This document shows, piece after piece, positions 1 to 48,464 of a stretch of 48,464 nt of DNA. How positions within the stretch are numbered: position 1 is the stretch's first letter; every line of letters starts with the position of its first letter. Made by a program: the position numbers and the translations under genes. The stretch spans positions 1 through 48,464 of the forward strand of contig CAYHAE010000008.1 in assembly GCA_964354545.1 (NCBI GenBank). The letters are read 5' to 3'. The notes beneath the pieces are model-generated. The model worked only from the letters and a program-made list of their open reading frames with translations. It was not told where the DNA came from and searched no databases. Source of the DNA: an uncultured Planctomycetia bacterium. Its GTDB lineage: Bacteria; Omnitrophota; Gorgyraeia; 2-01-FULL-45-10; JAHFGN01.

Positions 1-3000
1 TGGGACTTCACGGGGTCGAGCCCTAAGATGACGTCGAGGTTGAGCTCTCCCTCGTTCAGCCTTCTCTGCAAGAGCTTCTCATAGAGTCCTTTCACCATTG
101 GATAGAAGTCGTCTCGTGCGGGGTTGTCCCCGTAGGGGACGCCCTGCACGTTGCGTTCCCGCGGGGGGCTGTCGATGAGGAGCGTCATCACGATCGCGAG
201 GTCGAGTATGCCCGCCCACGGATAGACGTCCTCCTCGCCTTCCTGCCTCTGCCTATCGTCGATGGCGAGGACGCGGTAGTCGCCGTAGTCGCGGCCGTCC
301 GCGACAGTGGTGATGAGGAAGCCGGGCCTCGGCTCCTCGAGGCCTTCCTCCCGCAGAGAGTTCCTCGAGAGCGTGGAGCGCGTCCTGTACATCTCCTCGA
401 GGCGCTGCCGTAAACCCTCCCTCTTCCCTGAGAGGCTCACGAACTCGAAGCGTATGGGGTTGGCGCTGAAGCGCGCGTTCAAGCGCCTCTCCTTGAGGGC
501 GACGATGTCGGCGAACGTTTCGAGAAGGCCCTCGTCGCCTTCCCGCGTGAGCGGCAGCATGTCGACGTTGACGGCGACGGTGCGCGGGATGACCTTATCG
601 GTCGGCGAGCGCGACCGCGCGACTGCCTTTATGATATCGCGTGAGCCTTCGAGGCTCGAGAGGGTCATGTATTCGAGGGTAGAGAGGGCCTCTGCCGTGG
701 CGCGGGGCGAGGGCGTGGCGGGCGTGCGCACGAACCTCAAGAAGCGGATCGTGCCGCGGACGACCTCACCGGTCTCCTCGCGCGCTATGGCGACGCCTTC
801 CTCCGTGGCTGCCGGATAGGAGCCCGCCTTGTCGTAGAGGCTTCCGTCAATGGGCTTAAGGATGAAGCGCTCGCCGCCCACATCCCAGGCGACGGAGAAA
901 CGCTCTCCGTCTCCAGAGGTGAACGTCCCCGAGAAGTCGTCGGGGAACGCAGAGAAGTCATAGCTCACCCTGTCGGGAGCCGGCTGAGCCTCCTCGATGA
1001 GGCGCGCGCTATCAAGAAAGTCCGTCTCATCATATCTTCCACTCGTGGACTGGCGACCTTGCTGCTTTCCGGGTAAGTCGCCGTCCTCGATACTACTACC
1101 CGAGGAGGACTGGCGCCTGCCAGCTTCACCGTCCGTAGCCGTCCCCGAAGGGGACTGCCGCTCGCGAGTTTCACCTTCCGTAGGCGTCCCCGAAGGGGAG
1201 GTGCGTGTCTCAGGCGGTCCTTCTCGCGTCGAGCGAGATTGTCCCTCACCCGCTTTTTCCAAATCCGAATCCGGCCCTCGCGATCTCAGGTTTGCCAGGA
1301 AAGCTCCCAGAGCGCCAAAAACAGGCACGGAGAGGAGCAACAATGGGTGCGTGACCCCAAAGGCATAATGCAAAATAGCGATATAGAATACGAAGAAGCC
1401 GGCAAACGCACCCATCCCAAAGCCGGTAACGGTCCTTGGCAAGAACTCAGAGCCCTTCTCGGACCCTTTGAGATTCGCCAATAATACCCAGACGATAGAC
1501 CATGGCATCTCGACCACTGATATGCTCGAGACCATCTCCTGGGCTGTCGCGGTCCGGTTGAGATTGAAATACTGTATGGGTATCCATATGAGCCAGCACA
1601 GGACTATCGTTGTAAGAAGATTCCATTTGCGCTCTCTCCAGATCTCTCCCGCGATCATCCGCGGTGTCTTCATTGACGCGAGTTTCTCCTTCAGGGATAA
1701 TCCTTTCAGCTTATCGTAGAACCCGGAAACGAAGAAGGTCCAGAGGATGCTGGATGTCGCGCCCGCGGTCTGGTCTGTGAAGACCCTGAAGGCCTTGCCT
1801 ATCAGATGCGTGTTAGGTATGAAGTTCAGGTAGGCGACGTAATACCAGTTCCACACTATCCCAAAAATAAACCCGTAGACGAGAGCCGCTATCGCGATCT
1901 TTTTATAGTCGAGCTTCTCCTGGTCCCCTTTTAAGATGCCGAAGACTTGAGACAACAGTTCCCCTATGCCAAAATAGATCGTCGTGTTCACGTAATAGGG
2001 TATCGCACTCAAGATCACCGGGAAGCAGAAGTTCGCAAGCACCGCGAATAAGGCGGTGAGGCCGATGGACACGCCGATGACCGCATTCACATGCCCTTTC
2101 ATTACATTCAAGATCCTGCCGGACAAAGACGGGATCTGCGGCCTGTCGACCTCCCCGGCGACGTCTAGCGAAGGTTCGTCGCGCCGCTCTTCTCCGCTCG
2201 TTGAGCCGCGCGGCTCAGGTGGCCCTTCCCGCGTCGCGCGAGACCGCTCCTCGTCTTCACGTTCGCTTTCATCGTGACGGGGTGCGGCTGTTTTAGCAGT
2301 TCCATTTTTATAAATGAACAATACGAGCGGGATCAACCATGAGAGCAATGCATAGGGGTGGAGGTTTGTCGGCTGGCCCCGCAGTTCAGACGTGAGCACA
2401 TCGTACACGGAGAGGCCTAAGGGTATTATCGCTGAAAATAAGACGTGCCAGGTCTTGATGTTAACCAAGGGGCCCTGCCCTTGCGCGGGGCCTTCATCTG
2501 AACCGCTCGTTGAGCTCCTCCGGCCTTGTTCAAGACGGTCGCGCAAGATGGCCGGCGTCCTATTCTCGGTATCGGTGCGCCGTTCCCTCCTGCGCAAGGA
2601 GAGGGTATTGTAGCCCCATCCCTCCCGTTTCGAAAGGAAATCCGAGGGCTTCGTTATCGTCATCCCCTGCATCCCTCCGAGCGCTTCGAGCTCCGGAGTG
2701 GTGACAGGGACAAAGTCGCTCGAGAGGAAATCGTGCGAAAAGAGATGGTGCCCGGTATTCCACGGGGAGGACGAATCCTCTCCGAGCGTATATCCTCCCT
2801 CATTGAGATAACGCTGCTGGAGCTCCGCTACGGTCCACGCGGTCAGCTCTTCTGCATCTCTCTCTTTATCCATGTCATAATGAGGCGCCTTCTCCATGGC
2901 GATCGACACGCCCTGTTCGAGCAATTTTCGCAGGAGGGCGGGGCAGTGTTCTTCCGATGTGGTCCTGCGCACATCGAATGAACCGAAGAAGTATATGGTC

Positions 3001-6000
3001 CTCTCCTTCGGCGCCTCGCCCGGGTAGGCCCACGTGAAGCGTATCCTCCATATATCCTGCTCCTTGTCGATCGGCATTATCATATACTCGCCTCTTGCGA
3101 GGTCGAGGTACTCTTCGAGGATGAATTCCATCCACAGCCTGCTCGGCGCCAGATGGCTGAACGGCGTCCCCATCAGGTTCGTAAAGATCCTGTCCGTCTC
3201 TTGATCCCTCACCATCGCCGGCCTTACCTTCGCCTCGAACTCGTACCTCTTCTTGTTGCTCACGGGCCCGAATCTGGACTTTTCAATGAATATCGCCTCC
3301 GTGAAATCGGTGGCGAGGAGCGCGTGGTGGACGTCGGTGAACGAGTTGGGGTAGAAGAGCCTGGAGTTCGACCCGTCAGGGTTCACCACCGCGCGTATCT
3401 GTCTTAAGAACTCGAGTTTCCTTTCAGAGAAGAGACGCCTGAGCCCGTGAGGCCATTGCGGGGCCCCCCTCGTCGCTTCGCTCCTCGGGACTCCGCTCCT
3501 TGCGGTCGCGTCGCCGCTCGTCGAGTGACGGCCCGTCAAGGGTGGCCACGACTGATATTCCTTCCCCAAAACTAAATTGAACTCGCTCAATCTGTCTTTG
3601 GCCGTGACAAGAACTCTTCCATTATATGCGCGGTCAAATTGCCCGTACGTTATGTCGACGACGATCTCGTCGTCGACCAGGGCCAAATAGTGGTCCCGAG
3701 AAACGATCTGGTTCGATACGTCGGAATATCCGCGATAGCGCCCCTCAAATAAAGCCACAGACCTCCCTTTGAACAATCCGTTAAATGCCGCGCAGAAGCT
3801 ATTGTTCGCGTGAGCGCACATCGTACCTGAGGGGTCTTCCGAATCTCCGTCGGGCTCTCCTGCAGAAAAAGACCTTTTCAATTCCGCGAGCGCCGAGAAT
3901 ATCGCGCCATTGTCCTGATTCAACACCTCGTCCACACGAGAGAGAGTGATCTCGCCGGGTGCGAGGCTGCGAAGCTTATCTGCTATCACCTGCGTCAAGG
4001 CATCCCGGTGACTCTGCACCACATATCTTTCTCCTGTGCTCGTCCCGCTTGTGGAACCCCTGCTTCCGGCATCGCTGAACCCGATCGCGCCCTTCATCCA
4101 CTCTATCATGGGACTTTCCGCTTGATAGAAGGGACGCGGATGGGGAGAGTCTTCAGTCCCATCCACATACCACTGGAGGTTCATTATATCTACGAAACCC
4201 GCTGACTCCGGACCGACCGTCACGCCGAAGTAATCCTCGAGGAGCGCTATCTTTTGCTGATCACTGCATGACGTCATGATCTTATACAGATCATGCAGAC
4301 GGTATCCCAGAACCTGGTTCTGGTTGAGACCCCTCGTCCTTAACGCATTATCGAGGTCGTGGAAGAAGATCCTGTTATCGCAGTAGGAGATATTCGCAAA
4401 ATGAGGGAACATATGGATAAAACCGCTGTCGTGGAACCTGCGCAGCTCGCGGCCGACTTCTCTCACGACAGCAGGTTCGACGTATGTCGTAAAGTCGAAC
4501 ACGCCTTTTACTAGCCTCTTATCGAATTTGTCCTCTAACCCGAGGATCACAAAACCTACTTTCTGACCGTCAAATTCCATCCCTGTATACTCGCCGTACC
4601 CTATAGGGTACGGGACATTGAGGCCTGCCGCGATGCATTCAGATGCTATCTCAAACTCGTTCTGCGCCCTCTTAAGCAGCATCGTCCCTGTCGGCCTCTC
4701 CTCGGCTGTTGTGAATAATCCGAGCCCTTCGTCCGTCATCTCAAATATATCCGTGGGCCTGCCTTCACCCTGGTAATCTATCATCTGCGGCTCTCTGTCT
4801 ATCCCGCCGTAATGGTCTATCACTCCTTTGAGCCGTAAGGCGACTTCTAAGAAGTATATTTCTTTGCCTCCCACTCGGATCGGGTAAGGCAGGTCGATTA
4901 TAATAGACCGCCTTCCGGACGTGCGGTCATAGCGCATATTCTTCCAGCTCGCTGCCTCTCCTATCTTCCTAATGATCGATTCCGGCAGCACGTCGACAAC
5001 GTCCTTGGCGATATGTAATTTCACCGGATGCGGACCTTCGATGTCAAATTCCTGGAGGGGCCTTGCGCTGCCGCTCGCCGAACCGAGCGCATCCGGTCCT
5101 GAGTCCGCGCCCGAGGTGCTCGACCGGCCGCTCCCCTTCGTGCCCTTCCCCTCCCGGTCAATGGTGCTTCTGCCCGCCGCGTCCCGCGCCCGAGCCTCAG
5201 CATCCGGGGCCTGCCCTTTTCCTTTATCCTTTATCCCTAATATATCGAACCAGAATCTCTCTATCTCATCTTTGTACCGCTCGGCGACCTTGTCGAGGGA
5301 GTACTGGAAAAAGAGAATGAAGAAGAATGTCACAAAGGCGCTTAGGAAGGCCTGCCAGAGAGGCGCCTTTTCCCCGCCGAGCACGGCCGCTATCGTCAAC
5401 GCGGAACCGATAAGCGGGACGGCTATCACTTTAAGGAAGCCAAGCGCCTTGCGGAGAAATGTCCGACCGCCGCGCTCGCCCACCGCCTCTTCCAATCCGC
5501 GGCTGAGCCTCGAGGCGATATCGTCCGCCTGGTCTTCGAACGTGGTCGTGCTGGCCGAGGCGGGGTCCTGGGGATCGACGGAGGCAGTGATGTCAATGGC
5601 GAGGAATTGGACCCCATGCCGTGAGAGGTATCGCACATCGTTGACGATGCGCCGCGTGGTCTTTGCTATCTCCTCTTCGGTCGCCCGATGGCTGTTCCGC
5701 GGATCGACCCTGTCCTCAAACGACACGTAGTCGCCGTCGACGGTCGCGAGGGCCGGGCCCTTGAGCGTGCCGGCGAGACTCTTCGCATCTACCACTATGC
5801 CCTTTATGATCGTGCGGAACCCGTACCTCACCGCAAGCATGACGCGGTCGCTCATGGGAAGCACTACCAGCCCATCCCTTACTTCGACAGTCCCCGTCTC
5901 CCGCGCCGCATACCACTCCGGCACGATCCAGTAGACGCCGCTTATGAGGCCCTCTTCCGCAGCCCTTCTGACCCAATTATCGCCATTCACGTCTCTTCCC

Positions 6001-9000
6001 AGGGACGAACTGTCCGGATGCCTGTCGTAGAGGATGAGGGGCAGGCCTCTCGGTATTCTACCGGCCTCGACCTCCTCCTTGAGCCACCAGTAGAATTCGT
6101 CGTGGAGTACGCTCGTGTGAAGCCGGCCCGATGTGCTCGCTCTGCCCTGAGGACTTTCGCTATCACTGCGCGCAGACCCTTCTTCTGCGCCATCGGATCC
6201 ACCCTCCTCTTGAACCTGTGCCCTCATGCGGTTCGACCGCCATCCGAGGAAGATCTTCAACAAACCGTAGCCGGCGAGCACGGTGCCGGCGGCAGTAGCA
6301 ATACTCCAGCCCGCAGGCCCTGCAAGACCTTCCGCGGGGAAACGCTTCGCCGGCCTTGCAGGAGGCACGCGGACAAAAGTCCTTCGGGTGACTATGACAT
6401 TTGGTTCGGTCTTTTCCGCTGTCACATCGGGTTTCTTGTGACGGGCGATCATGAGACCGTTCGCGACAGGCCGGCCTCTGTGGAGGACCAATCTCTCCTG
6501 CCTCACGCCATGATGGATGCGGGCCACGACGGACCGTGAACTGCCTCCGTCGAGCGCGATTGCCTCGACCGCTCCCATACTTTTAAGGATATGTGCGGCC
6601 TCATGGAAGGACACGGCACCTCGCGCCGCGTGCAGCCACACGAGCAGGGCCTTCCCTTCTTTTGTAGTGCCAAGCACCATCCGGTCTGCGCTCGTCAATC
6701 CCGCCAATCTCTCCTCGACGGCGTTCACATAGACCTTTCCATCCATTATCAATCGAGGGCCTGCCATGAGGCCGTGGACGACGCCCTTCTCCTCCCAGCC
6801 CGGAGGAAGCGACCAGTGCCTCTCTATTTTGCTCCCTTTGGTGAAGGAAGAGGCGTATCTCCGCGCGCTTCCGTGGAACGAGATGACAAACCCGTCTTCG
6901 GGTATCTCGGAATTCCCTTTGCCCTGACGGACCTCGTCAACCTCATGCCGCATCGATACCGAACCGTCCCGGCGAGTACGGGAATGCTCCCTCACTATTA
7001 TCTCAATCCCGTAGTCGCTCGTCTCAGTATGTTTCCCATAAGCGGGGGTATAGACGACAAAGCCGTTCCGGCCGCGGGGCACGTTCACGCCGTGCACGAT
7101 GAAGTCGTCCCCGGCTTTCTTTGACGTGGTGAGCCAGTATTTCGGCATTTCGTCCGGTGAAGAGATGACCACCTTCGCAGGTTTTCCGGAAGACGGCTTT
7201 GTAAAACCTGCCATGCTTCGATGAATATTTGGCAGATTGAATACCAATACCTCCCCATCTTTCAGCACAAAGCCGATGGTCACTCCCGTGCGCAGGTCGA
7301 AGAAACCGCCGTTGACAGCGCCTTCCACGGTGAGGCCTGTCTCCTTCTGGAAGGAGGCTACCATAGCCTCAAGAGGCGCCGCTTCGAGCCCCGTCTGCCC
7401 ATTGGGATGCGTCGAAGGGACGATCTCGAGAGTCGTATCCCGGAGGTCCGCTGTAATGCGGTGCGTTTCGATGTATCCGTAGTGGCCGACACCGTAGTCA
7501 ACAGAATCTAAAGGATAGCCCGCGTGCACCTGAGGGGCAGCCCTCGCTGCGTCCTGACCGCACAGGCTCGCAGCGCCGACGAGGCCGCCTAGGGCGATGA
7601 GAAAGCCGCGTCGGGTCATCGGTGCCGCATACTCTTCCATACGGTCCGCGATCTTTTCAAGAATGTCTTCGACTCCGCTCGTCGAAAGCCTGACCTGCGG
7701 GAAGATATCGTTCCTTTCAGACAGAGCGACTATCCTTGGCCGCACGATCCCCACGCTCCTGTCCATTTCGCCGATACTGAAAGGCAGGGCTCGAGAAAAT
7801 CTGTTCCCCCGCTGCCATACTGTTGCAGCCACATTCCAGCTCAAGGTCTCCTCTGCGATCTTCGCGAAACCGGAATACATATGGAGCATGAAGAGCGGCA
7901 TGCGATCAAGGAAGTAGGGCACGAGGGAGCGCTCGTTCGCGTCCACCGTGAAGAGGAACGCGCCCTCCCTCATCTCCGTGAGGTTGCGCGCCATCTGCAT
8001 GATCGCGGCGTCCGACATGAGCGACAGCACATTGTTCATGAAGACTACATCCGCGGACCGGAGGCATGCGACGGTCAGAGGATCGAGCAGGCTTGCGCAG
8101 GCAAAGCCGAACGTCATGCGCGCGCGTATCTCGGGAAGCATCCGGTTGACAAATGCGAGCCCCTCGCGTGTCTCGGGCGGTTCTGTCCCTTCGACCGGGA
8201 AACTGGTGACCACATTCCGGTATGCCGCGTCGATGGTGCGGCTGTCAATGTCGACTCCCATCATGAAGAACCTGAGCCGGTCTATCCACCCTCTCCACCC
8301 GGGGATCCCCTTTGCCGCGTCCAACATCACTGCCCCGGCAGAGGCGAGATTGCACCCATAAGAAGACCCCAGGTCCAGGACCTTTATCGCGATGTCCCCT
8401 CCCCCGAAGCTCCGCAGGACTTTAAGGAGGTTCCGCCGGAACAGCTCCTCAAGGTAGCCGAGCTGGACGGGGTACCTCATCACCCACGAGCCGGTCTTGT
8501 TTCCCGCGATCCTCAGAAGATCGTGGAACGCGGGCGACTGGAGATCGACGAGATCCTGTGCGTACCAATGGGTGTCGCCGCCGTACACATTCCACAGGGT
8601 CTCCGAACTCGCTATCTGGGCCACCGCGTGGCCAACAGGATTACCCACGGTATCGACGAAGCCGGAGCCTATCCGCTGGAGCGCGGCAGATACCGCGGCG
8701 TAGAGGTCCTTCTCTAGAATAGCAATCGCATTGGCCTGGCCATGCACGAATGGAATGGACCCGCCGAAAACGCCTCGTCCGCTGGTCGATATCGCACCAT
8801 GGGGTACCTCATCGAGGACCCTCTCGACCTGAGCGCTCAGATGACCGCTTGTCGAGAGCCGTGTGTGCTTTTCGTCATGTTCGGGCCGGACCTCAGTGAA
8901 CGCTCTTAAGTATCCAAGCGCCGCATCGCGAACCCCAGAGTTTGGATGTTGTGCTGCCCGTTCCAAAAACCTCCTGCCGCTCTCCCTATTCTCTCTCGCT

Positions 9001-12000
9001 TTCGCGACGACCTCGACGGCCAGCCTCGCATACGATGGTCTGGCCGCGGACCTCACAAACGCATAGAAGTTCCCCAGGTTGCCTTCTTTAGCTAAATTGA
9101 CAAGGGCTTCGCGGCAGGTCTCGTAAAAATCGTCGTCCTTTGTGGGATATTCTGCTGCGGTGAGTATGATGGGAGGAATCGCTTTCTTGACGTCCAGTCG
9201 GCCGAGATATCTTATCGCCTCTATTTTATAATCGGGGATATACCGGCGCTGGGTGCCTTTTCTGACCGCGGCTAATCGCAACACTGCGTCGACCGCGAAC
9301 TGTGATGCGCCTTCAGGCCCGGCGCGAATCTCGACCCACAGGATATATGCGAGCGAAAGAAGGACGCCTGGGTCATTGATGAAATAGTCGGCCATATCAT
9401 TCAAGAATTCCCCGCTCGATAAAAGCGCTTCGAATCCGGAAAAGGTCTTCTCTATCTTCTCTCTCACCTCTTCTTCGGCATCTCCTTTCCTGATGCTAAG
9501 AGAGAGTTCGGCAAATCTGGCAAAACCCTCCCCATATTTCGAATTGCACGTCGCGCCGAGCAGAATCTTCTCCCGGGCGTTTTCTAATGTCCTCTCGCCA
9601 ATGCCTCTTATCTGCAGGAGGTCGTCAACACCTTCGAACTTCTTAGCAGACCTCGCATCTCTCGTACGAACGATCTCCGCTCTCTGTGTAGCATTGAACC
9701 CCACTATCCTCAATAACCTGTCATCACCACTGGCAGCACAATTAACAACCCGCACCATCTCCGTGTCACACTCAGCCGGGGTTGCATGAGGCCTGAGTCC
9801 CGCGCCGACGATTAATGCCTCTCGGGGCTGCCCGGCTTCAGCCGGTGTTTCCGCTCCGCTCGTTGACTGCCGCTTGCGAGATTGACCTTCAGTAGGCGTC
9901 CCCGAAGGGGACTGTCCCCGAAGGGGACGCCCTGCACCTGTCGTTCCTGTGGGGGGCTGGCGACCTTGCTGCTTTCCGGGTAAGTCGCCGTCCTCGATGC
10001 TACTACCCGAGGAGGACTGCCTGCCCTCCGAAGCCCTATCGCTCGCTTCACCTGAGGCGAAGGAGGGCCGCTTGCGAGATTGACCTTCAGCAGGCGTCCC
10101 CGGAGGGGGTTGCTGCGCGTCTTCTGAAACGCTGCCATCGCCTCTGTTAACTTCAGCAATATGAAAATAGGGTTCCTCTCTTACAAGTAAAACGCCGGGA
10201 ACCCTGAGCCCTTCCCTCAGCATAGTGACGAATATCTGTGCGCTGCCACGATCACGCGTGCCTTCAAATGCAGGAGATGCGGTCCACGTGTAACGCCACA
10301 TATTTATATGTGACGGTATGTAGCGCGCCATAGTGGGCCACTGTTCGTCTTTTGTGACATCGCCATAGAAAAATCTATAATGTACGAGCGCCCTCCAATC
10401 GCCGGGGAGGCTTTCGACGAACTCTCTCATATACAGCTCTGCCGCCCTTAGCTTATCTTCATTTATGTCATAGCCTATAAGCATGATATGCAATTTTTTC
10501 TCATGCTGTTCACAGTACGCCCTTATCATTTCTGCCACCTCGATCAATTCGGCAGGCCTGGAGCCTAAACCAAATGTCGTGGCTACTGCTTCTCCTGTAG
10601 ATCTATCGACGATCAACGGTATAGCCTCGTTGAGAGCGGCAACTTCCTCGGGCTCAAAACTCCAATTTGCTTCTGCGTGAGGAGGCTCTGCGGTATGGCA
10701 GGCTACGATAGCGCCGATCAAATGTCGATCATCTGAATCAGCATAAGGTAAAAACCATTGAGCCATCTCTGTAACGTGAGCGCTTGAGAGAGACGGAAGA
10801 GTCGCTCTCACTAAAGTTTCCAGGCGCGCCGCATCTTCGAGCCGCGGCGTGCCATCAGACGAATCTTCCCCGCTCGTCGAACCCCTCGCCTGCGGCATGA
10901 CCGTACCCTCCACTGCCGCCACCGCTTCTATCTCTACGAGCAACCCGGGACGACAGATGTCGGCCACCACATACAGCGCGGGAACGCCCGGGAAGTACTC
11001 CTCGCATATCGCTTTCACCGCCTCGACGTTCTCACGGTTCTTTACGTACACCCTGAATTGTGTGATATCTTTGAGCGTCGCGCCGGCGTCGATCCCATGG
11101 TCCTCGAGGTTCGCGCGCGCGATGAGTTTAGCGATATTGTCGACCGTGGTGTGGGTCTGCACCTCTATGCCTCCCGGCACCGTATCCTGTCCCTTGATGC
11201 CCGCCGTGCCTGAAACAAAAAGGTGCACGTGGCCGTCTTTCACCACCGCCTTTGCCCTCTCGAATTTCGGCGTCGCCTTGACAGGCTGGTCGGCCGCGGC
11301 CTTGCCCACCAGGACCTCTTCGGCGTACCTGTGCGCATCCACCTGTTCCGGATTCTTTATCGGGATCACATAGACATCGGGCCTCCCTGTTGCAAGCGCG
11401 GTGAACTCAAGGACCACGCCTCCTGTCGTCGTGCCTATGCCCGTGGCTGCCGGATAGTTGCGCGTAAGACTAGCGCGTCCGTACCAGGCTGCGCGCACAT
11501 CGTTGAATATCTGATATTTCTGCCTTTCCCCCTCGAACCCTACGATGTCCTCGATGTAATTCCACTGGCGGCACACGTCCCGGAAGGTAAATCCCTCCCG
11601 GACCAGGATCGCGCTCATTATAGCGAATGCGGCCTCTGCCTTTTCGCGCGTCCCGACCTTTGTTTCATCCTCAATCCCTGCAGCATAGAGCCATGTCACG
11701 CCATCCGCTTCGACGACCGTATAGGGGATCGAATACTCCTCTGTCATAAACAGCTTATGCTCTATCTTCATCGTGCCTTTTTTCGGACGGAGCACGGTGA
11801 ATTCCATAGACACCTGTTGGCCAAAAGCGGGAGGCTGTCCAACGAAGCTCACTGCGGGCACGGAATTCTCATAGTAGATCGCGAGCGGCGCCTGCGACTC
11901 GGCCTTCTTGCGCGTGTGGTCTTCATTATCGACGGCGCTCACGAGGACGGTCTGCTTCACGACGTTCGTGTGGTCGAGCCCCTGGTCGCGCAACAAGGCA

Positions 12001-15000
12001 TCTATCTGGTAGAGGCAGTCCTCGAACTGTTCCTCGTAGGTATCGCCTTTTGCAGGAATGACCGTGGCGCGGATCTCGTCGTAGCTGCCCATGTCGCTCT
12101 CTGTGTACGCTGTCCGGAGCGGCGCCCCGCTTGTAGACCCACGGAGCGGAAAGCGTTCGAACCCTTGCGGTCCAAGACGGATATCCGCCTTTCGCAAGGT
12201 ATCGAGTTGGCTTATGATGTTCAACTCTTCAGTTGAAGGGAAATCGAGGCCAGTGTCAGCCTGGTAGGAACGCGCGGCGGCGTCGCGGACCATTCCCTCG
12301 CCAGCCTGAATGATCGCGCGGACTGCATCGACCAATTGAGGACCATAAAAATCGAATATCGATAGGAGAGTGCCTATGTGCGTGTCCGCGGGCCTTTCCA
12401 ACCTTCCGTATTCATCTGCCGTGTGACGGATCGGACCCATCAGGGAGGAGAAATAATCTACTCCCAGAGATTCGCCGATCTCCGATAATGCGACAAAACC
12501 TCCCAGCGTATCGGGCGTTGGCCACATACCGCTCGCGACATCCCCTCGTGCCTGATTTAAGTAGAATCCGAGCCTGAAGAAAGGCGCGTGGCTCGGTGCG
12601 ACTGCGCCGACTTTGGCGACGCGTTCGCTCTGGAGCGGAGAGACCTGCATGTCCGGCTGCACCAGATCGTGGAACTGGTGGAGCGCCTCTTCCAACAGCA
12701 TCGACTCGAAGATGTCCCATGCGATCTGCTCGATCACTGATCCCTCATCAAGGGTTCGGACGAGTTCGCCCCACTGGGCGTCGAAGAGCGCGAATGCGGG
12801 ATTGACAGTCCCTTCGTCCGGCGGCGCGTCCGTGAGATACCTGTACATCGCTGCGGCACGTCCCCATAGCCCTGCCACCGACACATGCGTTGAAAAGATG
12901 CTCGACCACCCGCCTTCAACCCCCGCCTCCTGGCCGATACACCACAGGTAGCGAGGACGGTCTTCGCGCATATAGCTGAAGACCGTTTCTACCGGGGCCA
13001 TTGTGAAAGGCCTCTCCCAGTCGATCCTCCCGCTTACCGCCTCCTGATAGATAATCACGTATCCCTTGCGTGCGGACACGCTATTGATCTCATTGAGCGT
13101 CAATGCGAACTGCGTAATGTTACCTTCGCCGGCCTGAGCGAGAAGGCTTCGCACCTGATCCCGGAAGCCCTCCCTGTCCGCAACCACTTTGGAGCGCTCC
13201 GCGATCTGTTCTATCTCATCAGGCAAAAGGGCGGTGGGGCTCGGCGATAACGGCTCGATCTCATTGACCGCGTTCGCGAGGAGATCTATAAACTCTCGCG
13301 TGAGGGGGTCCGGCTCAATACCGTATCCCAGAGCGAGCGGGGGACGGTTCCTGCCGCTAGGATCGCCTTCAAGGAAACTCTCGTCGAGCGCCTCGAAGAC
13401 CGCTGTGATCCTCGCCCTCAGGGCTGTATCTGCGCTCTCTATGTACGCCCCCCTTAAGCGCCCGATCTCTTCCCTATAACCTTCAATACCGAGGTCGCGT
13501 AGATGGCGCAATACGAGCATCCAGTAATAATTGTGCTCTATGATCTGCAAAAATTGCTCTCTCTGGTCTTCGGTCAGGCCTTTCTGATCCCTTACCGTTG
13601 CCACCGCAGCCTGGTAGGCAGTGTCGAGGTTCGGAAGCTGGTCATCGCGAAAGACAATACGTCGGAACGTTTGGTCAGCGAGCGACCTGCCGTAATAGGT
13701 CTCTGTCAACGCTATGTGCGAGATATGGTCGACATACGCTTCGAAGGCCGCGAGCATCCCTTGCTCAGCCACACGCGCGAACCGTGCTTCGGCCGCCTCT
13801 TCGGCAGCCCGTATGGCCCCTGCCGTATCGCTTGTGTCGCCGCTCGTGCTTTCTCGGCCCTCTCTTTCTACGCCTGGGGTGGATTTTCGTGATCGGTTCG
13901 ATGTCGCATCCACTCTTTTCGCTACTACCGTTGCAAATTCAGGCACGAATTCATCGTCTCTCAAAGACCTCTTGGACCCTTTGATCTTTACGACATCGCA
14001 ATCCCATTTGCATTGCAGGTCCTTTTCATGTCCCTGCAATACCCAGACAGCTTCTCGATGTTCGCCTGACGCGCCACCTGCAGCGATAACCAATGCGGGC
14101 CTCCCCTTATTGAGAACTTTCTCTATCTCTTCGAGCCCAAATTCCCATCCAATGTTAAATGCTACCGCGGCCTCGTCCACTTTTTCTTTAGGTACGCCCT
14201 TCGTGAAACTTTCACTAATCGTATGTCTGATCTTGTTCCTTCCGGCACTAAGCTCGAGTTGGCCATGTCTCATTCTCTCGCTCTCTACAAAAATAACTTC
14301 TTTTGCCCCCAGCCTTCCGGCCAGCAACCCCAAAAGGCCCTTACCGGCACCATAGTCGATAAAGACCCTGTTCGCAACATCTTCCCTCGATGCCTGAATA
14401 GCGATGACAGCTCCCTGAGTGGTTCCGGGCGGGAAGCCGCCAAATAAGATCTCTTCTACTACCACTGGTATCACCATGACGGCAGGAGATGATAGTTCCA
14501 GACAATTTAGATTGAGCTTCTTTGCCACAGAATCTTTCAAGAATATGACGTCTCCTATCCGCCATAGAATAGTGCCTTCATCCATGCACCCCGCTGCTTC
14601 CGTTACATACTTCTTCCCTTTAAATGTTACCGTGTCGATCTTTTTCCTTTCGGCGGCCGGATACTCCTCCTTGGCCATCGTGAATATATCAGTAACTATT
14701 GCCTCTGCGCTCTTCTCTCTGGACGGCCTTTCCGCCCCTGAGGTAGACTGCCGCTCGCGAGTTTCACCATCCAGAGAGCGGCGCAGGAGAGGTAAGAGGT
14801 TCTGCCGTAACGCGTGCGCTATGGCGTTAAACTCGGCAAGGATGTCGGGCGTGTCTTCCCCGTAGTTCTTATGTGTGAACGGAAGCAGCTCGTTGAGCAA
14901 AAAGACCTTCCCCCTGGCTTCCGGGATCCGGTCAACGACAAATTTACGATGAGACTCTTCAGCCACGATGACGATATCCGCGCGCCGCACCGCATCGAAC

Positions 15001-18000
15001 GATAACCCGTTGAGCTTCGGCCTAAAGCGGTCCACCACCTCTGGCTTTATGCCTTTTTCAAGGGCTTCTGTTTTAACCTCTCTATTTACCGTGAAGAGCG
15101 TTTCCGCGTCACGCGGGTCCCACTTCTCTATCCCTCCGGACGAAACCGATACGATATCCTGTAAGCCGTTACTTTCGATAAAGTCTTCGGCGACCATATG
15201 CATGATGGGAGACCGGAGGGCATTCACGCGGCACAGGAAATGCATGACGACCTTCCCGCGGGACATCGCGCGGACGATTATCGCCTTGATCGCGTCGTAT
15301 GTGCGTTGAGCGCCCTCTACCCGGGAAGTAACGGCATCCATCGCCTGTTCGGCAGATGAATACGGATTGCCAAAAGGACCGATGCCGATCGAGGGGAATA
15401 ATGTGCCGCTGTGGTCAGTTGCCACATAGCCGATGGAGGAGAGGCCATAGATATCGCATACGATCTTCTGTGACGCTCCTGTCAGATCAGTGACGGCAAT
15501 CTCATTATGGCGAACGCGGCCGGCCTTGCCGGACCGGATAAATTCCTCAACTCTGGCAGGAGATATGCTTTGATGATAAATGACCGCCCCGACACTCAGC
15601 GTGGCCACCTCGATCGTCCGTTTGTCATCTTCCACAAATAACGCAACGTGCCTCTGTTCTATGGCAGGCCCGGCCGGCACAGGAGAGACGTAGGCGACGC
15701 CTTCCGTTATCGTCAATCGAGACGCCTTTTGGTCTCTCCCTAATTCCACGAAAGTGTCAAAATAGTACCGTGCGTCTATCTCCTCTCCCTTATCATTCAC
15801 GACAACGATATAAAAACGGCCTCCTTCCCTGCAGATCTTTACGAAAAGCCATTTTGATGTACGCCCATCCTGAGCAGCGCTCTGGATCCGCAGAGTTACA
15901 GGGTGTTCCTCGTCGCACGTGATCTTATTATTCCTCAGGCGCCGAAGCACAATGTGGTAATCACAAAGTTCGCTCGGTACTGCCGCCCCTGAGGAGGACT
16001 GCCTCTCGCGCGCTTCACCGTCCTTAGGCGTCCCCGAAGGGGACTGGCGCTCAGGAGCTTTGCCTGTTGTAGGCGTTCCCGAAGGGAGCTGTCCCCGAAG
16101 GGGACGCCCTGCAAGCGTCGTTCCCATGGGGAGCTGGCCGGCATCGTCTCTCCCTTCTTCGCGCGGAGTGTCCCTTTTTGACGCGTCCCCGCCAATAAAC
16201 TGCCTCACGATAGAATCGTGAGGGATATCCACGTTCGCCGTCACGGCCCGCACGCCTTTCAGAATGAATAGAAGATGCGTGATCGCATTGACGGACTTCG
16301 TGTCCTTTTCGGCGCGAGCTCGCGCGAGCGCATCTTTCAAGACCGGCTCGATATGGGGTTTCAGAACAGGGAGTTCGTAGGGAAGATAGCTATTGAAAGT
16401 AACATCCGCGTTCTTCCACGAAGGATACACATACGTAAGGTCGTGCTCCCGCGTCGCCGGCCATTCTCTCACAATAGTGAGCGGGTCCTTCCCGAATATC
16501 GCGGTAAAGGTGAGGATATGCCTTAAGAAACGGAGATCGAGTGAGGTGAGCGGTCGATTTTTCGCGAGTTTCAGGCTTGGCGCGGTATTGACAAATATGC
16601 CGTATGTTCTTTCGTCTTTTAAAGGCCCGCTATCTTTATCGAGCAATTCATCGCTCAATACATAATCGCCTTCGATAACAAATACAACACGGCTGCCCGC
16701 GCGTCTTGCTGCCGCAAGGTCCCCTATCTCCTCCAGCATTTTGTTCACTTTCATCCGGTAGAGATCCTCGCCGGAATACCCTTGCCTTCTGAGCCCTTCC
16801 TCGTAACCGGCAAGCTGCGCGTCCATATCGATCCTTTTCGCATCCCAACCCAATTGGGACAATTCGCGGGCGATCCGTTCGGAGAATTCCATCTTCCCGC
16901 TTGTTTTCGGCCCGCTCACCAGAACGAAACCGCCATTCTCATTTTCAAAACGGCTATTGATCTCTTCCGTAATTTTCCTGATCTTTTCTCTATGTTTTTG
17001 CTCGTCCCTTTCGATCAGACCTTGATATGCGCGCTCTCGATACAATCGACCGAGCTCCTCTACCGTGTCGGGATCCAATCCGAGCTTCCCATAACCTTCA
17101 TAGGGCCTCGCCCGCTTAAAGAACCGCGCGATCGCACAGAGCATCCTCAATAGCCAGCTCCTCGCGATCTCGGCGTTCGCGATTCTCGCCAGGCTCACTA
17201 TGTATGCCGCCTGCCGCAGATCGACCTTATATTCTTTGGCGACAGCGAGGACATTCTCGCTCTCTCTCGCTATTCTCTCTTCGAGCATCTTATCGACGGC
17301 AAGGCCGCTCCAACACCTCCCTTCGATATTCTGCAGCCACTCAAAATACGACACGGTGACTCCGCCGACATTTGCGAGGACATCGGGGATGACGAGGATC
17401 CCTCTCTTCTTTAAAATCTCATCGGCGGCCGGTGTCGTCGGGCTATTCGCCAATTCAAGGACGATACCGCACTGTATATCTTTTGCGTTCTCCAGGGTAA
17501 TCTGGTTCTCTTTCGCGGCGGGGACCTTGATATCTGTGTACGTCGTCCAGAAAAACCGTTCATCTACTTTCGCAGTTCCGGTCTCTTCCAGAAATCGTCG
17601 GGACACGGTATCGAGGGCCGCCCATCTGCCGTCGGCTCCGCGCACAAGCGCCCTATCCAATGCCTCTATATCGATACCATGTGGATTGTAGAGCGTGCAC
17701 GTCGCATCCTGAAGCAGGGTTATCTTAGCGCCGGCCCTAAAAAACTCCCATGCGTTGTATTCGCCGACATTCCCCGCACCCTGGATCGCAACGCTCATCA
17801 CGCTTATATCTTTTCTCAGCACCGCTCTGGCGGTTTCATTTAAGCGGGCGCTGACCGGGTCGTGCTCCCCCTCTGCGACATCGGAGAAATATTTCTTGAC
17901 CGTTTTAAACGCAAGAAATCCGCCGAATCCTGTCGCCTTGGTCCTCCCTTCAGACCCGCCCTTGCCGACCGGCTTTCCGGTTACCACGCCCAGCTCAATG

Positions 18001-21000
18001 CCTTCCAGCACTCCCTCTTCGTCCTGCGCCAGCAGGCTTATATATTCATCCAGGTAGGGAGTTTCTTGCGGATCGCGGTGTGGTGCAATTTTTTTCAACG
18101 CCTCCTGGATAGCCTTATCATGCACTCGATTTTTCTCGGTGAGCACCTTCAAATACTCATCCGCAAACCAGGCCATCATCCTTTCATCGGTTCCCTTATC
18201 CGGCGCCGGTACGTCTATGAACGGTCCTATCGCGCGCTTTTTCGCAAGCTCGCGGGAAAACTCCCTTATGATGCGCGCCATGTCATTATCGGTGTAGCGT
18301 CGCTTCGGGACGAATATATCGCCCTTGCCGCCTCCGTAAGGGACCCCGATAACGGCGTTCTTTATGCTCATCAACGTCGCAAGTCCGGCCGCCGTCTCTT
18401 CCGCTTCTTCGGGAGTATCCCCCTCTCCGACCAACCATCGCAGACCGCCCTTCCCTGCGCCGCGCGCGTCGTTCTGCAGCACTCTGAACCCCCACAATGA
18501 AACCGTATCTCCGTCATCCAGAGCAACCTTGAAGTGCACTCTTGTCACACGCTTCGCGCTCAAAGCCTTTCTTCTTACAGCCCAGTGAAGCTTCATCGTG
18601 TCGGCGGCCCGAGCGATATTGTCCTCAGCCGCTTCTAATATAGTAAGAGGATGAACGGCCGACTCCTTCCGTGAATACAAAAGCGTCGATGTGGTATGGG
18701 GCGAGCCGACGATCGAGGCATAGCCTGTTTTGCGCTCTACCTCATCCGGGGTCACGATCTTATTGGAGGTATCGATCAATGATAAAATGTGCAAGCCCGT
18801 CTCCGACATCATGGAATTAAATTTGGCCGTAAAATACGTATCTGCATATGCAAAGTAGTCGGCGACTTTTGAACGTTTTCCCTTTGAGGTTACTTCTACA
18901 AGAAGGTCTATATCGGACAGAGGGCCGATCTCTTCGGGTAAACCGCGGTCGATGCTTCCGAACAACCAGATCTTTAATATCCCGCCTGTACGGGAGCCTG
19001 CGTGATCTGCCACAAACTGTGAAAGGACATCCCGGAAAACGCTGTGCGCTGACGGATCGGCTGTCGTGAGCAATCTTATAAAGGCGTCCTGATTTTCGCA
19101 GCCTAACTGTGAAGACGCTTTGGCAAGGCTTTCTTCCCATATCGTATCGAACTCTGCGTGTAGCGATTTCTTTAACGAAGCGGCGAGGCCGAAATAGCGG
19201 GAAAAGGAGAATTTTTTCAGGCGGCCTTCATCTCGTTCTGCCCCCGAGGTTGACTGGCGACCCTGCTGCTTTCCGGGTAAGTCGCCGTCCTCCACAGTAC
19301 TACCTGAGGAGGGCTGCCGCTCGCGAGCTTCTCCATCTGTAGGCGTCCCCGGAGGGGACTGGCGCTCGCTCGCATCACCATGAGTAGCCGTCCCCGGAGG
19401 GGAGGAGCGGGTCTCCTCCGAACGCTGTTTCAATAAAGAAGAGAGGAGGGCCTTGATCTCAGCGGGTCGTACCGCTACGTTACCATCTAACTCAGGTTCA
19501 TACCCCACCTCCGCGATATGGAGCCCGAGGATCCTGCTACCCGCAAGCCTTCCGGAAAGCACCTCCCGGATCGCCTTGAACGTCTTGACATCGGTATCAA
19601 TGGAAAGGAATACGTTCTCATAACTCTTCCCTGCCCCCAATTCAAAGGCGATGCCTCTTGCCTCCAAATCCTGCCGGACCTCATCAATGTGCCCGGTCCC
19701 CACCATTCCGGTCAGTGTATCTTCCCAAAGGTCCCAGTTCCCTACGCCGAGTATCGTGAGCCGGCCGGGAGGAACCACCTTATGCTCAATACCATAAAGC
19801 CAGAAGCCGCCGTTCGTGAATTTCGTTTCGTAACAGTCGGTATGCTGGTCCGGAGAGATGATATCCGCTTCGACACCATATATGCGGTTCAGCGCATCGT
19901 AGAAAGGCAGAGAGAGCATATGGGCCCCGCCCATCACGACAGGTATGGCCCCACTCTCTTTAGCTTTTCGGATATGGTCCATGAAGAAATCTACCAGCTC
20001 TTCATAGACCCGTTCTTCGTCGGGGTGCATCCAGTTCGCGTTTATCTGGGCGACGTCTTTTCGCAGCGGGCCTACGGGATGCTCGGTCGTTCGGACCTCG
20101 CCCTGCTCAAATAACGGGAACGACAGAGAAGAGGGCATCAGTCCCATCTCGATCACATAGAATGCCTGCCCTTGCCCCGCAGCCGGTACCCCGCTCGTCG
20201 AGCCTCGCTGCTTCTCCTCAGGGCGAGATCCCGAGTCGGAGCGAGGGATCGACTGCCGCTCGCGCGCTTCACCGTCCTTAGGCGTCCCCGAAGGGGACTG
20301 GCGTTCTGCACCAGGTGTTGGTTCTGGAGGTACAATCGTCTTTGTGAGGACACCGTGTCCCCCTATATCGACCGTCAACAGAGATACGCCGTCCGCTTTC
20401 AGGGTGACATGCCGCGGTTCGGGGGAGAGATTGGTGACAAGGACAGTATCTGTCCCTGCATGCCTCACGAGAACCGCGCCTATATGATCATTGTCGGTGG
20501 TGAGCGCGTGGAATTCGGCGCCGGCCCGGACCCACGCAGTGATCGACTCAAGGAGCCCGTCATGGAATTCCCGGAATTCGAGGTTCCCATCCCGTCCCGC
20601 GTCGAATTCACCCGGTCCGGGCTCGCCAAACATGAACGGGACAGGGCTCAAGACGCCGAACCTGTCCGGACTATATTCCATGACACTCGTCCGCATGAGG
20701 TGCGTGAGGTGGAGGATCAAGAATGCCGCATACAAAGCTTTCAGTTTCGCGATCTTACCTTTGTCGTCGGCAACGTCGCGGACTAAGGCGGCGAGGCTTC
20801 CATTATATTGGGACTGATCGTGGTTGTTGAAATACATGAGAAGTCGCTTGTTGCCTCCGAGGCTCCAGAGCCTGCCCTCCAGGGCGTTAGTGAGCCACCT
20901 GTAGGAAATAGATGCATGGGCAGCCATGAGGTCGCGGATCCCTCCGAAGTAGATCTCATCGAAAGGATATTGCCGGGCAGGGTCTTCCCACTCAGCGACG

Positions 21001-24000
21001 AGCGTCTTTATACCGTTACCTCTCAGGAGCATGGGCAGCACGGGACTTATCTCGCCCCCGAGGTCCAGCCGGACAACAGGAAATCCGACGGTCCTTACCC
21101 ACCAGATGAGCTGAAGGTCAGCCTCCGGGTTCCTGTCGTCTATCGCGTCATCCCATGTCTTTATTATCTCTTCATGCCCCCGCCACCATACCCGGCTGTA
21201 GTCCCCTTCGCTCAGAGGGTGGCGACCGTCAAAGAACGAACCTGTGTGGCTGAAGACCGCGTCGTACGCCATGTCGACTCCATATGCCTCAGCAACTTCC
21301 TTCAGCCGTCTGAAATCGTGCGACGTACCGGCCCACGATGCGAACGCGATGGGTGAATAGGTACAGAGCATGTAAGGACGGCTTAGACACAACGTACCCG
21401 GATTCAACAAAATACGGTCATAAGATCGTGCGAGGCGGGGGATCTCTTCCGTGAGCCACTGGACGGCCGTCCTGCCCGTTGCCTTCAATTCTTCCCACGG
21501 CGCTTCGAGGAGGAGGTTCATCTGGAGCGTGCGCTTCCCGCGGTCGGGCACTGTGCGCGCGCGTTCGTGGAACTCCTGTTTCGGATAGACCCTTGCGAGC
21601 GAATTCCATGCTCCGTCAATGTCACCCGACATGGGGTCGTTGAACCATATATCATAGGTAACCACTTCACCCTGCGCGGTGCGCACGGGAATACGGATGT
21701 TGAACTTGTACCCGAAATGGCCCTCAGGAAGCGCAACACACCACGTCCACTTCTTGAGCGCCGCATCGTATGCCACGGGGCGGCGGAGCTGCTGCCATCC
21801 TTCTTGAAGAGCAGCGACACCTTCTGGAGGCTGGTCCACGCCAATCCTGATGTCACCCCTCGACCAAGGCCGTCCTGTGAGGAAGTTCCCTCGCAGCGCG
21901 AGGCATTCTTCATGGGTGCGCACGTAATCGATAACTGCCTGGAGCACTGCCTCGCCGAGCCCCTCCGGATTTCCTTCCGGCGCTCTGACGTTGAGAATCT
22001 CGGCGAGCTGAGAGATCCTGTCTGCCCTGCGGGTAAGCTGTTCGCGAAGGGCCCGCTCCACACCCTCTTCCGTCAATGTGAACCGGACACCGCTGTCGGT
22101 AGCCTGAACGTTGCCCGCAACAGCATAGAGGTCCTGGTAGCGCACCTCGCCCTTGAATTGTTCCCACCGTCTGCGCCACTTCTCTTCCTGGGCGCTTATG
22201 AACACTTCGACTCTTTCGTCCCTGACGCCGCCGGCCTGATAGACGTGTGCGAGAAGGCTTACGAGGTGCCAGGGTGCCCATACAGTATCAAAATCAAGAT
22301 CGTGATCCCATTGCCCGATATAAAGGACGAGCGCATGAAGTTCGAGGTATCGATACGGTTCGTCCGCAAGCCGCCTCTCGAGGTCCTCCGCGGCCTTTCG
22401 CAGGTCATCATAGGTGATATCCGTCCCTCGCCCTGCGGCAAGCGAGTCGACGAATCCCTTGCAGAGAGTTTTGAATTCTTCGGGATCATCAGGGCGGGGC
22501 AGTGCGGGCAACGCACGCATGAGCGCCTCATTCGCCTTCCCCTCTCTCACAAGATCCCTCAAGGCCTTTAAGAATGCCTCATCGTCACGCTCTCCTGCTG
22601 AGCCGGTGGTCGAGGCGCGCGGCGAAGAGCCTGTCTCCTTGTCCGCGGCGAGGACCCGCGCGCAGATATCCCGTATCTCATCGTCACCTGTTGTCGCGAC
22701 GGTGAGTGCAAGCCGCTCCCGAACTTCATCTGAGATCGTAAGAGTATCCACTCGTATCGACCTTATTACGATATTCTTTAAGATCGACCTCTGGAGTTCG
22801 GCATCCCTCCTGATGAGCCTCATCCCGACGCCGGTGAGCCTGTCTGTGCCGAGGATCCCGAAGATCACGTCGGGCAGGCTCTCGAACGGCTGGCCGCTGG
22901 TCCCGCTCGTCGAAGAGCGCGGCTGCGCCTCATCTGTCTCTCCCCGGCTCCCCTCCCCGATGATCTCGAACTTGACGTGCTGTCGCGAGAGGTCCACCTC
23001 TATCACCCTTGCCCTGTAGAGACGCCTCTCATAACCGGGCCCGGATATGTTATCGTACAGGTCATCGCATCGTATCACCCGGGCGATCCTGGAGGCGGGG
23101 ACGAAACCGGACGTGGTGCGGCCGCCGTGCGTCTTCGCGGTCACGACGATGCCGCTCTGCTTTCCGGTCTGGCTATTGAACCGGACGTCGTGGGCAACGA
23201 CCGTCATTTCAGCGCCTAATCTAAAGGATGCCCTGAAGTCTTCCGCATCGATCGGCCCTCTCTCGCCAGAGCTACGAGGCGGCGCGCGTCTTTCGCCTTC
23301 GCCCAACAGGACCCCGAGCCTCTTGACCATCTGCTTTTTCGAAGGGTCAGCCGACACTTTCTCGAGAAGCCCTTGCATCTTGGATCTCGCTTCCTGTCCA
23401 TAGGGGCCTGCGAGCAGGTGTCGTGCCGCAGGCACGACGTGCCCTTCAACAAAGGGACCCCTTGGATCATTGAGGGCAAAGGCAATGTCGTATGCGGCAC
23501 TGCGCGCGGCAAAGCTGCTCTTATCCGAAAGTGCCCCGACCGTCCTCTTCGCGAACTCGCGGATATCCTCTCTCTCGTTCGTGAGCAGGCCCACGCATCG
23601 GCTGACATCGGTCTGCTCGAGCCACAGGCGTGCGCCGGAAGCCGCCTCCCGCGCGACGACCCCATCGGCTTTCGCCAGCACCTCTTCCAGCGTCGGCTCG
23701 ACCGAATCCCTGACATACGCGGCATTGCGATCCCTGAGGGCATACGAGAGGTTGGCAACCGCGGCGATCATCGCCACGACGCCGCGCCCGGCGCGCTCGA
23801 CGATGGTCCTCCCCGCAAACGCCTTCACTCCGGGGATCTCAACCTTCAAGAGCCCGATACACTGTCTTATGACCTCCTCGTCAGGAACATCAACGAGAAG
23901 TCCGACGGCTCTTTCCTGTTCCTCTCTCAGTGCCGCGATCTCCATATCCGTGAGCGCCCGGCACTCTCCGGGTCCGAGCCCTTCAAGCGCTATCGGCCCC

Positions 24001-26858
24001 ACCCGTACCCTTGTGAGCGCGGTCACCGAATGACCGATCGCTCTCATCAACTCTTTGACCTCGTGATACTTTCCTTCCCGTATCGTGAGGAGGATGACCG
24101 TTCTCGGATAACCGGATGAGCCTGTCTCCCGTATCGAGTCGTCGTGAAGGATCTCCGCAGCCGCAGGCTGGCTTTCGTACGCGCGATCTCCCGCCCTGCG
24201 GTCATGGAGCCGGATGCCTCCACGCCGCAGTCTCTCAATGCCTGCTTCGTCTACATCACCCTGCACGACCACGCGATACGTCTTTTTCGTATGCGTCGCA
24301 GGCATGATGAAATGCGCGAGCATCTCCGCATCGTCCGTCATTATGACGAGGCCGCCGACATCGTAGTCGAGCCTGCCGATCGGATACATGTCCTCTATGT
24401 CAACTCCGTGGGCCTCAAGCACCCCATATATGCTGCGGCCCATCCTCCCTTCCTCGTCTTCGGTGGAGACGACACCCAACGGTTTATTCATGAGGATATA
24501 TCGATGGGCTTCTACGCCTGACGTGCTCTGGCGCTCGCCAGCTTCTCCGTCCTTAGCCGTCCCCGGAGGCTGGCGCTCTTGCTTGTCATCAGGCAAAGCG
24601 CCGTCCTCCATCTCACTTCCTGAGGAGGAGGACTGCCGGTCGCCGGCTTCACCGTCCGTAGGCGTCCCTGGAGGCTGGCGCTCTTGCTTGTCGTCAGGCA
24701 AAGCGCCGTCCTCCATCTCACTTCCCGAGGAGGAGGGCTGCCGCTCGCCGGCTTCACCGTCCGTAGGCGTCCCCGGAGGGGATTGCCTTTCTTGAGCTTC
24801 ATCTTCCGTAGACGGCGCATGAAGTCCCTGTGAAAAGGAAATAAAATCTTCGCGAAAGATCTGGTTTAGATCTATGCTTTCAAACTCTGCGCGAGCCTCT
24901 CTCAGCGTCTTCCTGACGTCTCTGTCAAGCCACGGTTCTTCCAAGATCATACCGATGTAAGCTTCGGAGGCAAGCAAGTTTCTCATGTCGTGCCACAGGT
25001 CCCTGATTATGATGGACTGGATCTCGTGCAGGTCCTTGATGGCTGAGTGCGGTGAGAGCCTTACGGTAAACGCGGAACCCTTCCCCACCTCGCTCTCGAC
25101 GCTCATCTCGCCGCCCCAGTGCTCTATCAATTGCGTCACCAGATAGAGGCCTGTGCCGCTGCGCAGGACATGCTCTCCCTCAGGGGCGATGCTCCCCATA
25201 AATTTGTGTGTGCCGAGCTGCGGGATGTCCTCAGGAGTGATCCCGACACCCGTATCTCTCACCTCTATCACGACATGAGGGTCAACCCTGTACGCCCGGA
25301 CGTAGATCCGCCCCCCCTGTTTGTTATATTTCACCGCATTCGTAATGAGGTTCTTTACCATGGAGCAGAAGACCCGCCTGTCTCCCGTCACGGTGAGGGC
25401 GGTATCGCACGTGACCTCTGCTATTAAGCCGCGTTCATTCATCGATCGCTTGTTCTCGTCGATGATATGAGCGATAATCGCGGCGACATCGAGCTCCTCC
25501 ATCGTCGAGCTCCCGTAGGGCAGGTCCTCAAGGTCTCCCCTGTACTCCTCGAGCTTATCCTGCAATTTATGAGCGCAATCGATGACTACCCCGAGCCATT
25601 CGAGGACCCAGTTGGCTACTTGCTCTGGCACGACTATCTTCTTTGTTTCCAACCCGCGGCATATCGTGCTCGCTCTTTCTGCGATGTCCTCGAAGACGCC
25701 CCTGACCCCTCGAATGGTCACCTCGACGACGCGGATGCCCTGTCCGCGCCGTATGAATATCTGCTCTATCTCCTGCCTCCTGTCAACGTTACCTCCGCGC
25801 AGCGTTCTACCCTCGATCCTCTCCAAGATCGCCTCCAGGCCCGCGAGGATGTCGTCGAACCCTTCGGCCCCTGAACCAAGCATGGCATCAAGACCACGCG
25901 CGGAGGTCGCATAGTACTCCGCTGTCTCTCCGTCTTTCTCGAGTCTATGTAAAAAGGCTTCGGCGGCGCGTCGATGCACCACGTCTGTCGCTGGGAAGGG
26001 TTTTTCAGATGGTGAGCCCGTCGAATCCGCTCCGCTTGTCGAGCCTCGTATTTCCCCTGCTGGGCGAGATCCCGAGCGATAGCGAGGGGTCGACTGCCAC
26101 ATGGATGCTGTTTCACTATCTTGAAGCGCCCTCAAATGGTTCTCAACGATCCGTGAGTCGGCAAAGAAGATGCGGGGCATGATCACACATGAGGCATCAG
26201 GATGGTCTTCGGCCCAGAAGCGCAGTTCAAGGGGGAATATCGCGCTGTGCGCGATGACGGGCGCGGGGACCCTTGCGCCGATGGTATCCCTGTATCCCTT
26301 TAGCTGGCGCGAGGTATCAGGGATGAGAAGTGCGGGGAGGCCGAGCGATTGGGCGAGCTCAAAGGCGCCCTTATCGATGGGGTACCACGCACACTCGTCC
26401 GCAAGTTGGGCGCGCAGGACCCCGTTATCTCGCTTCGGAGAGGCTTTCGGGATAGGACGGCCCTTCGTCTCCTCGTCTTTATACACCCCTATCACTCCAT
26501 CGTGAGAGATGTGCGCCTGGTAGGACCTGCCCTGTATGGCGCAGGGGACGAGGTACGAGTCTCCCTTAGCGGGCTGCTTCCTGTCGAAGTATACTGCGAT
26601 ACCCTCTTTCTGCTCGTTGAAAGTGCCTTGGAGGCGTGCGATGTCGATGCGCGAGGAGCGGATGAGCCAATCGAGGTACCACTCGAGCCTTCCCATCTCC
26701 CTCCTCTCGGGATCGGGGGCATTGACTATGCCGGGCGCCCTTACGTTGCTATCGGGGTATGCCCAGGAGATGTCGTAGGCGATAAAAGTGGCTATGAGGA
26801 CGAGGGATATTGTCCTAATTATGAGGCGAATTTTTTTATTATCATTAGCATATATCAT
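1..26858 (-). CDS. Giant multi-module protein (>=8,952 aa, 3' end beyond the left edge), putative polyprotein with RxSTSG linkers
   Basis: Manual translation of the minus frame (codons at + positions 3k..3k+2) from ATG 26858 ([36 protein letters not shown]...) to position 3 (...[12 protein letters not shown]) shows no stop. None of the minus-strand ORFs listed in 1-26858 lies in this frame, as expected for an edge-open ORF. Many intact enzyme motifs fall in this frame. Confidence 0.96.
   Translation of the reverse strand, partial: [8952 protein letters not shown]
1038..1250 (-). repeat. Linker repeat cluster (RTSPSG, RQSPSG, RQSSSG, RQSTSG)
   Basis: The 63-bp segment 1050-1112 matches 9957-10019 with 1 mismatch and 19254-19316 with about 6; contains TCCCCGAAGGGGA hairpins. 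Confidence 0.9.
1285..2090 (-). other. Giant protein domain: Mpv17/PMP22-like polytopic membrane domain
   Basis: GIGELLSQ...KLDYKKI...[13 protein letters not shown]...FTDQ...[13 protein letters not shown]...[10 protein letters not shown], with extra TM helices on both sides. Confidence 0.68.
2590..3400 (-). other. Giant protein domain: divergent Rossmann/methyltransferase-like domain
   Basis: [26 protein letters not shown] and YLNEGGYTL resemble class I MTase motif I and the LxxGG motif. Confidence 0.4.
3600..3840 (-). other. Giant protein domain: transglutaminase/papain-like Cys-His-Asp domain
   Basis: GTMCAHAN (Cys 3816-3818), DHYLALVD (His 3690-3692), VVDITYGQF (Asp 3654-3656). Confidence 0.72.
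4230..4900 (-). other. Giant protein domain: protein-kinase-like fold (RIO/Kdo/WaaP-like) with atypical catalytic loop
   Basis: [15 protein letters not shown]...[37 protein letters not shown]. Confidence 0.7.
5290..6120 (-). other. Giant protein domain: UPF0489-like (arginase/deacetylase-fold) domain plus two TM helices
   Basis: [42 protein letters not shown]; hydrophobic segments at about 5300-5440. Confidence 0.65.
6240..7619 (-). other. Giant protein module: internal Tat-like signal + phosphodiester glycosidase (NAGPA family) + C-terminal TM helix
   Basis: [99 protein letters not shown]. Confidence 0.88.
7800..8420 (-). other. Giant protein domain: CheR-like SAM methyltransferase
   Basis: [53 protein letters not shown]. 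Confidence 0.72.
8885..9760 (-). other. Giant protein domains: ComEA-type helix-hairpin-helix DNA-binding domain followed by HEAT-like repeats
   Basis: VNCA...LLRIVGF...AEIVRTR...[19 protein letters not shown]; then [18 protein letters not shown] and [14 protein letters not shown]. Confidence 0.75.
9855..10115 (-). repeat. Linker repeat cluster with tandem GTCCCCGAAGGGGAC palindromes
   Basis: Copies at 9898-9912 and 9914-9928; shares segments with 1050-1112 and 16078-16127. Confidence 0.9.
10150..10700 (-). other. Giant protein domain: divergent CheR-like/class I methyltransferase fold
   Basis: [44 protein letters not shown]. Confidence 0.5.
10915..12100 (-). other. Giant protein domain: FkbO/Hyg5 (Rid/YjgF superfamily) chorismatase-like
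   Basis: [64 protein letters not shown]. Confidence 0.9.
13920..14460 (-). other. Giant protein domain: class I SAM methyltransferase, PrmA-like
   Basis: [37 protein letters not shown], FNIG. Confidence 0.75.
14780..15260 (-). other. Giant protein domain: low-molecular-weight protein tyrosine phosphatase / ArsC family
   Basis: CX5R(S) loop [10 protein letters not shown] at 15210-15239, [17 protein letters not shown], KVFLL...DTPD. Confidence 0.85.
15987..16140 (-). repeat. Linker repeat cluster
   Basis: About 15998-16049 is nearly identical to about 20252-20303 ([19 protein letters not shown]). Confidence 0.88.
16185..17040 (-). other. Giant protein domain: uridine/nucleoside-kinase-like P-loop domain (degenerate)
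   Basis: [57 protein letters not shown]. Confidence 0.8.
17165..18640 (-). other. Giant protein domain: complete Glu/Leu/Phe/Val dehydrogenase (glutamate dehydrogenase-like)
   Basis: [110 protein letters not shown]. Confidence 0.95.
18690..19000 (-). other. Giant protein domain: minimal nucleotidyltransferase (MNT / pol-beta superfamily)
   Basis: [10 protein letters not shown]...SDIDLLVEV (hG[S]x..DhD signature). Confidence 0.8.
19242..19410 (-). repeat. Linker repeat cluster
   Basis: RSSPPGT / ERQSPPGT / RQPSSG / [16 protein letters not shown]. Confidence 0.88.
19440..20160 (-). other. Giant protein domain: arginase/agmatinase (ureohydrolase) family
   Basis: [16 protein letters not shown] (DxHxD), VFLSIDTDV (SxDxD), ILGLHIAEV. 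Confidence 0.82.
20190..20305 (-). repeat. Linker repeat cluster
   Basis: ERQSPSGT...[19 protein letters not shown]; the second part also resembles about 26031-26098. Confidence 0.85.
20340..21900 (-). other. Giant protein domain: CBM48/AMPK-type carbohydrate-binding module plus GH13 alpha-amylase-family domain
   Basis: CBM: [16 protein letters not shown]...IWFNDP...DGAWNS. GH13 conserved regions: [18 protein letters not shown] (I), VVRLD (II), LVAEW (III), YFNNHD (IV). Confidence 0.85.
22960..23220 (-). other. Giant protein domain: S1/OB-fold-like RNA-binding domain
   Basis: GIVVTAK...[10 protein letters not shown]...[17 protein letters not shown] resembles the S1 pattern. Confidence 0.45.
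23925..24505 (-). other. Giant protein domain: RsuA/RluB-family pseudouridine synthase catalytic domain
   Basis: [13 protein letters not shown], catalytic [49 protein letters not shown]. Confidence 0.92.
24516..24800 (-). repeat. 105-bp (35-aa) tandem linker repeat, about 2.5 copies
   Basis: AGGCAAAGCGCCGTCCTCCATCTCACTTCC at 24591 and 24696; unit [14 protein letters not shown](D/E)RQ(S/P)[17 protein letters not shown]. Confidence 0.92.
25040..25460 (-). other. Giant protein domain: histidine-kinase ATPase (HATPase_c)
   Basis: N-box [11 protein letters not shown], G1 VRDTGVGI, G2 SGTGLYL, and [24 protein letters not shown]. Confidence 0.9.
26760..26858 (-). other. Signal-peptide-like N-terminus of the giant protein
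   Basis: Basic n-region KKIRLIIR, hydrophobic [13 protein letters not shown], then DISWA|YP (S-W-A before a possible cleavage point). Confidence 0.65.
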
Positions 26859-34244: not shown

Positions 34245-36341
34245 CTATTTTTTTGCATCGGGGGAGGGGGCCTTCGCCTGCTTCCTCGACAGATTGACTC
34301 TCCCCTGCTCATCGATCTCGATGACCTTTACCATCACCTCATCGCCGATCTTAACCTCATCCTCGACGGTCTTGACGAACTTATCTGCAAGTTCCGATAT
34401 GTGGATGAGCCCTTCCTTATTCGGAAGTATCTCACAGAACGCGCCGAAGTTCATGATCCTCTTTACCTTCCCGAGGTATATCTTGCCCACCTCGGGCTCC
34501 TCGGTCAAACCCTTTATGATGTTCACCGCTTTCTCAAGGGCAACGCCATCGTTCGACGCGACCTGCACGCTCCCATCGTCCTGTACGTCGATCGTCACCC
34601 CCGTGTCCTGTATTATCTTCTTGATCACCTTGCCGCCGGGGCCGATCACGTCCTTTATCTTATCGACGCTTATTTTAAAGCTCACGATGCGCGGGGCATA
34701 CTCCGAAATGGTGTCCTTCGGCCTCGATATCACCTCCGACATCTTGCGGAGCACGGAGAGCCTCGCCTCCTTCCCCATCGCGAGGGCATCTCTCACGACA
34801 TCGACAGAGATGCCGTTGATCTTCAGGTCCATCTGGAGGGCCGTGATACCGTCTACGGTCCCCGCGACCTTGAGGTCCATGTCGCCGTAGTGGTCCTCGA
34901 CCCCTCCTATGTCAGTAAGCAGGATCGTATGCGGACCCTCTTTCACAAGGCCGATCGCAATGCCGCCGACCGGTTTTGAGATCGGCACGCCCGCATCCAT
35001 GAGGGACAAGGTGCCCGCGCACACGGTCGCCATGCTCGACGAACCGTTCGATTCCAATACATCCGACACGATCCTCACCGTGTAGGGAAATTTCTCTTTG
35101 GAGGGCATGACCGCTTTCAGCGACCTCTCGGCGAGGGCGCCGTGGCCTATCTCGCGTCTCCCGGGGCCCCGTACGGGCTTGACCTCGCCGACGCTGAACG
35201 GCGGAAAATTGTAGTGGAGCATGAAGCTCTTCTGGCTCTCCCCTTCGAGGGCATCGATGAACTGTTCGTCCTGGCTTGTCCCGAGCGTCGTCACCGCGAG
35301 GCTCTGGGTCTGCCCTCGGGTGAAGAGCCCCGAACCGTGCGTCCTCGGCAGAAGGCCTGCTTCGCAGCTGATGGGCCTTATCTCGGTGAACGACCTGCCG
35401 TCGACCCTCGTCTTCTTATCGATTATGAAACGCCGCACCTCCTCTTCTTCAACCTCTATAAGCGCGGCCTTTACGTCCCTGTCGGTATGGCCCGATTCTT
35501 CTGTCACGAACTTCTCGACGAGCTCTTTCGACAGCATCTCCAACGCCTCTTCGCGCTGCTCCTTCCTGCTGAGCCGGTTGATGTCGCCTAACCTGGAGTG
35601 CGCGAGGTCTCTCACCTTCTTGACGAGCTCTTCGTCCAATATCTTGAACGGGGCGGCCATCGGAGGTTTCCCGCACTCTTTCGCCATACGCTCCTGCACA
35701 TCGATGAGCGCCTGGAGGTGCTTCTGGCCGAAGCTGACCGCATCCACTATCACGGCCTCATCGAGCTCGCGAGAGCCGGATTCTATCATCAGGACCCCGT
35801 CCCTCTTCCCCGCGACAACGAGGTCGAGGTCGCTCGACTCGAGCTCCTTGAACGTCGGATTCAGGACGAACGCGCCGTCGATCCTTCCCACCCTTACCGC
35901 GCCGATCGGGCCGTTGAACGGTATCCCTGATATCGCGAGCGCCGCGGACGCCCCGACCACGCCAAGGATGTCTGAGTCATTCTCGCAGTCGCTCGAGATG
36001 ACCATCGCCATTACCTGCACTTCGTTCACAAATCCTTTTGGAAAGAGAGGCCGTATGGGCCTGTCAATGAGCCTCGCGGTGAGGATCTCCTTCTCAGACG
36101 GACGTCCTTCCCTCTTAAAAAACCCGCCGGGGATCTTGCCCGCCGCATAGGTCTTTTCCTGATACTCCACGGTGAGAGGGAAGAAATCGATGCCTTCTCT
36201 CGGCTCTTTCGAACAGACGACGGCCACGAGGACGATCGTCCCGCCGAGTTGGATAGTGATGGCCCCGTCGGCCTGTTTCGCAAGCCTGCCCGTCTCGAGA
36301 ACGATATTCCCCTTGCCTAAAGTTATTTCATATTTGTGCAT
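34245..36341 (-). CDS. pnp: Polyribonucleotide nucleotidyltransferase
   Basis: ETGRLAKQA, RLIDRPIRPLF, RREIGHGALA, DMDLKVAG, KH and S1 domains. Confidence 0.98.
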   Translation of the reverse strand: MHKYEITLGKGNIVLETGRLAKQADGAITIQLGGTIVLVAVVCSKEPREGIDFFPLTVEYQEKTYAAGKIPGGFFKREGRPSEKEILTARLIDRPIRPLFPKGFVNEVQVMAMVISSDCENDSDILGVVGASAALAISGIPFNGPIGAVRVGRIDGAFVLNPTFKELESSDLDLVVAGKRDGVLMIESGSRELDEAVIVDAVSFGQKHLQALIDVQERMAKECGKPPMAAPFKILDEELVKKVRDLAHSRLGDINRLSRKEQREEALEMLSKELVEKFVTEESGHTDRDVKAALIEVEEEEVRRFIIDKKTRVDGRSFTEIRPISCEAGLLPRTHGSGLFTRGQTQSLAVTTLGTSQDEQFIDALEGESQKSFMLHYNFPPFSVGEVKPVRGPGRREIGHGALAERSLKAVMPSKEKFPYTVRIVSDVLESNGSSSMATVCAGTLSLMDAGVPISKPVGGIAIGLVKEGPHTILLTDIGGVEDHYGDMDLKVAGTVDGITALQMDLKINGISVDVVRDALAMGKEARLSVLRKMSEVISRPKDTISEYAPRIVSFKISVDKIKDVIGPGGKVIKKIIQDTGVTIDVQDDGSVQVASNDGVALEKAVNIIKGLTEEPEVGKIYLGKVKRIMNFGAFCEILPNKEGLIHISELADKFVKTVEDEVKIGDEVMVKVIEIDEQGRVNLSRKQAKAPSPDAKK

Positions 36342-36379
36342 GGTTATTCCTTTTAGAGATTCCGACTTGGAACGGATAA

Positions 36380-36649
36380 CTATTTTCTGAGGTCAAGCTT
36401 CTTTATGATATCCTGGTAGGCCTTCTCGTCTTTTCGCTTCAAATAATCCAAGAGGCGTCTTCTCGTGTTCACAAGTCTGAGCAGGCCGTACCGTGAGTGG
36501 TGGTCCTTTTTATGGGTCTTAAAATGACCGGAGAGGAGATTGATCCTCTCTGTCAGCAACGCGATCTGCACAGATGCCGAGCCCGTATCCTTCTCATGGC
36601 TTTTGAAATTCGCAATCAGCTCGTTCTTCTTCTCCTTGACTAATGCCAA
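36380..36649 (-). CDS. rpsO: 30S ribosomal protein S15
   Basis: [16 protein letters not shown]...[11 protein letters not shown]; the TTG at 36649 is better spaced from the AGGGGG RBS than the TTG at 36658. Confidence 0.97.
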
Positions 36650-36676
36650 CGGTTCCAATTCCCCCTTTCTTGCGCC

Positions 36677-36705
36677 ATTCTAACACACCCGGTTCCAAAT
36701 GTAAA
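36677..36705 (-). promoter_or_regulatory. Sigma70-type promoter for rpsO-pnp
   Basis: TTTACA, 17-nt spacer, TGn-TAGAAT. Confidence 0.6.
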
Positions 36706-36777
36706 CAAAAAAATAAGGCGTCTCCCCGCATGCCCGCCTATGGCAGCCGGGTCCGTCTTCTCGTGCCGCGGGGGCTG

Positions 36778-37245
36778 CTATTTCAGAAGGAGCTCGTATC
36801 TCTCCTTTTCGCCCGCGACCGTGACCCTGTCTTTTCTTATCTCGATCACCTTGAACTTGCCGATCATCGATCCGACTAGGTAGAGCTCGTTATTTATTAT
36901 CGCGCAGTACGCCTTCTTGTCGGCCGACCATGTGATGCCCATGAGGTTCAGATCGTGAACGGAAAAGCTCTCATGGGCCGGGGCCTCCTGCAGGACAAAC
37001 GGATCCCGTCCCCAGGCGAGCTCCTCGGAAGGGCGTTTCCTCCTGGGCCTTGCGAGGGCCTTTATTTCCGCGGCCGTAGCGCTGCTCGCTTCGCCCGCGC
37101 GTACGCCCGAGGGAGGAGGCGTACCGCTTCGCACCGGCGCCGTGCGAAAGAAACCCGTCTTCTTCATCGCGCTGCCCATAACGAGTATGAAGATGATCGC
37201 CAATAAGGGGAGTGCGGCGATCTCCAATCTTTTCTTCTTGTCCAT
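36778..37245 (-). CDS. Pilus/T2SS accessory membrane protein (PilP/GspB-like)
   Basis: N-terminal TM, linker, WGRDPF, LNLMGITW...AIINN..Y.VG..I; directly downstream of pilO. Confidence 0.65.
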   Translation of the reverse strand: MDKKKRLEIAALPLLAIIFILVMGSAMKKTGFFRTAPVRSGTPPPSGVRAGEASSATAAEIKALARPRRKRPSEELAWGRDPFVLQEAPAHESFSVHDLNLMGITWSADKKAYCAIINNELYLVGSMIGKFKVIEIRKDRVTVAGEKERYELLLK

Positions 37246-37857
37246 CTAGGCCCCTTCGGATGAAGGCACCAGGAGATATGCGGTGATCCCCATCGTGATG
37301 CCAAGCGTCCTCTCGGCCCCGGCGGGCCCCTGCGTCATCTGCACTTTCGAGATCTTGATGACCGCGGAGAATTCCTCTTTGAGAAGGCGCACGTACTCTC
37401 CGAACGCTTTGTACCTGCCCATCGCCGTGATCGCGATCTGCATCTCCTCGATGGCATAACCGGGGATCGACACCGCGCGGCCGTTGATATCCGTGACGCT
37501 GCGCTTCTTCTGCGGCTGCATCGACTTTATCTCTATGCCGCACCGCTCGGCATAGACAGGCAGGTCCCTCAGGATGGCCTCTTCTTTCGACGGAAACCGC
37601 GCGTGCAACACCTTGAATTTCCTGAGCAGGGCGTCCAGCGATTTCACCATGGACTCATCGTCGGTCACGTACGCGCTCTTCTTTATCTCGGCGATCTCGG
37701 CCTCCATCGCGCGCAGTTCCCTCTTGAGGTTCTCGAACCTGTTCCTCTGCGGTATATAGATGAGCCATATGAATACCACAAAGGCAAGGAGGACAATGCC
37801 CGCAATGGCAAGGATCTTACGCTGCCCCTCTGTTGACCGTATCTTTTTTAGATCCAT
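37246..37857 (-). CDS. pilO: Type IV pilus assembly protein PilO
   Basis: TM + coiled coil + ferredoxin-like C-terminus (FPSKEE..L...GRYKAFGEYV); cluster context. Confidence 0.8.
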   Translation of the reverse strand: MDLKKIRSTEGQRKILAIAGIVLLAFVVFIWLIYIPQRNRFENLKRELRAMEAEIAEIKKSAYVTDDESMVKSLDALLRKFKVLHARFPSKEEAILRDLPVYAERCGIEIKSMQPQKKRSVTDINGRAVSIPGYAIEEMQIAITAMGRYKAFGEYVRLLKEEFSAVIKISKVQMTQGPAGAERTLGITMGITAYLLVPSSEGA

Positions 37858-38181
37858 GGTTCCTCTATCCGCCTTCGCAGAGTACCCCGGCCATGGCCGG
37901 GGGTGAATGCGGTAGACGGTACTGCTTCGGCGGTCGCCACCAAGGCTTCGGCGACCGTCCGCCGACGATTCAGTGGCGGACGGATGTCACACCTGACTAA
38001 GGCAGGCGGATACCCCCTCCGCATTGATTTGCGAAGCAAATCAGGAGGGGGTAAATTAAGGTACCACGCCTGCGTGCCGAAACGCCCGTTGCGTGGCACT
38101 TCGGCGTGCAGGCACGGGCATGCCCGTGGGGTTCCATAGGGCATAGGAAAGGGCGCTTCCCTTCTATCGCGCGCAGTGCTG
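37858..38181. repeat. Cluster of REP/MITE-like palindromes between pilM/N and pilO
   Basis: CCCCGGCCATGGCCGGGG (37885-37902), TACCCCCTCC..TGATTTGC-GAA-GCAAATCA-GGAGGGGGTA (38011-38053), CACGGGCATGCCCGTG (38113-38128), GGTCGCC..GGCGACC (about 37932-37956). Confidence 0.75.
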
Positions 38182-39777
38182 TCACTCCAGCTGGCAGCTG
38201 ATGCTGAACGACGACGCCGCCCCTTCCTTTGACGGCCGTTCTTGTATCGACGTCAATTGCGCATCTTTTAGACAGGGGGATTTCTCCATATCCTCCATGA
38301 ATTTTGTCAAGGACGACTCCGCCGGCCCGCTCTTTTCGTACACAACCCCTGCGATCTCCATCGTCTTGGATTCGGCATCGAGCCGCACCGTGTGCAGGAC
38401 CGTGGCGGGCTGGATGATCGCGGAGAGGACCCTCATGATGTATTCGATATCGAGTTCGTCTTCCTGTGTGACCTCGAGCAATTGCTCCCTCTCCTTTATC
38501 TTTTCGCTGAGGGCCCTCACCTTTGCGAGCACCCCCTTGTGCATCGCCGCATTCTTCACGCGCCGTCCGTAATCGTCAACCTTCAATTTAACCGCCACGT
38601 ACGAGAAGACGAGGAGGACTCCCACGATGATCGATACGAGCCTCACGGATATCTTCTGCGCCAACTCCACCTTCTCCAGCCTGTACTCCACCGGCAGCAG
38701 GTTGACCTTCTTGCTCGTATTGAGCGCAACCCCTACGGCGCCCATGATCGAAAGAGACTCTTCTTCGGAAATCGCGAGACCTGAGGCGCCCATCCCTTTC
38801 GGGATCCCCATCTTCTTCACGGGCAGGCCCAATTGCTCGCTGAGGTATTTCTCGATATTCTTCAAGCGGGAACCGCCTCCCGCAAGATAGACGGCTGACA
38901 CGCCTTCCCCGCTGATCTCAGAGACATAGTATTCTATGGACCTCTTTACCTCCTTTGCGAACCGTTCCAATGTGCCCCGCATGAGCGTGAGGACCTGGAT
39001 CGAAGTGATATCCTTCTCAAGGCGCATCGGCTCGTACGGGATGCCCAACTGCTTTTTTACCTCCTCGGCATCGTCCCACGAGAGTTCCTTCCGCTCCGTC
39101 CCGCTTGAGAACGGGGCGCACAGGGACGCGGTGATATCTCGCGAGGCGATCGGGATCGTCCTCACAAACTGCAGCGTCCTGTTTCTATAAAAAGATATAT
39201 CCGTCATCGAATGGCCCATCTCAATGACGACGATGGACGAGGACAGATCCGCCTCGCTCGCCCGCACTACGTTCTCAAGGGCGAAGGGCGGGGCGTTCAC
39301 CGAGAGGATGCGCACATTCATCTTCTTGAAGGGCCCTATCTTCTTTTCTATCTCCTCCTTCACGGCCGCGATAAACAAGACCTCGACCGTCTTCCTGGTG
39401 CCTTCTTTCTGGGTATCCTGGATCTGCTTAAAATCGACGGTCGCCTTATCGATGTCGAACGGAATCCTCTCCTTTACCTGCCACCTGAGCGCATCCGATA
39501 TCTCCTGCAGCGGCATAGAGGGAAGGCTGATGCGCCTTATGTTAAGGAACTCCCCTGAAATCACCATGTAGACACTGGAGCGCGCCGCGTTGTGGTCCTT
39601 TAAGGTACGCACAATGGCGTCAGCGAGGATACCCGTATCCGGCTCCTTCGGAATAATGAGGACGGAGAAGAACTCCAGGCGCGGCATCGCACCCGACTTC
39701 AGGCCCACTATCTTAACGGCATACGACCCTACATCGATACCGACAACGTTCGAAGTTCCCCTTTTAAAAAAAAGCAT
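38182..39777 (-). CDS. pilM: Type IV pilus assembly protein PilM fused to a PilN-like domain
   Basis: VGIDVGSYAVKIV, actin-like YLAGGGSRL, then KVNLLP + TM + coiled coil (PilN-like). Confidence 0.88.
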   Translation of the reverse strand: MLFFKRGTSNVVGIDVGSYAVKIVGLKSGAMPRLEFFSVLIIPKEPDTGILADAIVRTLKDHNAARSSVYMVISGEFLNIRRISLPSMPLQEISDALRWQVKERIPFDIDKATVDFKQIQDTQKEGTRKTVEVLFIAAVKEEIEKKIGPFKKMNVRILSVNAPPFALENVVRASEADLSSSIVVIEMGHSMTDISFYRNRTLQFVRTIPIASRDITASLCAPFSSGTERKELSWDDAEEVKKQLGIPYEPMRLEKDITSIQVLTLMRGTLERFAKEVKRSIEYYVSEISGEGVSAVYLAGGGSRLKNIEKYLSEQLGLPVKKMGIPKGMGASGLAISEEESLSIMGAVGVALNTSKKVNLLPVEYRLEKVELAQKISVRLVSIIVGVLLVFSYVAVKLKVDDYGRRVKNAAMHKGVLAKVRALSEKIKEREQLLEVTQEDELDIEYIMRVLSAIIQPATVLHTVRLDAESKTMEIAGVVYEKSGPAESSLTKFMEDMEKSPCLKDAQLTSIQERPSKEGAASSFSISCQLE

Positions 39778-39810
39778 GCGTCCCTTTTATCTCCTATGCT
39801 TATTAAGGCA

Positions 39811-39838
39811 ATTATATCATGGCGATGTCAAAATACAA
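39811..39838 (-). promoter_or_regulatory. Possible sigma70 promoter for pilM
   Basis: TTGTAT, 16-nt spacer, TGn-TATAAT. Confidence 0.45.
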
Positions 39839-39876
39839 TGGATGAGTAATGAGAAAGTCCCTCGCGAGCGATGTCC

Positions 39877-40605
39877 TTATCCGAATCCCTTGATCTCAAC
39901 GCTTGAGGCGAGGTCGAAGGATCCCTGCCAGGCGTTGAAAGCGCCTGAGCCTGTCTGTACCCTGATATTTATGATTACCCGGCGGATCAGAGAAGTGCTT
40001 CCTCCGGTCCAGGGGACGTCACCCGCCTGTCTATAGGTAAAAATAACTTGCGGCGAACTCCTGCCGATGACGGTAACGCCGGAGGTGACATAGTAGGGCA
40101 CGAGGGCCGCCGTAGACCACGTCCCTCCGGTCCCGGGCCGTGTCCTGCGGTAGACATGGTACACGCGTCCGTCCCTCTGTAACCTGAACCTCACAGAGAG
40201 TTGATCGGCCGGGGTGGGGTATCCATACGTATACGTAAATTGGGTCGATGAGGCGTCGATGACCGTCCTCGCATACCTGATCCCCCTTATGTCCGGGGTC
40301 CCTTCTATCATGGTGTCCATGAGCTCCTGTGCTATCTTTTGAGTATCCAATTGCCGGTAACTGTACATGAATAGCTGCACAAAGAAAATGATGCTACCGG
40401 CCATTGTGAGGCCGATGATCGCAACGATGAGAGTCGTCACGGCGAGCTCGACTATCGTGAAGCCCCGCGGGTTCACGCCCGCGGCACCTTCTGATTCGGG
40501 GTCCCGCGAGGCACGTCCGCCTGATGGCGGACAGCCCCGCACCCTCCCGCAAAGCGGGACTGCTTCACGGGTAAAGCCTCGTGCACGCTTCATCGAACAG
40601 GTCAT
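39877..40605 (-). CDS. Minor pilin/pseudopilin with prepilin N-methylation motif
   Basis: RG|FTIVELAVTTLIVAIIG; start uncertain (40605, 40593 or the GTG at 40476). Confidence 0.85.
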   Translation of the reverse strand: MTCSMKRARGFTREAVPLCGRVRGCPPSGGRASRDPESEGAAGVNPRGFTIVELAVTTLIVAIIGLTMAGSIIFFVQLFMYSYRQLDTQKIAQELMDTMIEGTPDIRGIRYARTVIDASSTQFTYTYGYPTPADQLSVRFRLQRDGRVYHVYRRTRPGTGGTWSTAALVPYYVTSGVTVIGRSSPQVIFTYRQAGDVPWTGGSTSLIRRVIINIRVQTGSGAFNAWQGSFDLASSVEIKGFG

Positions 40606-40624
40606 TTTTAACAGTGCCTCAACC

Positions 40625-41050
40625 TCATGTCCCATACGTGACATCCGCGATATACGTGACCATATTCGCGACATACTGAGCGGAACCTGTAGGATAGACC
40701 CTCACCTGCACCTTTTTTAAATTGGCGTCCCACGCTCCCACATCAACGTAGCTCACGGTGCGTCGTACATCGTAAGGATACCCCTCGTACACGATAAAGG
40801 TCCTGTCGTACCCGCTGGCCAGCGTGGCATCATCGTACGGCAGATTATTGACCTTCGACATCTCCATCCTGGCGAGCGACCCCGCCATCTCCACATGGCG
40901 CGCATAGACGAGCCCCTTTGCATATTCCAGCGCCATAACCCCCACCGGTATCATCACGATCCCCAAGAGCACGATAGTGATGATGAGCTCTAACAGCGTA
41001 TAGCCGAGGCGAGGCCCGGCTCGCAAAGGCATTCTGCAACAGGTCTTCAT
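40625..41050 (-). CDS. Minor pilin/pseudopilin
   Basis: LG|YTLLELIITIVLLGIV; the ATG at 41050 overlaps the upstream stop (ATGA coupling). Confidence 0.85.
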   Translation of the reverse strand: MKTCCRMPLRAGPRLGYTLLELIITIVLLGIVMIPVGVMALEYAKGLVYARHVEMAGSLARMEMSKVNNLPYDDATLASGYDRTFIVYEGYPYDVRRTVSYVDVGAWDANLKKVQVRVYPTGSAQYVANMVTYIADVTYGT

Positions 41051-41820
41051 GGCATTATATGTCGCGTTGATTCTTCCCAGGACGTGATCCTCTGCGTTCC
41101 CGTATTGTATGTTGCAACCACGGACCTTCTGGCAGCGACAACCGAACCGTTCCTTATCTCGCCTGTGGCCTTGATGGAAAATGATGAATTTGCAGGCGCG
41201 CCTCGAATGGCCTTTTTGTAGGAAGACATATCGCTTGAGACAAAGGTGGCGACGACGGTTCCTGATACGCTTCGCGAAAAAACCCATTGTTGATCGGTCA
41301 GATTGCCGTACACCCTGCCCGGTCCGATAATGAAATCGTTGATGTCGAGTGCCGCGGGCGAGCTCGCGTTGCCGGTCCATACGGTAGCGCCGCCCAGGAC
41401 CACTCTTGTGAGCCTCGCATTCGACGACCAGGTTACCGTCATATTTGTGATGGTGATCGAATTCGATGCGTGGATATTCCTTATCGGGACGTTCCGTAAC
41501 GAGTACGTCCTGTCAGGATTCCTGAACATCTGCGAGGCAGATGAATCAACTGCCAGAAAATTGGCATCTTCCCCCACGTGGTAATAAAACTCGCCCCCTG
41601 CTGAAACGCTGCGCGCAGCATCCCATCGGTTGCCGTCCCTGTAATCGACTATCGCACGCATGACGCCGGCCTGAGCAGCGTAGAGCGCCTGTTCGTTATA
41701 GGTACTCGCGGCAGCAAACCGCAGGCTTTCAGTAATATAGGAGGCGATCCCGAGGGCGACTATCGCAAGGAGGGTTACGACGAGAACCACCACCAGGAGC
41801 GCAAAACCGTCACGGGCCAT
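41047..41820 (-). CDS. PilX/GspK-like minor pilin
   Basis: MARDG|FALLVVVLVVTLLAIV without E5; QALYAAQAG motif. Confidence 0.75.
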   Translation of the reverse strand: MARDGFALLVVVLVVTLLAIVALGIASYITESLRFAAASTYNEQALYAAQAGVMRAIVDYRDGNRWDAARSVSAGGEFYYHVGEDANFLAVDSSASQMFRNPDRTYSLRNVPIRNIHASNSITITNMTVTWSSNARLTRVVLGGATVWTGNASSPAALDINDFIIGPGRVYGNLTDQQWVFSRSVSGTVVATFVSSDMSSYKKAIRGAPANSSFSIKATGEIRNGSVVAARRSVVATYNTGTQRITSWEESTRHIMP

Positions 41821-41857
41821 TATAGGGCATCCTTTCCGACTATTGTAACGTGAACCG

Positions 41858-44374
41858 TCAACGAGTGTCAAGGCCTCGTCTCACCCGGTGCGCGAGCGCC
41901 ATCCCGAGAACTGCGGCGAGCGTGACGAGGCTCACCGCGAGCCCTGCCTTGAAGGAAAATGGGTCAAAGACAAACCGTACCGTATGGCGGCCCGGGGCAT
42001 CAATATAGACGGCGCGCAGGACGAAGTCGGCCTTGTAGAGCCTTGACCTTTTTCCGTCCACGAAGGCCTTCCAGCCGGGATAGTACTGGTCGCCGAGCAC
42101 GAGGAACTTCGGCGAGTCCGCGGCCACATCGACGATGACCTCGCGGGGCCTGTAGCGAACGATCCGGGCCGACTCCGCGGACCCCGGAGTGCGAAGCGAA
42201 GCGGAGCCTCCCCGAAGGGGACCGCGGAGTGCGGAGTGCGAAGCGAAGCGGAGCCTCCCCGAAGGGGGACGTCGACCGTCAGCCTTTGGTGCCGGCTCCT
42301 CTAAGATCACTTCCTGCGAAGGCGCAAACGTGCCGGATTTCAGGGCCTCTGCGATCTCCTTCTCATGGGTAAGGACAATGGATTTCGGGACAAGGAATGC
42401 CCTGGGGAGGACATTCTTATTTTCGTATAGATAGAAACGGCCCTGTGCGACCAGCGTGAACCCTTCCCGGCTCACCGCGCGCGTCGTGAGGACGTACTTT
42501 ACGTTGAGGAGATCGAGGAGCTTTGCGCACGCGGGAAGCCCCATCGAGTCTATCAGATGCTCGAGCTTCGCGTAGTTCATCAGCCTCATGGATTCGTAAC
42601 CCCGCGCATCATAGAGTCCGTACTCCATCATCCTGTTCGCGCAGAGCCCTTCCTTCGCCTCTTGCAGGAAGCGGCCGTAATCATTTTCGTCAGACTTCAC
42701 GAAGCTGTTTTCGCGCCTCACCGTAGGCGACGTATAGAATCTGAAAAGACCCGGGTCCTTCTTCAGGAACTCGATCGTCGGATTCGTCCGGTGAAAGAGC
42801 TCCCTATCGGAGGTGAGCTGCAGACCCGAGGTCGCCGAGAAAAAATCTATCGCGATGAGGGCCACAAAGGCGAAGTGCGCCACTGCGCGGTTGATCGCGG
42901 CCCCCGCGGCGGCCGCGAGGAGAAGGGAGCCGGCAACGAAAAGCCCAAGGCATCTCCGGACATTGAGCAGGTCCGCCGCAGCCGTGACGAACGCCGCATG
43001 CGCATCCTGCTCCCGCGCAAAGAACGAACTCGCCGCCGATATCATCCTATCGGGAAAGAGGTAAAGCACGAGGAAAAGGACGCCCGCGAGCGCCAGGACG
43101 GGCACAAGCGCCTTGAAAAATCTTTTCGCTGTCTCGTCGGCGGTCTCTAATCCGTCTACAAAGGCGCCATACCCGGCGCCGCTGGCCATCGCGAGGCAAA
43201 AATTCACCATGAAGAGGAACCTCACCGGATACCGGATGAGGCTGAGACCGGGTATCACTCTGGAGGCGAATCCGTAGAAGGGGGTGTATCGCCCATAGGA
43301 AAGCGCGAGAAAGAAGGCGCCCAAAAAAATAAGGAAGCGCGTCGTGCGGTCTTTCTTGAGCACAAGGGCCATGACAACCAAAAGCAGCGTGAACGTGCCG
43401 ATGTAGATGACCGGTGCCCAGACCTGGGTCTTCCACATGGCATCTTTGGAAAAATCCGCGCCGAAGAAGTACGGGATGATGAAATTGGCGGTATCCCGCA
43501 GGGAAAGCGACCACGCAGAAGTGAACTCGGGTAAGACGAAAGGCCTGTCAGACCTCGTGAGGAGCTCTACGAAGGGGATGAGCTGGAACGCCGGGAGGAG
43601 CAGGGAAAGGGTTACCATGCCCGCGAAGGTCCTCGTATGCGCGGCAACGGACTGCCGCAGAGCCGGACGCGGGTCCCCCTTTCGAAAAATGAAGGTCGCC
43701 GAGTAGAGGAGAAGGCCGAGGACCGTAAAGTAGTAAATCGACGGCTCCCCGCCCAAAAACATGATCGCGAGGACCGCGCCTGAGAGGACGGTATATCTTC
43801 CGCCGCGGTCCATCGCTTTTTGGAAGAAGAGGAACGCGAGGGGGACCCAGGCCATGGAGCAGAGGGTCGTGGGCATATTGACGACCGATATCGTAAAGCC
43901 TGAGAACATGAATGTAATGCAGGACACGAGGGACGCGGGCACACAATAGCCCCACTCCTTCGCTAATAGATACACGAAGAGCCCTCCTAAAAAAATGTGG
44001 AAGATGAGGAAATAGTTAAAGCCGATGTCGAATGGGAAGATATAGTAGATGAGGCTCAAGGGATAGAAGGCCGCTGACTGGAGCGATGCAAAATGCGGGA
44101 ATCCGGAAAAGACATAGGGGTTCCAAAGAGGGATCGTCCCGGACTCGATGGCCCTTACGGTAAAGAGCCTCAGCGGATAGAAGTAGCGCGAGAGGTCCCT
44201 ATAGGCGAAAATCCTGTCAGGGCTGATGCCTTCATGAAAAAAGAGGATAACGAGGACGGCTAAAAGAAGTATGACGAGCGGCGAGGTCTTGATCCTTATA
44301 GTTTTCCCTGCTGCGTTACCACGTATTCGAATTATCCTGCGAAGAGTTCGACCAGAGCTCTCCGGAAGTCGCAT
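41858..44374 (-). CDS. YfhO-family polytopic membrane protein (GT-C glycosyltransferase-like); the true start is probably somewhat downstream
   Basis: DLSRYFYP, IPLWNPYVFSGFP, many TMs, LNVKYV, LPRAF, LVLGDQYYPGWKAFVDG, G.HTVRFVFDP. Confidence 0.88.
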   Translation of the reverse strand: MRLPESSGRTLRRIIRIRGNAAGKTIRIKTSPLVILLLAVLVILFFHEGISPDRIFAYRDLSRYFYPLRLFTVRAIESGTIPLWNPYVFSGFPHFASLQSAAFYPLSLIYYIFPFDIGFNYFLIFHIFLGGLFVYLLAKEWGYCVPASLVSCITFMFSGFTISVVNMPTTLCSMAWVPLAFLFFQKAMDRGGRYTVLSGAVLAIMFLGGEPSIYYFTVLGLLLYSATFIFRKGDPRPALRQSVAAHTRTFAGMVTLSLLLPAFQLIPFVELLTRSDRPFVLPEFTSAWSLSLRDTANFIIPYFFGADFSKDAMWKTQVWAPVIYIGTFTLLLVVMALVLKKDRTTRFLIFLGAFFLALSYGRYTPFYGFASRVIPGLSLIRYPVRFLFMVNFCLAMASGAGYGAFVDGLETADETAKRFFKALVPVLALAGVLFLVLYLFPDRMISAASSFFAREQDAHAAFVTAAADLLNVRRCLGLFVAGSLLLAAAAGAAINRAVAHFAFVALIAIDFFSATSGLQLTSDRELFHRTNPTIEFLKKDPGLFRFYTSPTVRRENSFVKSDENDYGRFLQEAKEGLCANRMMEYGLYDARGYESMRLMNYAKLEHLIDSMGLPACAKLLDLLNVKYVLTTRAVSREGFTLVAQGRFYLYENKNVLPRAFLVPKSIVLTHEKEIAEALKSGTFAPSQEVILEEPAPKADGRRPPSGRLRFASHSALRGPLRGGSASLRTPGSAESARIVRYRPREVIVDVAADSPKFLVLGDQYYPGWKAFVDGKRSRLYKADFVLRAVYIDAPGRHTVRFVFDPFSFKAGLAVSLVTLAAVLGMALAHRVRRGLDTR
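42185..42267. repeat. 36-bp direct repeat with CCCC-GAA-GGGG hairpins, in frame inside the YfhO gene
   Basis: CGGAGTGCGAAGCGAAGCGGAGCCTCCCCGAAGGGG at 42185-42220 and 42232-42267. Confidence 0.9.
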
Positions 44375-44759
44375 TGTATACCCAGCCTGCGGTAGATCCG
44401 ACGAGGGACCCTTTCGCCTGTCCTGACCCGTCTGTGATATCGATCGCCTGCGCAGCGTCCGTGTAGTACGGGTTTGCGGGTATGCCCTGGGCCATGACAG
44501 CCGTCCCTTCGAGTTCAGCGATGGTCGGCCAGGTCGCGGTGCCCGTCGTCGCTGCCTTGAACGCGTAGAATATCGCTATGCCCGACCTCACTCCGCCGAG
44601 ACCCCCCTTACAGGCAGCTTTCTTTGCCTGCGTCGACATATCGACGAATTTAGGGATGGCGACCGCCGCCAATATGCCGAGTATGATGATCACTATCACT
44701 AACTCTACGAGCGTAAACCCTCTCGCCCTCATCCTTGCACCTGCAGCTCTCCTGCGCAT
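44316..44759 (-). CDS. Type IV major pilin (MshA/GspG-like), copy 2
   Basis: RG|FTLVELVIVIIILGILAAVAIPKF; start uncertain (44759 or 44732). Confidence 0.9.
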   Translation of the reverse strand: MRRRAAGARMRARGFTLVELVIVIIILGILAAVAIPKFVDMSTQAKKAACKGGLGGVRSGIAIFYAFKAATTGTATWPTIAELEGTAVMAQGIPANPYYTDAAQAIDITDGSGQAKGSLVGSTAGWVYNATSGELWSNSSQDNSNTW

Positions 44760-44936
44760 CGAGATCACATAGATCTCGCGCTCTTCGCTCTCTGCCTCTT
44801 GCGAAACCCGCAAGGCCCATCACTCGCGAATTCTTGCCATGATACGCCTGTTACGCCGCTTAAAAGCCGGACGGCGCACACCATGGCACGAAACCGCCCA
44901 CGCGTTCAGAAAACATTACATGTATGGCGCGTCAGG

Positions 44937-45359
44937 CTACCACGTATTCGAGCTATCCTGCGAAGAGTTCGACCAGAACTCCCCGGAAGTCGCATTGTAT
45001 ACCCAGCCTGCGGTAGATCCGACGAGAGACCCTTTCGCCTGTCCTGACCCGTCTGTGATATCGATCGCCTGCGCATTGTCCGTGTAGTACGGGTTTGCGG
45101 GTATGCCCTGGGCCATGACAGCCGTCCCTTCGAGTTCGGCGAGGGTCGGCCAGGTCGCGGTGCCCGTCGTCGCTGCCTTATTTGCGTAGAATATCGCTAT
45201 GCCCGACCTCGTTCCTCCGAGACCCCCCTTACAGGAAGCCGTTTTCGCCTGTGTCGTCAAGTCGACGAATTTAGGGATGGCGACCGCCGCCAATATGCCG
45301 AGTATGATGATGACTATCACCAATTCCACGAGCGTAAAACCTTTTGCCTTTATTCTCAT
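44937..45359 (-). CDS. Type IV major pilin (MshA/GspG-like), copy 1
   Basis: KG|FTLVELVIVIIILGILAAVAIPKF; GGAGG RBS. Confidence 0.93.
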   Translation of the reverse strand: MRIKAKGFTLVELVIVIIILGILAAVAIPKFVDLTTQAKTASCKGGLGGTRSGIAIFYANKAATTGTATWPTLAELEGTAVMAQGIPANPYYTDNAQAIDITDGSGQAKGSLVGSTAGWVYNATSGEFWSNSSQDSSNTW

Positions 45360-45392
45360 CATTCACCTCCTTTTTGAGTTATCGTAAGTTCA

Positions 45393-45422
45393 ATTATACA
45401 TAAATACAGTATCTGTTGTCAA
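45393..45422 (-). promoter_or_regulatory. Consensus sigma70 promoter for the major pilin
   Basis: TTGACA (45417-45422), 18-nt spacer, TATAAT (45393-45398). Confidence 0.75.
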
Positions 45423-45484
45423 CCTAATCCCGCTTGTGAAAAACTATAGCGAACGTTGTAAGATTCTTTTTTACCACCCCCGCC

Positions 45485-46696
45485 TCAATGCCTGAAGAGC
45501 GCGGTGAGGTTCCACATCGGCAGGAATATCGCGAGGGCCATTATGAGCACCATCACGCCCAGGACCACGACGAAGAGAGGCTCTATCAGGACCGTCAAGT
45601 TCTTGATATTGTAATCCGATTGCTGGTCAAAGTAGTCCGATACCTTATAGAGAAGCTCGTCGAGCTTGCCCGTCTCCTCGCCGACAGACACCATCTGGAG
45701 GACTATCGGAGGGAATATCCCGGCCAGCCGCATCGGCTCTGTGAGTCCCTGGCCCTGCCTCACGCTCTCGGTGATGGTCCCTATCGCCTTTGACAGGACC
45801 GCATTGTCGACGGTCCTCGCGACCATATCGAGGATCTGCAGGATGGGCAGGCCGCTCCGTATCAGGATGGCCATGATCCGCGTGAGCCTCGACATGGTCA
45901 ACATGAGCAGTATCGGGCCGAAGACGGGCGTCTTTAATTTAACGGTGTCCCACGCGTATCTCCCCTTCGGCGTGCGTATGAAATACCGGAAGCCAAAAAA
46001 AAGACCTGCCAGTGCCGCGGCCATGACGTACCAACGCTCCTTCAGAAATGAGCCCAGCGCCAGGAGCATCCTCGTCGGCAGAGGGAGCGCTGTCTTGTAT
46101 TGTGCATAGACCGCGGAAAATTTCGGAATGACAAAGGTCACCACGACGACGAAGGCGATGCAGAGCGCGATCGACGCGATCATGGGGTATCTCGTCGCGG
46201 CCTTTATCCTGTTGCGGGTATCGAGCTCCTTTTCTCCCAGATCGGCAAGCCTTTCCAGGATCTCGTCGAGGGTACCGCCCGCCTCCCCCGCGCGCACCAT
46301 ATTGACATAGAGCTCATTGAAGACCCCCGGGTGTTTCTCCATCGCATCCGACAGGCTGGAGCCTCCCTCAATGGTTGACGATACCTCTCTCACGACGTCT
46401 CTCAGGTGCTGGTTCTTAAGCTGTTTCTCGATGGTCCCCAGGCTCGTGAGGAGCGGAAGCCCCGCCTTCTGCAGGGTCAAGAGCTGCCGGGTGAACATGT
46501 TGAGGTCCGTGAGGCCCACCTTCGCAAAGCGCGAGGAGAACTGCGGTACGACGCTCTTCGCCGCCTCTGCTATCGAGATCGGGATATATCCCACTCCTTC
46601 GAGGCTCCGCGCGACAGCCTTTTGGTTCTCTCCGGCGATGATGCCTTTCACGAGCTTGCCCGATCTGTCCCTCGCCCTATATCGAAAATTCGGCAC
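45485..46696 (-). CDS. pilC: Type IV pilus/T2SS inner-membrane platform protein (PilC/GspF)
   Basis: FTRQL..L.KAGLPL, AGEAGGTLDEIL, VGEETGKLDELL, IEPLF..AIFLPM. Confidence 0.93.
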   Translation of the reverse strand: MPNFRYRARDRSGKLVKGIIAGENQKAVARSLEGVGYIPISIAEAAKSVVPQFSSRFAKVGLTDLNMFTRQLLTLQKAGLPLLTSLGTIEKQLKNQHLRDVVREVSSTIEGGSSLSDAMEKHPGVFNELYVNMVRAGEAGGTLDEILERLADLGEKELDTRNRIKAATRYPMIASIALCIAFVVVVTFVIPKFSAVYAQYKTALPLPTRMLLALGSFLKERWYVMAAALAGLFFGFRYFIRTPKGRYAWDTVKLKTPVFGPILLMLTMSRLTRIMAILIRSGLPILQILDMVARTVDNAVLSKAIGTITESVRQGQGLTEPMRLAGIFPPIVLQMVSVGEETGKLDELLYKVSDYFDQQSDYNIKNLTVLIEPLFVVVLGVMVLIMALAIFLPMWNLTALFRH

Positions 46697-46714
46697 GGCT
46701 CATCCCCTCGCCCG

Positions 46715-48403
46715 TCACACGACCTCCGTCACCCGCAATACCTCTTCTATGGTCGTAATGCCTCTTTTTGCTTTGTCCATGCCGTCCTCTCTCAGGCTGC
46801 GGACGCCTTCCTCGCGGGCCTTCGCGCGGATCACATCAGCCGAAGGCCTCGACACGATAAGTTTCTTGATCGGCTCCGTCATCGGCATGACCTCAAAAAT
46901 GCCCATCCTCCCCGCGTAACCCGTATTTTTGCATGCCTTGCACCCCGAACCTCTATAGAACGTTGCGGCCTCCTTGAGGCCCAGGTCCTTCACAAGCTCC
47001 GCCTGCAGCGGGTACGAGATCTTACACTCGTTGCAGATCACGCGCACGAGCCTCTGGGCCGCGATGCCGATGATTGACGTCGAGATCAGGAACGGCTCAA
47101 CTCCCATATCGACCAGCCTCACGAGGGAGCTGGGCGCGTCATTGGTGTGGAGCGTCGAGAAGACGAGGTGGCCGGTGAGAGACGCCTGGACCGCGATCTC
47201 CGCGGTCTCCTTATCCCTCACTTCGCCGACCATCACGACATCGGGGTCCTGTCTCAATATCGCGCGAAGGCTCGACGCGAAGGTGAGCCCCGCCTTCGGG
47301 TTCACCTGCGTCTGGCGCACGAGCGGGAACTCGTATTCCACGGGGTCCTCGATCGTGATGATGTTGACCTCCATCGAATTTATCGTCGCGAGGGACGCGT
47401 AGAGCGTAGTCGTCTTGCCGCTCCCCGTGGGACCCGTGACGAGGATGATCCCGTAGGGATACCGTATGATCCTCTCGTATTCTTTGTACTCCTTTTCCTC
47501 GAAGCCCAGCTCTTTGAGGCTCCGGAACATGCTCGAGCGGTCGAGGATCCGCATCACGATGTTCTCGCCGTGGATGGTGGGAAACGAGGAGACCCTCACG
47601 TCGAGCCTCTTGTTTTCCATCTTCAACTGCATCCTCCCGTCCTGCGGCCTGCGGGTCTCCGCGATGTCCATCTTGGCGAGGATCTTTATTCTCGATGCGA
47701 CGACGCTCTGCAGGTGTTTGGGCAGTATCGACGTCTCATACAGGATGCCGTCGACCCTGTGCCTTACCCTCAACTTATCCGCCTCCGGCTCTATGTGGAT
47801 ATCGCTCGCGTTGTCCTTGACCGCCTCCGTGATCATCAAGTTCACGAGCTTGACGACGGGCGCCTGCTCGGCTTCTTTCGCGAGCTGTTTGACCTCCGCT
47901 TCCTCGGAGACCACCACGGGGAACCTGCCGCCGTCGATCGTCTTCATGATGTCCTCGACCGAACCGGTGACGCCGTAGTACTCCTCGATCGCCTTCATGA
48001 TCTGCCGCTCGGTCGAGAGGGCGGGTTCGATGAGGTTTATCTTGCTCCTCACCCTGACCTCGTCCAGGGCGACGATATCCTTGGGGTTGGCCATGGCGAC
48101 GGTGAGGGTATCCCCTATCCTGAAGAGGGGGATCATCTTGTATTTCCTCGCGAGGTCCTCTGAAATGAGCTTGGTGACTTCGGGATCGATGAGGTAGTCA
48201 TCGAGGTTGACGTACATAACGCCCATCGATTCGGCGTGTATGTTGACGAGGTCGTTCTCCGTGATAAAGCCCAATTTCTCGAGAGCCTTCTCGAAACTGA
48301 AGCCGGTCCTCTTAACCTCTTCCCTGGCCCGCTCGATCTGGTGCGGCGTCACAAGCCCTTTTTGCAGCAGAAGGTTTATGATCGTCTCTTCTCTTCCGGG
48401 CAT
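46715..48403 (-). CDS. pilB: Type IV pilus/T2SS assembly ATPase (PilB/GspE)
   Basis: MshEN-like N-terminus, ASDIHIEP, GPTGSGKTTTL, TIEDPVE, LRQDPD..GEVRD, HTN, CxxC..CxxC. Confidence 0.93.
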   Translation of the reverse strand: MPGREETIINLLLQKGLVTPHQIERAREEVKRTGFSFEKALEKLGFITENDLVNIHAESMGVMYVNLDDYLIDPEVTKLISEDLARKYKMIPLFRIGDTLTVAMANPKDIVALDEVRVRSKINLIEPALSTERQIMKAIEEYYGVTGSVEDIMKTIDGGRFPVVVSEEAEVKQLAKEAEQAPVVKLVNLMITEAVKDNASDIHIEPEADKLRVRHRVDGILYETSILPKHLQSVVASRIKILAKMDIAETRRPQDGRMQLKMENKRLDVRVSSFPTIHGENIVMRILDRSSMFRSLKELGFEEKEYKEYERIIRYPYGIILVTGPTGSGKTTTLYASLATINSMEVNIITIEDPVEYEFPLVRQTQVNPKAGLTFASSLRAILRQDPDVVMVGEVRDKETAEIAVQASLTGHLVFSTLHTNDAPSSLVRLVDMGVEPFLISTSIIGIAAQRLVRVICNECKISYPLQAELVKDLGLKEAATFYRGSGCKACKNTGYAGRMGIFEVMPMTEPIKKLIVSRPSADVIRAKAREEGVRSLREDGMDKAKRGITTIEEVLRVTEVV

Positions 48404-48432
48404 GCGGTCACTCCCATGTTAACAGTCAATAT

Positions 48433-48460
48433 ATTCTACTCTGAAGACCTGTGTCTTCAA
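48433..48460 (-). promoter_or_regulatory. Possible promoter for pilB with an overlapping operator-like palindrome
   Basis: TTGAAG, 16-nt spacer, TAGAAT; inverted repeat TGAAGAC-N4-GTCTTCA at 48442-48459. Confidence 0.45.
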
Positions 48461-48464
48461 ACAC

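Follow-up and report, generated by a model that had tools for sequence, protein, structure and literature searches.

What does a cell make from a single reading frame in which about twenty unrelated enzymes and membrane proteins follow one another without a stop? The published giant ORFs of Omnitrophota pose this question, and so does the locus analysed here. Our window, the whole stretch of DNA under analysis (48,464 nt), is an entire contig (C8, 1-48464), and one giant frame runs past its end. The kind of giant gene found here is already published; the new result is a hexapeptide motif, R-x-S-T-S-G, at the junctions between modules of the encoded product, which addresses what is made from such genes. 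We propose, with a probability of about one half, that these junctions are processing sites at which a polyprotein would be cut.

A 26.9-kb frame at the end of a contig

The sequence-only reading had reported one stop-free giant frame on the minus strand, and this observation holds: over its 8,952 codons there is no stop, against 144-410 stops in each of the other five frames, and the next-longest ORF of the window has 838 aa. GC content at the three codon positions is 0.60/0.45/0.66, and coding periodicity is present in 6/6 blocks of 1500 codons. The frame makes up the first 26.9 kb, on the 5′ side, of a giant gene, and its source is probably an Omnitrophota bacterium; this placement of the source relies on the names of the nearest named relatives of the giant ORF, P0001 and P0002 (giants of Candidatus Omnitrophota/Omnitrophica), and is fitted by genome traits such as the size of 2.2 Mb and the presence of a dockerin-type giant. 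The giant ORF is one of 26 frames in the genome that reach 1,500 aa, and 16.5% of the genome lies in such frames. The first 55 nt of C8 are the reverse-complement end of contig C88 and this 55-mer occurs in no third contig, so the assembly broke at a repeat. No contig of the genome continues C8 beyond this shared end, and the leftward extension to a stop that had been suggested earlier therefore failed.

Table 1. Features of the window (nucleotide positions in the window; residues of the giant-frame product)
Feature	Residues (aa)	Position	Strand	Evidence or remark
Giant frame	8,952 aa	3..26858	(-)	ATG at 26858; 3′ end open at contig edge
Junction sites R-x-S-[TPS]-[ST]-G		1038..26048	(-)	27 sites in 21 clusters
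R-x-STSG cores (19), start residues	271, 776, 1314, 2218, 2534, 4036, 4335, 4906, 5325, 5663, 6000, 6390, 6906, 7245, 7600, 7777, 8114, 8217, 8602
N-terminal hydrophobic signal/anchor, then DISWAY	10-28	26775..26831	(-)	Kyte-Doolittle 1.92
HATPase_c, module M01	493-602	25053..25382	(-)	E 1.1e-22
RsuA/RluB-type pseudouridine synthase, module M02	787-971	23946..24500	(-)	TIGR00093 7.7e-31
Module M04, weak GH13-like	1420-2223	20190..22601	(-)	DUF3459 E 0.08; neopullulanase 2z1k E 0.0024
Arginase/agmatinase-family domain, module M05	2289-2424	19587..19994	(-)	Arginase 3e-9
Weak NTase match	2627-2662	18873-18980		NTP_transf_2, E 0.004; just upstream of, and outside, GDH super-module
GDH super-module	2728-3610	16029..18677	(-)	GDH N+C; weak nucleoside-kinase match, E 0.005
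LMW phosphotyrosine phosphatase	3873-3993	14880..15242	(-)	LMWPc 2e-5; C-x5-R-S intact
PrmA-like methyltransferase match, module M07	4145-4228	14175..14426	(-)	E 3e-4, below cut-off
Chorismatase (FkbO/Hyg5) fold, module M09	4915-5323	10890..12116	(-)	TIGR04444 1.2e-44
ComEA-type HhH and HEAT, module M11	5714-5765; 5937-5989	8892..9719	(-)	HHH_3 3.5e-4; HEAT_2 0.002; weak
Tat-like signal MTRRGFLIALGGLVGAASL	6415-6446	7521..7616	(-)	TIGR01409; 19 aa past site RLSTSG
NAGPA phosphodiester glycosidase, module M13	6642-6804	6447..6935	(-)	5e-22
M13 C-terminal hydrophobic tail, then RSNRMR, then site RASTSG	6853-6871	6246..6302	(-)	Kyte-Doolittle
Kinase-like region, module M15	7397-7532	4263..4670	(-)	Bud32/Kdo kinase 0.003/0.13, weak
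Module M16, Cys...His...Asp pattern	7606-7782	3513..4043	(-)	Sequence only, no family match
Hydrophobic-segment cluster, modules M18-M19	8139-8524	1287..2444	(-)	Kyte-Doolittle
Module M20, cut by contig end	8608-8952	3..1037	(-)	90% identical to C88 aa 1477-1806
Sigma-70-like promoter match TTGACA-17-TATATT		27107..27135	(-)	11/12, TG extension; ~250 nt upstream of ATG, AT-rich gap
Housekeeping genes		27262..36341	(-)	pgpA, CDP-alcohol phosphatidyltransferase, MiaB/RimO-type radical SAM, RodZ-like, FtsK, UppP/BacA, dUTPase, PNPase; same strand
T4P/T2SS-like cluster		37246..48403	(-)	PilO/GspM-like, PilM-PilN fusion, three N-methyl pseudopilins, 838-aa ORF without family, PilC/GspF, PilB/GspE

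A mosaic of unrelated modules

We found support for the view that the product of the giant ORF is a mosaic of unrelated, autonomous modules. Its segmentation by the junction motif yields 21 modules, the number at which the sequence-only reading had approximately arrived, and Pfam assigns 16 different families, one best stretch each, with none dominating by copy number. The individual domain names proposed earlier fared unevenly when Pfam/NCBIfam profiles with curated cut-offs were applied. HATPase, pseudouridine synthase, arginase, GDH, LMW-PTP, FkbO/Hyg5 and NAGPA were recovered at or near cut-offs; GH13, NTase, nucleoside kinase, PrmA, ComEA-type HhH, HEAT, UPF0489 (E 0.23), kinase-like and Tat assignments correspond to weak matches below them; and the two CheR-like modules, CBM48, S1-like, Mpv17-like and MTase-like parts were recovered in the giant ORF by no profile or homology search. 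The residue patterns EEALH and C...H...D are indeed present in the sequence, and no search assigned the EExxH or the Cys-His-Asp module to a family.

Several modules keep intact catalytic motifs; the pseudouridine synthase has the RLD motif and the arginase-family domain both GG-x-H and D-x-H-x-D. The GDH super-module, which matches both the N- and C-terminal ELFV dehydrogenase profiles (5e-31 and 4e-57), is 72% identical to P0001 and 65% to P0002, and M15 is homologous to aa 2743-3015 of P0001. M09 scores 152.9 bits with TIGR04444, under the equivalog-style cut-off of 325, with an L-PSP match (4e-17) alongside. The N-terminal module M00 (aa 1-276) shares 80% identity with the N-terminal region of the giant on contig C18, and its DISWAY motif is also found in P0002; among proteins of 484-2000 aa it has no homologues. 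A DNA-pattern search of genome contigs with aa 1-1000 returned only generic HATPase and pseudouridine synthase matches from other phyla, and Rfam had no match in the 48,464-nt window.

A hexapeptide punctuates the giants

The tetrapeptide STSG occurs 20 times in the giant ORF, where 0.175 occurrences are expected, and in 19/20 cases it is preceded by R-x. Its 4-mer score is 74.9; the highest value reached is 14.5 among 200 shuffles and 20.4 among 45 pseudo-giants obtained by joining ordinary frames. The motif is a property of the long frames of this genome: R.STSG is found 91 times in the 44 frames that reach 1000 aa (144,122 aa in total) and 5 times in all shorter ones (1,704,830 aa). Among the giants, the 91 complete copies are accompanied by only one variant that departs at R, two at the first S and none at G, whereas ordinary frames have R.STS followed by a residue other than G 101 times against 5 times with G. 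Residues flanking the 91 sites are not conserved. In the C3, C13 and C1 frames of the same genome k-mers revealed no strong motif.

Sites coincide with module borders

Sites avoid recognizable domains: none of the 27 lies inside any of the 14 domain envelopes of the giant ORF (p ~0.01 for the 21 clusters), and 0/18 sites fall inside the 12 domains of the giant on contig C33. The median spacing in the giant ORF is 376 aa, and the pseudouridine synthase domain begins 5 aa past the site RQSTSG. M09 is bracketed by RGSTSG on either side (aa 4906-4911 and 5325-5330). In the AF2 model of aa 4862-5380, query residues 54-462 have a pLDDT of about 85 or higher, internal loops excepted, and the remainder stays below 50; the two sites occupy query residues 45-50 and 464-469, 1-3 residues from the fold borders at either end. 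Foldseek matched this model best to chorismatases (5a3k, 5ag3 and 4bps, TMt 0.75-0.78). The motif also offers a rational way to cut giants into structure-prediction units, and the one case tried, M09, fits the AlphaFold fold borders.

Hydrophobic segments in general are no more frequent past sites than expected in this genome, G000 (8 observed, 8.5 expected); p is 0.06 in G051 and in G001/G002, and the effect is not significant elsewhere. The ThiS module of the C33 giant has no clear C-terminal Gly-Gly beside a site.

Other lineages use other motifs

Related genomes have their own versions of the motif: R.SSSG in G001, RGSASG/RKSSSG in G002 and R.SPSG in G003 (11/11 SPSG). Other lineages use different words, with GARL[AS] occurring 34 and 29 times in G051, PLDNG 58 times in 19,999 aa of G127 and RAE.R 17 times in P0003. 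The replacement can be followed at homologous junctions. The FkbO module has RGSTSG on its flanks in the giant ORF, and the aligned positions read [AR]SLG in P0004/P0005 and PLDNG in G127. The GDH module of P0001 has R.SPSG at both boundaries, one of these sites (aa 1116) aligning with RQSPSG at aa 3604 of the giant ORF, and M15 and its P0001 homologue each start ~23 aa past a site; the NTase/GDH junction has a site in P0001 but none in the giant ORF. A k-mer search found no strong motif in P0002, G304, G116, G326 or G013. In an unbiased sample of nine NAGPA-bearing giants, drawn from nine other families, no 4-mer exceeded the threshold; weak recurrence was seen only in G207, G276 and G097, and the remaining six lack a strong motif altogether. 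The lineage motifs have no modifiable residue in common, which favours proteolysis over a single type of chemical modification.

Topology of the uncut chain

Placing all modules on one polypeptide leads to a contradictory topology, a conclusion supported by the distribution of hydrophobic segments. Kyte-Doolittle analysis gives the N-terminal anchor and 12-13 further hydropathy peaks in the giant ORF, some of them overlapping. After the anchor (aa 10-28), however, only one segment before aa 6853 exceeds the threshold (aa 4122-4140), and it holds two Glu. The same stretch includes ATP-, NAD(P)- and SAM-dependent domains as well as the Tat-like signal, so that, if the chain stayed uncut, over 6,000 aa of enzymes that use nucleotide cofactors would be expected to end up on the outer side of the membrane.

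The Tat-like signal of M13 covers the full TIGR01409 profile with 14.3 bits (cut-off 16.7, E 0.04), and TatC is encoded in the genome. In strongly punctuated giants 6/6 Tat-like signals sit 3-50 aa past a site, as found with a regular expression that was written once two cases had been seen and was loosened later. M13 resembles tail-anchored Tat substrates, of which hydrogenase small subunits are an example, in combining a twin-arginine signal, a folded domain, a single C-terminal helix and basic residues; it differs from them in being embedded 6,400 aa into a longer frame and in having a signal under the TIGR01409 cut-off. Some polytopic proteins contain internal twin-arginine helices, and an uncut, threaded chain is therefore conceivable.

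A proposed polyprotein and its alternatives

From the frame, its domains, the motif, its placement at borders and its replacement between lineages, we infer cleavage, a cut position and an enzyme. The giant gene might then act as a protein-level operon. Its product starts with a signal-anchored module, and some 20 further autonomous modules follow, each about as long as an ordinary protein (100-1,085 aa). They include additional, divergent versions of housekeeping enzymes, small membrane proteins and a tail-anchored glycosidase that would be exported by Tat, and nearly every junction has R-x-S-T-S-G in a disordered linker. A single factor acting in trans, most probably an endopeptidase with sequence specificity, would recognise the hexapeptide, the single translation product would be cut at the sites, and each piece would fold alone and go to its own destination, be it cytoplasm, Tat pathway or membrane. 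The earlier suggestion of a product that does not function as a single folded protein is strengthened by the invariant motif that brackets modules, by its exchange lineage by lineage at the same junctions and by the predicted fold that ends at sites; cleavage itself is put forward at the odds given above. More tentatively, multi-enzyme giants of some Omnitrophota may be true polyproteins in which a lineage-specific junction code co-evolves with a dedicated processing enzyme; with similar caution, that code might read R-x-S-[TPSA]-S-G in this order and x-SLG, PLDNG, GARLA or RAE-x-R elsewhere.

The closest precedent would be viral polyproteins, which are cut at short sites such as those of picornavirus 3C or coronavirus PLpro/Mpro. 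The likeness extends to one ORF for many functionally unrelated proteins, a short motif at junctions, variability of the motif among lineages at constant junctions and pieces destined for different compartments. Unlike them, the giant ORF lies on a cellular chromosome, its modules are metabolic and envelope enzymes, and both its cleavage and its protease are putative. The candidates for the protease are C39-type Cys/His peptidase domains in two sister giants, C25 and C3, which themselves carry 0-1 sites; nothing ties either to the motif. S8, C14 and CHAT domains are absent from the genome. Module M16 was considered as a protease, but searches gave no support for this: neither Pfam nor phmmer against PDB indicated one, it has no homologue among the collected giants, the ESM Atlas holds only unnamed clusters for it, and its single-sequence AF2 model (pLDDT 43) is unusable.

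The most serious alternative, which we consider unlikely, is that the intact chain serves as a membrane-tethered multi-enzyme scaffold and that the hexapeptide is a linker element with another use: it might dock an adaptor or chaperone, serve as a tag for secretion or sorting, or be modified on Ser/Thr by the giant's own kinase-like modules. Modification would suit a Ser/Thr-rich motif in a product with kinase-like and HATPase modules, but x-SLG and PLDNG at homologous junctions, and GARLA and RAE.R elsewhere, offer no common acceptor residue. Published work treats such proteins as single membrane-anchored polypeptides, and the exported NAGPA module, being bracketed by signal-like and stop-transfer-like helices, could loop into the periplasm even if the chain is never cut; however, with a lone N-in anchor and no credible TM helix for more than 6,000 aa after it, the modules with GDH, kinase, methyltransferase and pseudouridine synthase domains would come to lie outside the cell. 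The failure of the genome search to identify a protease also speaks for a scaffold, yet a mere flexible linker requires no invariant residues.

Less probable still is a motif without present function, that is, the conserved core of a linker cassette spread among giants by module duplication and shuffling, perhaps aided by recombination at repeated linker DNA. Linker DNA is in fact repeated, with 73-96% identity, across at least 11 contigs of the genome, and short metagenome contigs link different linker positions of the giant gene. Codons are strongly skewed: TCG-ACG-AGC is used at about 40 of the 91 sites, the last Ser is AGC in 48/50 sites of G001-G003 and near-fixed as AGC in four genomes, and an in-frame 11-mer at sites recurs 46 times in the genome. 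This skew suggests that much of the recurrence reflects common descent of a linker cassette. Descent without function nevertheless fits poorly with flanks that have diverged to noise around five positions invariant at 91 sites, with at most three one-off decay variants (R, first S, G). All six Arg and all four Gly codons occur, both Ser positions use TCN as well as AGY, and GARL in G051 uses both Arg and both Leu codon families; genome-wide switches of one position (T, P, S, A) would need selection or flank-sparing conversion. The same variation of R and G codons, together with the mixed Arg and Leu families in G051, makes a DNA- or RNA-level role of the motif, to which the skew had drawn attention, less likely.

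Four sediment-metagenome DNA runs contain 7-11% of the giant-gene words, and the sequencing-run search listed no RNA run with them. Logan contigs from the DNA runs are mostly 90-99% alike to the giant gene and show many joints between different linker repeats as well as two frame-compensated indel pairs; they are no longer than 728 nt and decide neither about the assembly nor about expression. Linker repeats could lead assembly astray, as the Logan joints and the terminal repeat of C8 illustrate, yet it is very improbable that the long frame is a chimera across such linkers, or a row of genes with stops masked by recoding, given 26.9 kb free of stops, neighbouring genes that terminate at ordinary stops, frame-preserving compensated indels in related populations and comparable frames of 5,500-45,891 aa in relatives whose genomes were assembled independently, in some cases within contigs of 200-500 kb.

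Relation to published giant proteins

The earlier statement that giant multi-enzyme genes are known in Omnitrophota is borne out by the literature, and with Candidatus Omnitrophota giants as its nearest named relatives the giant ORF belongs to this published class. It comprises the multi-enzyme, 'Archaeovorin-type' giants (West-Roberts et al. 2023, bioRxiv 10.1101/2023.11.21.568195) and the 'multi-enzyme metabolic clusters' (Nielsen & Lui 2026, bioRxiv 10.64898/2026.06.07.730766). Shared features are a single very long ORF, a chain tiled by many unrelated Pfam families (with HATPase and methyltransferases among those reported most often), a signal peptide together with TM segments, T2SS/T4P-like genes elsewhere on the contig, low sequence conservation and fragmentation at contig ends. 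As assembled, and truncated by the contig end, the giant ORF (26.9 kb, 8,952 aa) exceeds the >20 kb of Seymour 2023 and stays under the ≥10,000 aa of Nielsen & Lui 2026 and the catalogues' 10-kAA and 90-kb thresholds. A divergent SecA-DEAD domain is reported for most full-length giants (West-Roberts et al. 2023); in contrast, profile searches of the assembled part found no SecA, which may lie past the contig end, and Pfam found no C39, NUDIX or glycosyltransferase domain there. West-Roberts et al. also describe dockerin-type giants, one of which is present in the same genome: the 33,581-aa frame of C3 has 47 D[VL]NGD repeats, two C39 domains and no R-x-STSG site, whereas the giant ORF has one such repeat and no dockerin Pfam match.

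Whether giants act as single chains or are cleaved was asked by West-Roberts et al. 2023, who call the cleavage points unknown, while Nielsen & Lui 2026 model giants as single membrane-threaded polypeptides. The main texts of both contain no statement on junction-motif punctuation, and their supplementary domain maps may bear on it; our literature search found no paper on Omnitrophota polyproteins and, by title and abstract, none on cleavage sites of giants. Our results supply exact candidate cut points, 27 in the giant ORF and 91 core sites in the genome, with analogous motifs in at least five other lineages. If cleavage occurs, cells would have a counterpart of the polyprotein expression of viruses, and claims about protein size limits would have to be revised; if the polyprotein reading holds, the 'largest proteins in nature' would be precursors and the topology paradox would disappear. 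Were cleavage refuted, the motif would still mark a conserved linker reader in need of explanation.

Upstream neighbourhood

The promoter match upstream of the giant gene is one to consensus only, four such matches being found against 2.7 expected in shuffles. T4P/T2SS-like genes, near which giant multi-enzyme genes of Omnitrophota are reported according to the sequence-only reading, are on the same contig but not adjacent to the giant gene; eight housekeeping genes separate the two, and the distance upstream is 10-21 kb.

A hexapeptide between the modules of the giant ORF

In and beyond the low-complexity linkers of the giant ORF, which are encoded by DNA repeated across many contigs (e.g. 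ERQSPSGTPTDGEAR), R-x-S-T-S-G is the outstanding hexapeptide. The ORF contains 20 copies of STSG where 0.175 would be expected, and R-x precedes 19 of them; the enrichment score of 74.9 exceeds the maxima reached in 200 shuffles (14.5) and in 45 control pseudo-giants built from ordinary frames (20.4). Throughout the source genome (G000, 2.23 Mb), 91 copies of R.STSG fall in the 44 frames that are 1,000 aa or longer (144,122 aa), versus five in the 1,704,830 aa of shorter frames, and at least three of those five lie in contig-end fragments. Each position of the motif is nearly invariant in giants: leave-one-out counts yield STSG without the R once, without the first S twice and without the G never. 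Position 4 is T in 91 cases, P in 18, S in 14 and G in one, and position 5 is S in 91, T in 30 and another residue in two. The same procedure in ordinary frames returns background ratios (e.g. 101 cases of R.STS followed by a residue other than G versus five with G). The flanks of the motif are not conserved.

The wider form of the motif, R-x-S-[TPS]-[ST]-G, gives 27 sites in 21 clusters, none of which falls inside the 14 domain envelopes of the giant ORF (0/27; p ~0.01 for the 21 clusters). Where successive sites lie more than 60 aa apart, the median distance is 376 aa and the interquartile range 268-552 aa, the sizes of ordinary proteins. The core form splits the protein into 21 modules (M00-M20). 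An AlphaFold2 model of aa 4862-5380, built from a five-sequence alignment, has pLDDT of about 85 or more at query residues 54-462, internal loops excepted, and below 50 on either side; the two RGSTSG sites occupy query residues 45-50 and 464-469. The predicted fold resembles full-length stand-alone chorismatases (TMt 0.75-0.78). A sister giant on contig C33 has 18 sites, none of them in its 12 Pfam domains, and most of its neighbouring domains are separated by a site. The same giant carries two near-identical tandem modules (locus L042, aa 410-673 and 847-1118; this minus-strand numbering begins at base 19999 and runs 243 aa lower than that of the 6,909-aa frame). In each module, a ThiS-like beta-grasp domain is paired with a divergent membrane domain resembling LspA (signal peptidase II), and junction sites form the borders; a canonical stand-alone lspA is encoded elsewhere in the genome (C1:8909-9310). 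The junction between the weakly matched NTase and glutamate dehydrogenase (GDH) in the giant ORF has no motif, whereas the homologous junction of P0001, a giant protein from another lineage, has LRASPSG; the former may have lost its site or may represent a genuine fusion.

Features of the window and their coordinates
Feature	Window position	Strand	Length and remarks
Giant ORF	3..26858	minus	8,952 aa; ATG start, stop-free up to the left window edge
NTase/GDH junction within the giant ORF	~18669-18716	minus	aa 2715-2730
AT-rich gap preceding the giant gene	26859-27261		400 nt
Sigma70-like promoter match within this gap	27135-27107	minus	extended -10, near consensus
T4P/T2SS-like cluster, upstream of the giant gene	37-48 kb	minus
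PilM-PilN fusion protein	38182-39777		531 aa
ORF without a Pfam family, within the pilus/T2SS-like cluster	41858-44374		838 aa

Lineage-specific versions of the motif

Related genomes each have their own version of the motif. A GDH-containing module (72% identical between the giant ORF and P0001) is placed differently in the homologous giants P0001, P0002 and P0003; in P0001 it has R-x-SPSG at both borders, and RQSPSG at aa 3604 of the giant ORF aligns with the P0001 site at aa 1116. At equal aligned positions flanking the chorismatase module, the giant ORF has RGSTSG, P0005 has [AR]SLG on both sides, P0004 has [AR]SLG downstream and the G127 giant has PLDNG. Module M15 and its P0001 homologue each start about 23 aa past a site.

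Motif versions in giants of other genomes and lineages (a dot stands for any residue)
Genome or protein	Relation to the source genome	Motif	Occurrences
G001	same family	R.SSSG	9 in 3,316 aa
G002	same family	RGSASG / RKSSSG	13 in 3,353 aa
G003 / P0001	same order	R.SPSG	11/11 SPSG
G051	other family	GARL[AS]	34 in 14,048 aa; 29 in 11,243 aa
G127	another family of the same class	PLDNG[KR]	58 in 19,999 aa fetched
P0003		RAE.R	17
P0004, P0005		x-SLG	15 each

The G127 giant (contig C2, loci L056-L058) is a 45,891-aa open frame in which PLDNG[KR] is at times doubled, 7 aa apart.

A strong junction motif is not universal among the giants sampled. The k-mer tests found no recurrent motif in P0002, G304, G116, G326 and G013 and a weak signal in G205. 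Among nine giants from nine other families, picked solely by the presence of a NAGPA domain, none exceeded the k-mer threshold; six were without recurrence, and weak recurrences were seen in G207 (TN[AS]AVL), G276 (GARLA) and G097 (RF[ST]E). Within the source genome itself, the frames on contigs C3, C13 and C1 have no sites and that on C25 has one.

Tat-like signals downstream of sites

A twin-arginine regular expression finds four signals in the giants of the source genome, and all four lie 3-50 aa past a site (joint chance 6e-6, or 0.003 for the two unseen beforehand). The signal of the giant ORF, MTRRGFLIALGG, is located 19 aa past RLSTSG and precedes the NAGPA domain and a C-terminal tail helix; its TIGR01409 score of 14.3 bits is below the cut-off of 16.7. 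A second, on contig C26, has a lipobox. A slightly loosened expression adds a signal 4 aa past RAEIR in P0003 and one 3 aa past PLDNG in G127. Of two Tat-like signals in G207, one directly follows TNSAVL and the other has no motif ahead. TatC is encoded in the source genome. A general test for hydrophobic segments following sites was negative, and internal twin-arginine helices occur in some polytopic proteins.

Possible cleavage, or an uncut scaffold

A short invariant peptide that is confined to giants and positioned precisely at the borders of folded units implies that a trans-acting factor reads it, and so does the replacement of the whole motif set from lineage to lineage at fixed junction positions. 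The lineage motifs share no modifiable residue, and for all of them together a protease is therefore a simpler fit than a kinase or a glycosyltransferase. Topology points the same way. Between the N-in anchor and aa 6853, the sole segment above the hydropathy threshold is aa 4122-4140, which contains two Glu residues, and ATP-, NAD(P)- and SAM-dependent enzymes together with a Tat-type signal fall within this stretch; cleavage would remove the paradox. Taken together, the implied reader, the protease fit and the topology therefore favour a polyprotein processed at the junction motif, to which we assign a probability of about 0.5. Candidates for the putative processing endopeptidase are C39-type domains retaining Cys and His in the giants on C25 and C3; no S8, C14 or CHAT domains were found in the source genome. 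Module M16 (Cys...His...Asp) received no classification from comparisons with Pfam, the ESM Atlas, PDB and the collected giants, and its single-sequence AlphaFold2 model had a pLDDT of 43.

On the other hand, the product might remain an uncut scaffold whose linkers bear a docking or modification motif. We regard this as a less probable alternative, and its variant with modification by a kinase or glycosyltransferase has to contend with the lack of a residue modifiable in all lineage motifs.

Codon usage at the sites is both varied and skewed. The sites use all six Arg codons and all four codons for Gly, and each Ser position draws on both families of Ser codons. Of the 91 sites, about 40 have TCG-ACG-AGC; one 11-mer occurs in 46 copies across the genome, and the final Ser is nearly always AGC in three related genomes. 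In our reading, the skew reflects a linker cassette inherited from a common source, whose Ser codon families have been kept fixed by purifying selection acting on the peptide. That the motif is nothing but the inherited, functionless core of a linker we consider improbable.

In the available main text of West-Roberts 2023, the cleavage points of giants are stated to be unknown. The motif makes it directly testable by experiment whether giant proteins are cut and where. We found no mention of such a punctuation code in the available main texts of the literature on Omnitrophota giants.

Integrity of the reading frame and its open end

The sequence-only reading had claimed a single stop-free minus-strand frame of 26.9 kb, and this is borne out: the frame has no stops, the other five frames over the same span have 144-410 each, and every 1,500-codon block displays coding-type GC periodicity. 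The second-longest ORF of the window has 838 aa versus 8,952. A search for a contig continuing the gene leftwards found none. The window is the whole of contig C8 in the source assembly (102 contigs, 99.7% complete), and the first 55 nt of C8 match the reverse-complement end of contig C88 exactly; no other contig of the bin contains this 55-mer. Window positions 1-1055 are 91% identical to C88. The shared 55 nt and the 91% identity thus indicate that the giant gene enters a repeat at an assembly-graph branch, and that 8,952 aa is the assembled length. We rate an assembly or recoding artefact as very unlikely.

Four sediment metagenomes share 7-11% of sampled window words, in short Logan contigs that are mostly 90-99% alike. 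Some of these contigs link distinct linker positions (window 1150-1205, 2510, 6119, 9846-9909, 12133 and 19252-19356); such joints may reflect genuine shuffling of modules in related populations, or else misjoins caused by the repeats. The metagenome contigs also show two pairs of indels that compensate each other in frame (window 4153/4158 and 15161/15165). Some contigs of the source genome have runs of N, translated as XXXX, that mark masked or withheld stretches.

Domain content

Scanned in ten overlapping fragments of roughly 995 aa each, the giant ORF gives clear matches to HATPase_c, a pseudouridine synthase of the RsuA/RluB type, an arginase-family domain, GDH (N-terminal and C-terminal domain), LMW-PTP, FkbO/Hyg5 chorismatase including its Rid-like half, and NAGPA. 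NTase, nucleoside kinase, PrmA-type methyltransferase, ComEA-HhH, HEAT, GH13, UPF0489, a Bud32/Kdo-type kinase and the Tat signal are weak matches below cut-off. Both CheR-like modules, CBM48, S1, the Mpv17-like and the MTase-like module were not recovered, and the EExxH and Cys-His-Asp modules matched no family in the scans. The pseudouridine synthase (RLD), arginase-like (GG-x-H and D-x-H-x-D) and LMW-PTP (C-x5-R-S) modules retain their catalytic motifs. Ordinary stand-alone pseudouridine synthase, GDH, LMW-PTP and LspA are also encoded in the genome, and the giants therefore carry divergent extra enzyme copies, not sole copies.

Genomic setting

Eight housekeeping genes and the T4P/T2SS-like cluster lie upstream on the same strand as the giant gene. 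No secretin gene was found in the window, and the upstream gap has no obvious Shine-Dalgarno sequence ahead of the ATG. The closest long homologues come from sources named Candidatus Omnitrophota or Omnitrophica. Giant multi-enzyme ORFs close to T2SS-like genes are described for Omnitrophota in the available parts of West-Roberts 2023, Nielsen & Lui 2026 and Seymour 2023. The giant ORF itself belongs to this published class.

The source genome has 26 stop-free frames that are 1,500 aa or longer, 18 of which reach a contig end; they total 122,885 aa, or 16.5% of the genome. Contig C3 (100,745 nt) consists of one frame of 33,581 aa that is free of stops and runs off both contig ends. It has 47 D[VL]NGD repeats (dockerin/TSP3-like) and a pair of C39 peptidase domains but lacks R-x-STSG, and appears to be a dockerin-type giant alongside the others of this genome. 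GC3 is 0.66 in the giant ORF (blocks 0.60-0.72), lower than in the five neighbouring genes measured (0.73-0.83).

Follow-up and report, generated by a model that had tools for sequence, protein, structure and literature searches.

In one clade of Omnitrophota, purifying selection maintains a short linear peptide motif, R-x-S-[T>S,P,A]-[S>T]-G. Its carriers are modular giant proteins in which a variable string of unrelated enzyme cassettes lies between two conserved caps, a hydrophobic anchor at the N-terminus (..F.AYDISWAYPD) and a module with its tail at the C-terminus (..L.AA-COOH). The motif appears, from residue composition and domain matches, to be confined to disordered linkers between the modules of these giants, and it may be a site at which the chain is cut. 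Here, we describe the motif, its carriers and the readings that can be put on it, starting from one such giant in a stretch of DNA of 48,464 nucleotides, the window.

The giant is encoded by a 26.9-kb open frame on the minus strand (3-26858). Its end aligns about 35 aa before the stop of a homologue in a related genome (G002), which puts it about 35 codons short of its C-terminus; the full protein would thus have about 8,990 aa, of which 8,952 are seen. The frame, its caps and its modules are as follows.

3..26858, minus strand, giant ORF of 8,952 aa with ATG at 26858, stop-less, running past the contig end
26754..26831, minus strand, N-terminal hydrophobic anchor or signal ending ..FIAYDISWAYP, aa 10-35, on giant ORFs across the order
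26091..26753, minus strand, N-terminal domain of unassigned fold, aa 36-256, common to a few giants, AF2 mean pLDDT 66
25053..25382, minus strand, HATPase_c module, aa 493-602 (Pfam)
24042..24500, minus strand, PseudoU_synth_2 module, aa 787-939 (Pfam)
19587..19994, minus strand, arginase family module, aa 2289-2424 (Pfam)
17160..18554, minus strand, glutamate dehydrogenase module, ELFV_dehydrog_N and ELFV_dehydrog, aa 2769-3233 (Pfam)
14880..15242, minus strand, LMW phosphotyrosine phosphatase-like module, aa 3873-3993, bit score 22.3, just under the curated cut-off of 23.2
10911..11699, minus strand, chorismatase FkbO N-terminal domain and L-PSP/RidA module, aa 5054-5316 (Pfam)
9564..9719, minus strand, weak HHH_3 module, aa 5714-5765, E 0.002, under the curated cut-off
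7536..7619, minus strand, internal Tat-type signal-like sequence MTRRGFLIALGG...ARA, aa 6414-6441, ahead of the NAGPA module
6447..6932, minus strand, NAGPA phosphodiester glycosidase module, aa 6643-6804 (Pfam)
3..956, minus strand, conserved C-terminal family module, aa 8635-8952, recognized by alignment with kin, incomplete at the contig end

In total, 11 Pfam families of unrelated functions are found on the whole protein (hmmscan E<=0.01), and nine other giants of the same genome carry the same kind of enzyme-family mix. The pseudouridine synthase module aligns from residue 62 of RsuA, and therefore lacks the S4 domain. AF2 places a helix at aa 3-31, overlapping the N-terminal anchor. The AF2 model of the N-terminal domain has no fold match in the PDB (best E 0.45), and the N-terminal 270 aa have no homologue at E<=0.001 among proteins of 474-2000 aa, a narrow length range that makes this a weak test; a protein-atlas search gave one weak lead, with a score of 0.76, to an Omnitrophota cluster. 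The C-terminal module matches no Pfam family, and its AF2 model (pLDDT 46.8) is unusable.

The genome of the window measures 2.23 Mb and is 99.7% complete by marker count. Four of the five confirmed kin loci with the same N-terminal region belong to Candidatus Omnitrophota/Omnitrophica MAGs and the fifth to an 'uncultured Planctomycetia bacterium'; among our sampled genomes these loci correspond to G002, G023 and G001. The genome can thus probably be placed in Omnitrophota by the kinship of the carriers of its N-terminal domain. The family members observed span 2,000-9,000 aa, and contigs break at repeated giant-gene sequence. A sequencing-run search found no RNA or protein run holding the locus; two DNA runs contained small shares of it (0.10 and 0.07).

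A sequence-only reading of the window had listed 19 exact RxSTSG copies, and all of them are indeed present, at the coordinates given there, in the single frame of the giant, with G, Q, S, E, L, A or H at x. A rough estimate from assumed residue frequencies gives about 0.01 exact copies by chance in 8,952 aa. The variants named in that reading (RASTTG, RQSSSG, RKSTPG and several RQSPSG) also occur. By the generalized pattern the protein has 27 sites, 19 of them exact. The exact copies come first below and the variants after them.

26031..26048, minus strand, RGSTSG, aa 271, within an AF2 segment of pLDDT <50 (aa 256-280)
24516..24533, minus strand, RQSTSG, aa 776, final unit of a multi-unit linker, 5 aa ahead of the pseudouridine synthase domain
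22902..22919, minus strand, RSSTSG, aa 1314
20190..20207, minus strand, RGSTSG, aa 2218, directly ahead of the arginase-fold module
19242..19259, minus strand, RQSTSG, aa 2534
14736..14753, minus strand, RQSTSG, aa 4036
13839..13856, minus strand, RESTSG, aa 4335
12126..12143, minus strand, RGSTSG, aa 4906, ahead of the chorismatase/RidA module
10869..10886, minus strand, RGSTSG, aa 5325, 8 aa past the L-PSP domain end
9855..9872, minus strand, RQSTSG, aa 5663
8844..8861, minus strand, RLSTSG, aa 6000
7674..7691, minus strand, RLSTSG, aa 6390
6126..6143, minus strand, RASTSG, aa 6906
5109..5126, minus strand, RSSTSG, aa 7245
4044..4061, minus strand, RGSTSG, aa 7600
3513..3530, minus strand, RHSTSG, aa 7777
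2502..2519, minus strand, RSSTSG, aa 8114
2193..2210, minus strand, RGSTSG, aa 8217
1038..1055, minus strand, RQSTSG, aa 8602, final unit of a four-unit linker ahead of the C-terminal module
24771..24788, minus strand, variant RQSPPG, aa 691, upstream unit of the linker ending at aa 776
22602..22619, minus strand, variant RASTTG, aa 1414
20286..20303, minus strand, variant RQSPSG, aa 2186, upstream unit
19347..19409, minus strand, variants RSSPPG (aa 2484) and RQSPPG (aa 2499), upstream units of the linker ending at aa 2534
15987..16049, minus strand, variants RQSPSG (aa 3604) and RQSSSG (aa 3619, 15987-16004)
13872..13889, minus strand, variant RKSTPG, aa 4324
10005..10022, minus strand, variant RQSSSG, aa 5613
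1098..1205, minus strand, variants RTSPSG (aa 8552), RQSPSG (aa 8567) and RQSSSG (aa 8582), spaced 15 aa

Is it the peptide or the DNA that is conserved? The sequence-only reading had argued for the peptide from the mixed serine codons, and codons of the TCN and AGY families do each occur at both serine positions. Further evidence comes from in-frame sites one mismatch away from the DNA core TCGACGAGCGG: the change is synonymous, keeping STSG, in 24 of 27, as against a neutral expectation of about 21%, and the three non-synonymous sites encode SASG, SSSG and STTG. The peptide is therefore under selection, and a pure DNA repeat or a decaying scar is ruled out. Moreover, for 87 of 162 sites the flanks show no relationship to those of any other, and these 87 comprise 84 distinct 18-mers. 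The DNA nevertheless retains traces of a shared history. Base composition alone would give 1.6 occurrences of the core, whereas 46 are found, and a 15-aa (45-nt) periodic unit, RQS[PT]SGT[PA]T.GE.GE, recurs in the linkers, one flank cluster comprising 66 sites. TCG or TCC encodes Ser3 in 75% of sites and AGC encodes Ser5 in 60%, whereas the background share of AGC is 26%. Such codon preferences, unlike the background, indicate that the copies share a common DNA ancestor, which fits a spread by linker duplication.

The proposal that the motif is enriched in giant proteins was borne out by a six-frame scan of the whole genome. Frames of at least 1000 aa (144,079 aa) contain 91 exact RxSTSG copies, whereas all shorter frames contain four, namely three in frames of 300-999 aa (492,291 aa) and one in those of 100-299 aa (916,674 aa). 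At least two sites are present in 21 of the 44 frames of at least 1000 aa; a 33,581-aa frame of the same genome has none. The claim that copies lie between domains and never inside one also held as far as Pfam matches reach: in 10 giant ORFs, none of the 117 generalized sites overlaps the best stretch of a Pfam match, compared with 13.2 expected (P ~8e-7), where Pfam covers only 11% of these proteins. In keeping with a linker setting, order-promoting residues make up a fraction of 0.175 of the motif flanks and 0.339 around random positions. The further claim that the motif marks nearly every module boundary was overstated. Motifs do lie between modules, but some segments between motifs hold several domains: aa 2540-3603 of the window protein is motif-free over glutamate dehydrogenase plus its flanking regions, and on contig C33 no motif separates DUF218 from a methyltransferase or AlaDH from a metallophosphoesterase.

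The linkers have an internal order. Each carries one canonical RxST[ST]G at its C-terminal end, adjoining the next cassette; where more units precede it, they resemble RQSPSG and follow one another at 15-aa intervals. In the 25 multi-unit linkers, the last unit has TS or TT in 23, and 29 of the 31 earlier units have PS, SS, PA or PT. Domains start 5-30 aa past the motif, the pseudouridine synthase at +5 being an example, and in this genome the median segment between linkers is 370 aa long. Regions of paralogous homology also tend to end here, since 139 of 254 HSP ends fall within 40 aa of a motif (50 +/- 6 at random). Some segments begin with what resembles a targeting sequence: in 19 of 44 segments the first TM-like stretch is reached within 80 aa of the preceding motif (7.5 expected), and four of these 19 are Tat-like (R-R/G-x-F-L/F), one with a lipobox. 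The sequence at aa 6414-6441 of the window protein, which we take to be a Tat signal from its consensus, begins 18 aa past the end of the motif at aa 6390. We also considered whether translation might start internally behind the motif and rejected this: across 111 sites, Met shows no enrichment over the following 60 residues (the best 10-residue bin has 26, with 22.4 expected).

Motif discovery in relatives, which the sequence-only reading had suggested, revealed lineage-specific forms. In an unbiased pattern scan, R.S.SG ranked first in four of 14 sampled genomes, and its fourth residue is mostly T in G000, S in G001, S or T in G002 and A in G023. The motif recurs at orthologous boundaries, after the N-terminal domain and before the C-terminal module. 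The other 10 related genomes have giants with the same caps and without a repeated linker motif, and a 4-of-6 pattern scan gave no alternative there. Thus, the family as a whole does not depend on being processed at such a site.

Is there an enzyme that reads the motif? Profile searches of the genome gave no match for Peptidase_S8, C14, CHAT or C11; Peptidase_C80 also had no match, but its control matched in no genome. Four partial C39-like matches (profile positions 44-130) lie on giants of contigs C25, C1 and C3 bearing 0 to 2 motifs. Trypsin_2 matched one ORF of 284 aa at C1:100817, near the giant of that contig, and nothing in its neighbourhood ties it to the motif. In Pfam scans of 10 motif-bearing giants, signal peptidase II was the sole peptidase, and a search of the genome for Hanks-type kinases (PF00069) was negative. 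The N-terminal domain seemed to co-occur with the motif, and was dismissed as a cognate enzyme because the representatives P0005 to P0008 have the domain without the motif; it also gave no match to a protease-like fold.

We tentatively read the motif as a possible proteolytic processing site, the giant being a polyprotein precursor that releases its cassettes as separate enzymes. A trans-acting factor would read the motif, by our guess an endoprotease that would cut in or beside it, and some of the enzymes set free may start with a Tat-, lipoprotein- or TM-type targeting segment of their own and would then use it. Linker polarity and a genome-specific fourth residue kept across unrelated linkers point to a reader. 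We also count in favour of this reading the selection on the peptide, its concentration in giants, its position outside domains, the ends of paralogous homology near motifs and the targeting-like segments behind them; the kin giants without the motif, the negative protease searches and the codon traces of common descent speak against it. A fuller version, in which RxS[T/S/A]SG is the maturation signal by which cap-cargo-cap chains of ~1 MDa are cut into ~20 enzymes, with a protease specificity co-evolving with the fourth residue in each species, is somewhat more doubtful. The TM or Tat-like internal segments could also function uncut in a polytopic protein.

Selection and position fit equally well a protein that stays uncut and in which a kinase, glycosyltransferase or other enzyme acts on Ser/Thr of the motif, protecting or stiffening the linkers or regulating the neighbouring cassette. 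An Arg two positions ahead of Ser/Thr hydroxyls in a disordered linker rich in P, T, S, G and E would suit such an enzyme, as would the exchange of S, T and A at positions 4 and 5 around R, S3 and G, which are invariant by the search pattern, and the giants themselves include glycosyltransferase- and kinase-type cassettes (Glyco_tranf_2_3, PfkB, PFK). Nevertheless, we consider modification unlikely: the search for a Hanks-type kinase in the genome was negative, position 4 takes Ala and Pro in relatives and upstream units, which leaves Ser3 or Ser5, at most, as an acceptor, and modification alone does not explain why the canonical form is placed last in 23 of 25 linkers. The evidence of common descent suggests another account, in which the motif is the best-kept part of a 15-aa/45-nt element spread by cassette duplication and shuffling, with no dedicated reader. 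The periodic unit, the 66-site flank cluster, the excess of the DNA core, the differing Ser3 and Ser5 codon preferences, the ending of paralogous homology at linkers, the contig breaks at repeated giant-gene sequence and the motif-free giants of the same architecture in kin all agree with it. However, a passive linker has no need of an exact hexapeptide whose near-core changes are mostly synonymous and which is kept at 87 sites with unalignable flanks, and polarity within linkers and the genome-specific fourth residue point to a reader; this account is rather doubtful. No less doubtful is either role that such a joint might play, as an in-frame, flexible, protease-tolerant link or as homology for cassette exchange, and for the latter 84 distinct 18-mers would be a poor recombination substrate.

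Finally, a chaperone, translocation motor or scaffold might bind the motif without cleavage and handle the cassettes one after another while the giant is made, inserted into the membrane or exported. In favour of docking are the single canonical copy that each linker places right before its cassette, the TM and Tat-like segments after motifs, and the common N-terminal anchor and C-terminal tail, which suggest a shared handling route, and SecA-like domains are described on Omnitrophota giants in the available text of an earlier report (10.1101/2023.11.21.568195). However, our searches yielded no candidate partner, no SecA-type family appeared in the Pfam scans of the 10 giants, and the motif is missing from the giants of kin that share the caps; we consider docking very unlikely.

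The multi-enzyme giants of Omnitrophota rank with the largest proteins known, and whether they act as one chain or as cut pieces is a standing question. With the motif, concrete candidate junctions can be defined from sequence for the first time: some 130 linkers across one genome, and 27 generalized sites on the window protein. Whether or not cleavage takes place, it shows how the genes are built, from cassettes of ordinary size, a selected linker element, and a conserved N-terminal anchor and C-terminal tail, and it offers a rational way to split giants for structure prediction. If the polyprotein reading is true, gene fusion followed by proteolysis would be an alternative to operons for enzyme co-expression in a cellular organism.

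Several known systems invite comparison. In viral polyproteins, such as those with picornavirus 3C sites, and in multi-core RiPP precursors, such as cyanobactin PatE, a short recognition sequence is repeated at each cargo junction; there the protease is known and is encoded in cis or next door, and the cargo is a few viral proteins or peptides of ~8 residues, as against ~20 full-size enzymes here. P97/P102 adhesins of Mycoplasma hyopneumoniae, a surface-protein family, are cut at S/T-X-F|X-D/E in disordered regions; they have few sites each, are not enzyme strings, and their motif is unrelated to RxSTSG. Multidomain glycoside hydrolases have disordered, O-glycosylated inter-domain linkers rich in Pro, Thr and Ser, but these are conserved in composition only, with no exact hexapeptide of fixed Arg and Gly.

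The sequence-only reading knew of no characterised bacterial system of this form, which was too strong: as far as the available text of these sources goes, MARTX toxins are processed (PMC2900308), and giant multi-enzyme proteins of Omnitrophota have already been described, with cleavage suspected and no cleavage points known (West-Roberts et al., 2023, 10.1101/2023.11.21.568195). The same text describes 'Archaeovorins' of >30,000 aa, with 46 genes over 90 kb, and that of a later report highlights 'multi-enzyme metabolic clusters' of 10 kaa and above (Nielsen & Lui, 2026, 10.64898/2026.06.07.730766); the present giants, at 2-9 kaa, are smaller than both. By kinship, the described giants belong to the phylum of the window genome; they likewise tile unrelated enzymes (HEAT repeats, methyltransferases, sugar-phosphate enzymes, signal peptidase II and a histidine-kinase-type ATPase, in the text available) and share with the present ones an N-terminal signal or TM segment. 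The window protein differs in a Pfam scan by lacking the SecA-like, C39 and S8 domains mentioned there. Neither report, in the text available, mentions conserved caps or an RxSxSG linker motif, though the supplements of both could hold relevant domain maps; linkers are absent from the 2023 text, and linkers, cleavage, polyproteins, disorder, motifs and fusion from that of 2026. A literature search of limited coverage found no link between Omnitrophota and polyproteins and no RxSTSG, RxSxSG or STSG peptide motif.

MARTX toxins, as described in the available text of two reports, have conserved N- and C-terminal regions around a variable string of modular effector domains (PMC5218395) and have their processing sites at Leu residues of the unstructured stretches that separate these domains (PMC2900308). 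The likeness lies in the conserved ends, the variable modular centre and the position of the candidate sites, which here also fall in disordered inter-module segments. Unlike the hexapeptide, a MARTX site consists of one Leu, which an InsP6-activated cysteine protease domain reads in cis; at hmmscan E<=0.01 the window protein has neither Peptidase_C80 nor an RTX-type repeat family. The MARTX caps are glycine-rich RTX-type repeats, whereas those described here are a TM anchor with an uncharacterised domain at one end and an uncharacterised C-terminal module at the other. The host here is an uncultured Omnitrophota bacterium, and the cargo, in contrast to toxin effectors, looks like ordinary metabolic and housekeeping enzymes.

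The giant ORF lies on contig C8 (the window), one of 102 in an assembly of 2.23 Mb that is 99.7% complete by markers. Searches with Pfam and against PDB sequences have revealed that this ORF carries unrelated enzymes in series:

3 to 26858, minus strand: giant ORF of 8,952 codons with an ATG start and no stop, reaching the contig end
Module in the giant ORF: histidine-kinase-type ATPase
Module in the giant ORF: RsuA-like pseudouridine synthase catalytic domain
Module in the giant ORF: arginase-fold domain
Module in the giant ORF: glutamate dehydrogenase
Module in the giant ORF: low-molecular-weight phosphatase-like domain
Module in the giant ORF: chorismatase/RidA pair
Module in the giant ORF: HhH motif
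Module in the giant ORF: NAGPA phosphodiester glycosidase

According to an alignment with a homologue in a related genome, about 35 residues of the conserved tail are absent. The strand of the giant also carries, upstream of it, ordinary housekeeping genes for PgpA, a PgsA-type transferase, a MiaB-like protein, RodZ, FtsK, BacA, dUTPase and PNPase, and no protease gene adjoins the giant ORF in the window. Also on this strand, 10 kb upstream of the giant, is a type IV pilus or T2SS-like cluster (window 36778-48403) consisting of a PilM/N fusion, a PilO-like ORF, three prepilin-type ORFs, PilC and PilB; secretion or pilus machinery is described as recurrent beside giants in the accessible part of one account (10.64898/2026.06.07.730766).

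The 19 exact copies of RxSTSG that the sequence-only reading had located in this ORF, together with the variants it named, are all in place and in frame, and their serines use both Ser codon families, as it had noted. An enrichment in giant proteins, for which it had proposed a test, is borne out by a six-frame genome scan: 91 exact copies lie in frames of at least 1,000 aa (144,079 aa), against 3 in frames of 300-999 aa and 1 in frames of 100-299 aa, despite ten times more sequence in the smaller frames. The few matches outside giants are contig-edge fragments, off-frame ORFs or chance matches within conserved enzyme motifs. The loose pattern R.S[STAP][STA]G has 162 sites in the genome, 161 of them within 21 of the 44 frames of at least 1,000 aa. 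Contig C3 of the same genome (1-100743) is a single 33,581-codon frame that spans the entire 100.7-kb contig, is open at both ends and has two C39-like matches; neither RxSTSG nor the loose pattern occurs in this frame, which is thus a different class of giant within the same genome.

Where does the motif lie with respect to the domains? In ten giants, none of 117 sites overlaps a Pfam-matched stretch, against 13.2 expected at a Pfam coverage of 11%, in agreement with the claim that the motif is never inside a domain. The related claim that nearly every module boundary is marked is overstated: with boundaries taken from Pfam and PDB matches, which span less than half of the protein, some junctions lack the motif, and several of the segments between motifs comprise two or three domains. 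The glutamate dehydrogenase is found within a 1,060-aa inter-motif segment (window aa 2540-3603; 16050-19241), with about 230 aa before the enzyme and about 370 aa, including a P-loop-like GPKTSGK, after it; since this segment has no internal motif, it may be one multi-domain unit. The 12-residue flanks on each side of the motif are poor in order-promoting residues (0.175 versus 0.339 at random positions; 0 of 10,000 draws of 19 random positions gave a mean that low), and the single linker modelled lies in a segment with pLDDT < 50. Folded domains start shortly past the motif: the pseudouridine synthase begins 5 residues beyond one, where RsuA's catalytic domain starts, and the end of the RidA domain is followed by the next motif after 8 residues. 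When sites less than 60 aa apart are merged, the genome has 130 linkers, and the segments between them are of ordinary protein size (median 370 aa, interquartile range 264-539).

Alignment of all sites has revealed a 15-residue period, RQS[PT]SG-T[PA]T.GE.GE. Clustering by flanks places 66 sites, from tandem linkers, in one cluster and leaves 87 singletons, the flanks of which are unlike those of any other site. The linkers have a clear unit polarity: in 23 of the 25 multi-unit linkers the final unit, which adjoins the next enzyme cassette, reads RxSTSG or RxSTTG, and 29 of 31 earlier units show PS, SS, PA or PT at positions 4-5. Is the motif a peptide signal or a DNA repeat? The most frequent DNA core, TCGACGAGCGG, is present in 46 copies where 1.6 would be expected, and codon preference differs by position and is unlike the background, Ser3 being mostly TCG or TCC and Ser5 60% AGC; this excess and these distinct preferences indicate that the copies share descent. 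Conservation at the protein level, as had been claimed, is nevertheless evident in their decay, as 24 of 27 in-frame sites one mismatch from the core still encode STSG, when about 21% would be synonymous under neutrality; the other three encode SASG, SSSG and STTG. Since the decay is nearly purely synonymous and the 87 singletons comprise 84 different 18-mers, purifying selection must act on the hexapeptide, the surroundings of which drift.

The N-terminal 40 residues of the giant consist of a basic stretch, a hydrophobic helix and ..F.AYDISWAYPD (window aa 10-35, 26754-26831), a signature that heads frames of 2,000-7,000 aa in 23 of the 41 genomes of the order, this one counted. It defines a family of 'capped' giant proteins, the complete members of which have a common C-terminal tail ending in ..L.AA, both within this genome and across the order:

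N-terminal signature, consensus ..F.A[YQ]DI.WA[YH]PD: giants of relatives (loci L011-L026) and many contigs of this genome
C-terminal tail, approximately hydrophobic-x-P-x(5-7)-[DE]-x(3)-[YF]-x(7)-L-x-A-A-stop: contigs C31, C41, C23, C4, C74 and C91 of this genome; loci L011, L013-L018, L020-L024 and L026 of relatives

The nonpolar ..LxAA C-terminus presumably resembles ssrA-type degrons. The cargo between the caps differs, and BLAST between giants of the genome has shown that cassettes are common to giants in different contexts and that the homology stops at the linkers. HSP ends fall within 40 aa of a motif in 139 of 254 cases against 50 +/- 6 at random, a count that linker-to-linker HSPs inflate, and a cassette at window aa ~5304-5682 recurs on C4 with all four HSP ends 16-26 aa from a motif. 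A cassette block of ~1,300 aa (43-53% identity) is present in two copies on C78 and one each on C91 and C49, all of which start and stop at motifs. A giant of 6,909 aa on C33 includes a signal peptidase II (Peptidase_A8) cassette (ORF aa 1118-1251), between two motifs. Contig ends fall inside near-identical giant-gene sequence: the last residues of C8 (window 3-110) match those of C88, and the first residues of C49 match those of C91. The assembly thus stops at paralogous cassettes, and the real proteins may be of greater length, or connected in another way, than assembled. In G010, a related genome without the motif, three family members of 5,108, 4,768 and 6,266 aa are arranged head to tail (contig C3, ~109.6-158.4 kb; L013-L015), two of which are nearly identical in the first ~60 and last ~70 residues after the anchor.

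How far does the motif extend among relatives? A few family giants from 14 genomes were compared. In line with the suggestion that relatives might have lineage-specific linker motifs, an unbiased scan for any pattern with four fixed residues of six ranked R.S.SG first in this genome (G000) and in the related genomes G001, G002 and G023; the same scan gave no comparable linker pattern in the other ten sampled genomes. The fourth residue is T in 121 of 161 sites in G000, S in 10 of 10 among the matches listed for G001 (looser [RK].[STA][STAP][STA]G scan), A in 5 of 7 in G023 and either S or T in G002. Two orthologous junctions are alignable across genomes, and the motif recurs at both, after the N-terminal domain (RGSTSG, RRAASG, RQSASG and RRSSSG) and before the C-terminal module (RQSTSG, RDSTSG and RQSLSG). 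A cassette that is also present in two motif-less genomes has ordinary flanks in these, without the motif. A profile of the N-terminal domain matched only 8 proteins among 1.84 billion representatives at E<=1e-10. Seven of the eight span nearly the entire domain: three are G002 and G023 proteins, and the other four have the domain and lack the motif. The relatives with this domain are mostly titled Candidatus Omnitrophota MAGs.

The linker motif is real and unusually sharp, its range is narrow and its function is putative. Selection on the exact peptide, the polarity and the genome-specific variants argue for a reader protein and not for a passive linker. Proteolytic processing at the motif is the single most likely reading, a tentative one that, taken by itself, is less likely than not; its rivals are a modification site, a linker or recombination joint, and a docking site. 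In its favor, one canonical copy stands immediately before every protein-sized cassette. In addition, 19 of 44 segments, where 7.5 would be expected, have their first hydrophobic stretch at most 80 aa past the motif, and of these 19, four are Tat-like and one has a lipobox, as called by hydropathy and pattern alone. Signals of the Tat or lipoprotein type are normally N-terminal, and their position past the motif would favor processing over modification, docking or a joint. The Tat-like segments inside giants ([ST]-R-[RG]-x-F-[LF] and a hydrophobic run), with twin-arginine cores ~4 to 51 residues past the motif end, are as follows (aa in ORF coordinates):

Window 7536-7619: Tat-like segment
C52, aa ~913: Tat-like segment
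C43, aa ~3765: Tat-like segment
C26, aa ~865: Tat-like segment with a lipobox (LTGC)

An uncut giant would also be in topological conflict, which, on the basis of the positive-inside rule and the hydropathy scan, favors processing: the basic residues before the N-terminal anchor would leave enzymes of cytoplasmic type, ~6,400 aa in total, outside the cell, and the Tat-like signal before the NAGPA cassette would require the same ~6,400 aa inside. Several points count against processing. No cognate protease was found by protease-family searches of the genome and Pfam scans of the giants, the N-terminal domain is not tied to the motif and gave no protease-like fold match, kin giants manage without the motif, and internal Tat-type signals work uncut in some polytopic proteins. 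Residues downstream of the motif show no enrichment of Met, which makes internal translation starts there unlikely.

Giant multi-enzyme proteins of Omnitrophota are already known as 'Archaeovorins' and 'multi-enzyme metabolic clusters' (10.1101/2023.11.21.568195; 10.64898/2026.06.07.730766), and the accessible parts of these accounts describe the same cargo types as in the present giants, namely HEAT repeats, methyltransferases, PFK, PfkB, transaldolase, alanine dehydrogenase, radical SAM, GT2 and signal peptidase II. The same parts, supplements aside, make no mention of the linker motif or of the N- and C-terminal caps. The linker motif makes cleavage of Omnitrophota giants a testable question. 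The MARTX toxin is the closest characterised system in its mode of working. Its defining protease domain and repeats are absent from the window protein in a Pfam scan; as far as the accessible parts of the sources describe it, the toxin likewise combines conserved ends and modular cargo with processing in unstructured inter-effector segments (PMC5218395; PMC2900308).

Follow-up and report, generated by a model that had tools for sequence, protein, structure and literature searches.

Spacers of an Omnitrophota multi-enzyme giant gene combine a peptide motif with a DNA repeat and probably drive module shuffling

Results

A giant ORF strings together unrelated enzyme-like modules

The window, the whole 48,464-nt stretch of DNA analyzed here, carries a giant ORF on the minus strand and, upstream of it, a locus that resembles type II secretion and type IV pilus genes (Table 1). 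The frame from 26858 to 3 is free of stops and forms one uninterrupted ORF of at least 8,952 aa that the contig end truncates. Its protein starts with an N-terminal membrane anchor and comprises ~21 enzyme-like, mutually unrelated modules (M1 – M21). A per-module search found 13 Pfam families among 9 of the 21 modules, including HATPase_c, PseudoU_synth_2, Arginase, NTP_transf_2 + ELFV_dehydrog, LMWPc, a PrmA-like domain, FkbO_N + Ribonuc_L-PSP, HHH_3 + HEAT_2, and NAGPA. No Pfam match in the giant ORF spans a junction between modules.

Table 1. Coordinates of the giant ORF, its junctions and spacers, and the upstream locus in the window.
Feature	Position	Strand	Remarks
Type II secretion / type IV pilus-like locus	38182..48403	-	upstream of the giant gene; context, separate from the repeats
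T2SSE	46715-48403	-	part of the type II secretion / pilus-like locus
T2SSF	45485-46696	-	part of the type II secretion / pilus-like locus
Two pilin-like genes	44937-45362 and 44316-44813	-	part of the type II secretion / pilus-like locus
PilM/N	38182-39777	-	part of the type II secretion / pilus-like locus
Giant ORF	3..26858	-	ATG start at 26858; C-terminus beyond the contig start
Junction motif RGSTSG (M1 end)	26031..26048	-	
Long spacer La	24516..24812	-	holds the 105-nt tandem 24528-24737; ends RQSTSG
Junction motif RSSTSG	22902..22919	-	
Long spacer Lb	20190..20327	-	unit A + GSRP...RGSTSG tail; resembles 26031-26098
Long spacer Lc	19242..19424	-	two A units, one B unit; ends RQSTSG
Long spacer Ld	15987..16154	-	unit C, two A units; ends in variant RQSSSG
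Short spacer Le	14736..14777	-	partial unit A; ends RQSTSG
Junction motif RESTSG	13839..13856	-	
Minimal junction RGSTSG	12126..12143	-	long spacer at the same place in strains X4 and X3
Junction motif RGSTSG	10869..10886	-	
Long spacer Lf	9855..10127	-	A, B, C, A units; ends RQSTSG
Junction motif RLSTSG	8844..8861	-	
STSG without Arg (ISTSG)	8778..8792	-	22 residues past the previous junction
Junction motif RLSTSG	7674..7691	-	Tat-like RRGFL signal ≤20 residues on (M14, NAGPA)
Junction motif RASTSG	6126..6143	-	Lf-like spacer here in strain X3
Junction motif RSSTSG	5109..5126	-	
Junction motif RGSTSG	4044..4061	-	
Junction motif RHSTSG	3513..3530	-	adjoining 48-nt indel in strains X1 and X3
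Junction motif RSSTSG	2502..2519	-	Lc-like spacer here in strain X3
Junction motif RGSTSG	2193..2210	-	REGPPEP before the motif resembles 1209-1238
Long spacer Lg	1038..1250	-	two A units, one B unit; ends RQSTSG; similarity to C88 starts here
Spacer-unit DNA within M21 (unit C + palindrome)	112..175	-	out of the usual frame (..VPYGD..)

The repeats are translated spacers between modules

A sequence-only reading of this DNA had singled out near-identical repeats dispersed through the gene. These repeats are translated inter-module spacers in which two layers, a peptide motif and a DNA repeat, are superposed. The similarities were confirmed on recomputation. Segments 1050-1112 and 9957-10019 are identical at 62/63 positions, with 19254-19316 a third, more diverged copy (57/63 and 56/63, respectively). 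Identity is 51/52 between 15998-16049 and 20252-20303 and 26/30 between 1209-1238 and 2214-2243, while 9898-9947 and 16078-16127 (~42/47) can be aligned only with a 3-nt register shift. The match of 20222-20258 covers 26063-26099 (31/37, ungapped), of which the originally listed 26070-26098 is the core, and repeat finding paired 20191-20257 with 26032-26098 at 78% identity. The 105-nt tandem consists of 24528-24632 and 24633-24737 (95/105 identical). When the 63-mer was allowed up to 3 mismatches, 2 sites were found versus 0.00 expected from 100 shuffles.

All copies had been placed in one orientation and one frame, within 1050-24800. The listed copies do share the coding minus strand and frame (offsets 0/0), but an additional copy at 120-175, 84% identical to 9908-9963, is spaced by 9788 nt (2 mod 3) and is thus read in another frame, so the claim of a common frame holds for the listed copies only. 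The repeats are found in the proposed range, but the system extends past both of its ends, reaching 120-175 on one side and 26031-26098 on the other.

At 19 module boundaries of the giant ORF, the closing sequence is the hexapeptide R-x-S-T-S-G. Genome-wide, it occurs 95 times in ORFs of at least 100 aa, and 91 of these motifs are in ORFs of at least 1,200 aa. Long spacers are arrays of 15–21-residue units (45–63 nt), each closing with a variant of the hexapeptide; at 13 junctions of the giant ORF the motif is present without any long spacer. Unit A gave 59 nhmmer matches, 58 of them in the frame of the host ORF and yielding hexapeptide variants. Unit B is present in 17 copies across 6 giant ORFs, with signatures specific to each gene.

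The junction motif is constrained at the peptide level

The first Ser of the 95 motifs is encoded by TCG (52), TCA (14), TCC (13), AGC (10), or TCT (6), and the third by AGC (74), TCN (18), or AGT (3); the Ser codon family switches at 28 of 190 Ser positions. Variation of the codons behind a constant hexapeptide argues for selection on the peptide, and use of the other Ser codon family in some motifs indicates selection on the residue. Given the strong codon bias at the third Ser (AGC 78% versus 28% background), part of the motif's uniformity could reflect recent common descent, not selection. The window contains 5 copies of the DNA word TCGACGAGCGG, versus 0.12 expected.

Relatives carry variants of the motif. 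In G001 it reads R-x-SSSG, with 9, 8, and 4 copies in three ORFs; G002 has a mixed motif, and G003 and the homologous protein P0002 have R-x-SPSG. The middle residue is near-uniform inside each genome and differs between genomes. In the relatives' motifs the third Ser is AGC in 40/40 and the first is TCN in 40/40. Palindromic units (see below) do not accompany the hexapeptide in G001, G002, and G003.

In a class-wide comparison of 201 genomes (G001 and G003 lie outside this sample), the DNA pattern CGNNNNTCGNCGAGCGG was found 34 times in G000 and 5 times in G002, versus 0 in each control; most other genomes had 0–1 matches, which is the control level. The excesses in G135, G112, and G138 were traced to GC-rich DNA, where the pattern matches by chance and no motif lies in frame. 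Within what was searched, the hexapeptide/spacer system is confined to a small clade that comprises families f1 and f2 within a single order. When metagenome contigs were searched for relatives, the M9 protein had no match; 14 stretches that fit a degenerate DNA pattern of unit B were rejected as unrelated chance matches without motif-bearing ORFs.

A palindromic repeat has spread as DNA

The spacer units contain a 15-nt perfect palindrome, GTCCCCNNNGGGGAC, which is present in 41 copies versus 1 for a non-palindromic control. One copy is intergenic; the others are distributed over the three frames (23, 8, and 9). Stop-free frames of at least 100 aa, the small ones being putative genes, host 40 of the 41 copies. 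The palindrome occurs in both orientations and also in non-giant ORFs, and among its hosts are a secreted TPR protein of 678 aa (C22) and, within the window, a membrane protein of 838 aa. It is absent from the loci of 13 relatives (~180 kb).

Units have been inserted out of frame at positions where near-identical paralogues lack them. A patch of unit A is present in contig C18 and absent from C8, the contig of the window. Within M21, 45 nt of the spacer-unit DNA at 112..175 are missing from a 95%-identical copy on contig C88, and this indel is flanked by a 17-nt imperfect direct repeat. Mobilization of the RAYT type was considered and rejected: none of the genome's 4 Y1_Tnp genes lies on a palindrome-bearing contig.

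Breakpoints map to spacers and module order is not conserved

Paralogous module copies in other giant ORFs lose similarity at spacers. The C88 copy of M21 (3-1037) shares 95.3% nucleotide identity with it (dS 0.108, dN 0.031); the similarity begins at the junction motif 1038-1055, and the sequences upstream are unrelated. A copy of M1 on C18 is 100% identical over ~300 nt, and the similarity stops where the spacer starts. C88 and C18 belong to a MAG of 102 contigs and could be strain variants that were binned together; the breakpoints would still lie at spacers but would tell a different story. Among paralogue HSPs, which are not independent of each other, 23 of 59 start within 30 aa of STSG versus 14% for random positions.

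Breakpoints at spacers are also seen in related strains and in relatives. In four sediment metagenomes, 15 of the 15 listed joints are located in a spacer or junction or within ~50 nt of one, and at least 3 junctions carry a spacer that differs from the one here. In one record (X4, record 26), a spacer is inserted at junction 12126 with unique sequence on both flanks. The strain contigs are k-mer contigs of at most 500 nt and depth 2–7, metagenomic and matched at 90% likeness; repeats attract split alignments, chimeras are possible, and few records have unique flanks, making this evidence weak in kind. Neither excised circles nor reciprocal products were seen in the strain metagenome data, and no read or contig contains a deletion or swap between the near-identical copies that the sequence-only reading had named.

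The GDH block of the giant protein (P0001, 2728-3610) is 72% identical to 248-1122 of P0002, where it sits exactly between junctions 242-247 and 1116-1121 and has different neighbors. In P0003 the block is 65% identical, lacks the motif, and has other neighbors again. Both homologues are named Omnitrophota/Omnitrophica. Placement of the block next to different neighbors in a relative argues that module order is not conserved. The M21 and M1 copies, the strain joints, and the relative's GDH block thus reveal variable order and breakpoints at the spacers; shuffling at linkers had been predicted to fail if order were invariant and no breakpoint mapped to them.

Discussion

Recombination between spacers as the basis of module shuffling

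We consider it probable (about 60%) that the spacers of this Omnitrophota multi-enzyme giant gene, by combining a peptide-motif layer with a DNA-repeat layer, drive module shuffling. In the first layer, R-x-S-T-S-G ends almost every module, is retained by selection on its amino acids, and probably derives from one ancestral DNA word, TCG-NCG-AGC-GG. In the second, longer spacers are made of a palindrome-bearing repeat family that is copied as DNA, enters any frame, other genes, and module interiors, and differs in copy number. As sequence, orientation, and frame are common to the spacers, recombination between them would preserve the reading frame, so that spacers could be resized, and whole modules duplicated or exchanged, by homologous recombination, gene conversion, and replication slippage. 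We infer that recombination of spacer with spacer causes the rearrangements, presumably with no dedicated recombinase. In this model the proposal of module-shuffling linkers survives insofar as the repeats are in-frame module joints to which structural change maps, while its integron-style mechanism does not. The high identity of the copies, previously taken as a sign of recent exchange, is equally compatible with intragenic conversion or slippage, as the gene-specific unit signatures illustrate.

The integron analogy holds that a site-specific recombinase excises, inserts, and reorders module cassettes at recombination sites within the spacers. Like the locus described here, integrons have repeated sites in one orientation that flank exchangeable units. 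The uniform orientation and frame of the repeats, the mapping of breakpoints to spacers, and the palindromes, a small one in the junction word TCG-N-CGA and the 15-nt one in the units, would suit such sites. In integrons, however, each cassette is a separate ORF closed by a stop codon and an attC site, and the IntI-type tyrosine recombinase is encoded next to the array, whereas the locus is one uninterrupted ORF with translated repeats and no adjacent recombinase. A scan of 10 large flanking ORFs found no recombinase, and Phage_integrase has 3 matches in the genome, located on C12, C9, and C97 and not on C8. Codons of the motif vary while the peptide is kept, with 28/190 Ser positions in the other codon family, and neither circles nor reciprocal products were seen. 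An integron-style array is therefore very improbable, as a single ORF, the lack of a recombinase alongside, and peptide-level constraint on translated repeats all speak against it. That spacers fold in the mRNA and thereby stall ribosomes or guide RNA processing from module to module is hardly credible. Perfect 6-bp hairpins do recur in the units, but they are absent at most junctions, a second apparent hairpin is not conserved among copies, the 216-nt Lg folds no better than shuffled sequences (z = -1.36; 22/200 fold as well), and the window has no Rfam match.

Two explanations deny the spacers a function in rearrangement or any benefit. As passive flexible linkers, they would be Pro/Thr/Ser/Gly-rich stretches duplicated by slippage, with the hexapeptide a conserved end of an ancestral linker and breakpoints concentrated there because changes elsewhere are lethal. 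Low-complexity composition, copy-number change in tandem arrays, a codon bias strong enough to fit common descent, and the failure to find a processing enzyme agree with this idea. It leaves unexplained the strict conservation of six residues at 95 sites in spacers that otherwise vary freely, the 13 junctions that have the motif without a long spacer, a middle residue that is near-uniform per genome yet different among genomes, and the use of the other Ser codon family in some motifs; we regard it as unlikely. Somewhat less plausible still is the view that the spacers are selfish DNA and nothing more: a palindromic, translated mini-element, comparable to the Rickettsia palindromic elements (RPEs), that invades domain boundaries and other tolerant sites without benefit. 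The excess of the palindrome over its control (41 versus 1), its presence in three frames and both orientations, insertions missing from near-identical paralogues, and its absence from the 13 relatives' loci are what such an element would produce. However, the hexapeptide predates the palindromic units and is more widespread, occurring without them in G001, G002, and G003; 58 of 59 copies of unit A lie in the one frame that gives hexapeptide variants; and the copies have no mobilizing gene next to them, with all 4 Y1_Tnp genes on palindrome-free contigs.

Relation to known systems

Giant multi-enzyme proteins are known from Omnitrophota, the phylum of this genome, as 'Archaeovorins' (West-Roberts et al., 2023, bioRxiv 10.1101/2023.11.21.568195) and as 'multi-enzyme metabolic clusters' (Nielsen & Lui, 2026, bioRxiv 10.64898/2026.06.07.730766). 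As portrayed there, these proteins resemble the present one in three respects: a very long ORF encodes a string of enzyme domains of unrelated kinds, among them HATPase_c, methyltransferase, and HEAT; the protein starts with a membrane anchor; and genes of the type II secretion/pilus-like kind lie upstream. The published size thresholds are 10,000 or 30,000 aa; the ORF here, cut by the contig end, has at least 8,952 aa. The consulted passages of the two preprints describe no junction motif or spacer repeat, and the text of West-Roberts et al. never uses the words 'linker', 'polyprotein', or 'recombination'. Omnitrophota giant genes were already known; the junction motif and spacer repeats appear to make this gene a novel variant among them. 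Shared in-frame spacers with partly palindromic repeat DNA are a plausible engine of modular giant-gene evolution.

At the DNA level, the closest description is that of RPEs, palindromic repeats of ~150 bp that lie inside ORFs, leave the frame unbroken, add peptide segments, and are present or absent between related sequences, as summarized in a review (PMC10969869) that cites Ogata et al. (2000, 2002). By that description, RPEs and the repeats here are alike as multi-copy palindromic repeats in ORFs with presence/absence variation. RPEs measure ~100–150 bp versus 45–63 nt for the units here, which, unlike RPEs, are mostly tandem, are located at module boundaries of giant genes, and mostly use the one frame that yields the hexapeptide.

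MARTX toxins also unite unrelated modules in one very large protein, and their repertoire, as far as described, changes by gene exchange. MARTX modules are released by cleavage between them. In contrast to MARTX, no Peptidase_C80 match (a weak test) and no RTX repeats were found here, and the junction motif is different. Viral polyproteins have a conserved cleavage motif at every junction, comparable to the short, strictly kept, lineage-varying motif at nearly all module boundaries here. Unlike them, the giant proteins here are cellular and membrane-anchored.

Possible processing of the giant protein

As a tentative best guess, the hexapeptide would serve as a recognition site at which the giant protein is processed post-translationally into products of module size; alternatively, it may be a conserved hinge or a modification site. 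A bolder version, in which R-x-S-[T/S/P]-S-G serves as a processing code that is specific to the lineage and used genome-wide, giant genes are operon-equivalents encoding bacterial polyproteins, and the palindromic repeat supplies junctions, appears rather doubtful. Under such a code each junction of the giant protein would be cleaved or marked in another way, and multi-unit spacers would be released as short peptides. Modules with an internal Tat-like signal directly past a junction would be exported separately, and the translated palindromic repeat would add new junctions and drive module shuffling. The hexapeptide is a searchable boundary mark with lineage variants that divides this genome's giants into modules; with this mark at hand, processing of giant proteins becomes directly testable. 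West-Roberts et al. (10.1101/2023.11.21.568195) state that the cleavage points of the giant proteins are unknown, and a processing code, if true, would be the 'cleavage points' they called missing.

Models of Peptidase_S8, C14, CHAT, C11, and TraB_PrgY_gumN gave no match in the genome. Peptidase_C80 gave none either, a weak result since the control genomes also had none. C39 domains are found only in the giant ORFs of C25, C1, and C3, which lack or nearly lack the motif. M17 has a C/H/D-type domain in which Cys is invariant in 10/10 aligned sequences and His is kept in 9/10; it has no Pfam, PDB, or atlas name and no near-length homologue. Its 9 homologues carry 0 junction motifs, and M17 was therefore rejected as a motif-linked protease.

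The N-terminal modules were also modeled. The predicted structure of M1 has a mean pLDDT of 58, and that of a second N-terminal family (alignment A2; C43, C26, C33, C52, C70) has a mean of 64. Foldseek found no match for the A2 model at E ≤ 0.001. VIA-align rows for this model include the erythromycin esterase EreC (Z 7.0, 152 aligned), HopBA1 (Z 6.3, 161 aligned), and ChaN (Z 6.2, 178 aligned), which sit among many unrelated rows with equal Z and give only a hint that the predicted fold may be a hydrolase of the EreC/HopBA1/ChaN type. This hydrolase superfamily is linked to the TIKI proteases.

Repeat-built spacers separate unrelated enzyme modules

The repeats of the giant ORF translate into low-complexity spacers that separate its module blocks. 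The hexapeptide R-x-S-T-S-G, the junction motif, closes each spacer; the ORF has 19 such motifs plus one STSG that lacks the Arg. Long spacers (La-Lg) occupy seven junctions, and the remaining junctions are hardly longer than the motif itself. Arrays built from three types of unit (A, B and C; see table) make up the long spacers, and a junction-motif variant, RQSPSG, RQSSSG or RQSTSG, terminates every unit. Unit B signatures differ by gene, DLPGK in the present contig (C8) and DLHAK in contig C41, indicating homogenisation within genes. The blocks between spacers match mutually unrelated Pfam families: HATPase_c, PseudoU_synth_2, Arginase, NTP_transf_2 with Glu/Leu/Phe/Val dehydrogenase, LMWPc, PrmA-like methyltransferase, FkbO_N with RidA, HHH_3 with HEAT_2, and NAGPA. 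No Pfam match crosses a spacer in a module-wise scan of the giant ORF.

The repeat pairs named in the sequence-only reading are real, with identities of 62/63, 57/63, 51/52 and 26/30 and a tandem of 95/105; two further pairs are similar as described, with registers that need small shifts. The 63-mer has two matches against none expected (100 shuffles). Every copy listed there is read in the giant ORF's own frame, as had been claimed of all copies, but an extra copy at 120-175 is out of frame.

One module, M17 (177 aa), is an orphan with no Pfam or PDB name. Its conserved (I/V)-x-V-D-x-T-Y-G-Q sequence is common to nine long proteins from other metagenomes, its Cys is invariant and its His nearly so. 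The module could be a Cys/His/Asp-type enzyme domain that is as yet uncharacterised.

Spacer units and features of the giant gene, its neighbourhood and related contigs (window coordinates unless a contig is named)
Feature	Coordinates or length	Strand	Remarks
Unit A	15 aa (45 nt)		..GTPTxGExxERQS-P/S-SG
Unit B	21 aa (63 nt)		..SSGSxxEDGDLxxKQQGRQ
Unit C			..GTTGAGRPLRGQ
Giant ORF	ATG 26858 to base 3	-	at least 8,952 aa; no stop, 3' end lost at contig edge
N-terminus of giant protein	26754-26858
M21	3-1037
M17	3513-4043
M14	7560-7673 (Tat-like signal region)
Host ORF of 46-47-nt tandem repeat	41858-44374	-
46-47-nt tandem repeat	42175-42267
Pilin-like gene pair	44316-44813 and 44937-45362	-	same hydrophobic N-terminus; between 838-aa membrane protein and T2SSF
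TPR protein gene	C22:6058-8091	+	678 aa
Motif-free giant frame	C3:1-100743		33,581 aa; open both ends

Rearrangement breakpoints map to junctions

Module order is not conserved in paralogue, strain, relative and order-wide comparisons, and the edges of the moving blocks coincide with junctions, as module shuffling had led the sequence-only reading to expect. A copy of M21 on contig C88 has 95.3% nucleotide identity (dS 0.108, dN 0.031); the likeness begins at junction 1038-1055, with none upstream. A copy of M1 on contig C18, mosaic in pattern with ~300 nt at 100% identity, ends at the start of the spacers. Both copies may be strain variants instead of paralogues, since the genome (2.23 Mb in 102 contigs) is a fragmented MAG. 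Among paralogue HSPs, which are not independent of one another, 23/59 start within 30 aa of an STSG, versus 14% at random.

Strain data came from four sediment metagenome runs of four studies, with short, low-depth contigs that match portions of the gene at 90-99% identity. At all 15 listed strain joints, each of the two ends falls inside a spacer or junction or no more than ~50 nt from one. Some splitting of alignments at repeats is to be expected, and the informative records are those with unique flanks. In record 26 of run X4, junction 12126 contains an inserted Lb-like spacer, flanked by M9 and M10 sequence. In records 17 and 18 of run X3, Lc-like and Lf-like spacers precede the modules starting at 2502 and 6126. 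Two runs have a 48-nt indel adjoining junction 3513, and a 198-nt deletion is internal to Lf. One strain contig replaces 2143-2516, containing M19, a small two-helix module by a crude, hydropathy-based count, with 60 nt of spacer.

The giant protein and its long homologues have just one block in common, the GDH-kinase block. Residues 2728-3610 match 248-1122 of the homologue P0002 at 72%, exactly between the junction motifs of P0002 at 242-247 and 1116-1121. The block recurs at 199-1038 of a second homologue, P0003 (65% identity), and has different neighbours in each protein. A 1,725-aa query from the giant gene, run against 30 genomes of its order, matched no more than single modules, these within other giant ORFs.

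The junction motif is widespread in the genome and confined to a small clade

Stop-free frames of at least 100 aa contain 95 R-x-STSG motifs genome-wide, 91 of them in frames of at least 1,200 aa, spread over ~20 giant ORFs (for example 11 on C56 and nine each on C33 and C41). The largest ORF is the single stop-free frame that spans all 100,743 nt of contig C3; it lacks the motif and carries two Peptidase_C39 matches. We distinguish two kinds of giant gene in this genome, because the motif-free C3 as well as C25 and C1 have Peptidase_C39 instead.

The motif's codons vary among the 95 instances, the first Ser being AGC in 10 and the third residue of STSG, also Ser, TCN in 18. These switches of Ser codon family keep the residue, which argues that the peptide is under selection. 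Codon use is also far from background (third-residue Ser AGC 78% vs 28%; Thr ACG 73% vs 40%), and in three related genomes the junctions have the DNA word TCG-NCG-AGC-GG, with AGC for the third-residue Ser and TCN for the first at 40/40 junctions each. The biased codons and the common word argue that junctions were copied from one ancestral sequence. The middle residue is near-uniform per genome and varies between genomes (T here, S in G001, mixed in G002, P in G003 and P0002).

Across 201 genomes of the class, a DNA-pattern search returned 34 matches here vs 0 for the control, with near-background counts in almost all others; higher counts elsewhere were due to chance in the genomes inspected. 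The motif is also absent from the giant ORFs of family f3, though these have the common N-terminal anchor. Both results confine the motif to a small clade.

A palindromic DNA repeat underlies the spacers

The units contain a perfect 15-nt palindrome, GTCCCCNNNGGGGAC, with 41 copies in the genome vs 1 for a non-palindromic control. Its copies use all three frames and read ..SPSGT.. (23), ..RPLRG.. (8) or ..VPxGD.. (9), some in small host ORFs that are putative genes, and one is intergenic. The palindrome also occurs in non-giant proteins. A secreted TPR protein on contig C22 (signal-like N-terminus, TPR-like C-terminus) has five copies, reading ..VPVGD.. or ..VPAGD..; their flanks match unit A one way and unit C the other, so that both orientations are represented.

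Two copies in the 'wrong' frame lie inside modules and are absent from near-identical paralogues. One is a 45-nt segment at ~112-173, missing from the 95%-identical C88 sequence, with an imperfect 17-nt direct repeat at its bounds; the other, a patch of unit A, is present in the C18 version of M1 and lacking from M1 of the window. In their behaviour the units resemble a translated palindromic repeat family, with the Rickettsia palindromic elements (reviewed in PMC10969869) as nearest analogue. The palindrome is absent from 13 loci (~180 kb) of relatives' giant genes, several of which have the junction motif; the motif therefore predates the palindromic units.

A 46-47-nt tandem repeat with CCCCGAAGGGG, translated as ..PPSGRLRF..RGPLRGG.., lies in the gene of a multi-pass membrane protein (838 aa) that has no Pfam match, and may be a further insertion of the family outside the giant genes.

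Probable homologous exchange between spacers

The simplest account of these changes would be homology-driven recombination. With their common sequence, strand and frame, the spacers would permit unequal recombination, gene conversion and slippage among themselves; such exchange would alter spacer length and could duplicate, delete or transfer modules in frame. The sequence-only reading had instead likened the gene to an integron cassette array. Nothing points to site-specific recombination at the spacers: a scan of 10 large flanking ORFs found no recombinase gene beside the giant gene, the modules do not form cassettes of their own, and translation of the sites goes with constraint at the peptide level. 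An RNA-structure role for the spacers was unsupported by a fold test of Lg and an Rfam scan of the window.

A possible role in processing

The strict motif at 95 boundaries, kept while the rest of the spacer varies, uniform within genomes and differing between them, suggests that some partner may recognise it. Tat-like RRxF sequences directly follow 2/95 junctions, in M14 and in a module on C52; deep in giant ORFs, RRGFL or RRGFF and then a hydrophobic stretch lie 5-25 residues past the motif, and a TatC gene is present on C2. Such signals make sense if modules are released, but they may be relics of gene fusion. Searches with the Peptidase_S8, C14, CHAT, C11 and C80 models found no candidate protease in the genome, the C39 domains are located in motif-poor giants, and the Cys/His-conserved domain of M17, considered as a motif-linked protease, does not co-occur with the motif. 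Given these results and the rarity of the Tat-like signals, we put the chance that the giant protein is processed at the hexapeptide at about one in three.

The giant gene and its neighbourhood

Ordinary same-strand bacterial genes 5' of the giant ORF encode MiaB-like, RodZ, FtsK, UppP, PNPase, PilM/N, two pilin-like, T2SSF and T2SSE proteins, and the closest long homologues of the giant protein are named Omnitrophota or Omnitrophica. Both the gene content and the context agree with those of the giant 'Archaeovorin' or multi-enzyme proteins that 10.1101/2023.11.21.568195 and 10.64898/2026.06.07.730766 describe for Omnitrophota, and the gene belongs to this known kind. In its accessible text, West-Roberts et al. 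(10.1101/2023.11.21.568195) state that cleavage points are not known, and 'linker', 'polyprotein' and 'recombination' do not occur there; the accessible sections of 10.64898/2026.06.07.730766 treat tandem nucleotide repeats only generally (sections 8 and 21). In literature searches and in the accessible preprint text we found no description of the junction motif and its variants in different lineages, of a family of palindromic units or of rearrangements mapped to them.

Contigs C8 (window 1-8) and C88 (its end, 5415-5422) terminate at one sequence, inside the modules that are 95% identical between them. This shared repeat probably broke the assembly, so that the giant gene's true C-terminus is missing from C8. 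The N-terminus is a hydrophobic helix followed by D-[IL]-[ST]-W-A-[YQ]-[PG], a start common to loci L019, L021, L022 and L031 and proteins P0003, P0008, P0010, P0011 and P0013; it resembles a signal anchor or signal-peptidase site that the clade's giants have in common. A second N-terminal module family (~600 aa; C43, C26, C33, C52 and C70) has invariant QDAH, EG.EG and TGGFH. Its predicted structure gives weak matches (Z 6-7) to the erythromycin esterase EreC, ChaN and HopBA1, and the family may be a hydrolase of this fold. Upstream of the giant gene, a 300-nt direct repeat of 94% identity corresponds to the two tandem type IV pilin-like genes.

What the first reader, a model, noticed from the sequence alone, without database searches (positions are those of the whole stretch)
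6126..7691. A complete Tat-exported membrane-anchored enzyme embedded between two RxSTSG sites
Seen: 18 residues after RLSTSG comes MTRRGFLIALGGLVGAASLCGQDAARA|AP, a textbook twin-arginine signal (T-R-R-x-F-L, h-region, AxA). It is followed by a NAGPA-family phosphodiester glycosidase, a C-terminal TM helix and then RASTSG. Known: Tat signals normally work near an N-terminus. Inference: an intact signal about 6,400 residues into the protein makes most sense if cleavage at RxSTSG (or internal initiation) exposes it. That is independent support for the polyprotein model, and suggests whole genes were captured as cassettes.
Basis: partly seen in the sequence, partly recalled or inferred. Interest (0 to 1): 0.88.

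Follow-up and report, generated by a model that had tools for sequence, protein, structure and literature searches.

The report
Export-signal enzyme module inside giant gene
Deep inside a giant bacterial gene that strings many unrelated enzymes together sits a complete secreted-type enzyme with its own twin-arginine export signal and membrane anchor, framed by a six-residue motif that punctuates such genes in this genome, which gives a concrete, testable candidate for where and how these giant proteins are cut up or threaded through the membrane.

Summary
Window 3-26858 (minus strand) is one open frame of at least 8,952 codons. RLSTSG lies at residues 6390-6395, MTRRGFLIALGGLVGAASLCGQDAARA at 6414-6440, then a NAGPA/DUF2233-fold domain, a disordered tether, a weakly hydrophobic helix, three arginines, and RASTSG at 6906-6911.

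RxSTSG occurs 19 times in this frame (0.014 expected) and 91 times in the genome's long frames. Its codons vary synonymously, so selection acts on the peptide.

- The RR segment is the only match to the Tat-signal model in the genome, though below cut-off (14.6 against 16.7 bits).
- The genome has tatA and tatC.
- Two other giant frames carry Tat-like signals 4 residues after RASTSG.
- Four of six embedded homologues, counting this one, keep RR. None of the stand-alone ones does.

Tat signals are known to work internally, so cleavage is not required. No Shine-Dalgarno sequence or promoter supports internal initiation, no protease was found, and the direction of gene capture is unresolved.

Best reading: a self-contained Tat-type export cassette in a multi-enzyme giant protein. 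Cutting at R-x-S-[T/P/S]-S-G is plausible but unproven.

The parts
3..26858 (-). Giant open frame, at least 8,952 codons, running off the contig end. It is a multi-enzyme chain: HATPase_c, PseudoU_synth_2, Arginase, Glu/Leu dehydrogenase, LMWPc, methyltransferase-like, FkbO_N plus RidA, HHH, NAGPA.
7674..7691 (-). RLSTSG, aa 6390-6395: upstream copy of the recurrent R-x-S-T-S-G boundary motif.
   Evidence: A related strain's contig reads R-Q-S-T-T-G here, with Arg encoded by another codon family (loose end of X1, my reading).
7620..7673 (-). 18-residue acidic spacer VEDILEKIADRMEEYAAP between the motif and the Met. It would be the n-region if the chain is cut at the motif.
7539..7619 (-). Tat-type signal or first membrane helix, aa 6414-6440: M-TRRGFL, Gly/Ala-rich h-region, c-region DAARA with Arg, and A-R-A before AP.
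   Evidence: TIGR01409 14.3 and 14.6 bits, below the 16.7 cut-off; KD19 maximum 1.42; model helix at residues 11-27
6441..7523 (-). Globular NAGPA/DUF2233-fold domain, module residues 33-393 = aa 6446-6806. The Pfam NAGPA match covers aa 6643-6804 (window 6447-6932).
   Evidence: (59 columns invariant across the query and 8 stand-alone homologues)
6309..6428 (-). Disordered tether of about 40 residues between the domain and the anchor.
   Evidence: pLDDT below 50 at module residues 398-445
6240..6308 (-). C-terminal membrane helix WSIATAAGTVLAGYGLLKIFLGW, aa 6851-6873. It is absent from stand-alone homologues.
6144..6239 (-). Predicted cytoplasmic tail: RSNRMR, then an acidic Gly/Ser-rich linker.
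   Evidence: The positive cluster after the helix is shared with P0014 (QRRMEN) and P0016 (SRRMRN).
6126..6143 (-). RASTSG, aa 6906-6911: downstream copy of the boundary motif.
   Evidence: The contig of run X4 spans it with no differences.

Best explanation
Residues 6390-6911 are a self-contained export cassette inside a multi-enzyme giant protein. The features of the genome match those published for Omnitrophota giant genes, but I did not determine the taxon.

The cassette has four parts: a Tat-type signal (TRRGFL, a weakly hydrophobic Gly/Ala h-region, a c-region with Arg and A-R-A), an intact NAGPA/DUF2233-fold phosphodiester glycosidase domain, a roughly 40-residue flexible tether, and a weakly hydrophobic anchor helix followed by three arginines.

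Inferred mechanism:
1. The domain folds in the cytoplasm as the giant chain is made.
2. TatC recognises the RR motif.
3. The folded domain is moved to the outer face of the cytoplasmic membrane, held there between the signal helix and the C-terminal helix. Both flanking R-x-S-T-S-G linkers therefore stay in the cytoplasm.
4. The linkers are probably cut by an unidentified sequence-specific protease, before or after export. That would leave a module resembling known N-signal, C-tail-anchored Tat substrates. Signal peptidase may also cut at ARA|AP.

Shown here: the anatomy, the fold, the recurrence and peptide-level conservation of the motif, tatAC in the genome, RR conserved in most embedded homologues, and module-limited homology.

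Inferred: Tat dependence (my odds about 0.55), cleavage at the motif (about 0.5), and the order of the events.
For: Anatomy and fold. All 59 columns invariant among 8 stand-alone homologues are kept by the module.

Motif:
- There are 19 copies in this frame against 0.014 expected. Codons vary at every position (Arg by CGA/CGC/CGG/CGT/AGG/AGA, Ser by TCN and AGY), so selection is on the peptide.
- There are 91 copies in the 34 frames of 1200 aa or more, and 90 of the 91 STSG there follow R-x.
- A same-order relative, G003, has 11 RxSPSG (all 11 SPSG follow R-x) in a 5,543-aa frame whose GDH module is 71.5% identical to ours. One of its sites aligns with our RQSPSG/RQSSSG at aa 3604/3619.
- Giants of other lineages that hold the same module have their own recurrent short motifs next to it: GARL x7 in P0015, GLEE x5 in P0022, ASLG x4 in P0014.

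Tat:
- tatC and two tatA are present.
- A six-frame TIGR01409 search of the genome gives exactly one match at E <= 10, and it is this segment.
- Relatives G003 and G002 carry ordinary N-terminal Tat signals of very similar form, for example VSRRGFLKLGGIGVATAAVAG.
- [ST]RR.F[LFIVM] occurs 14 times in 7,105 frames. Four are followed by an uncharged hydrophobic stretch, and three of those four are in giant frames: C8, C52 and C26.
- In C52 the RR lies 4 residues after RASTSG. In C43 RASTSG-TGMSRGHFLK precedes a GH5 cellulase domain.
- The C52 and C43 signal modules have no later hydrophobic helix. An uncut chain would therefore have to drag the following linker, and in C52 more than 3,300 further residues with HEAT and HD domains, across the membrane.

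Homologues: RR-x-F-[LV] is present in 4 of 6 embedded modules and in 0 of 8 close stand-alone proteins, or 0 of the 6 further stand-alone loci read. A C-terminal helix plus positive cluster is present in 4 embedded forms and 0 stand-alone ones.

Only this module is shared between our giant and P0014, P0015, P0016, P0021, P0022 and L112. The homology runs from aa 6400-6414 to about 6890, that is between the two motifs.
Against: - The Tat-model score is below the curated cut-off, and Pfam TAT_signal gives nothing.
- One embedded homologue has R-G in place of R-R (L112) and one has no RR (P0015).
- The contrast between embedded and stand-alone forms amounts to about one change on the tree. Stand-alone forms are a single clade (SH-aLRT 99) among an unresolved embedded grade, so the counts are not independent.
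- A conserved return helix that stand-alone forms lack is what an uncut, threaded chain needs. A module freed before export would not need it.
- No protease with a plausible role was found in about 33,000 residues of motif-bearing frames scanned with Pfam. The only peptidase was Peptidase_A8, that is LspA.
- Motifs also occur in tandem 15 residues apart (aa 8552-8607). That pattern suits a repeated docking or modification site as well as it suits a cleavage site.
- Hydrophobic segments are not generally enriched just after the motif: 7 of 91 against 4.1 +/- 1.8 at random places, with 52 of 500 trials reaching 7.
- The giant frames begin with a conserved signal-like leader, which complicates any topology for the uncut chain.
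- There are no expression or protein data.
Confidence: 0.45

Rival explanations
1. Uncut chain, Sec/YidC insertion. The RR helix and the C-terminal helix are an ordinary hairpin of transmembrane segments in a multi-pass giant protein. The two arginines act only as positive-inside charges. R-x-S-T-S-G is a linker element with a role other than cleavage, such as phosphorylation, glycosylation or docking.
For: - The return helix with a cytoplasmic positive cluster is conserved in embedded modules and absent from stand-alone ones.
- The 2026 preprint 10.64898/2026.06.07.730766 reports up to 147 predicted TM helices in such giants and reads them as threaded membrane proteins (passages and section 8 read).
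- The Tat model score is below cut-off.
- L112 has R-G and P0015 has no RR.
- The motifs occur in tandem.
- S-P and T-P sites are common in the long linker form.
Against: - The whole S/T-R-R-x-F-L pattern is kept across modules only 34-50% identical, not just positive charge.
- The h-region is below the classical 1.6 Kyte-Doolittle threshold, at 1.42.
- The C52 and C43 signal modules have no return helix.
- By a crude count, many inter-motif segments have odd helix numbers: 15 with one, against 2 with two.
- A strict five-position motif is more than a flexible linker needs.
Confidence: 0.25
2. Tethered Tat signal without any cleavage. [quoted passage not shown] The RxSTSG motifs play no part in it.
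For: - Dual Sec/Tat membrane proteins with internal Tat motifs are experimentally established. Their Tat-dependent helices have low hydrophobicity and are followed by positive charge (PMC5449189, abstract and passages read; PMC3471235, search listing only).
- This h-region is weakly hydrophobic, and an Arg sits in the c-region.
- The return helix keeps the downstream chain in the cytoplasm.
Against: - In the published families the Tat-dependent helix is the final one and the exported domain is C-terminal and holds a cofactor. Here another helix and more than 2,000 residues follow, and no cofactor domain was detected.
- C52 and C43 lack a return helix.
- This rival does not explain why the motif is so strictly conserved.
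Confidence: 0.2
3. Internal translation initiation at ATG 7619 produces the module as a separate protein with a true N-terminal Tat signal.
For: A Met directly precedes x-R-R (x-R-G in L112) in 3 of 5 embedded modules that carry a Tat-like signal: ours, P0014 and L112. In C43 a Met precedes SRGHFLK.
Against: - There is no Shine-Dalgarno sequence at a usual distance. GGAAGAG ends 12 nt before the ATG.
- There is no promoter-like site on the minus strand in 5800-8200.
- No stop codon ends the module, so such a product would still run on into the downstream modules.
- C52, P0016 and P0022 have no Met before RR.
Confidence: 0.05
4. Artefact: the giant frame is an assembly chimera or a decaying pseudogene array, and the signal is a relic.
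For: The genome is a fragmented assembly of 102 contigs, and many giant frames run off contig ends.
Against: - 8,952 codons are open in DNA of 57-59% G+C.
- The module keeps all 59 family-invariant columns.
- Contigs from other public runs cover both the ATG 7619 region and the RASTSG junction without rearrangement (records 12 and 13).
- Giants of the same architecture are published.
Confidence: 0.03

Closest known systems
Giant 'multi-enzyme metabolic cluster' proteins of Omnitrophota (bioRxiv 10.64898/2026.06.07.730766; West-Roberts et al., bioRxiv 10.1101/2023.11.21.568195)
   Same: - One frame tiles many unrelated Pfam enzyme families together with membrane helices.
- About 18% of a 2.2-Mb genome lies in frames of 1200 aa or more, including a contig-filling frame of 33,581 aa.
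- Type II secretion/pilus genes lie nearby (T2SS E and F, PilM/N), as those papers describe.
- An embedded signal peptidase II domain is present, a content the 2026 preprint also lists.
   Different: - The 2023 paper states that cleavage points are unknown (passage read).
- The 2026 preprint downgrades internal signal-peptide calls as chunking artefacts, and its main text holds none of the words cleav-, polyprotein, Tat, motif or processing.
- A recurrent boundary hexapeptide and internal Tat-type signals are therefore not described in those two texts. Their supplements could not be seen.
- I did not establish the taxon of this genome.
[quoted passage not shown] 2012; Tooke et al. 2017, PMC5449189)
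   Same: An RR motif lies directly before a weakly hydrophobic helix far from the N-terminus, with a folded extracytoplasmic domain behind it.
   Different: In those proteins the Tat-dependent helix is the last one, and the domain is C-terminal and binds a cofactor. Here the domain is a glycosidase-type fold with no detected cofactor, a further helix follows, and the chain continues for more than 2,000 residues.
C-tail-anchored Tat substrates such as hydrogenase and formate dehydrogenase small subunits (recalled from memory, no call)
   Same: The module on its own has that layout: a Tat signal, a globular domain, one C-terminal helix and a short cytoplasmic tail.
   Different: Those are separate gene products with true N-termini and redox cofactors. 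This one is embedded at residue 6414 of a giant frame.
Viral polyproteins cut at short conserved sites by a dedicated protease
   Same: A single frame holds many unrelated functional units, separated by a short, strictly conserved, lineage-specific peptide motif.
   Different: No protease was identified and no cleavage has been shown. The host is a bacterium, and the modules include membrane and exported enzymes with their own targeting signals.
NAGPA / DUF2233 phosphodiester glycosidases (PF09992; PDB 5h3k, 6ozd, 3ohg, 6u11)
   Same: The sequence family and the fold match. The nearest stand-alone relatives, in Elusimicrobiota MAGs at 37-38% identity, are also signal-bearing exported proteins.
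   Different: Stand-alone relatives have a short Sec-like h-region followed by DQPRRQVP and end at the domain. The embedded form has an RR-x-F-L signal, a tether and a C-terminal helix.

Membership tests
Twin-arginine (Tat) signal peptide | Consensus S/T-R-R-x-F-L-K | tested here: met
   T-R-R-G-F-L-I matches five of the six defined positions, with Ile in place of Lys. The consensus itself is recalled.
Twin-arginine (Tat) signal peptide | Score above the curated cut-off of the family models (TIGR01409, PF10518) | tested here: not met
   TIGR01409 gives 14.3 bits and 14.6 bits against 16.7. PF10518 gives no hit at E <= 10. It is nevertheless the only TIGR01409 match in the genome.
Twin-arginine (Tat) signal peptide | Weakly hydrophobic h-region and a c-region with basic residue and A-x-A | tested here: met
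   KD19 maximum is 1.42, against 2.1-2.25 for strong helices of the same protein. The c-region reads DAARA|AP.
Twin-arginine (Tat) signal peptide | Lies at the N-terminus of the translated product | tested here: not met
   It starts at residue 6414 of a frame of at least 8,952. There is no sign of internal initiation.
Twin-arginine (Tat) signal peptide | Tat translocase present in the organism | tested here: met
   TatC scores 220.6 bits. Two TatA genes score 72.2 and 66.2 bits, one adjacent to tatC.
Twin-arginine (Tat) signal peptide | Export depends on Tat and on the RR pair | not testable with these tools
   Needs export assays.
NAGPA / DUF2233 (PF09992) | Family model above cut-off over nearly its whole length | tested here: met
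   74.4 bits against 25, profile positions 14-168 of 169.
NAGPA / DUF2233 (PF09992) | Fold | tested here: met
   The model core has pLDDT mostly 75-95. Foldseek probability is 1.00 to 5h3k, 6ozd, 3ohg, 6u11 and 6pku.
NAGPA / DUF2233 (PF09992) | Conserved residues of close relatives retained | tested here: met
   59 columns are invariant across the query and 8 stand-alone homologues. I did not map which of them are catalytic.
Dual Sec/Tat tethered-signal membrane proteins | The Tat-dependent helix is the final transmembrane helix, followed by a C-terminal cofactor domain | tested here: not met
   A further helix at aa 6851-6873 and more than 2,000 residues follow. No cofactor domain was found. 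The definition comes from PMC5449189.
Dual Sec/Tat tethered-signal membrane proteins | Low hydrophobicity of that helix plus positive charges after it | tested here: inconclusive
   Low hydrophobicity is met. Only one Arg follows the helix, along with one Asp.
Polyprotein with protease-cut boundaries | Short conserved motif recurring at the boundaries of functional units | tested here: met
   19 RxSTSG here and 91 genome-wide, conserved at the peptide level. Module homology ends at the motifs. Pfam domains lie between motifs.
Polyprotein with protease-cut boundaries | A protease that recognises the motif | tested here: not met
   Only Peptidase_A8 was found in the motif-bearing frames scanned. 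The rest of the genome was not scanned for peptidases.
Polyprotein with protease-cut boundaries | Separate mature products exist | not testable with these tools
   No protein data. No RNA run was listed.
Omnitrophota multi-enzyme giant proteins | Many distinct enzyme families in one very long membrane-associated frame | tested here: met
   compared with section 8 of the 2026 preprint.
Omnitrophota multi-enzyme giant proteins | Organism belongs to Omnitrophota | not tested

The most novel reading that the evidence does not exclude
This bacterium makes true polyproteins. Giant chains of unrelated enzymes are cut in the cytoplasm at R-x-S-[T/P/S]-S-G by a dedicated protease that co-evolves with its site. 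Other lineages use GARLA-, GLEE- or ASLG-type sites. Modules meant for the cell surface carry Tat signals because they have already folded by the time they are released, so Tat is the export route forced by the polyprotein strategy. In this genome the Tat system would then serve mainly or only polyprotein-derived substrates.
Probability: 0.3. Interest if true: 0.9.

Novelty: new variant of a known kind. Interest (0 to 1): 0.7.

Why it matters
The open question about bacterial giant genes is whether they act as one chain or are cut into pieces. West-Roberts et al. state that the absence of known cleavage points blocked even computational dissection.

This work provides a strictly conserved, peptide-level boundary motif with exact coordinates. 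It also provides a module whose own targeting signals make definite, cheap predictions:
- Tat dependence.
- A loop topology.
- Neo-N-termini after the motif.

If cleavage is confirmed, this would be a polyprotein strategy in a cellular organism. It would also give a new rationale for Tat export. If cleavage is refuted, the module would be the first tethered Tat signal followed by a return helix and thousands of further residues.

It also shows that discarding internal signal-peptide calls in giant proteins, as the 2026 preprint does, can throw away real information.

Tried and rejected
- **Embedded relatives, word-index search.** In the 862-2460 aa class none was found. The exhaustive representatives search then found them in longer proteins.
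- **Paralogue in this genome.** tblastn with the module found none. Pfam later showed a weak second NAGPA-like stretch in C41, at 27.2 bits.
- **The module in 40 relatives.** Only one weak hit, 29% identity in G023. The module is not found in those searched.
- **Linker-region search for other RxSTSG giants of 4923-15666 aa.** 14 candidates, none scored.
- **General enrichment of hydrophobic segments after the motif.** Not significant.
- **Helix parity between motifs.** I used a crude Kyte-Doolittle count that includes false positives such as Rossmann strands. It is only a weak argument.
- **Counting embedded against stand-alone forms as independent cases.** Rejected after the tree.
- **Expression data.** No RNA holder was listed. 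The runs laid were low-depth DNA contigs of related strains, which show presence and continuity only.
- **Literature.** 'polyprotein' with 'Omnitrophota' gave 0 papers. A search on giant proteins, proteolytic processing, linker motif and multi-enzyme gave nothing beyond the two preprints already read.
- **Not available here.** SignalP, TatP and DeepTMHMM could not be run, and supplements of papers were not seen.
- **Complex prediction.** Not used, because no candidate protease was in hand.

Numbering note: searches count from the stop before the frame, which is 8 residues ahead of the ATG-based numbering used elsewhere.
Full report
**What is there.** The window is the whole of contig C8 of a 2.23-Mb, 102-contig assembly rated 99.7% complete. 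Its minus strand carries one open frame from 26858 down to base 3. The frame is 8,952 codons from its ATG and runs off the contig. Pfam finds unrelated enzyme families along it:
- HATPase_c
- RluA-type pseudouridine synthase
- arginase family
- Glu/Leu dehydrogenase (189 bits)
- low-molecular-weight phosphatase
- FkbO_N plus RidA
- NAGPA near residue 6,700

Upstream on the same strand lie PgpA, a MiaB-like radical-SAM enzyme, RodZ, FtsK, BacA, PNPase, PilM/N and type II secretion F and E.

**The observation.**
- RLSTSG at aa 6390-6395.
- 18 residues of spacer.
- MTRRGFLIALGGLVGAASLCGQDAARA|AP from aa 6414 (ATG 7619).
- A domain, then a helix WSIATAAGTVLAGYGLLKIFLGW followed by RSNRMR.
- RASTSG at aa 6906-6911.

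An AlphaFold model built on an alignment with eight stand-alone homologues gives four pieces:
- a confident beta-rich core (module residues 33-393)
- an N-terminal helix (11-27)
- a disordered stretch (398-439)
- a C-terminal helix (440-471)

Foldseek places the core with DUF2233/NAGPA structures (5h3k, 6ozd, 3ohg, 6u11, 6pku) at probability 1.00. The module keeps all 59 columns that are invariant among those homologues. So it is a complete enzyme domain with an export-type signal in front and an anchor behind.

**The motif.** RxSTSG occurs 19 times in the frame, where composition predicts 0.014. It occurs in none of the other five frames of the window, and 19 of 20 STSG follow R-x.

The codons differ from copy to copy at all five fixed positions. 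What is conserved is therefore the peptide, not the DNA.

Genome-wide, 34 stop-to-stop frames of 1200 aa or more hold 133,190 residues, which is 17.9% of the genome. They carry 91 RxSTSG. A 33,581-aa frame that fills contig C3 has none.

About a third of the copies sit at the end of a longer linker of the form R-[A/Q]-S-P-[S/P]-G-T-P-T-x-G-E-x-x-E-RQSTSG. Variants RxSPSG, RxSSSG and RxSTTG also occur, sometimes in tandem 15 residues apart.

A same-order relative, G003, has a 5,543-aa frame with a GDH module 71.5% identical to ours. It has 11 RxSPSG and no RxSTSG, and one of its sites corresponds to our RQSPSG/RQSSSG at aa 3604/3619. The general motif is thus R-x-S-[T/P/S]-S-G.

A contig of a related strain reads R-Q-S-T-T-G at the upstream site of our module, with arginine from the other codon family (my reading of the loose end).

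**Is the signal a Tat signal?**

For:
- It has T-R-R-G-F-L, a Gly/Ala-rich h-region below the classical Kyte-Doolittle threshold (1.42), and an Arg in the c-region with A-R-A.
- tatC and two tatA genes are present.
- A six-frame search of the whole genome with TIGR01409 returns exactly one match at E <= 10, and it is this segment.
- Relatives G003 and G002 have ordinary N-terminal Tat signals of very similar form on Mo/FeS-type enzymes. Four in G003 are above cut-off.
- A strict pattern scan finds 14 [ST]RR.F[LFIVM] in 7,105 frames. Only four are followed by an uncharged hydrophobic stretch, and three of those are inside giant frames:
  - this one
  - C52, SRRGFF, 4 residues after RASTSG
  - C26, SRRTFL with a lipobox, 49 residues after a variant RASTTG
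- A fourth module, in C43, reads RASTSG-TGMSRGHFLK and carries a GH5 cellulase domain.

Against:
- The model score, 14.3-14.6 bits, is below the curated 16.7, and Pfam TAT_signal is silent.

**Homologues.** The exhaustive search found 1,776 relatives at E <= 0.001.

The closest include proteins of 7,462, 4,677, 3,248 and 1,068 aa in which the module is internal. A metagenome locus, L112, has it inside a frame of at least 4,248 aa. Their signals are as follows:

| Module | Signal |
|---|---|
| P0014 | M-DRRTFVK |
| P0016 | GRRDFLK |
| P0022 | NRREFLT |
| L112 | M-NRGDFIK |
| P0015 | hydrophobic helix without RR |

Counting ours, 4 of 6 keep RR-x-F-[LV]. The four with RR also have a C-terminal helix followed by a positive cluster (WRSNRMR, QRRMEN, SRRMRN). 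P0015 has neither.

Eight close stand-alone proteins, and six further stand-alone loci (four named Elusimicrobiota MAGs and two metagenome contigs), have a short Sec-like h-region followed by DQPRRQVP. They end at the domain.

On a tree the stand-alone forms are one clade (SH-aLRT 99) among an unresolved grade of embedded forms. The contrast is therefore about one evolutionary change. It says nothing about who captured whom.

Between our giant and each of the others, only this module is similar. The similarity runs from aa 6400-6414 to about 6890, that is from one motif to the other. The other giants have their own recurrent short motifs right next to the module: GARL x7, GLEE x5, ASLG x4.

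**Mechanism.** Three readings fit the anatomy.

(a) The chain is cut at the motif and the freed module is exported by Tat as an N-signal, C-tail-anchored protein.

(b) Tat recognises the signal while it is still tethered, as in Rieske-type dual Sec/Tat proteins (PMC5449189).

(c) The two helices are an ordinary Sec-inserted hairpin.

In all three readings both motifs stay cytoplasmic and the enzyme faces outward.

Reading (c) explains the return helix. It does not explain why the full Tat consensus is retained at 34-50% identity, nor the C52 and C43 modules. Those have a signal but no return helix and, in C52, more than 3,300 further residues with HEAT and HD domains.

Reading (b) has precedent, but in the known families the Tat-dependent helix is the last one.

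Reading (a) explains the strict, lineage-specific motif and the signal-only modules. It also gives a rationale for Tat: a module released from a cytoplasmic polyprotein is already folded. Against it, no protease was found, only LspA, the tandem motifs are odd for a cleavage site, and the return helix would be unnecessary if cutting came first.

I therefore commit to a Tat-type export cassette, with cutting in the cytoplasmic linkers likely but unproven.

Internal initiation at ATG 7619 is unlikely. There is no Shine-Dalgarno sequence at a usual distance, no promoter-like site, and no stop codon to end such a product.

**Comparison with what is known.** The genome looks like the published Omnitrophota giants:
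- many enzyme families in one frame
- membrane helices
- T2SS genes nearby
- a conserved signal-like leader on the giant frames

I did not establish the taxon.

The 2023 paper proposes cleavage but says the cleavage points are unknown. The 2026 preprint suppresses internal signal-peptide calls as artefacts and mentions no cleavage, motif or Tat in its main text. Supplements were not seen. 'Polyprotein' with 'Omnitrophota' finds no paper.

The finding is thus a new variant within a known kind of object. What is new is an internal Tat-type cassette and a recurrent boundary hexapeptide.

**Limits.** There are no protein or RNA data.

Noticed in passing
window 1038-1205 (aa 8552-8607), also aa 2186-2223, 3604-3624, 5613-5668: Linkers made of tandem 15-residue units that each begin with R-x-S-[P/S/T]-S-G, for example RTSPSG...RQSPSG...RQSSSG...RQSTSG. 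About a third of all sites share the longer form R-[AQ]-S-P-[SP]-G-T-P-T-x-G-E-x-x-E-RQSTSG.
   Followed up: partly
window 8778-8795 (aa 6022-6027): The only STSG in the frame that is not preceded by R-x. It reads A-I-S-T-S-G and lies 22 residues after a regular RLSTSG.
   Followed up: no
G000 contig C3 (100,745 bases): The whole contig is one open frame of 33,581 codons, open at both ends, with no RxSTSG. It is a second class of giant gene in the same genome.
   Followed up: no
N-termini of giant frames on C8, C33, C43, C26, C23, C52, C70 (window 26760-26858 for C8): Giant frames share a conserved leader: basic residues, a hydrophobic helix, then [HA]-[QY]-D-[LI]-x-W-A-[QY], or ITPDYAWAVKAG in C52 and C70. 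It looks like a Sec signal with an A-x-A-type end.
   Followed up: partly
window 38182-48403, minus strand: PilM/PilN fusion, T2SS protein F and T2SS/T4P ATPase E lie upstream of the giant gene, as published for Omnitrophota giant-gene neighbourhoods.
   Followed up: partly
L022+L023 (G003 contig C125): A same-order relative has a 5,543-aa frame with 11 RxSPSG (every SPSG follows R-x) and no RxSTSG. Its GDH module is 71.5% identical to window aa 2728-3610.
   Followed up: yes
P0015, P0022, P0021, P0014: Giants of other lineages have their own over-represented short motifs flanking the NAGPA module: GARL[AS] x7, GLEE x5 and x3, ASLG x4. This suggests lineage-specific boundary motifs are general.
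   Followed up: partly
L006 (G000 contig C33), frame aa about 1084-1361 and 647-916: Signal peptidase II (Peptidase_A8) modules are embedded between RASTSG sites, with the helix ELWKIFPALFAMPIFSFVAGLLLKRAR duplicated. The same frame also holds AlaDH, GT2, dCMP deaminase, NTP transferase, Metallophos and an MbnB-like domain.
   Followed up: partly
L003 (G000 contig C26), frame aa about 864-890: An internal SRRTFL signal with a lipobox (L-T-G-C) lies 865 residues into a 4,049-aa frame, 49 residues after a variant RASTTG. Pfam TAT_signal gives 15.6 bits and TIGR01409 13.2 bits, both below cut-off.
   Followed up: partly
whole genome G000 compared with G002 and G003: This genome keeps tatA and tatC, but no conventional N-terminal Tat signal was detected with TIGR01409. 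Relatives have such signals on Mo/FeS-type enzymes.
   Followed up: partly
L007 (G000 contig C41), frame aa 265-331: A second, weak NAGPA-like stretch (27.2 bits) lies at the 5'-truncated start of another motif-bearing giant frame. Its N-terminus is missing from the assembly.
   Followed up: no
G000 contig C31, start of the 5,102-aa frame: A run of X in the translation, meaning withheld or N bases, lies near the start of a giant frame.
   Followed up: no
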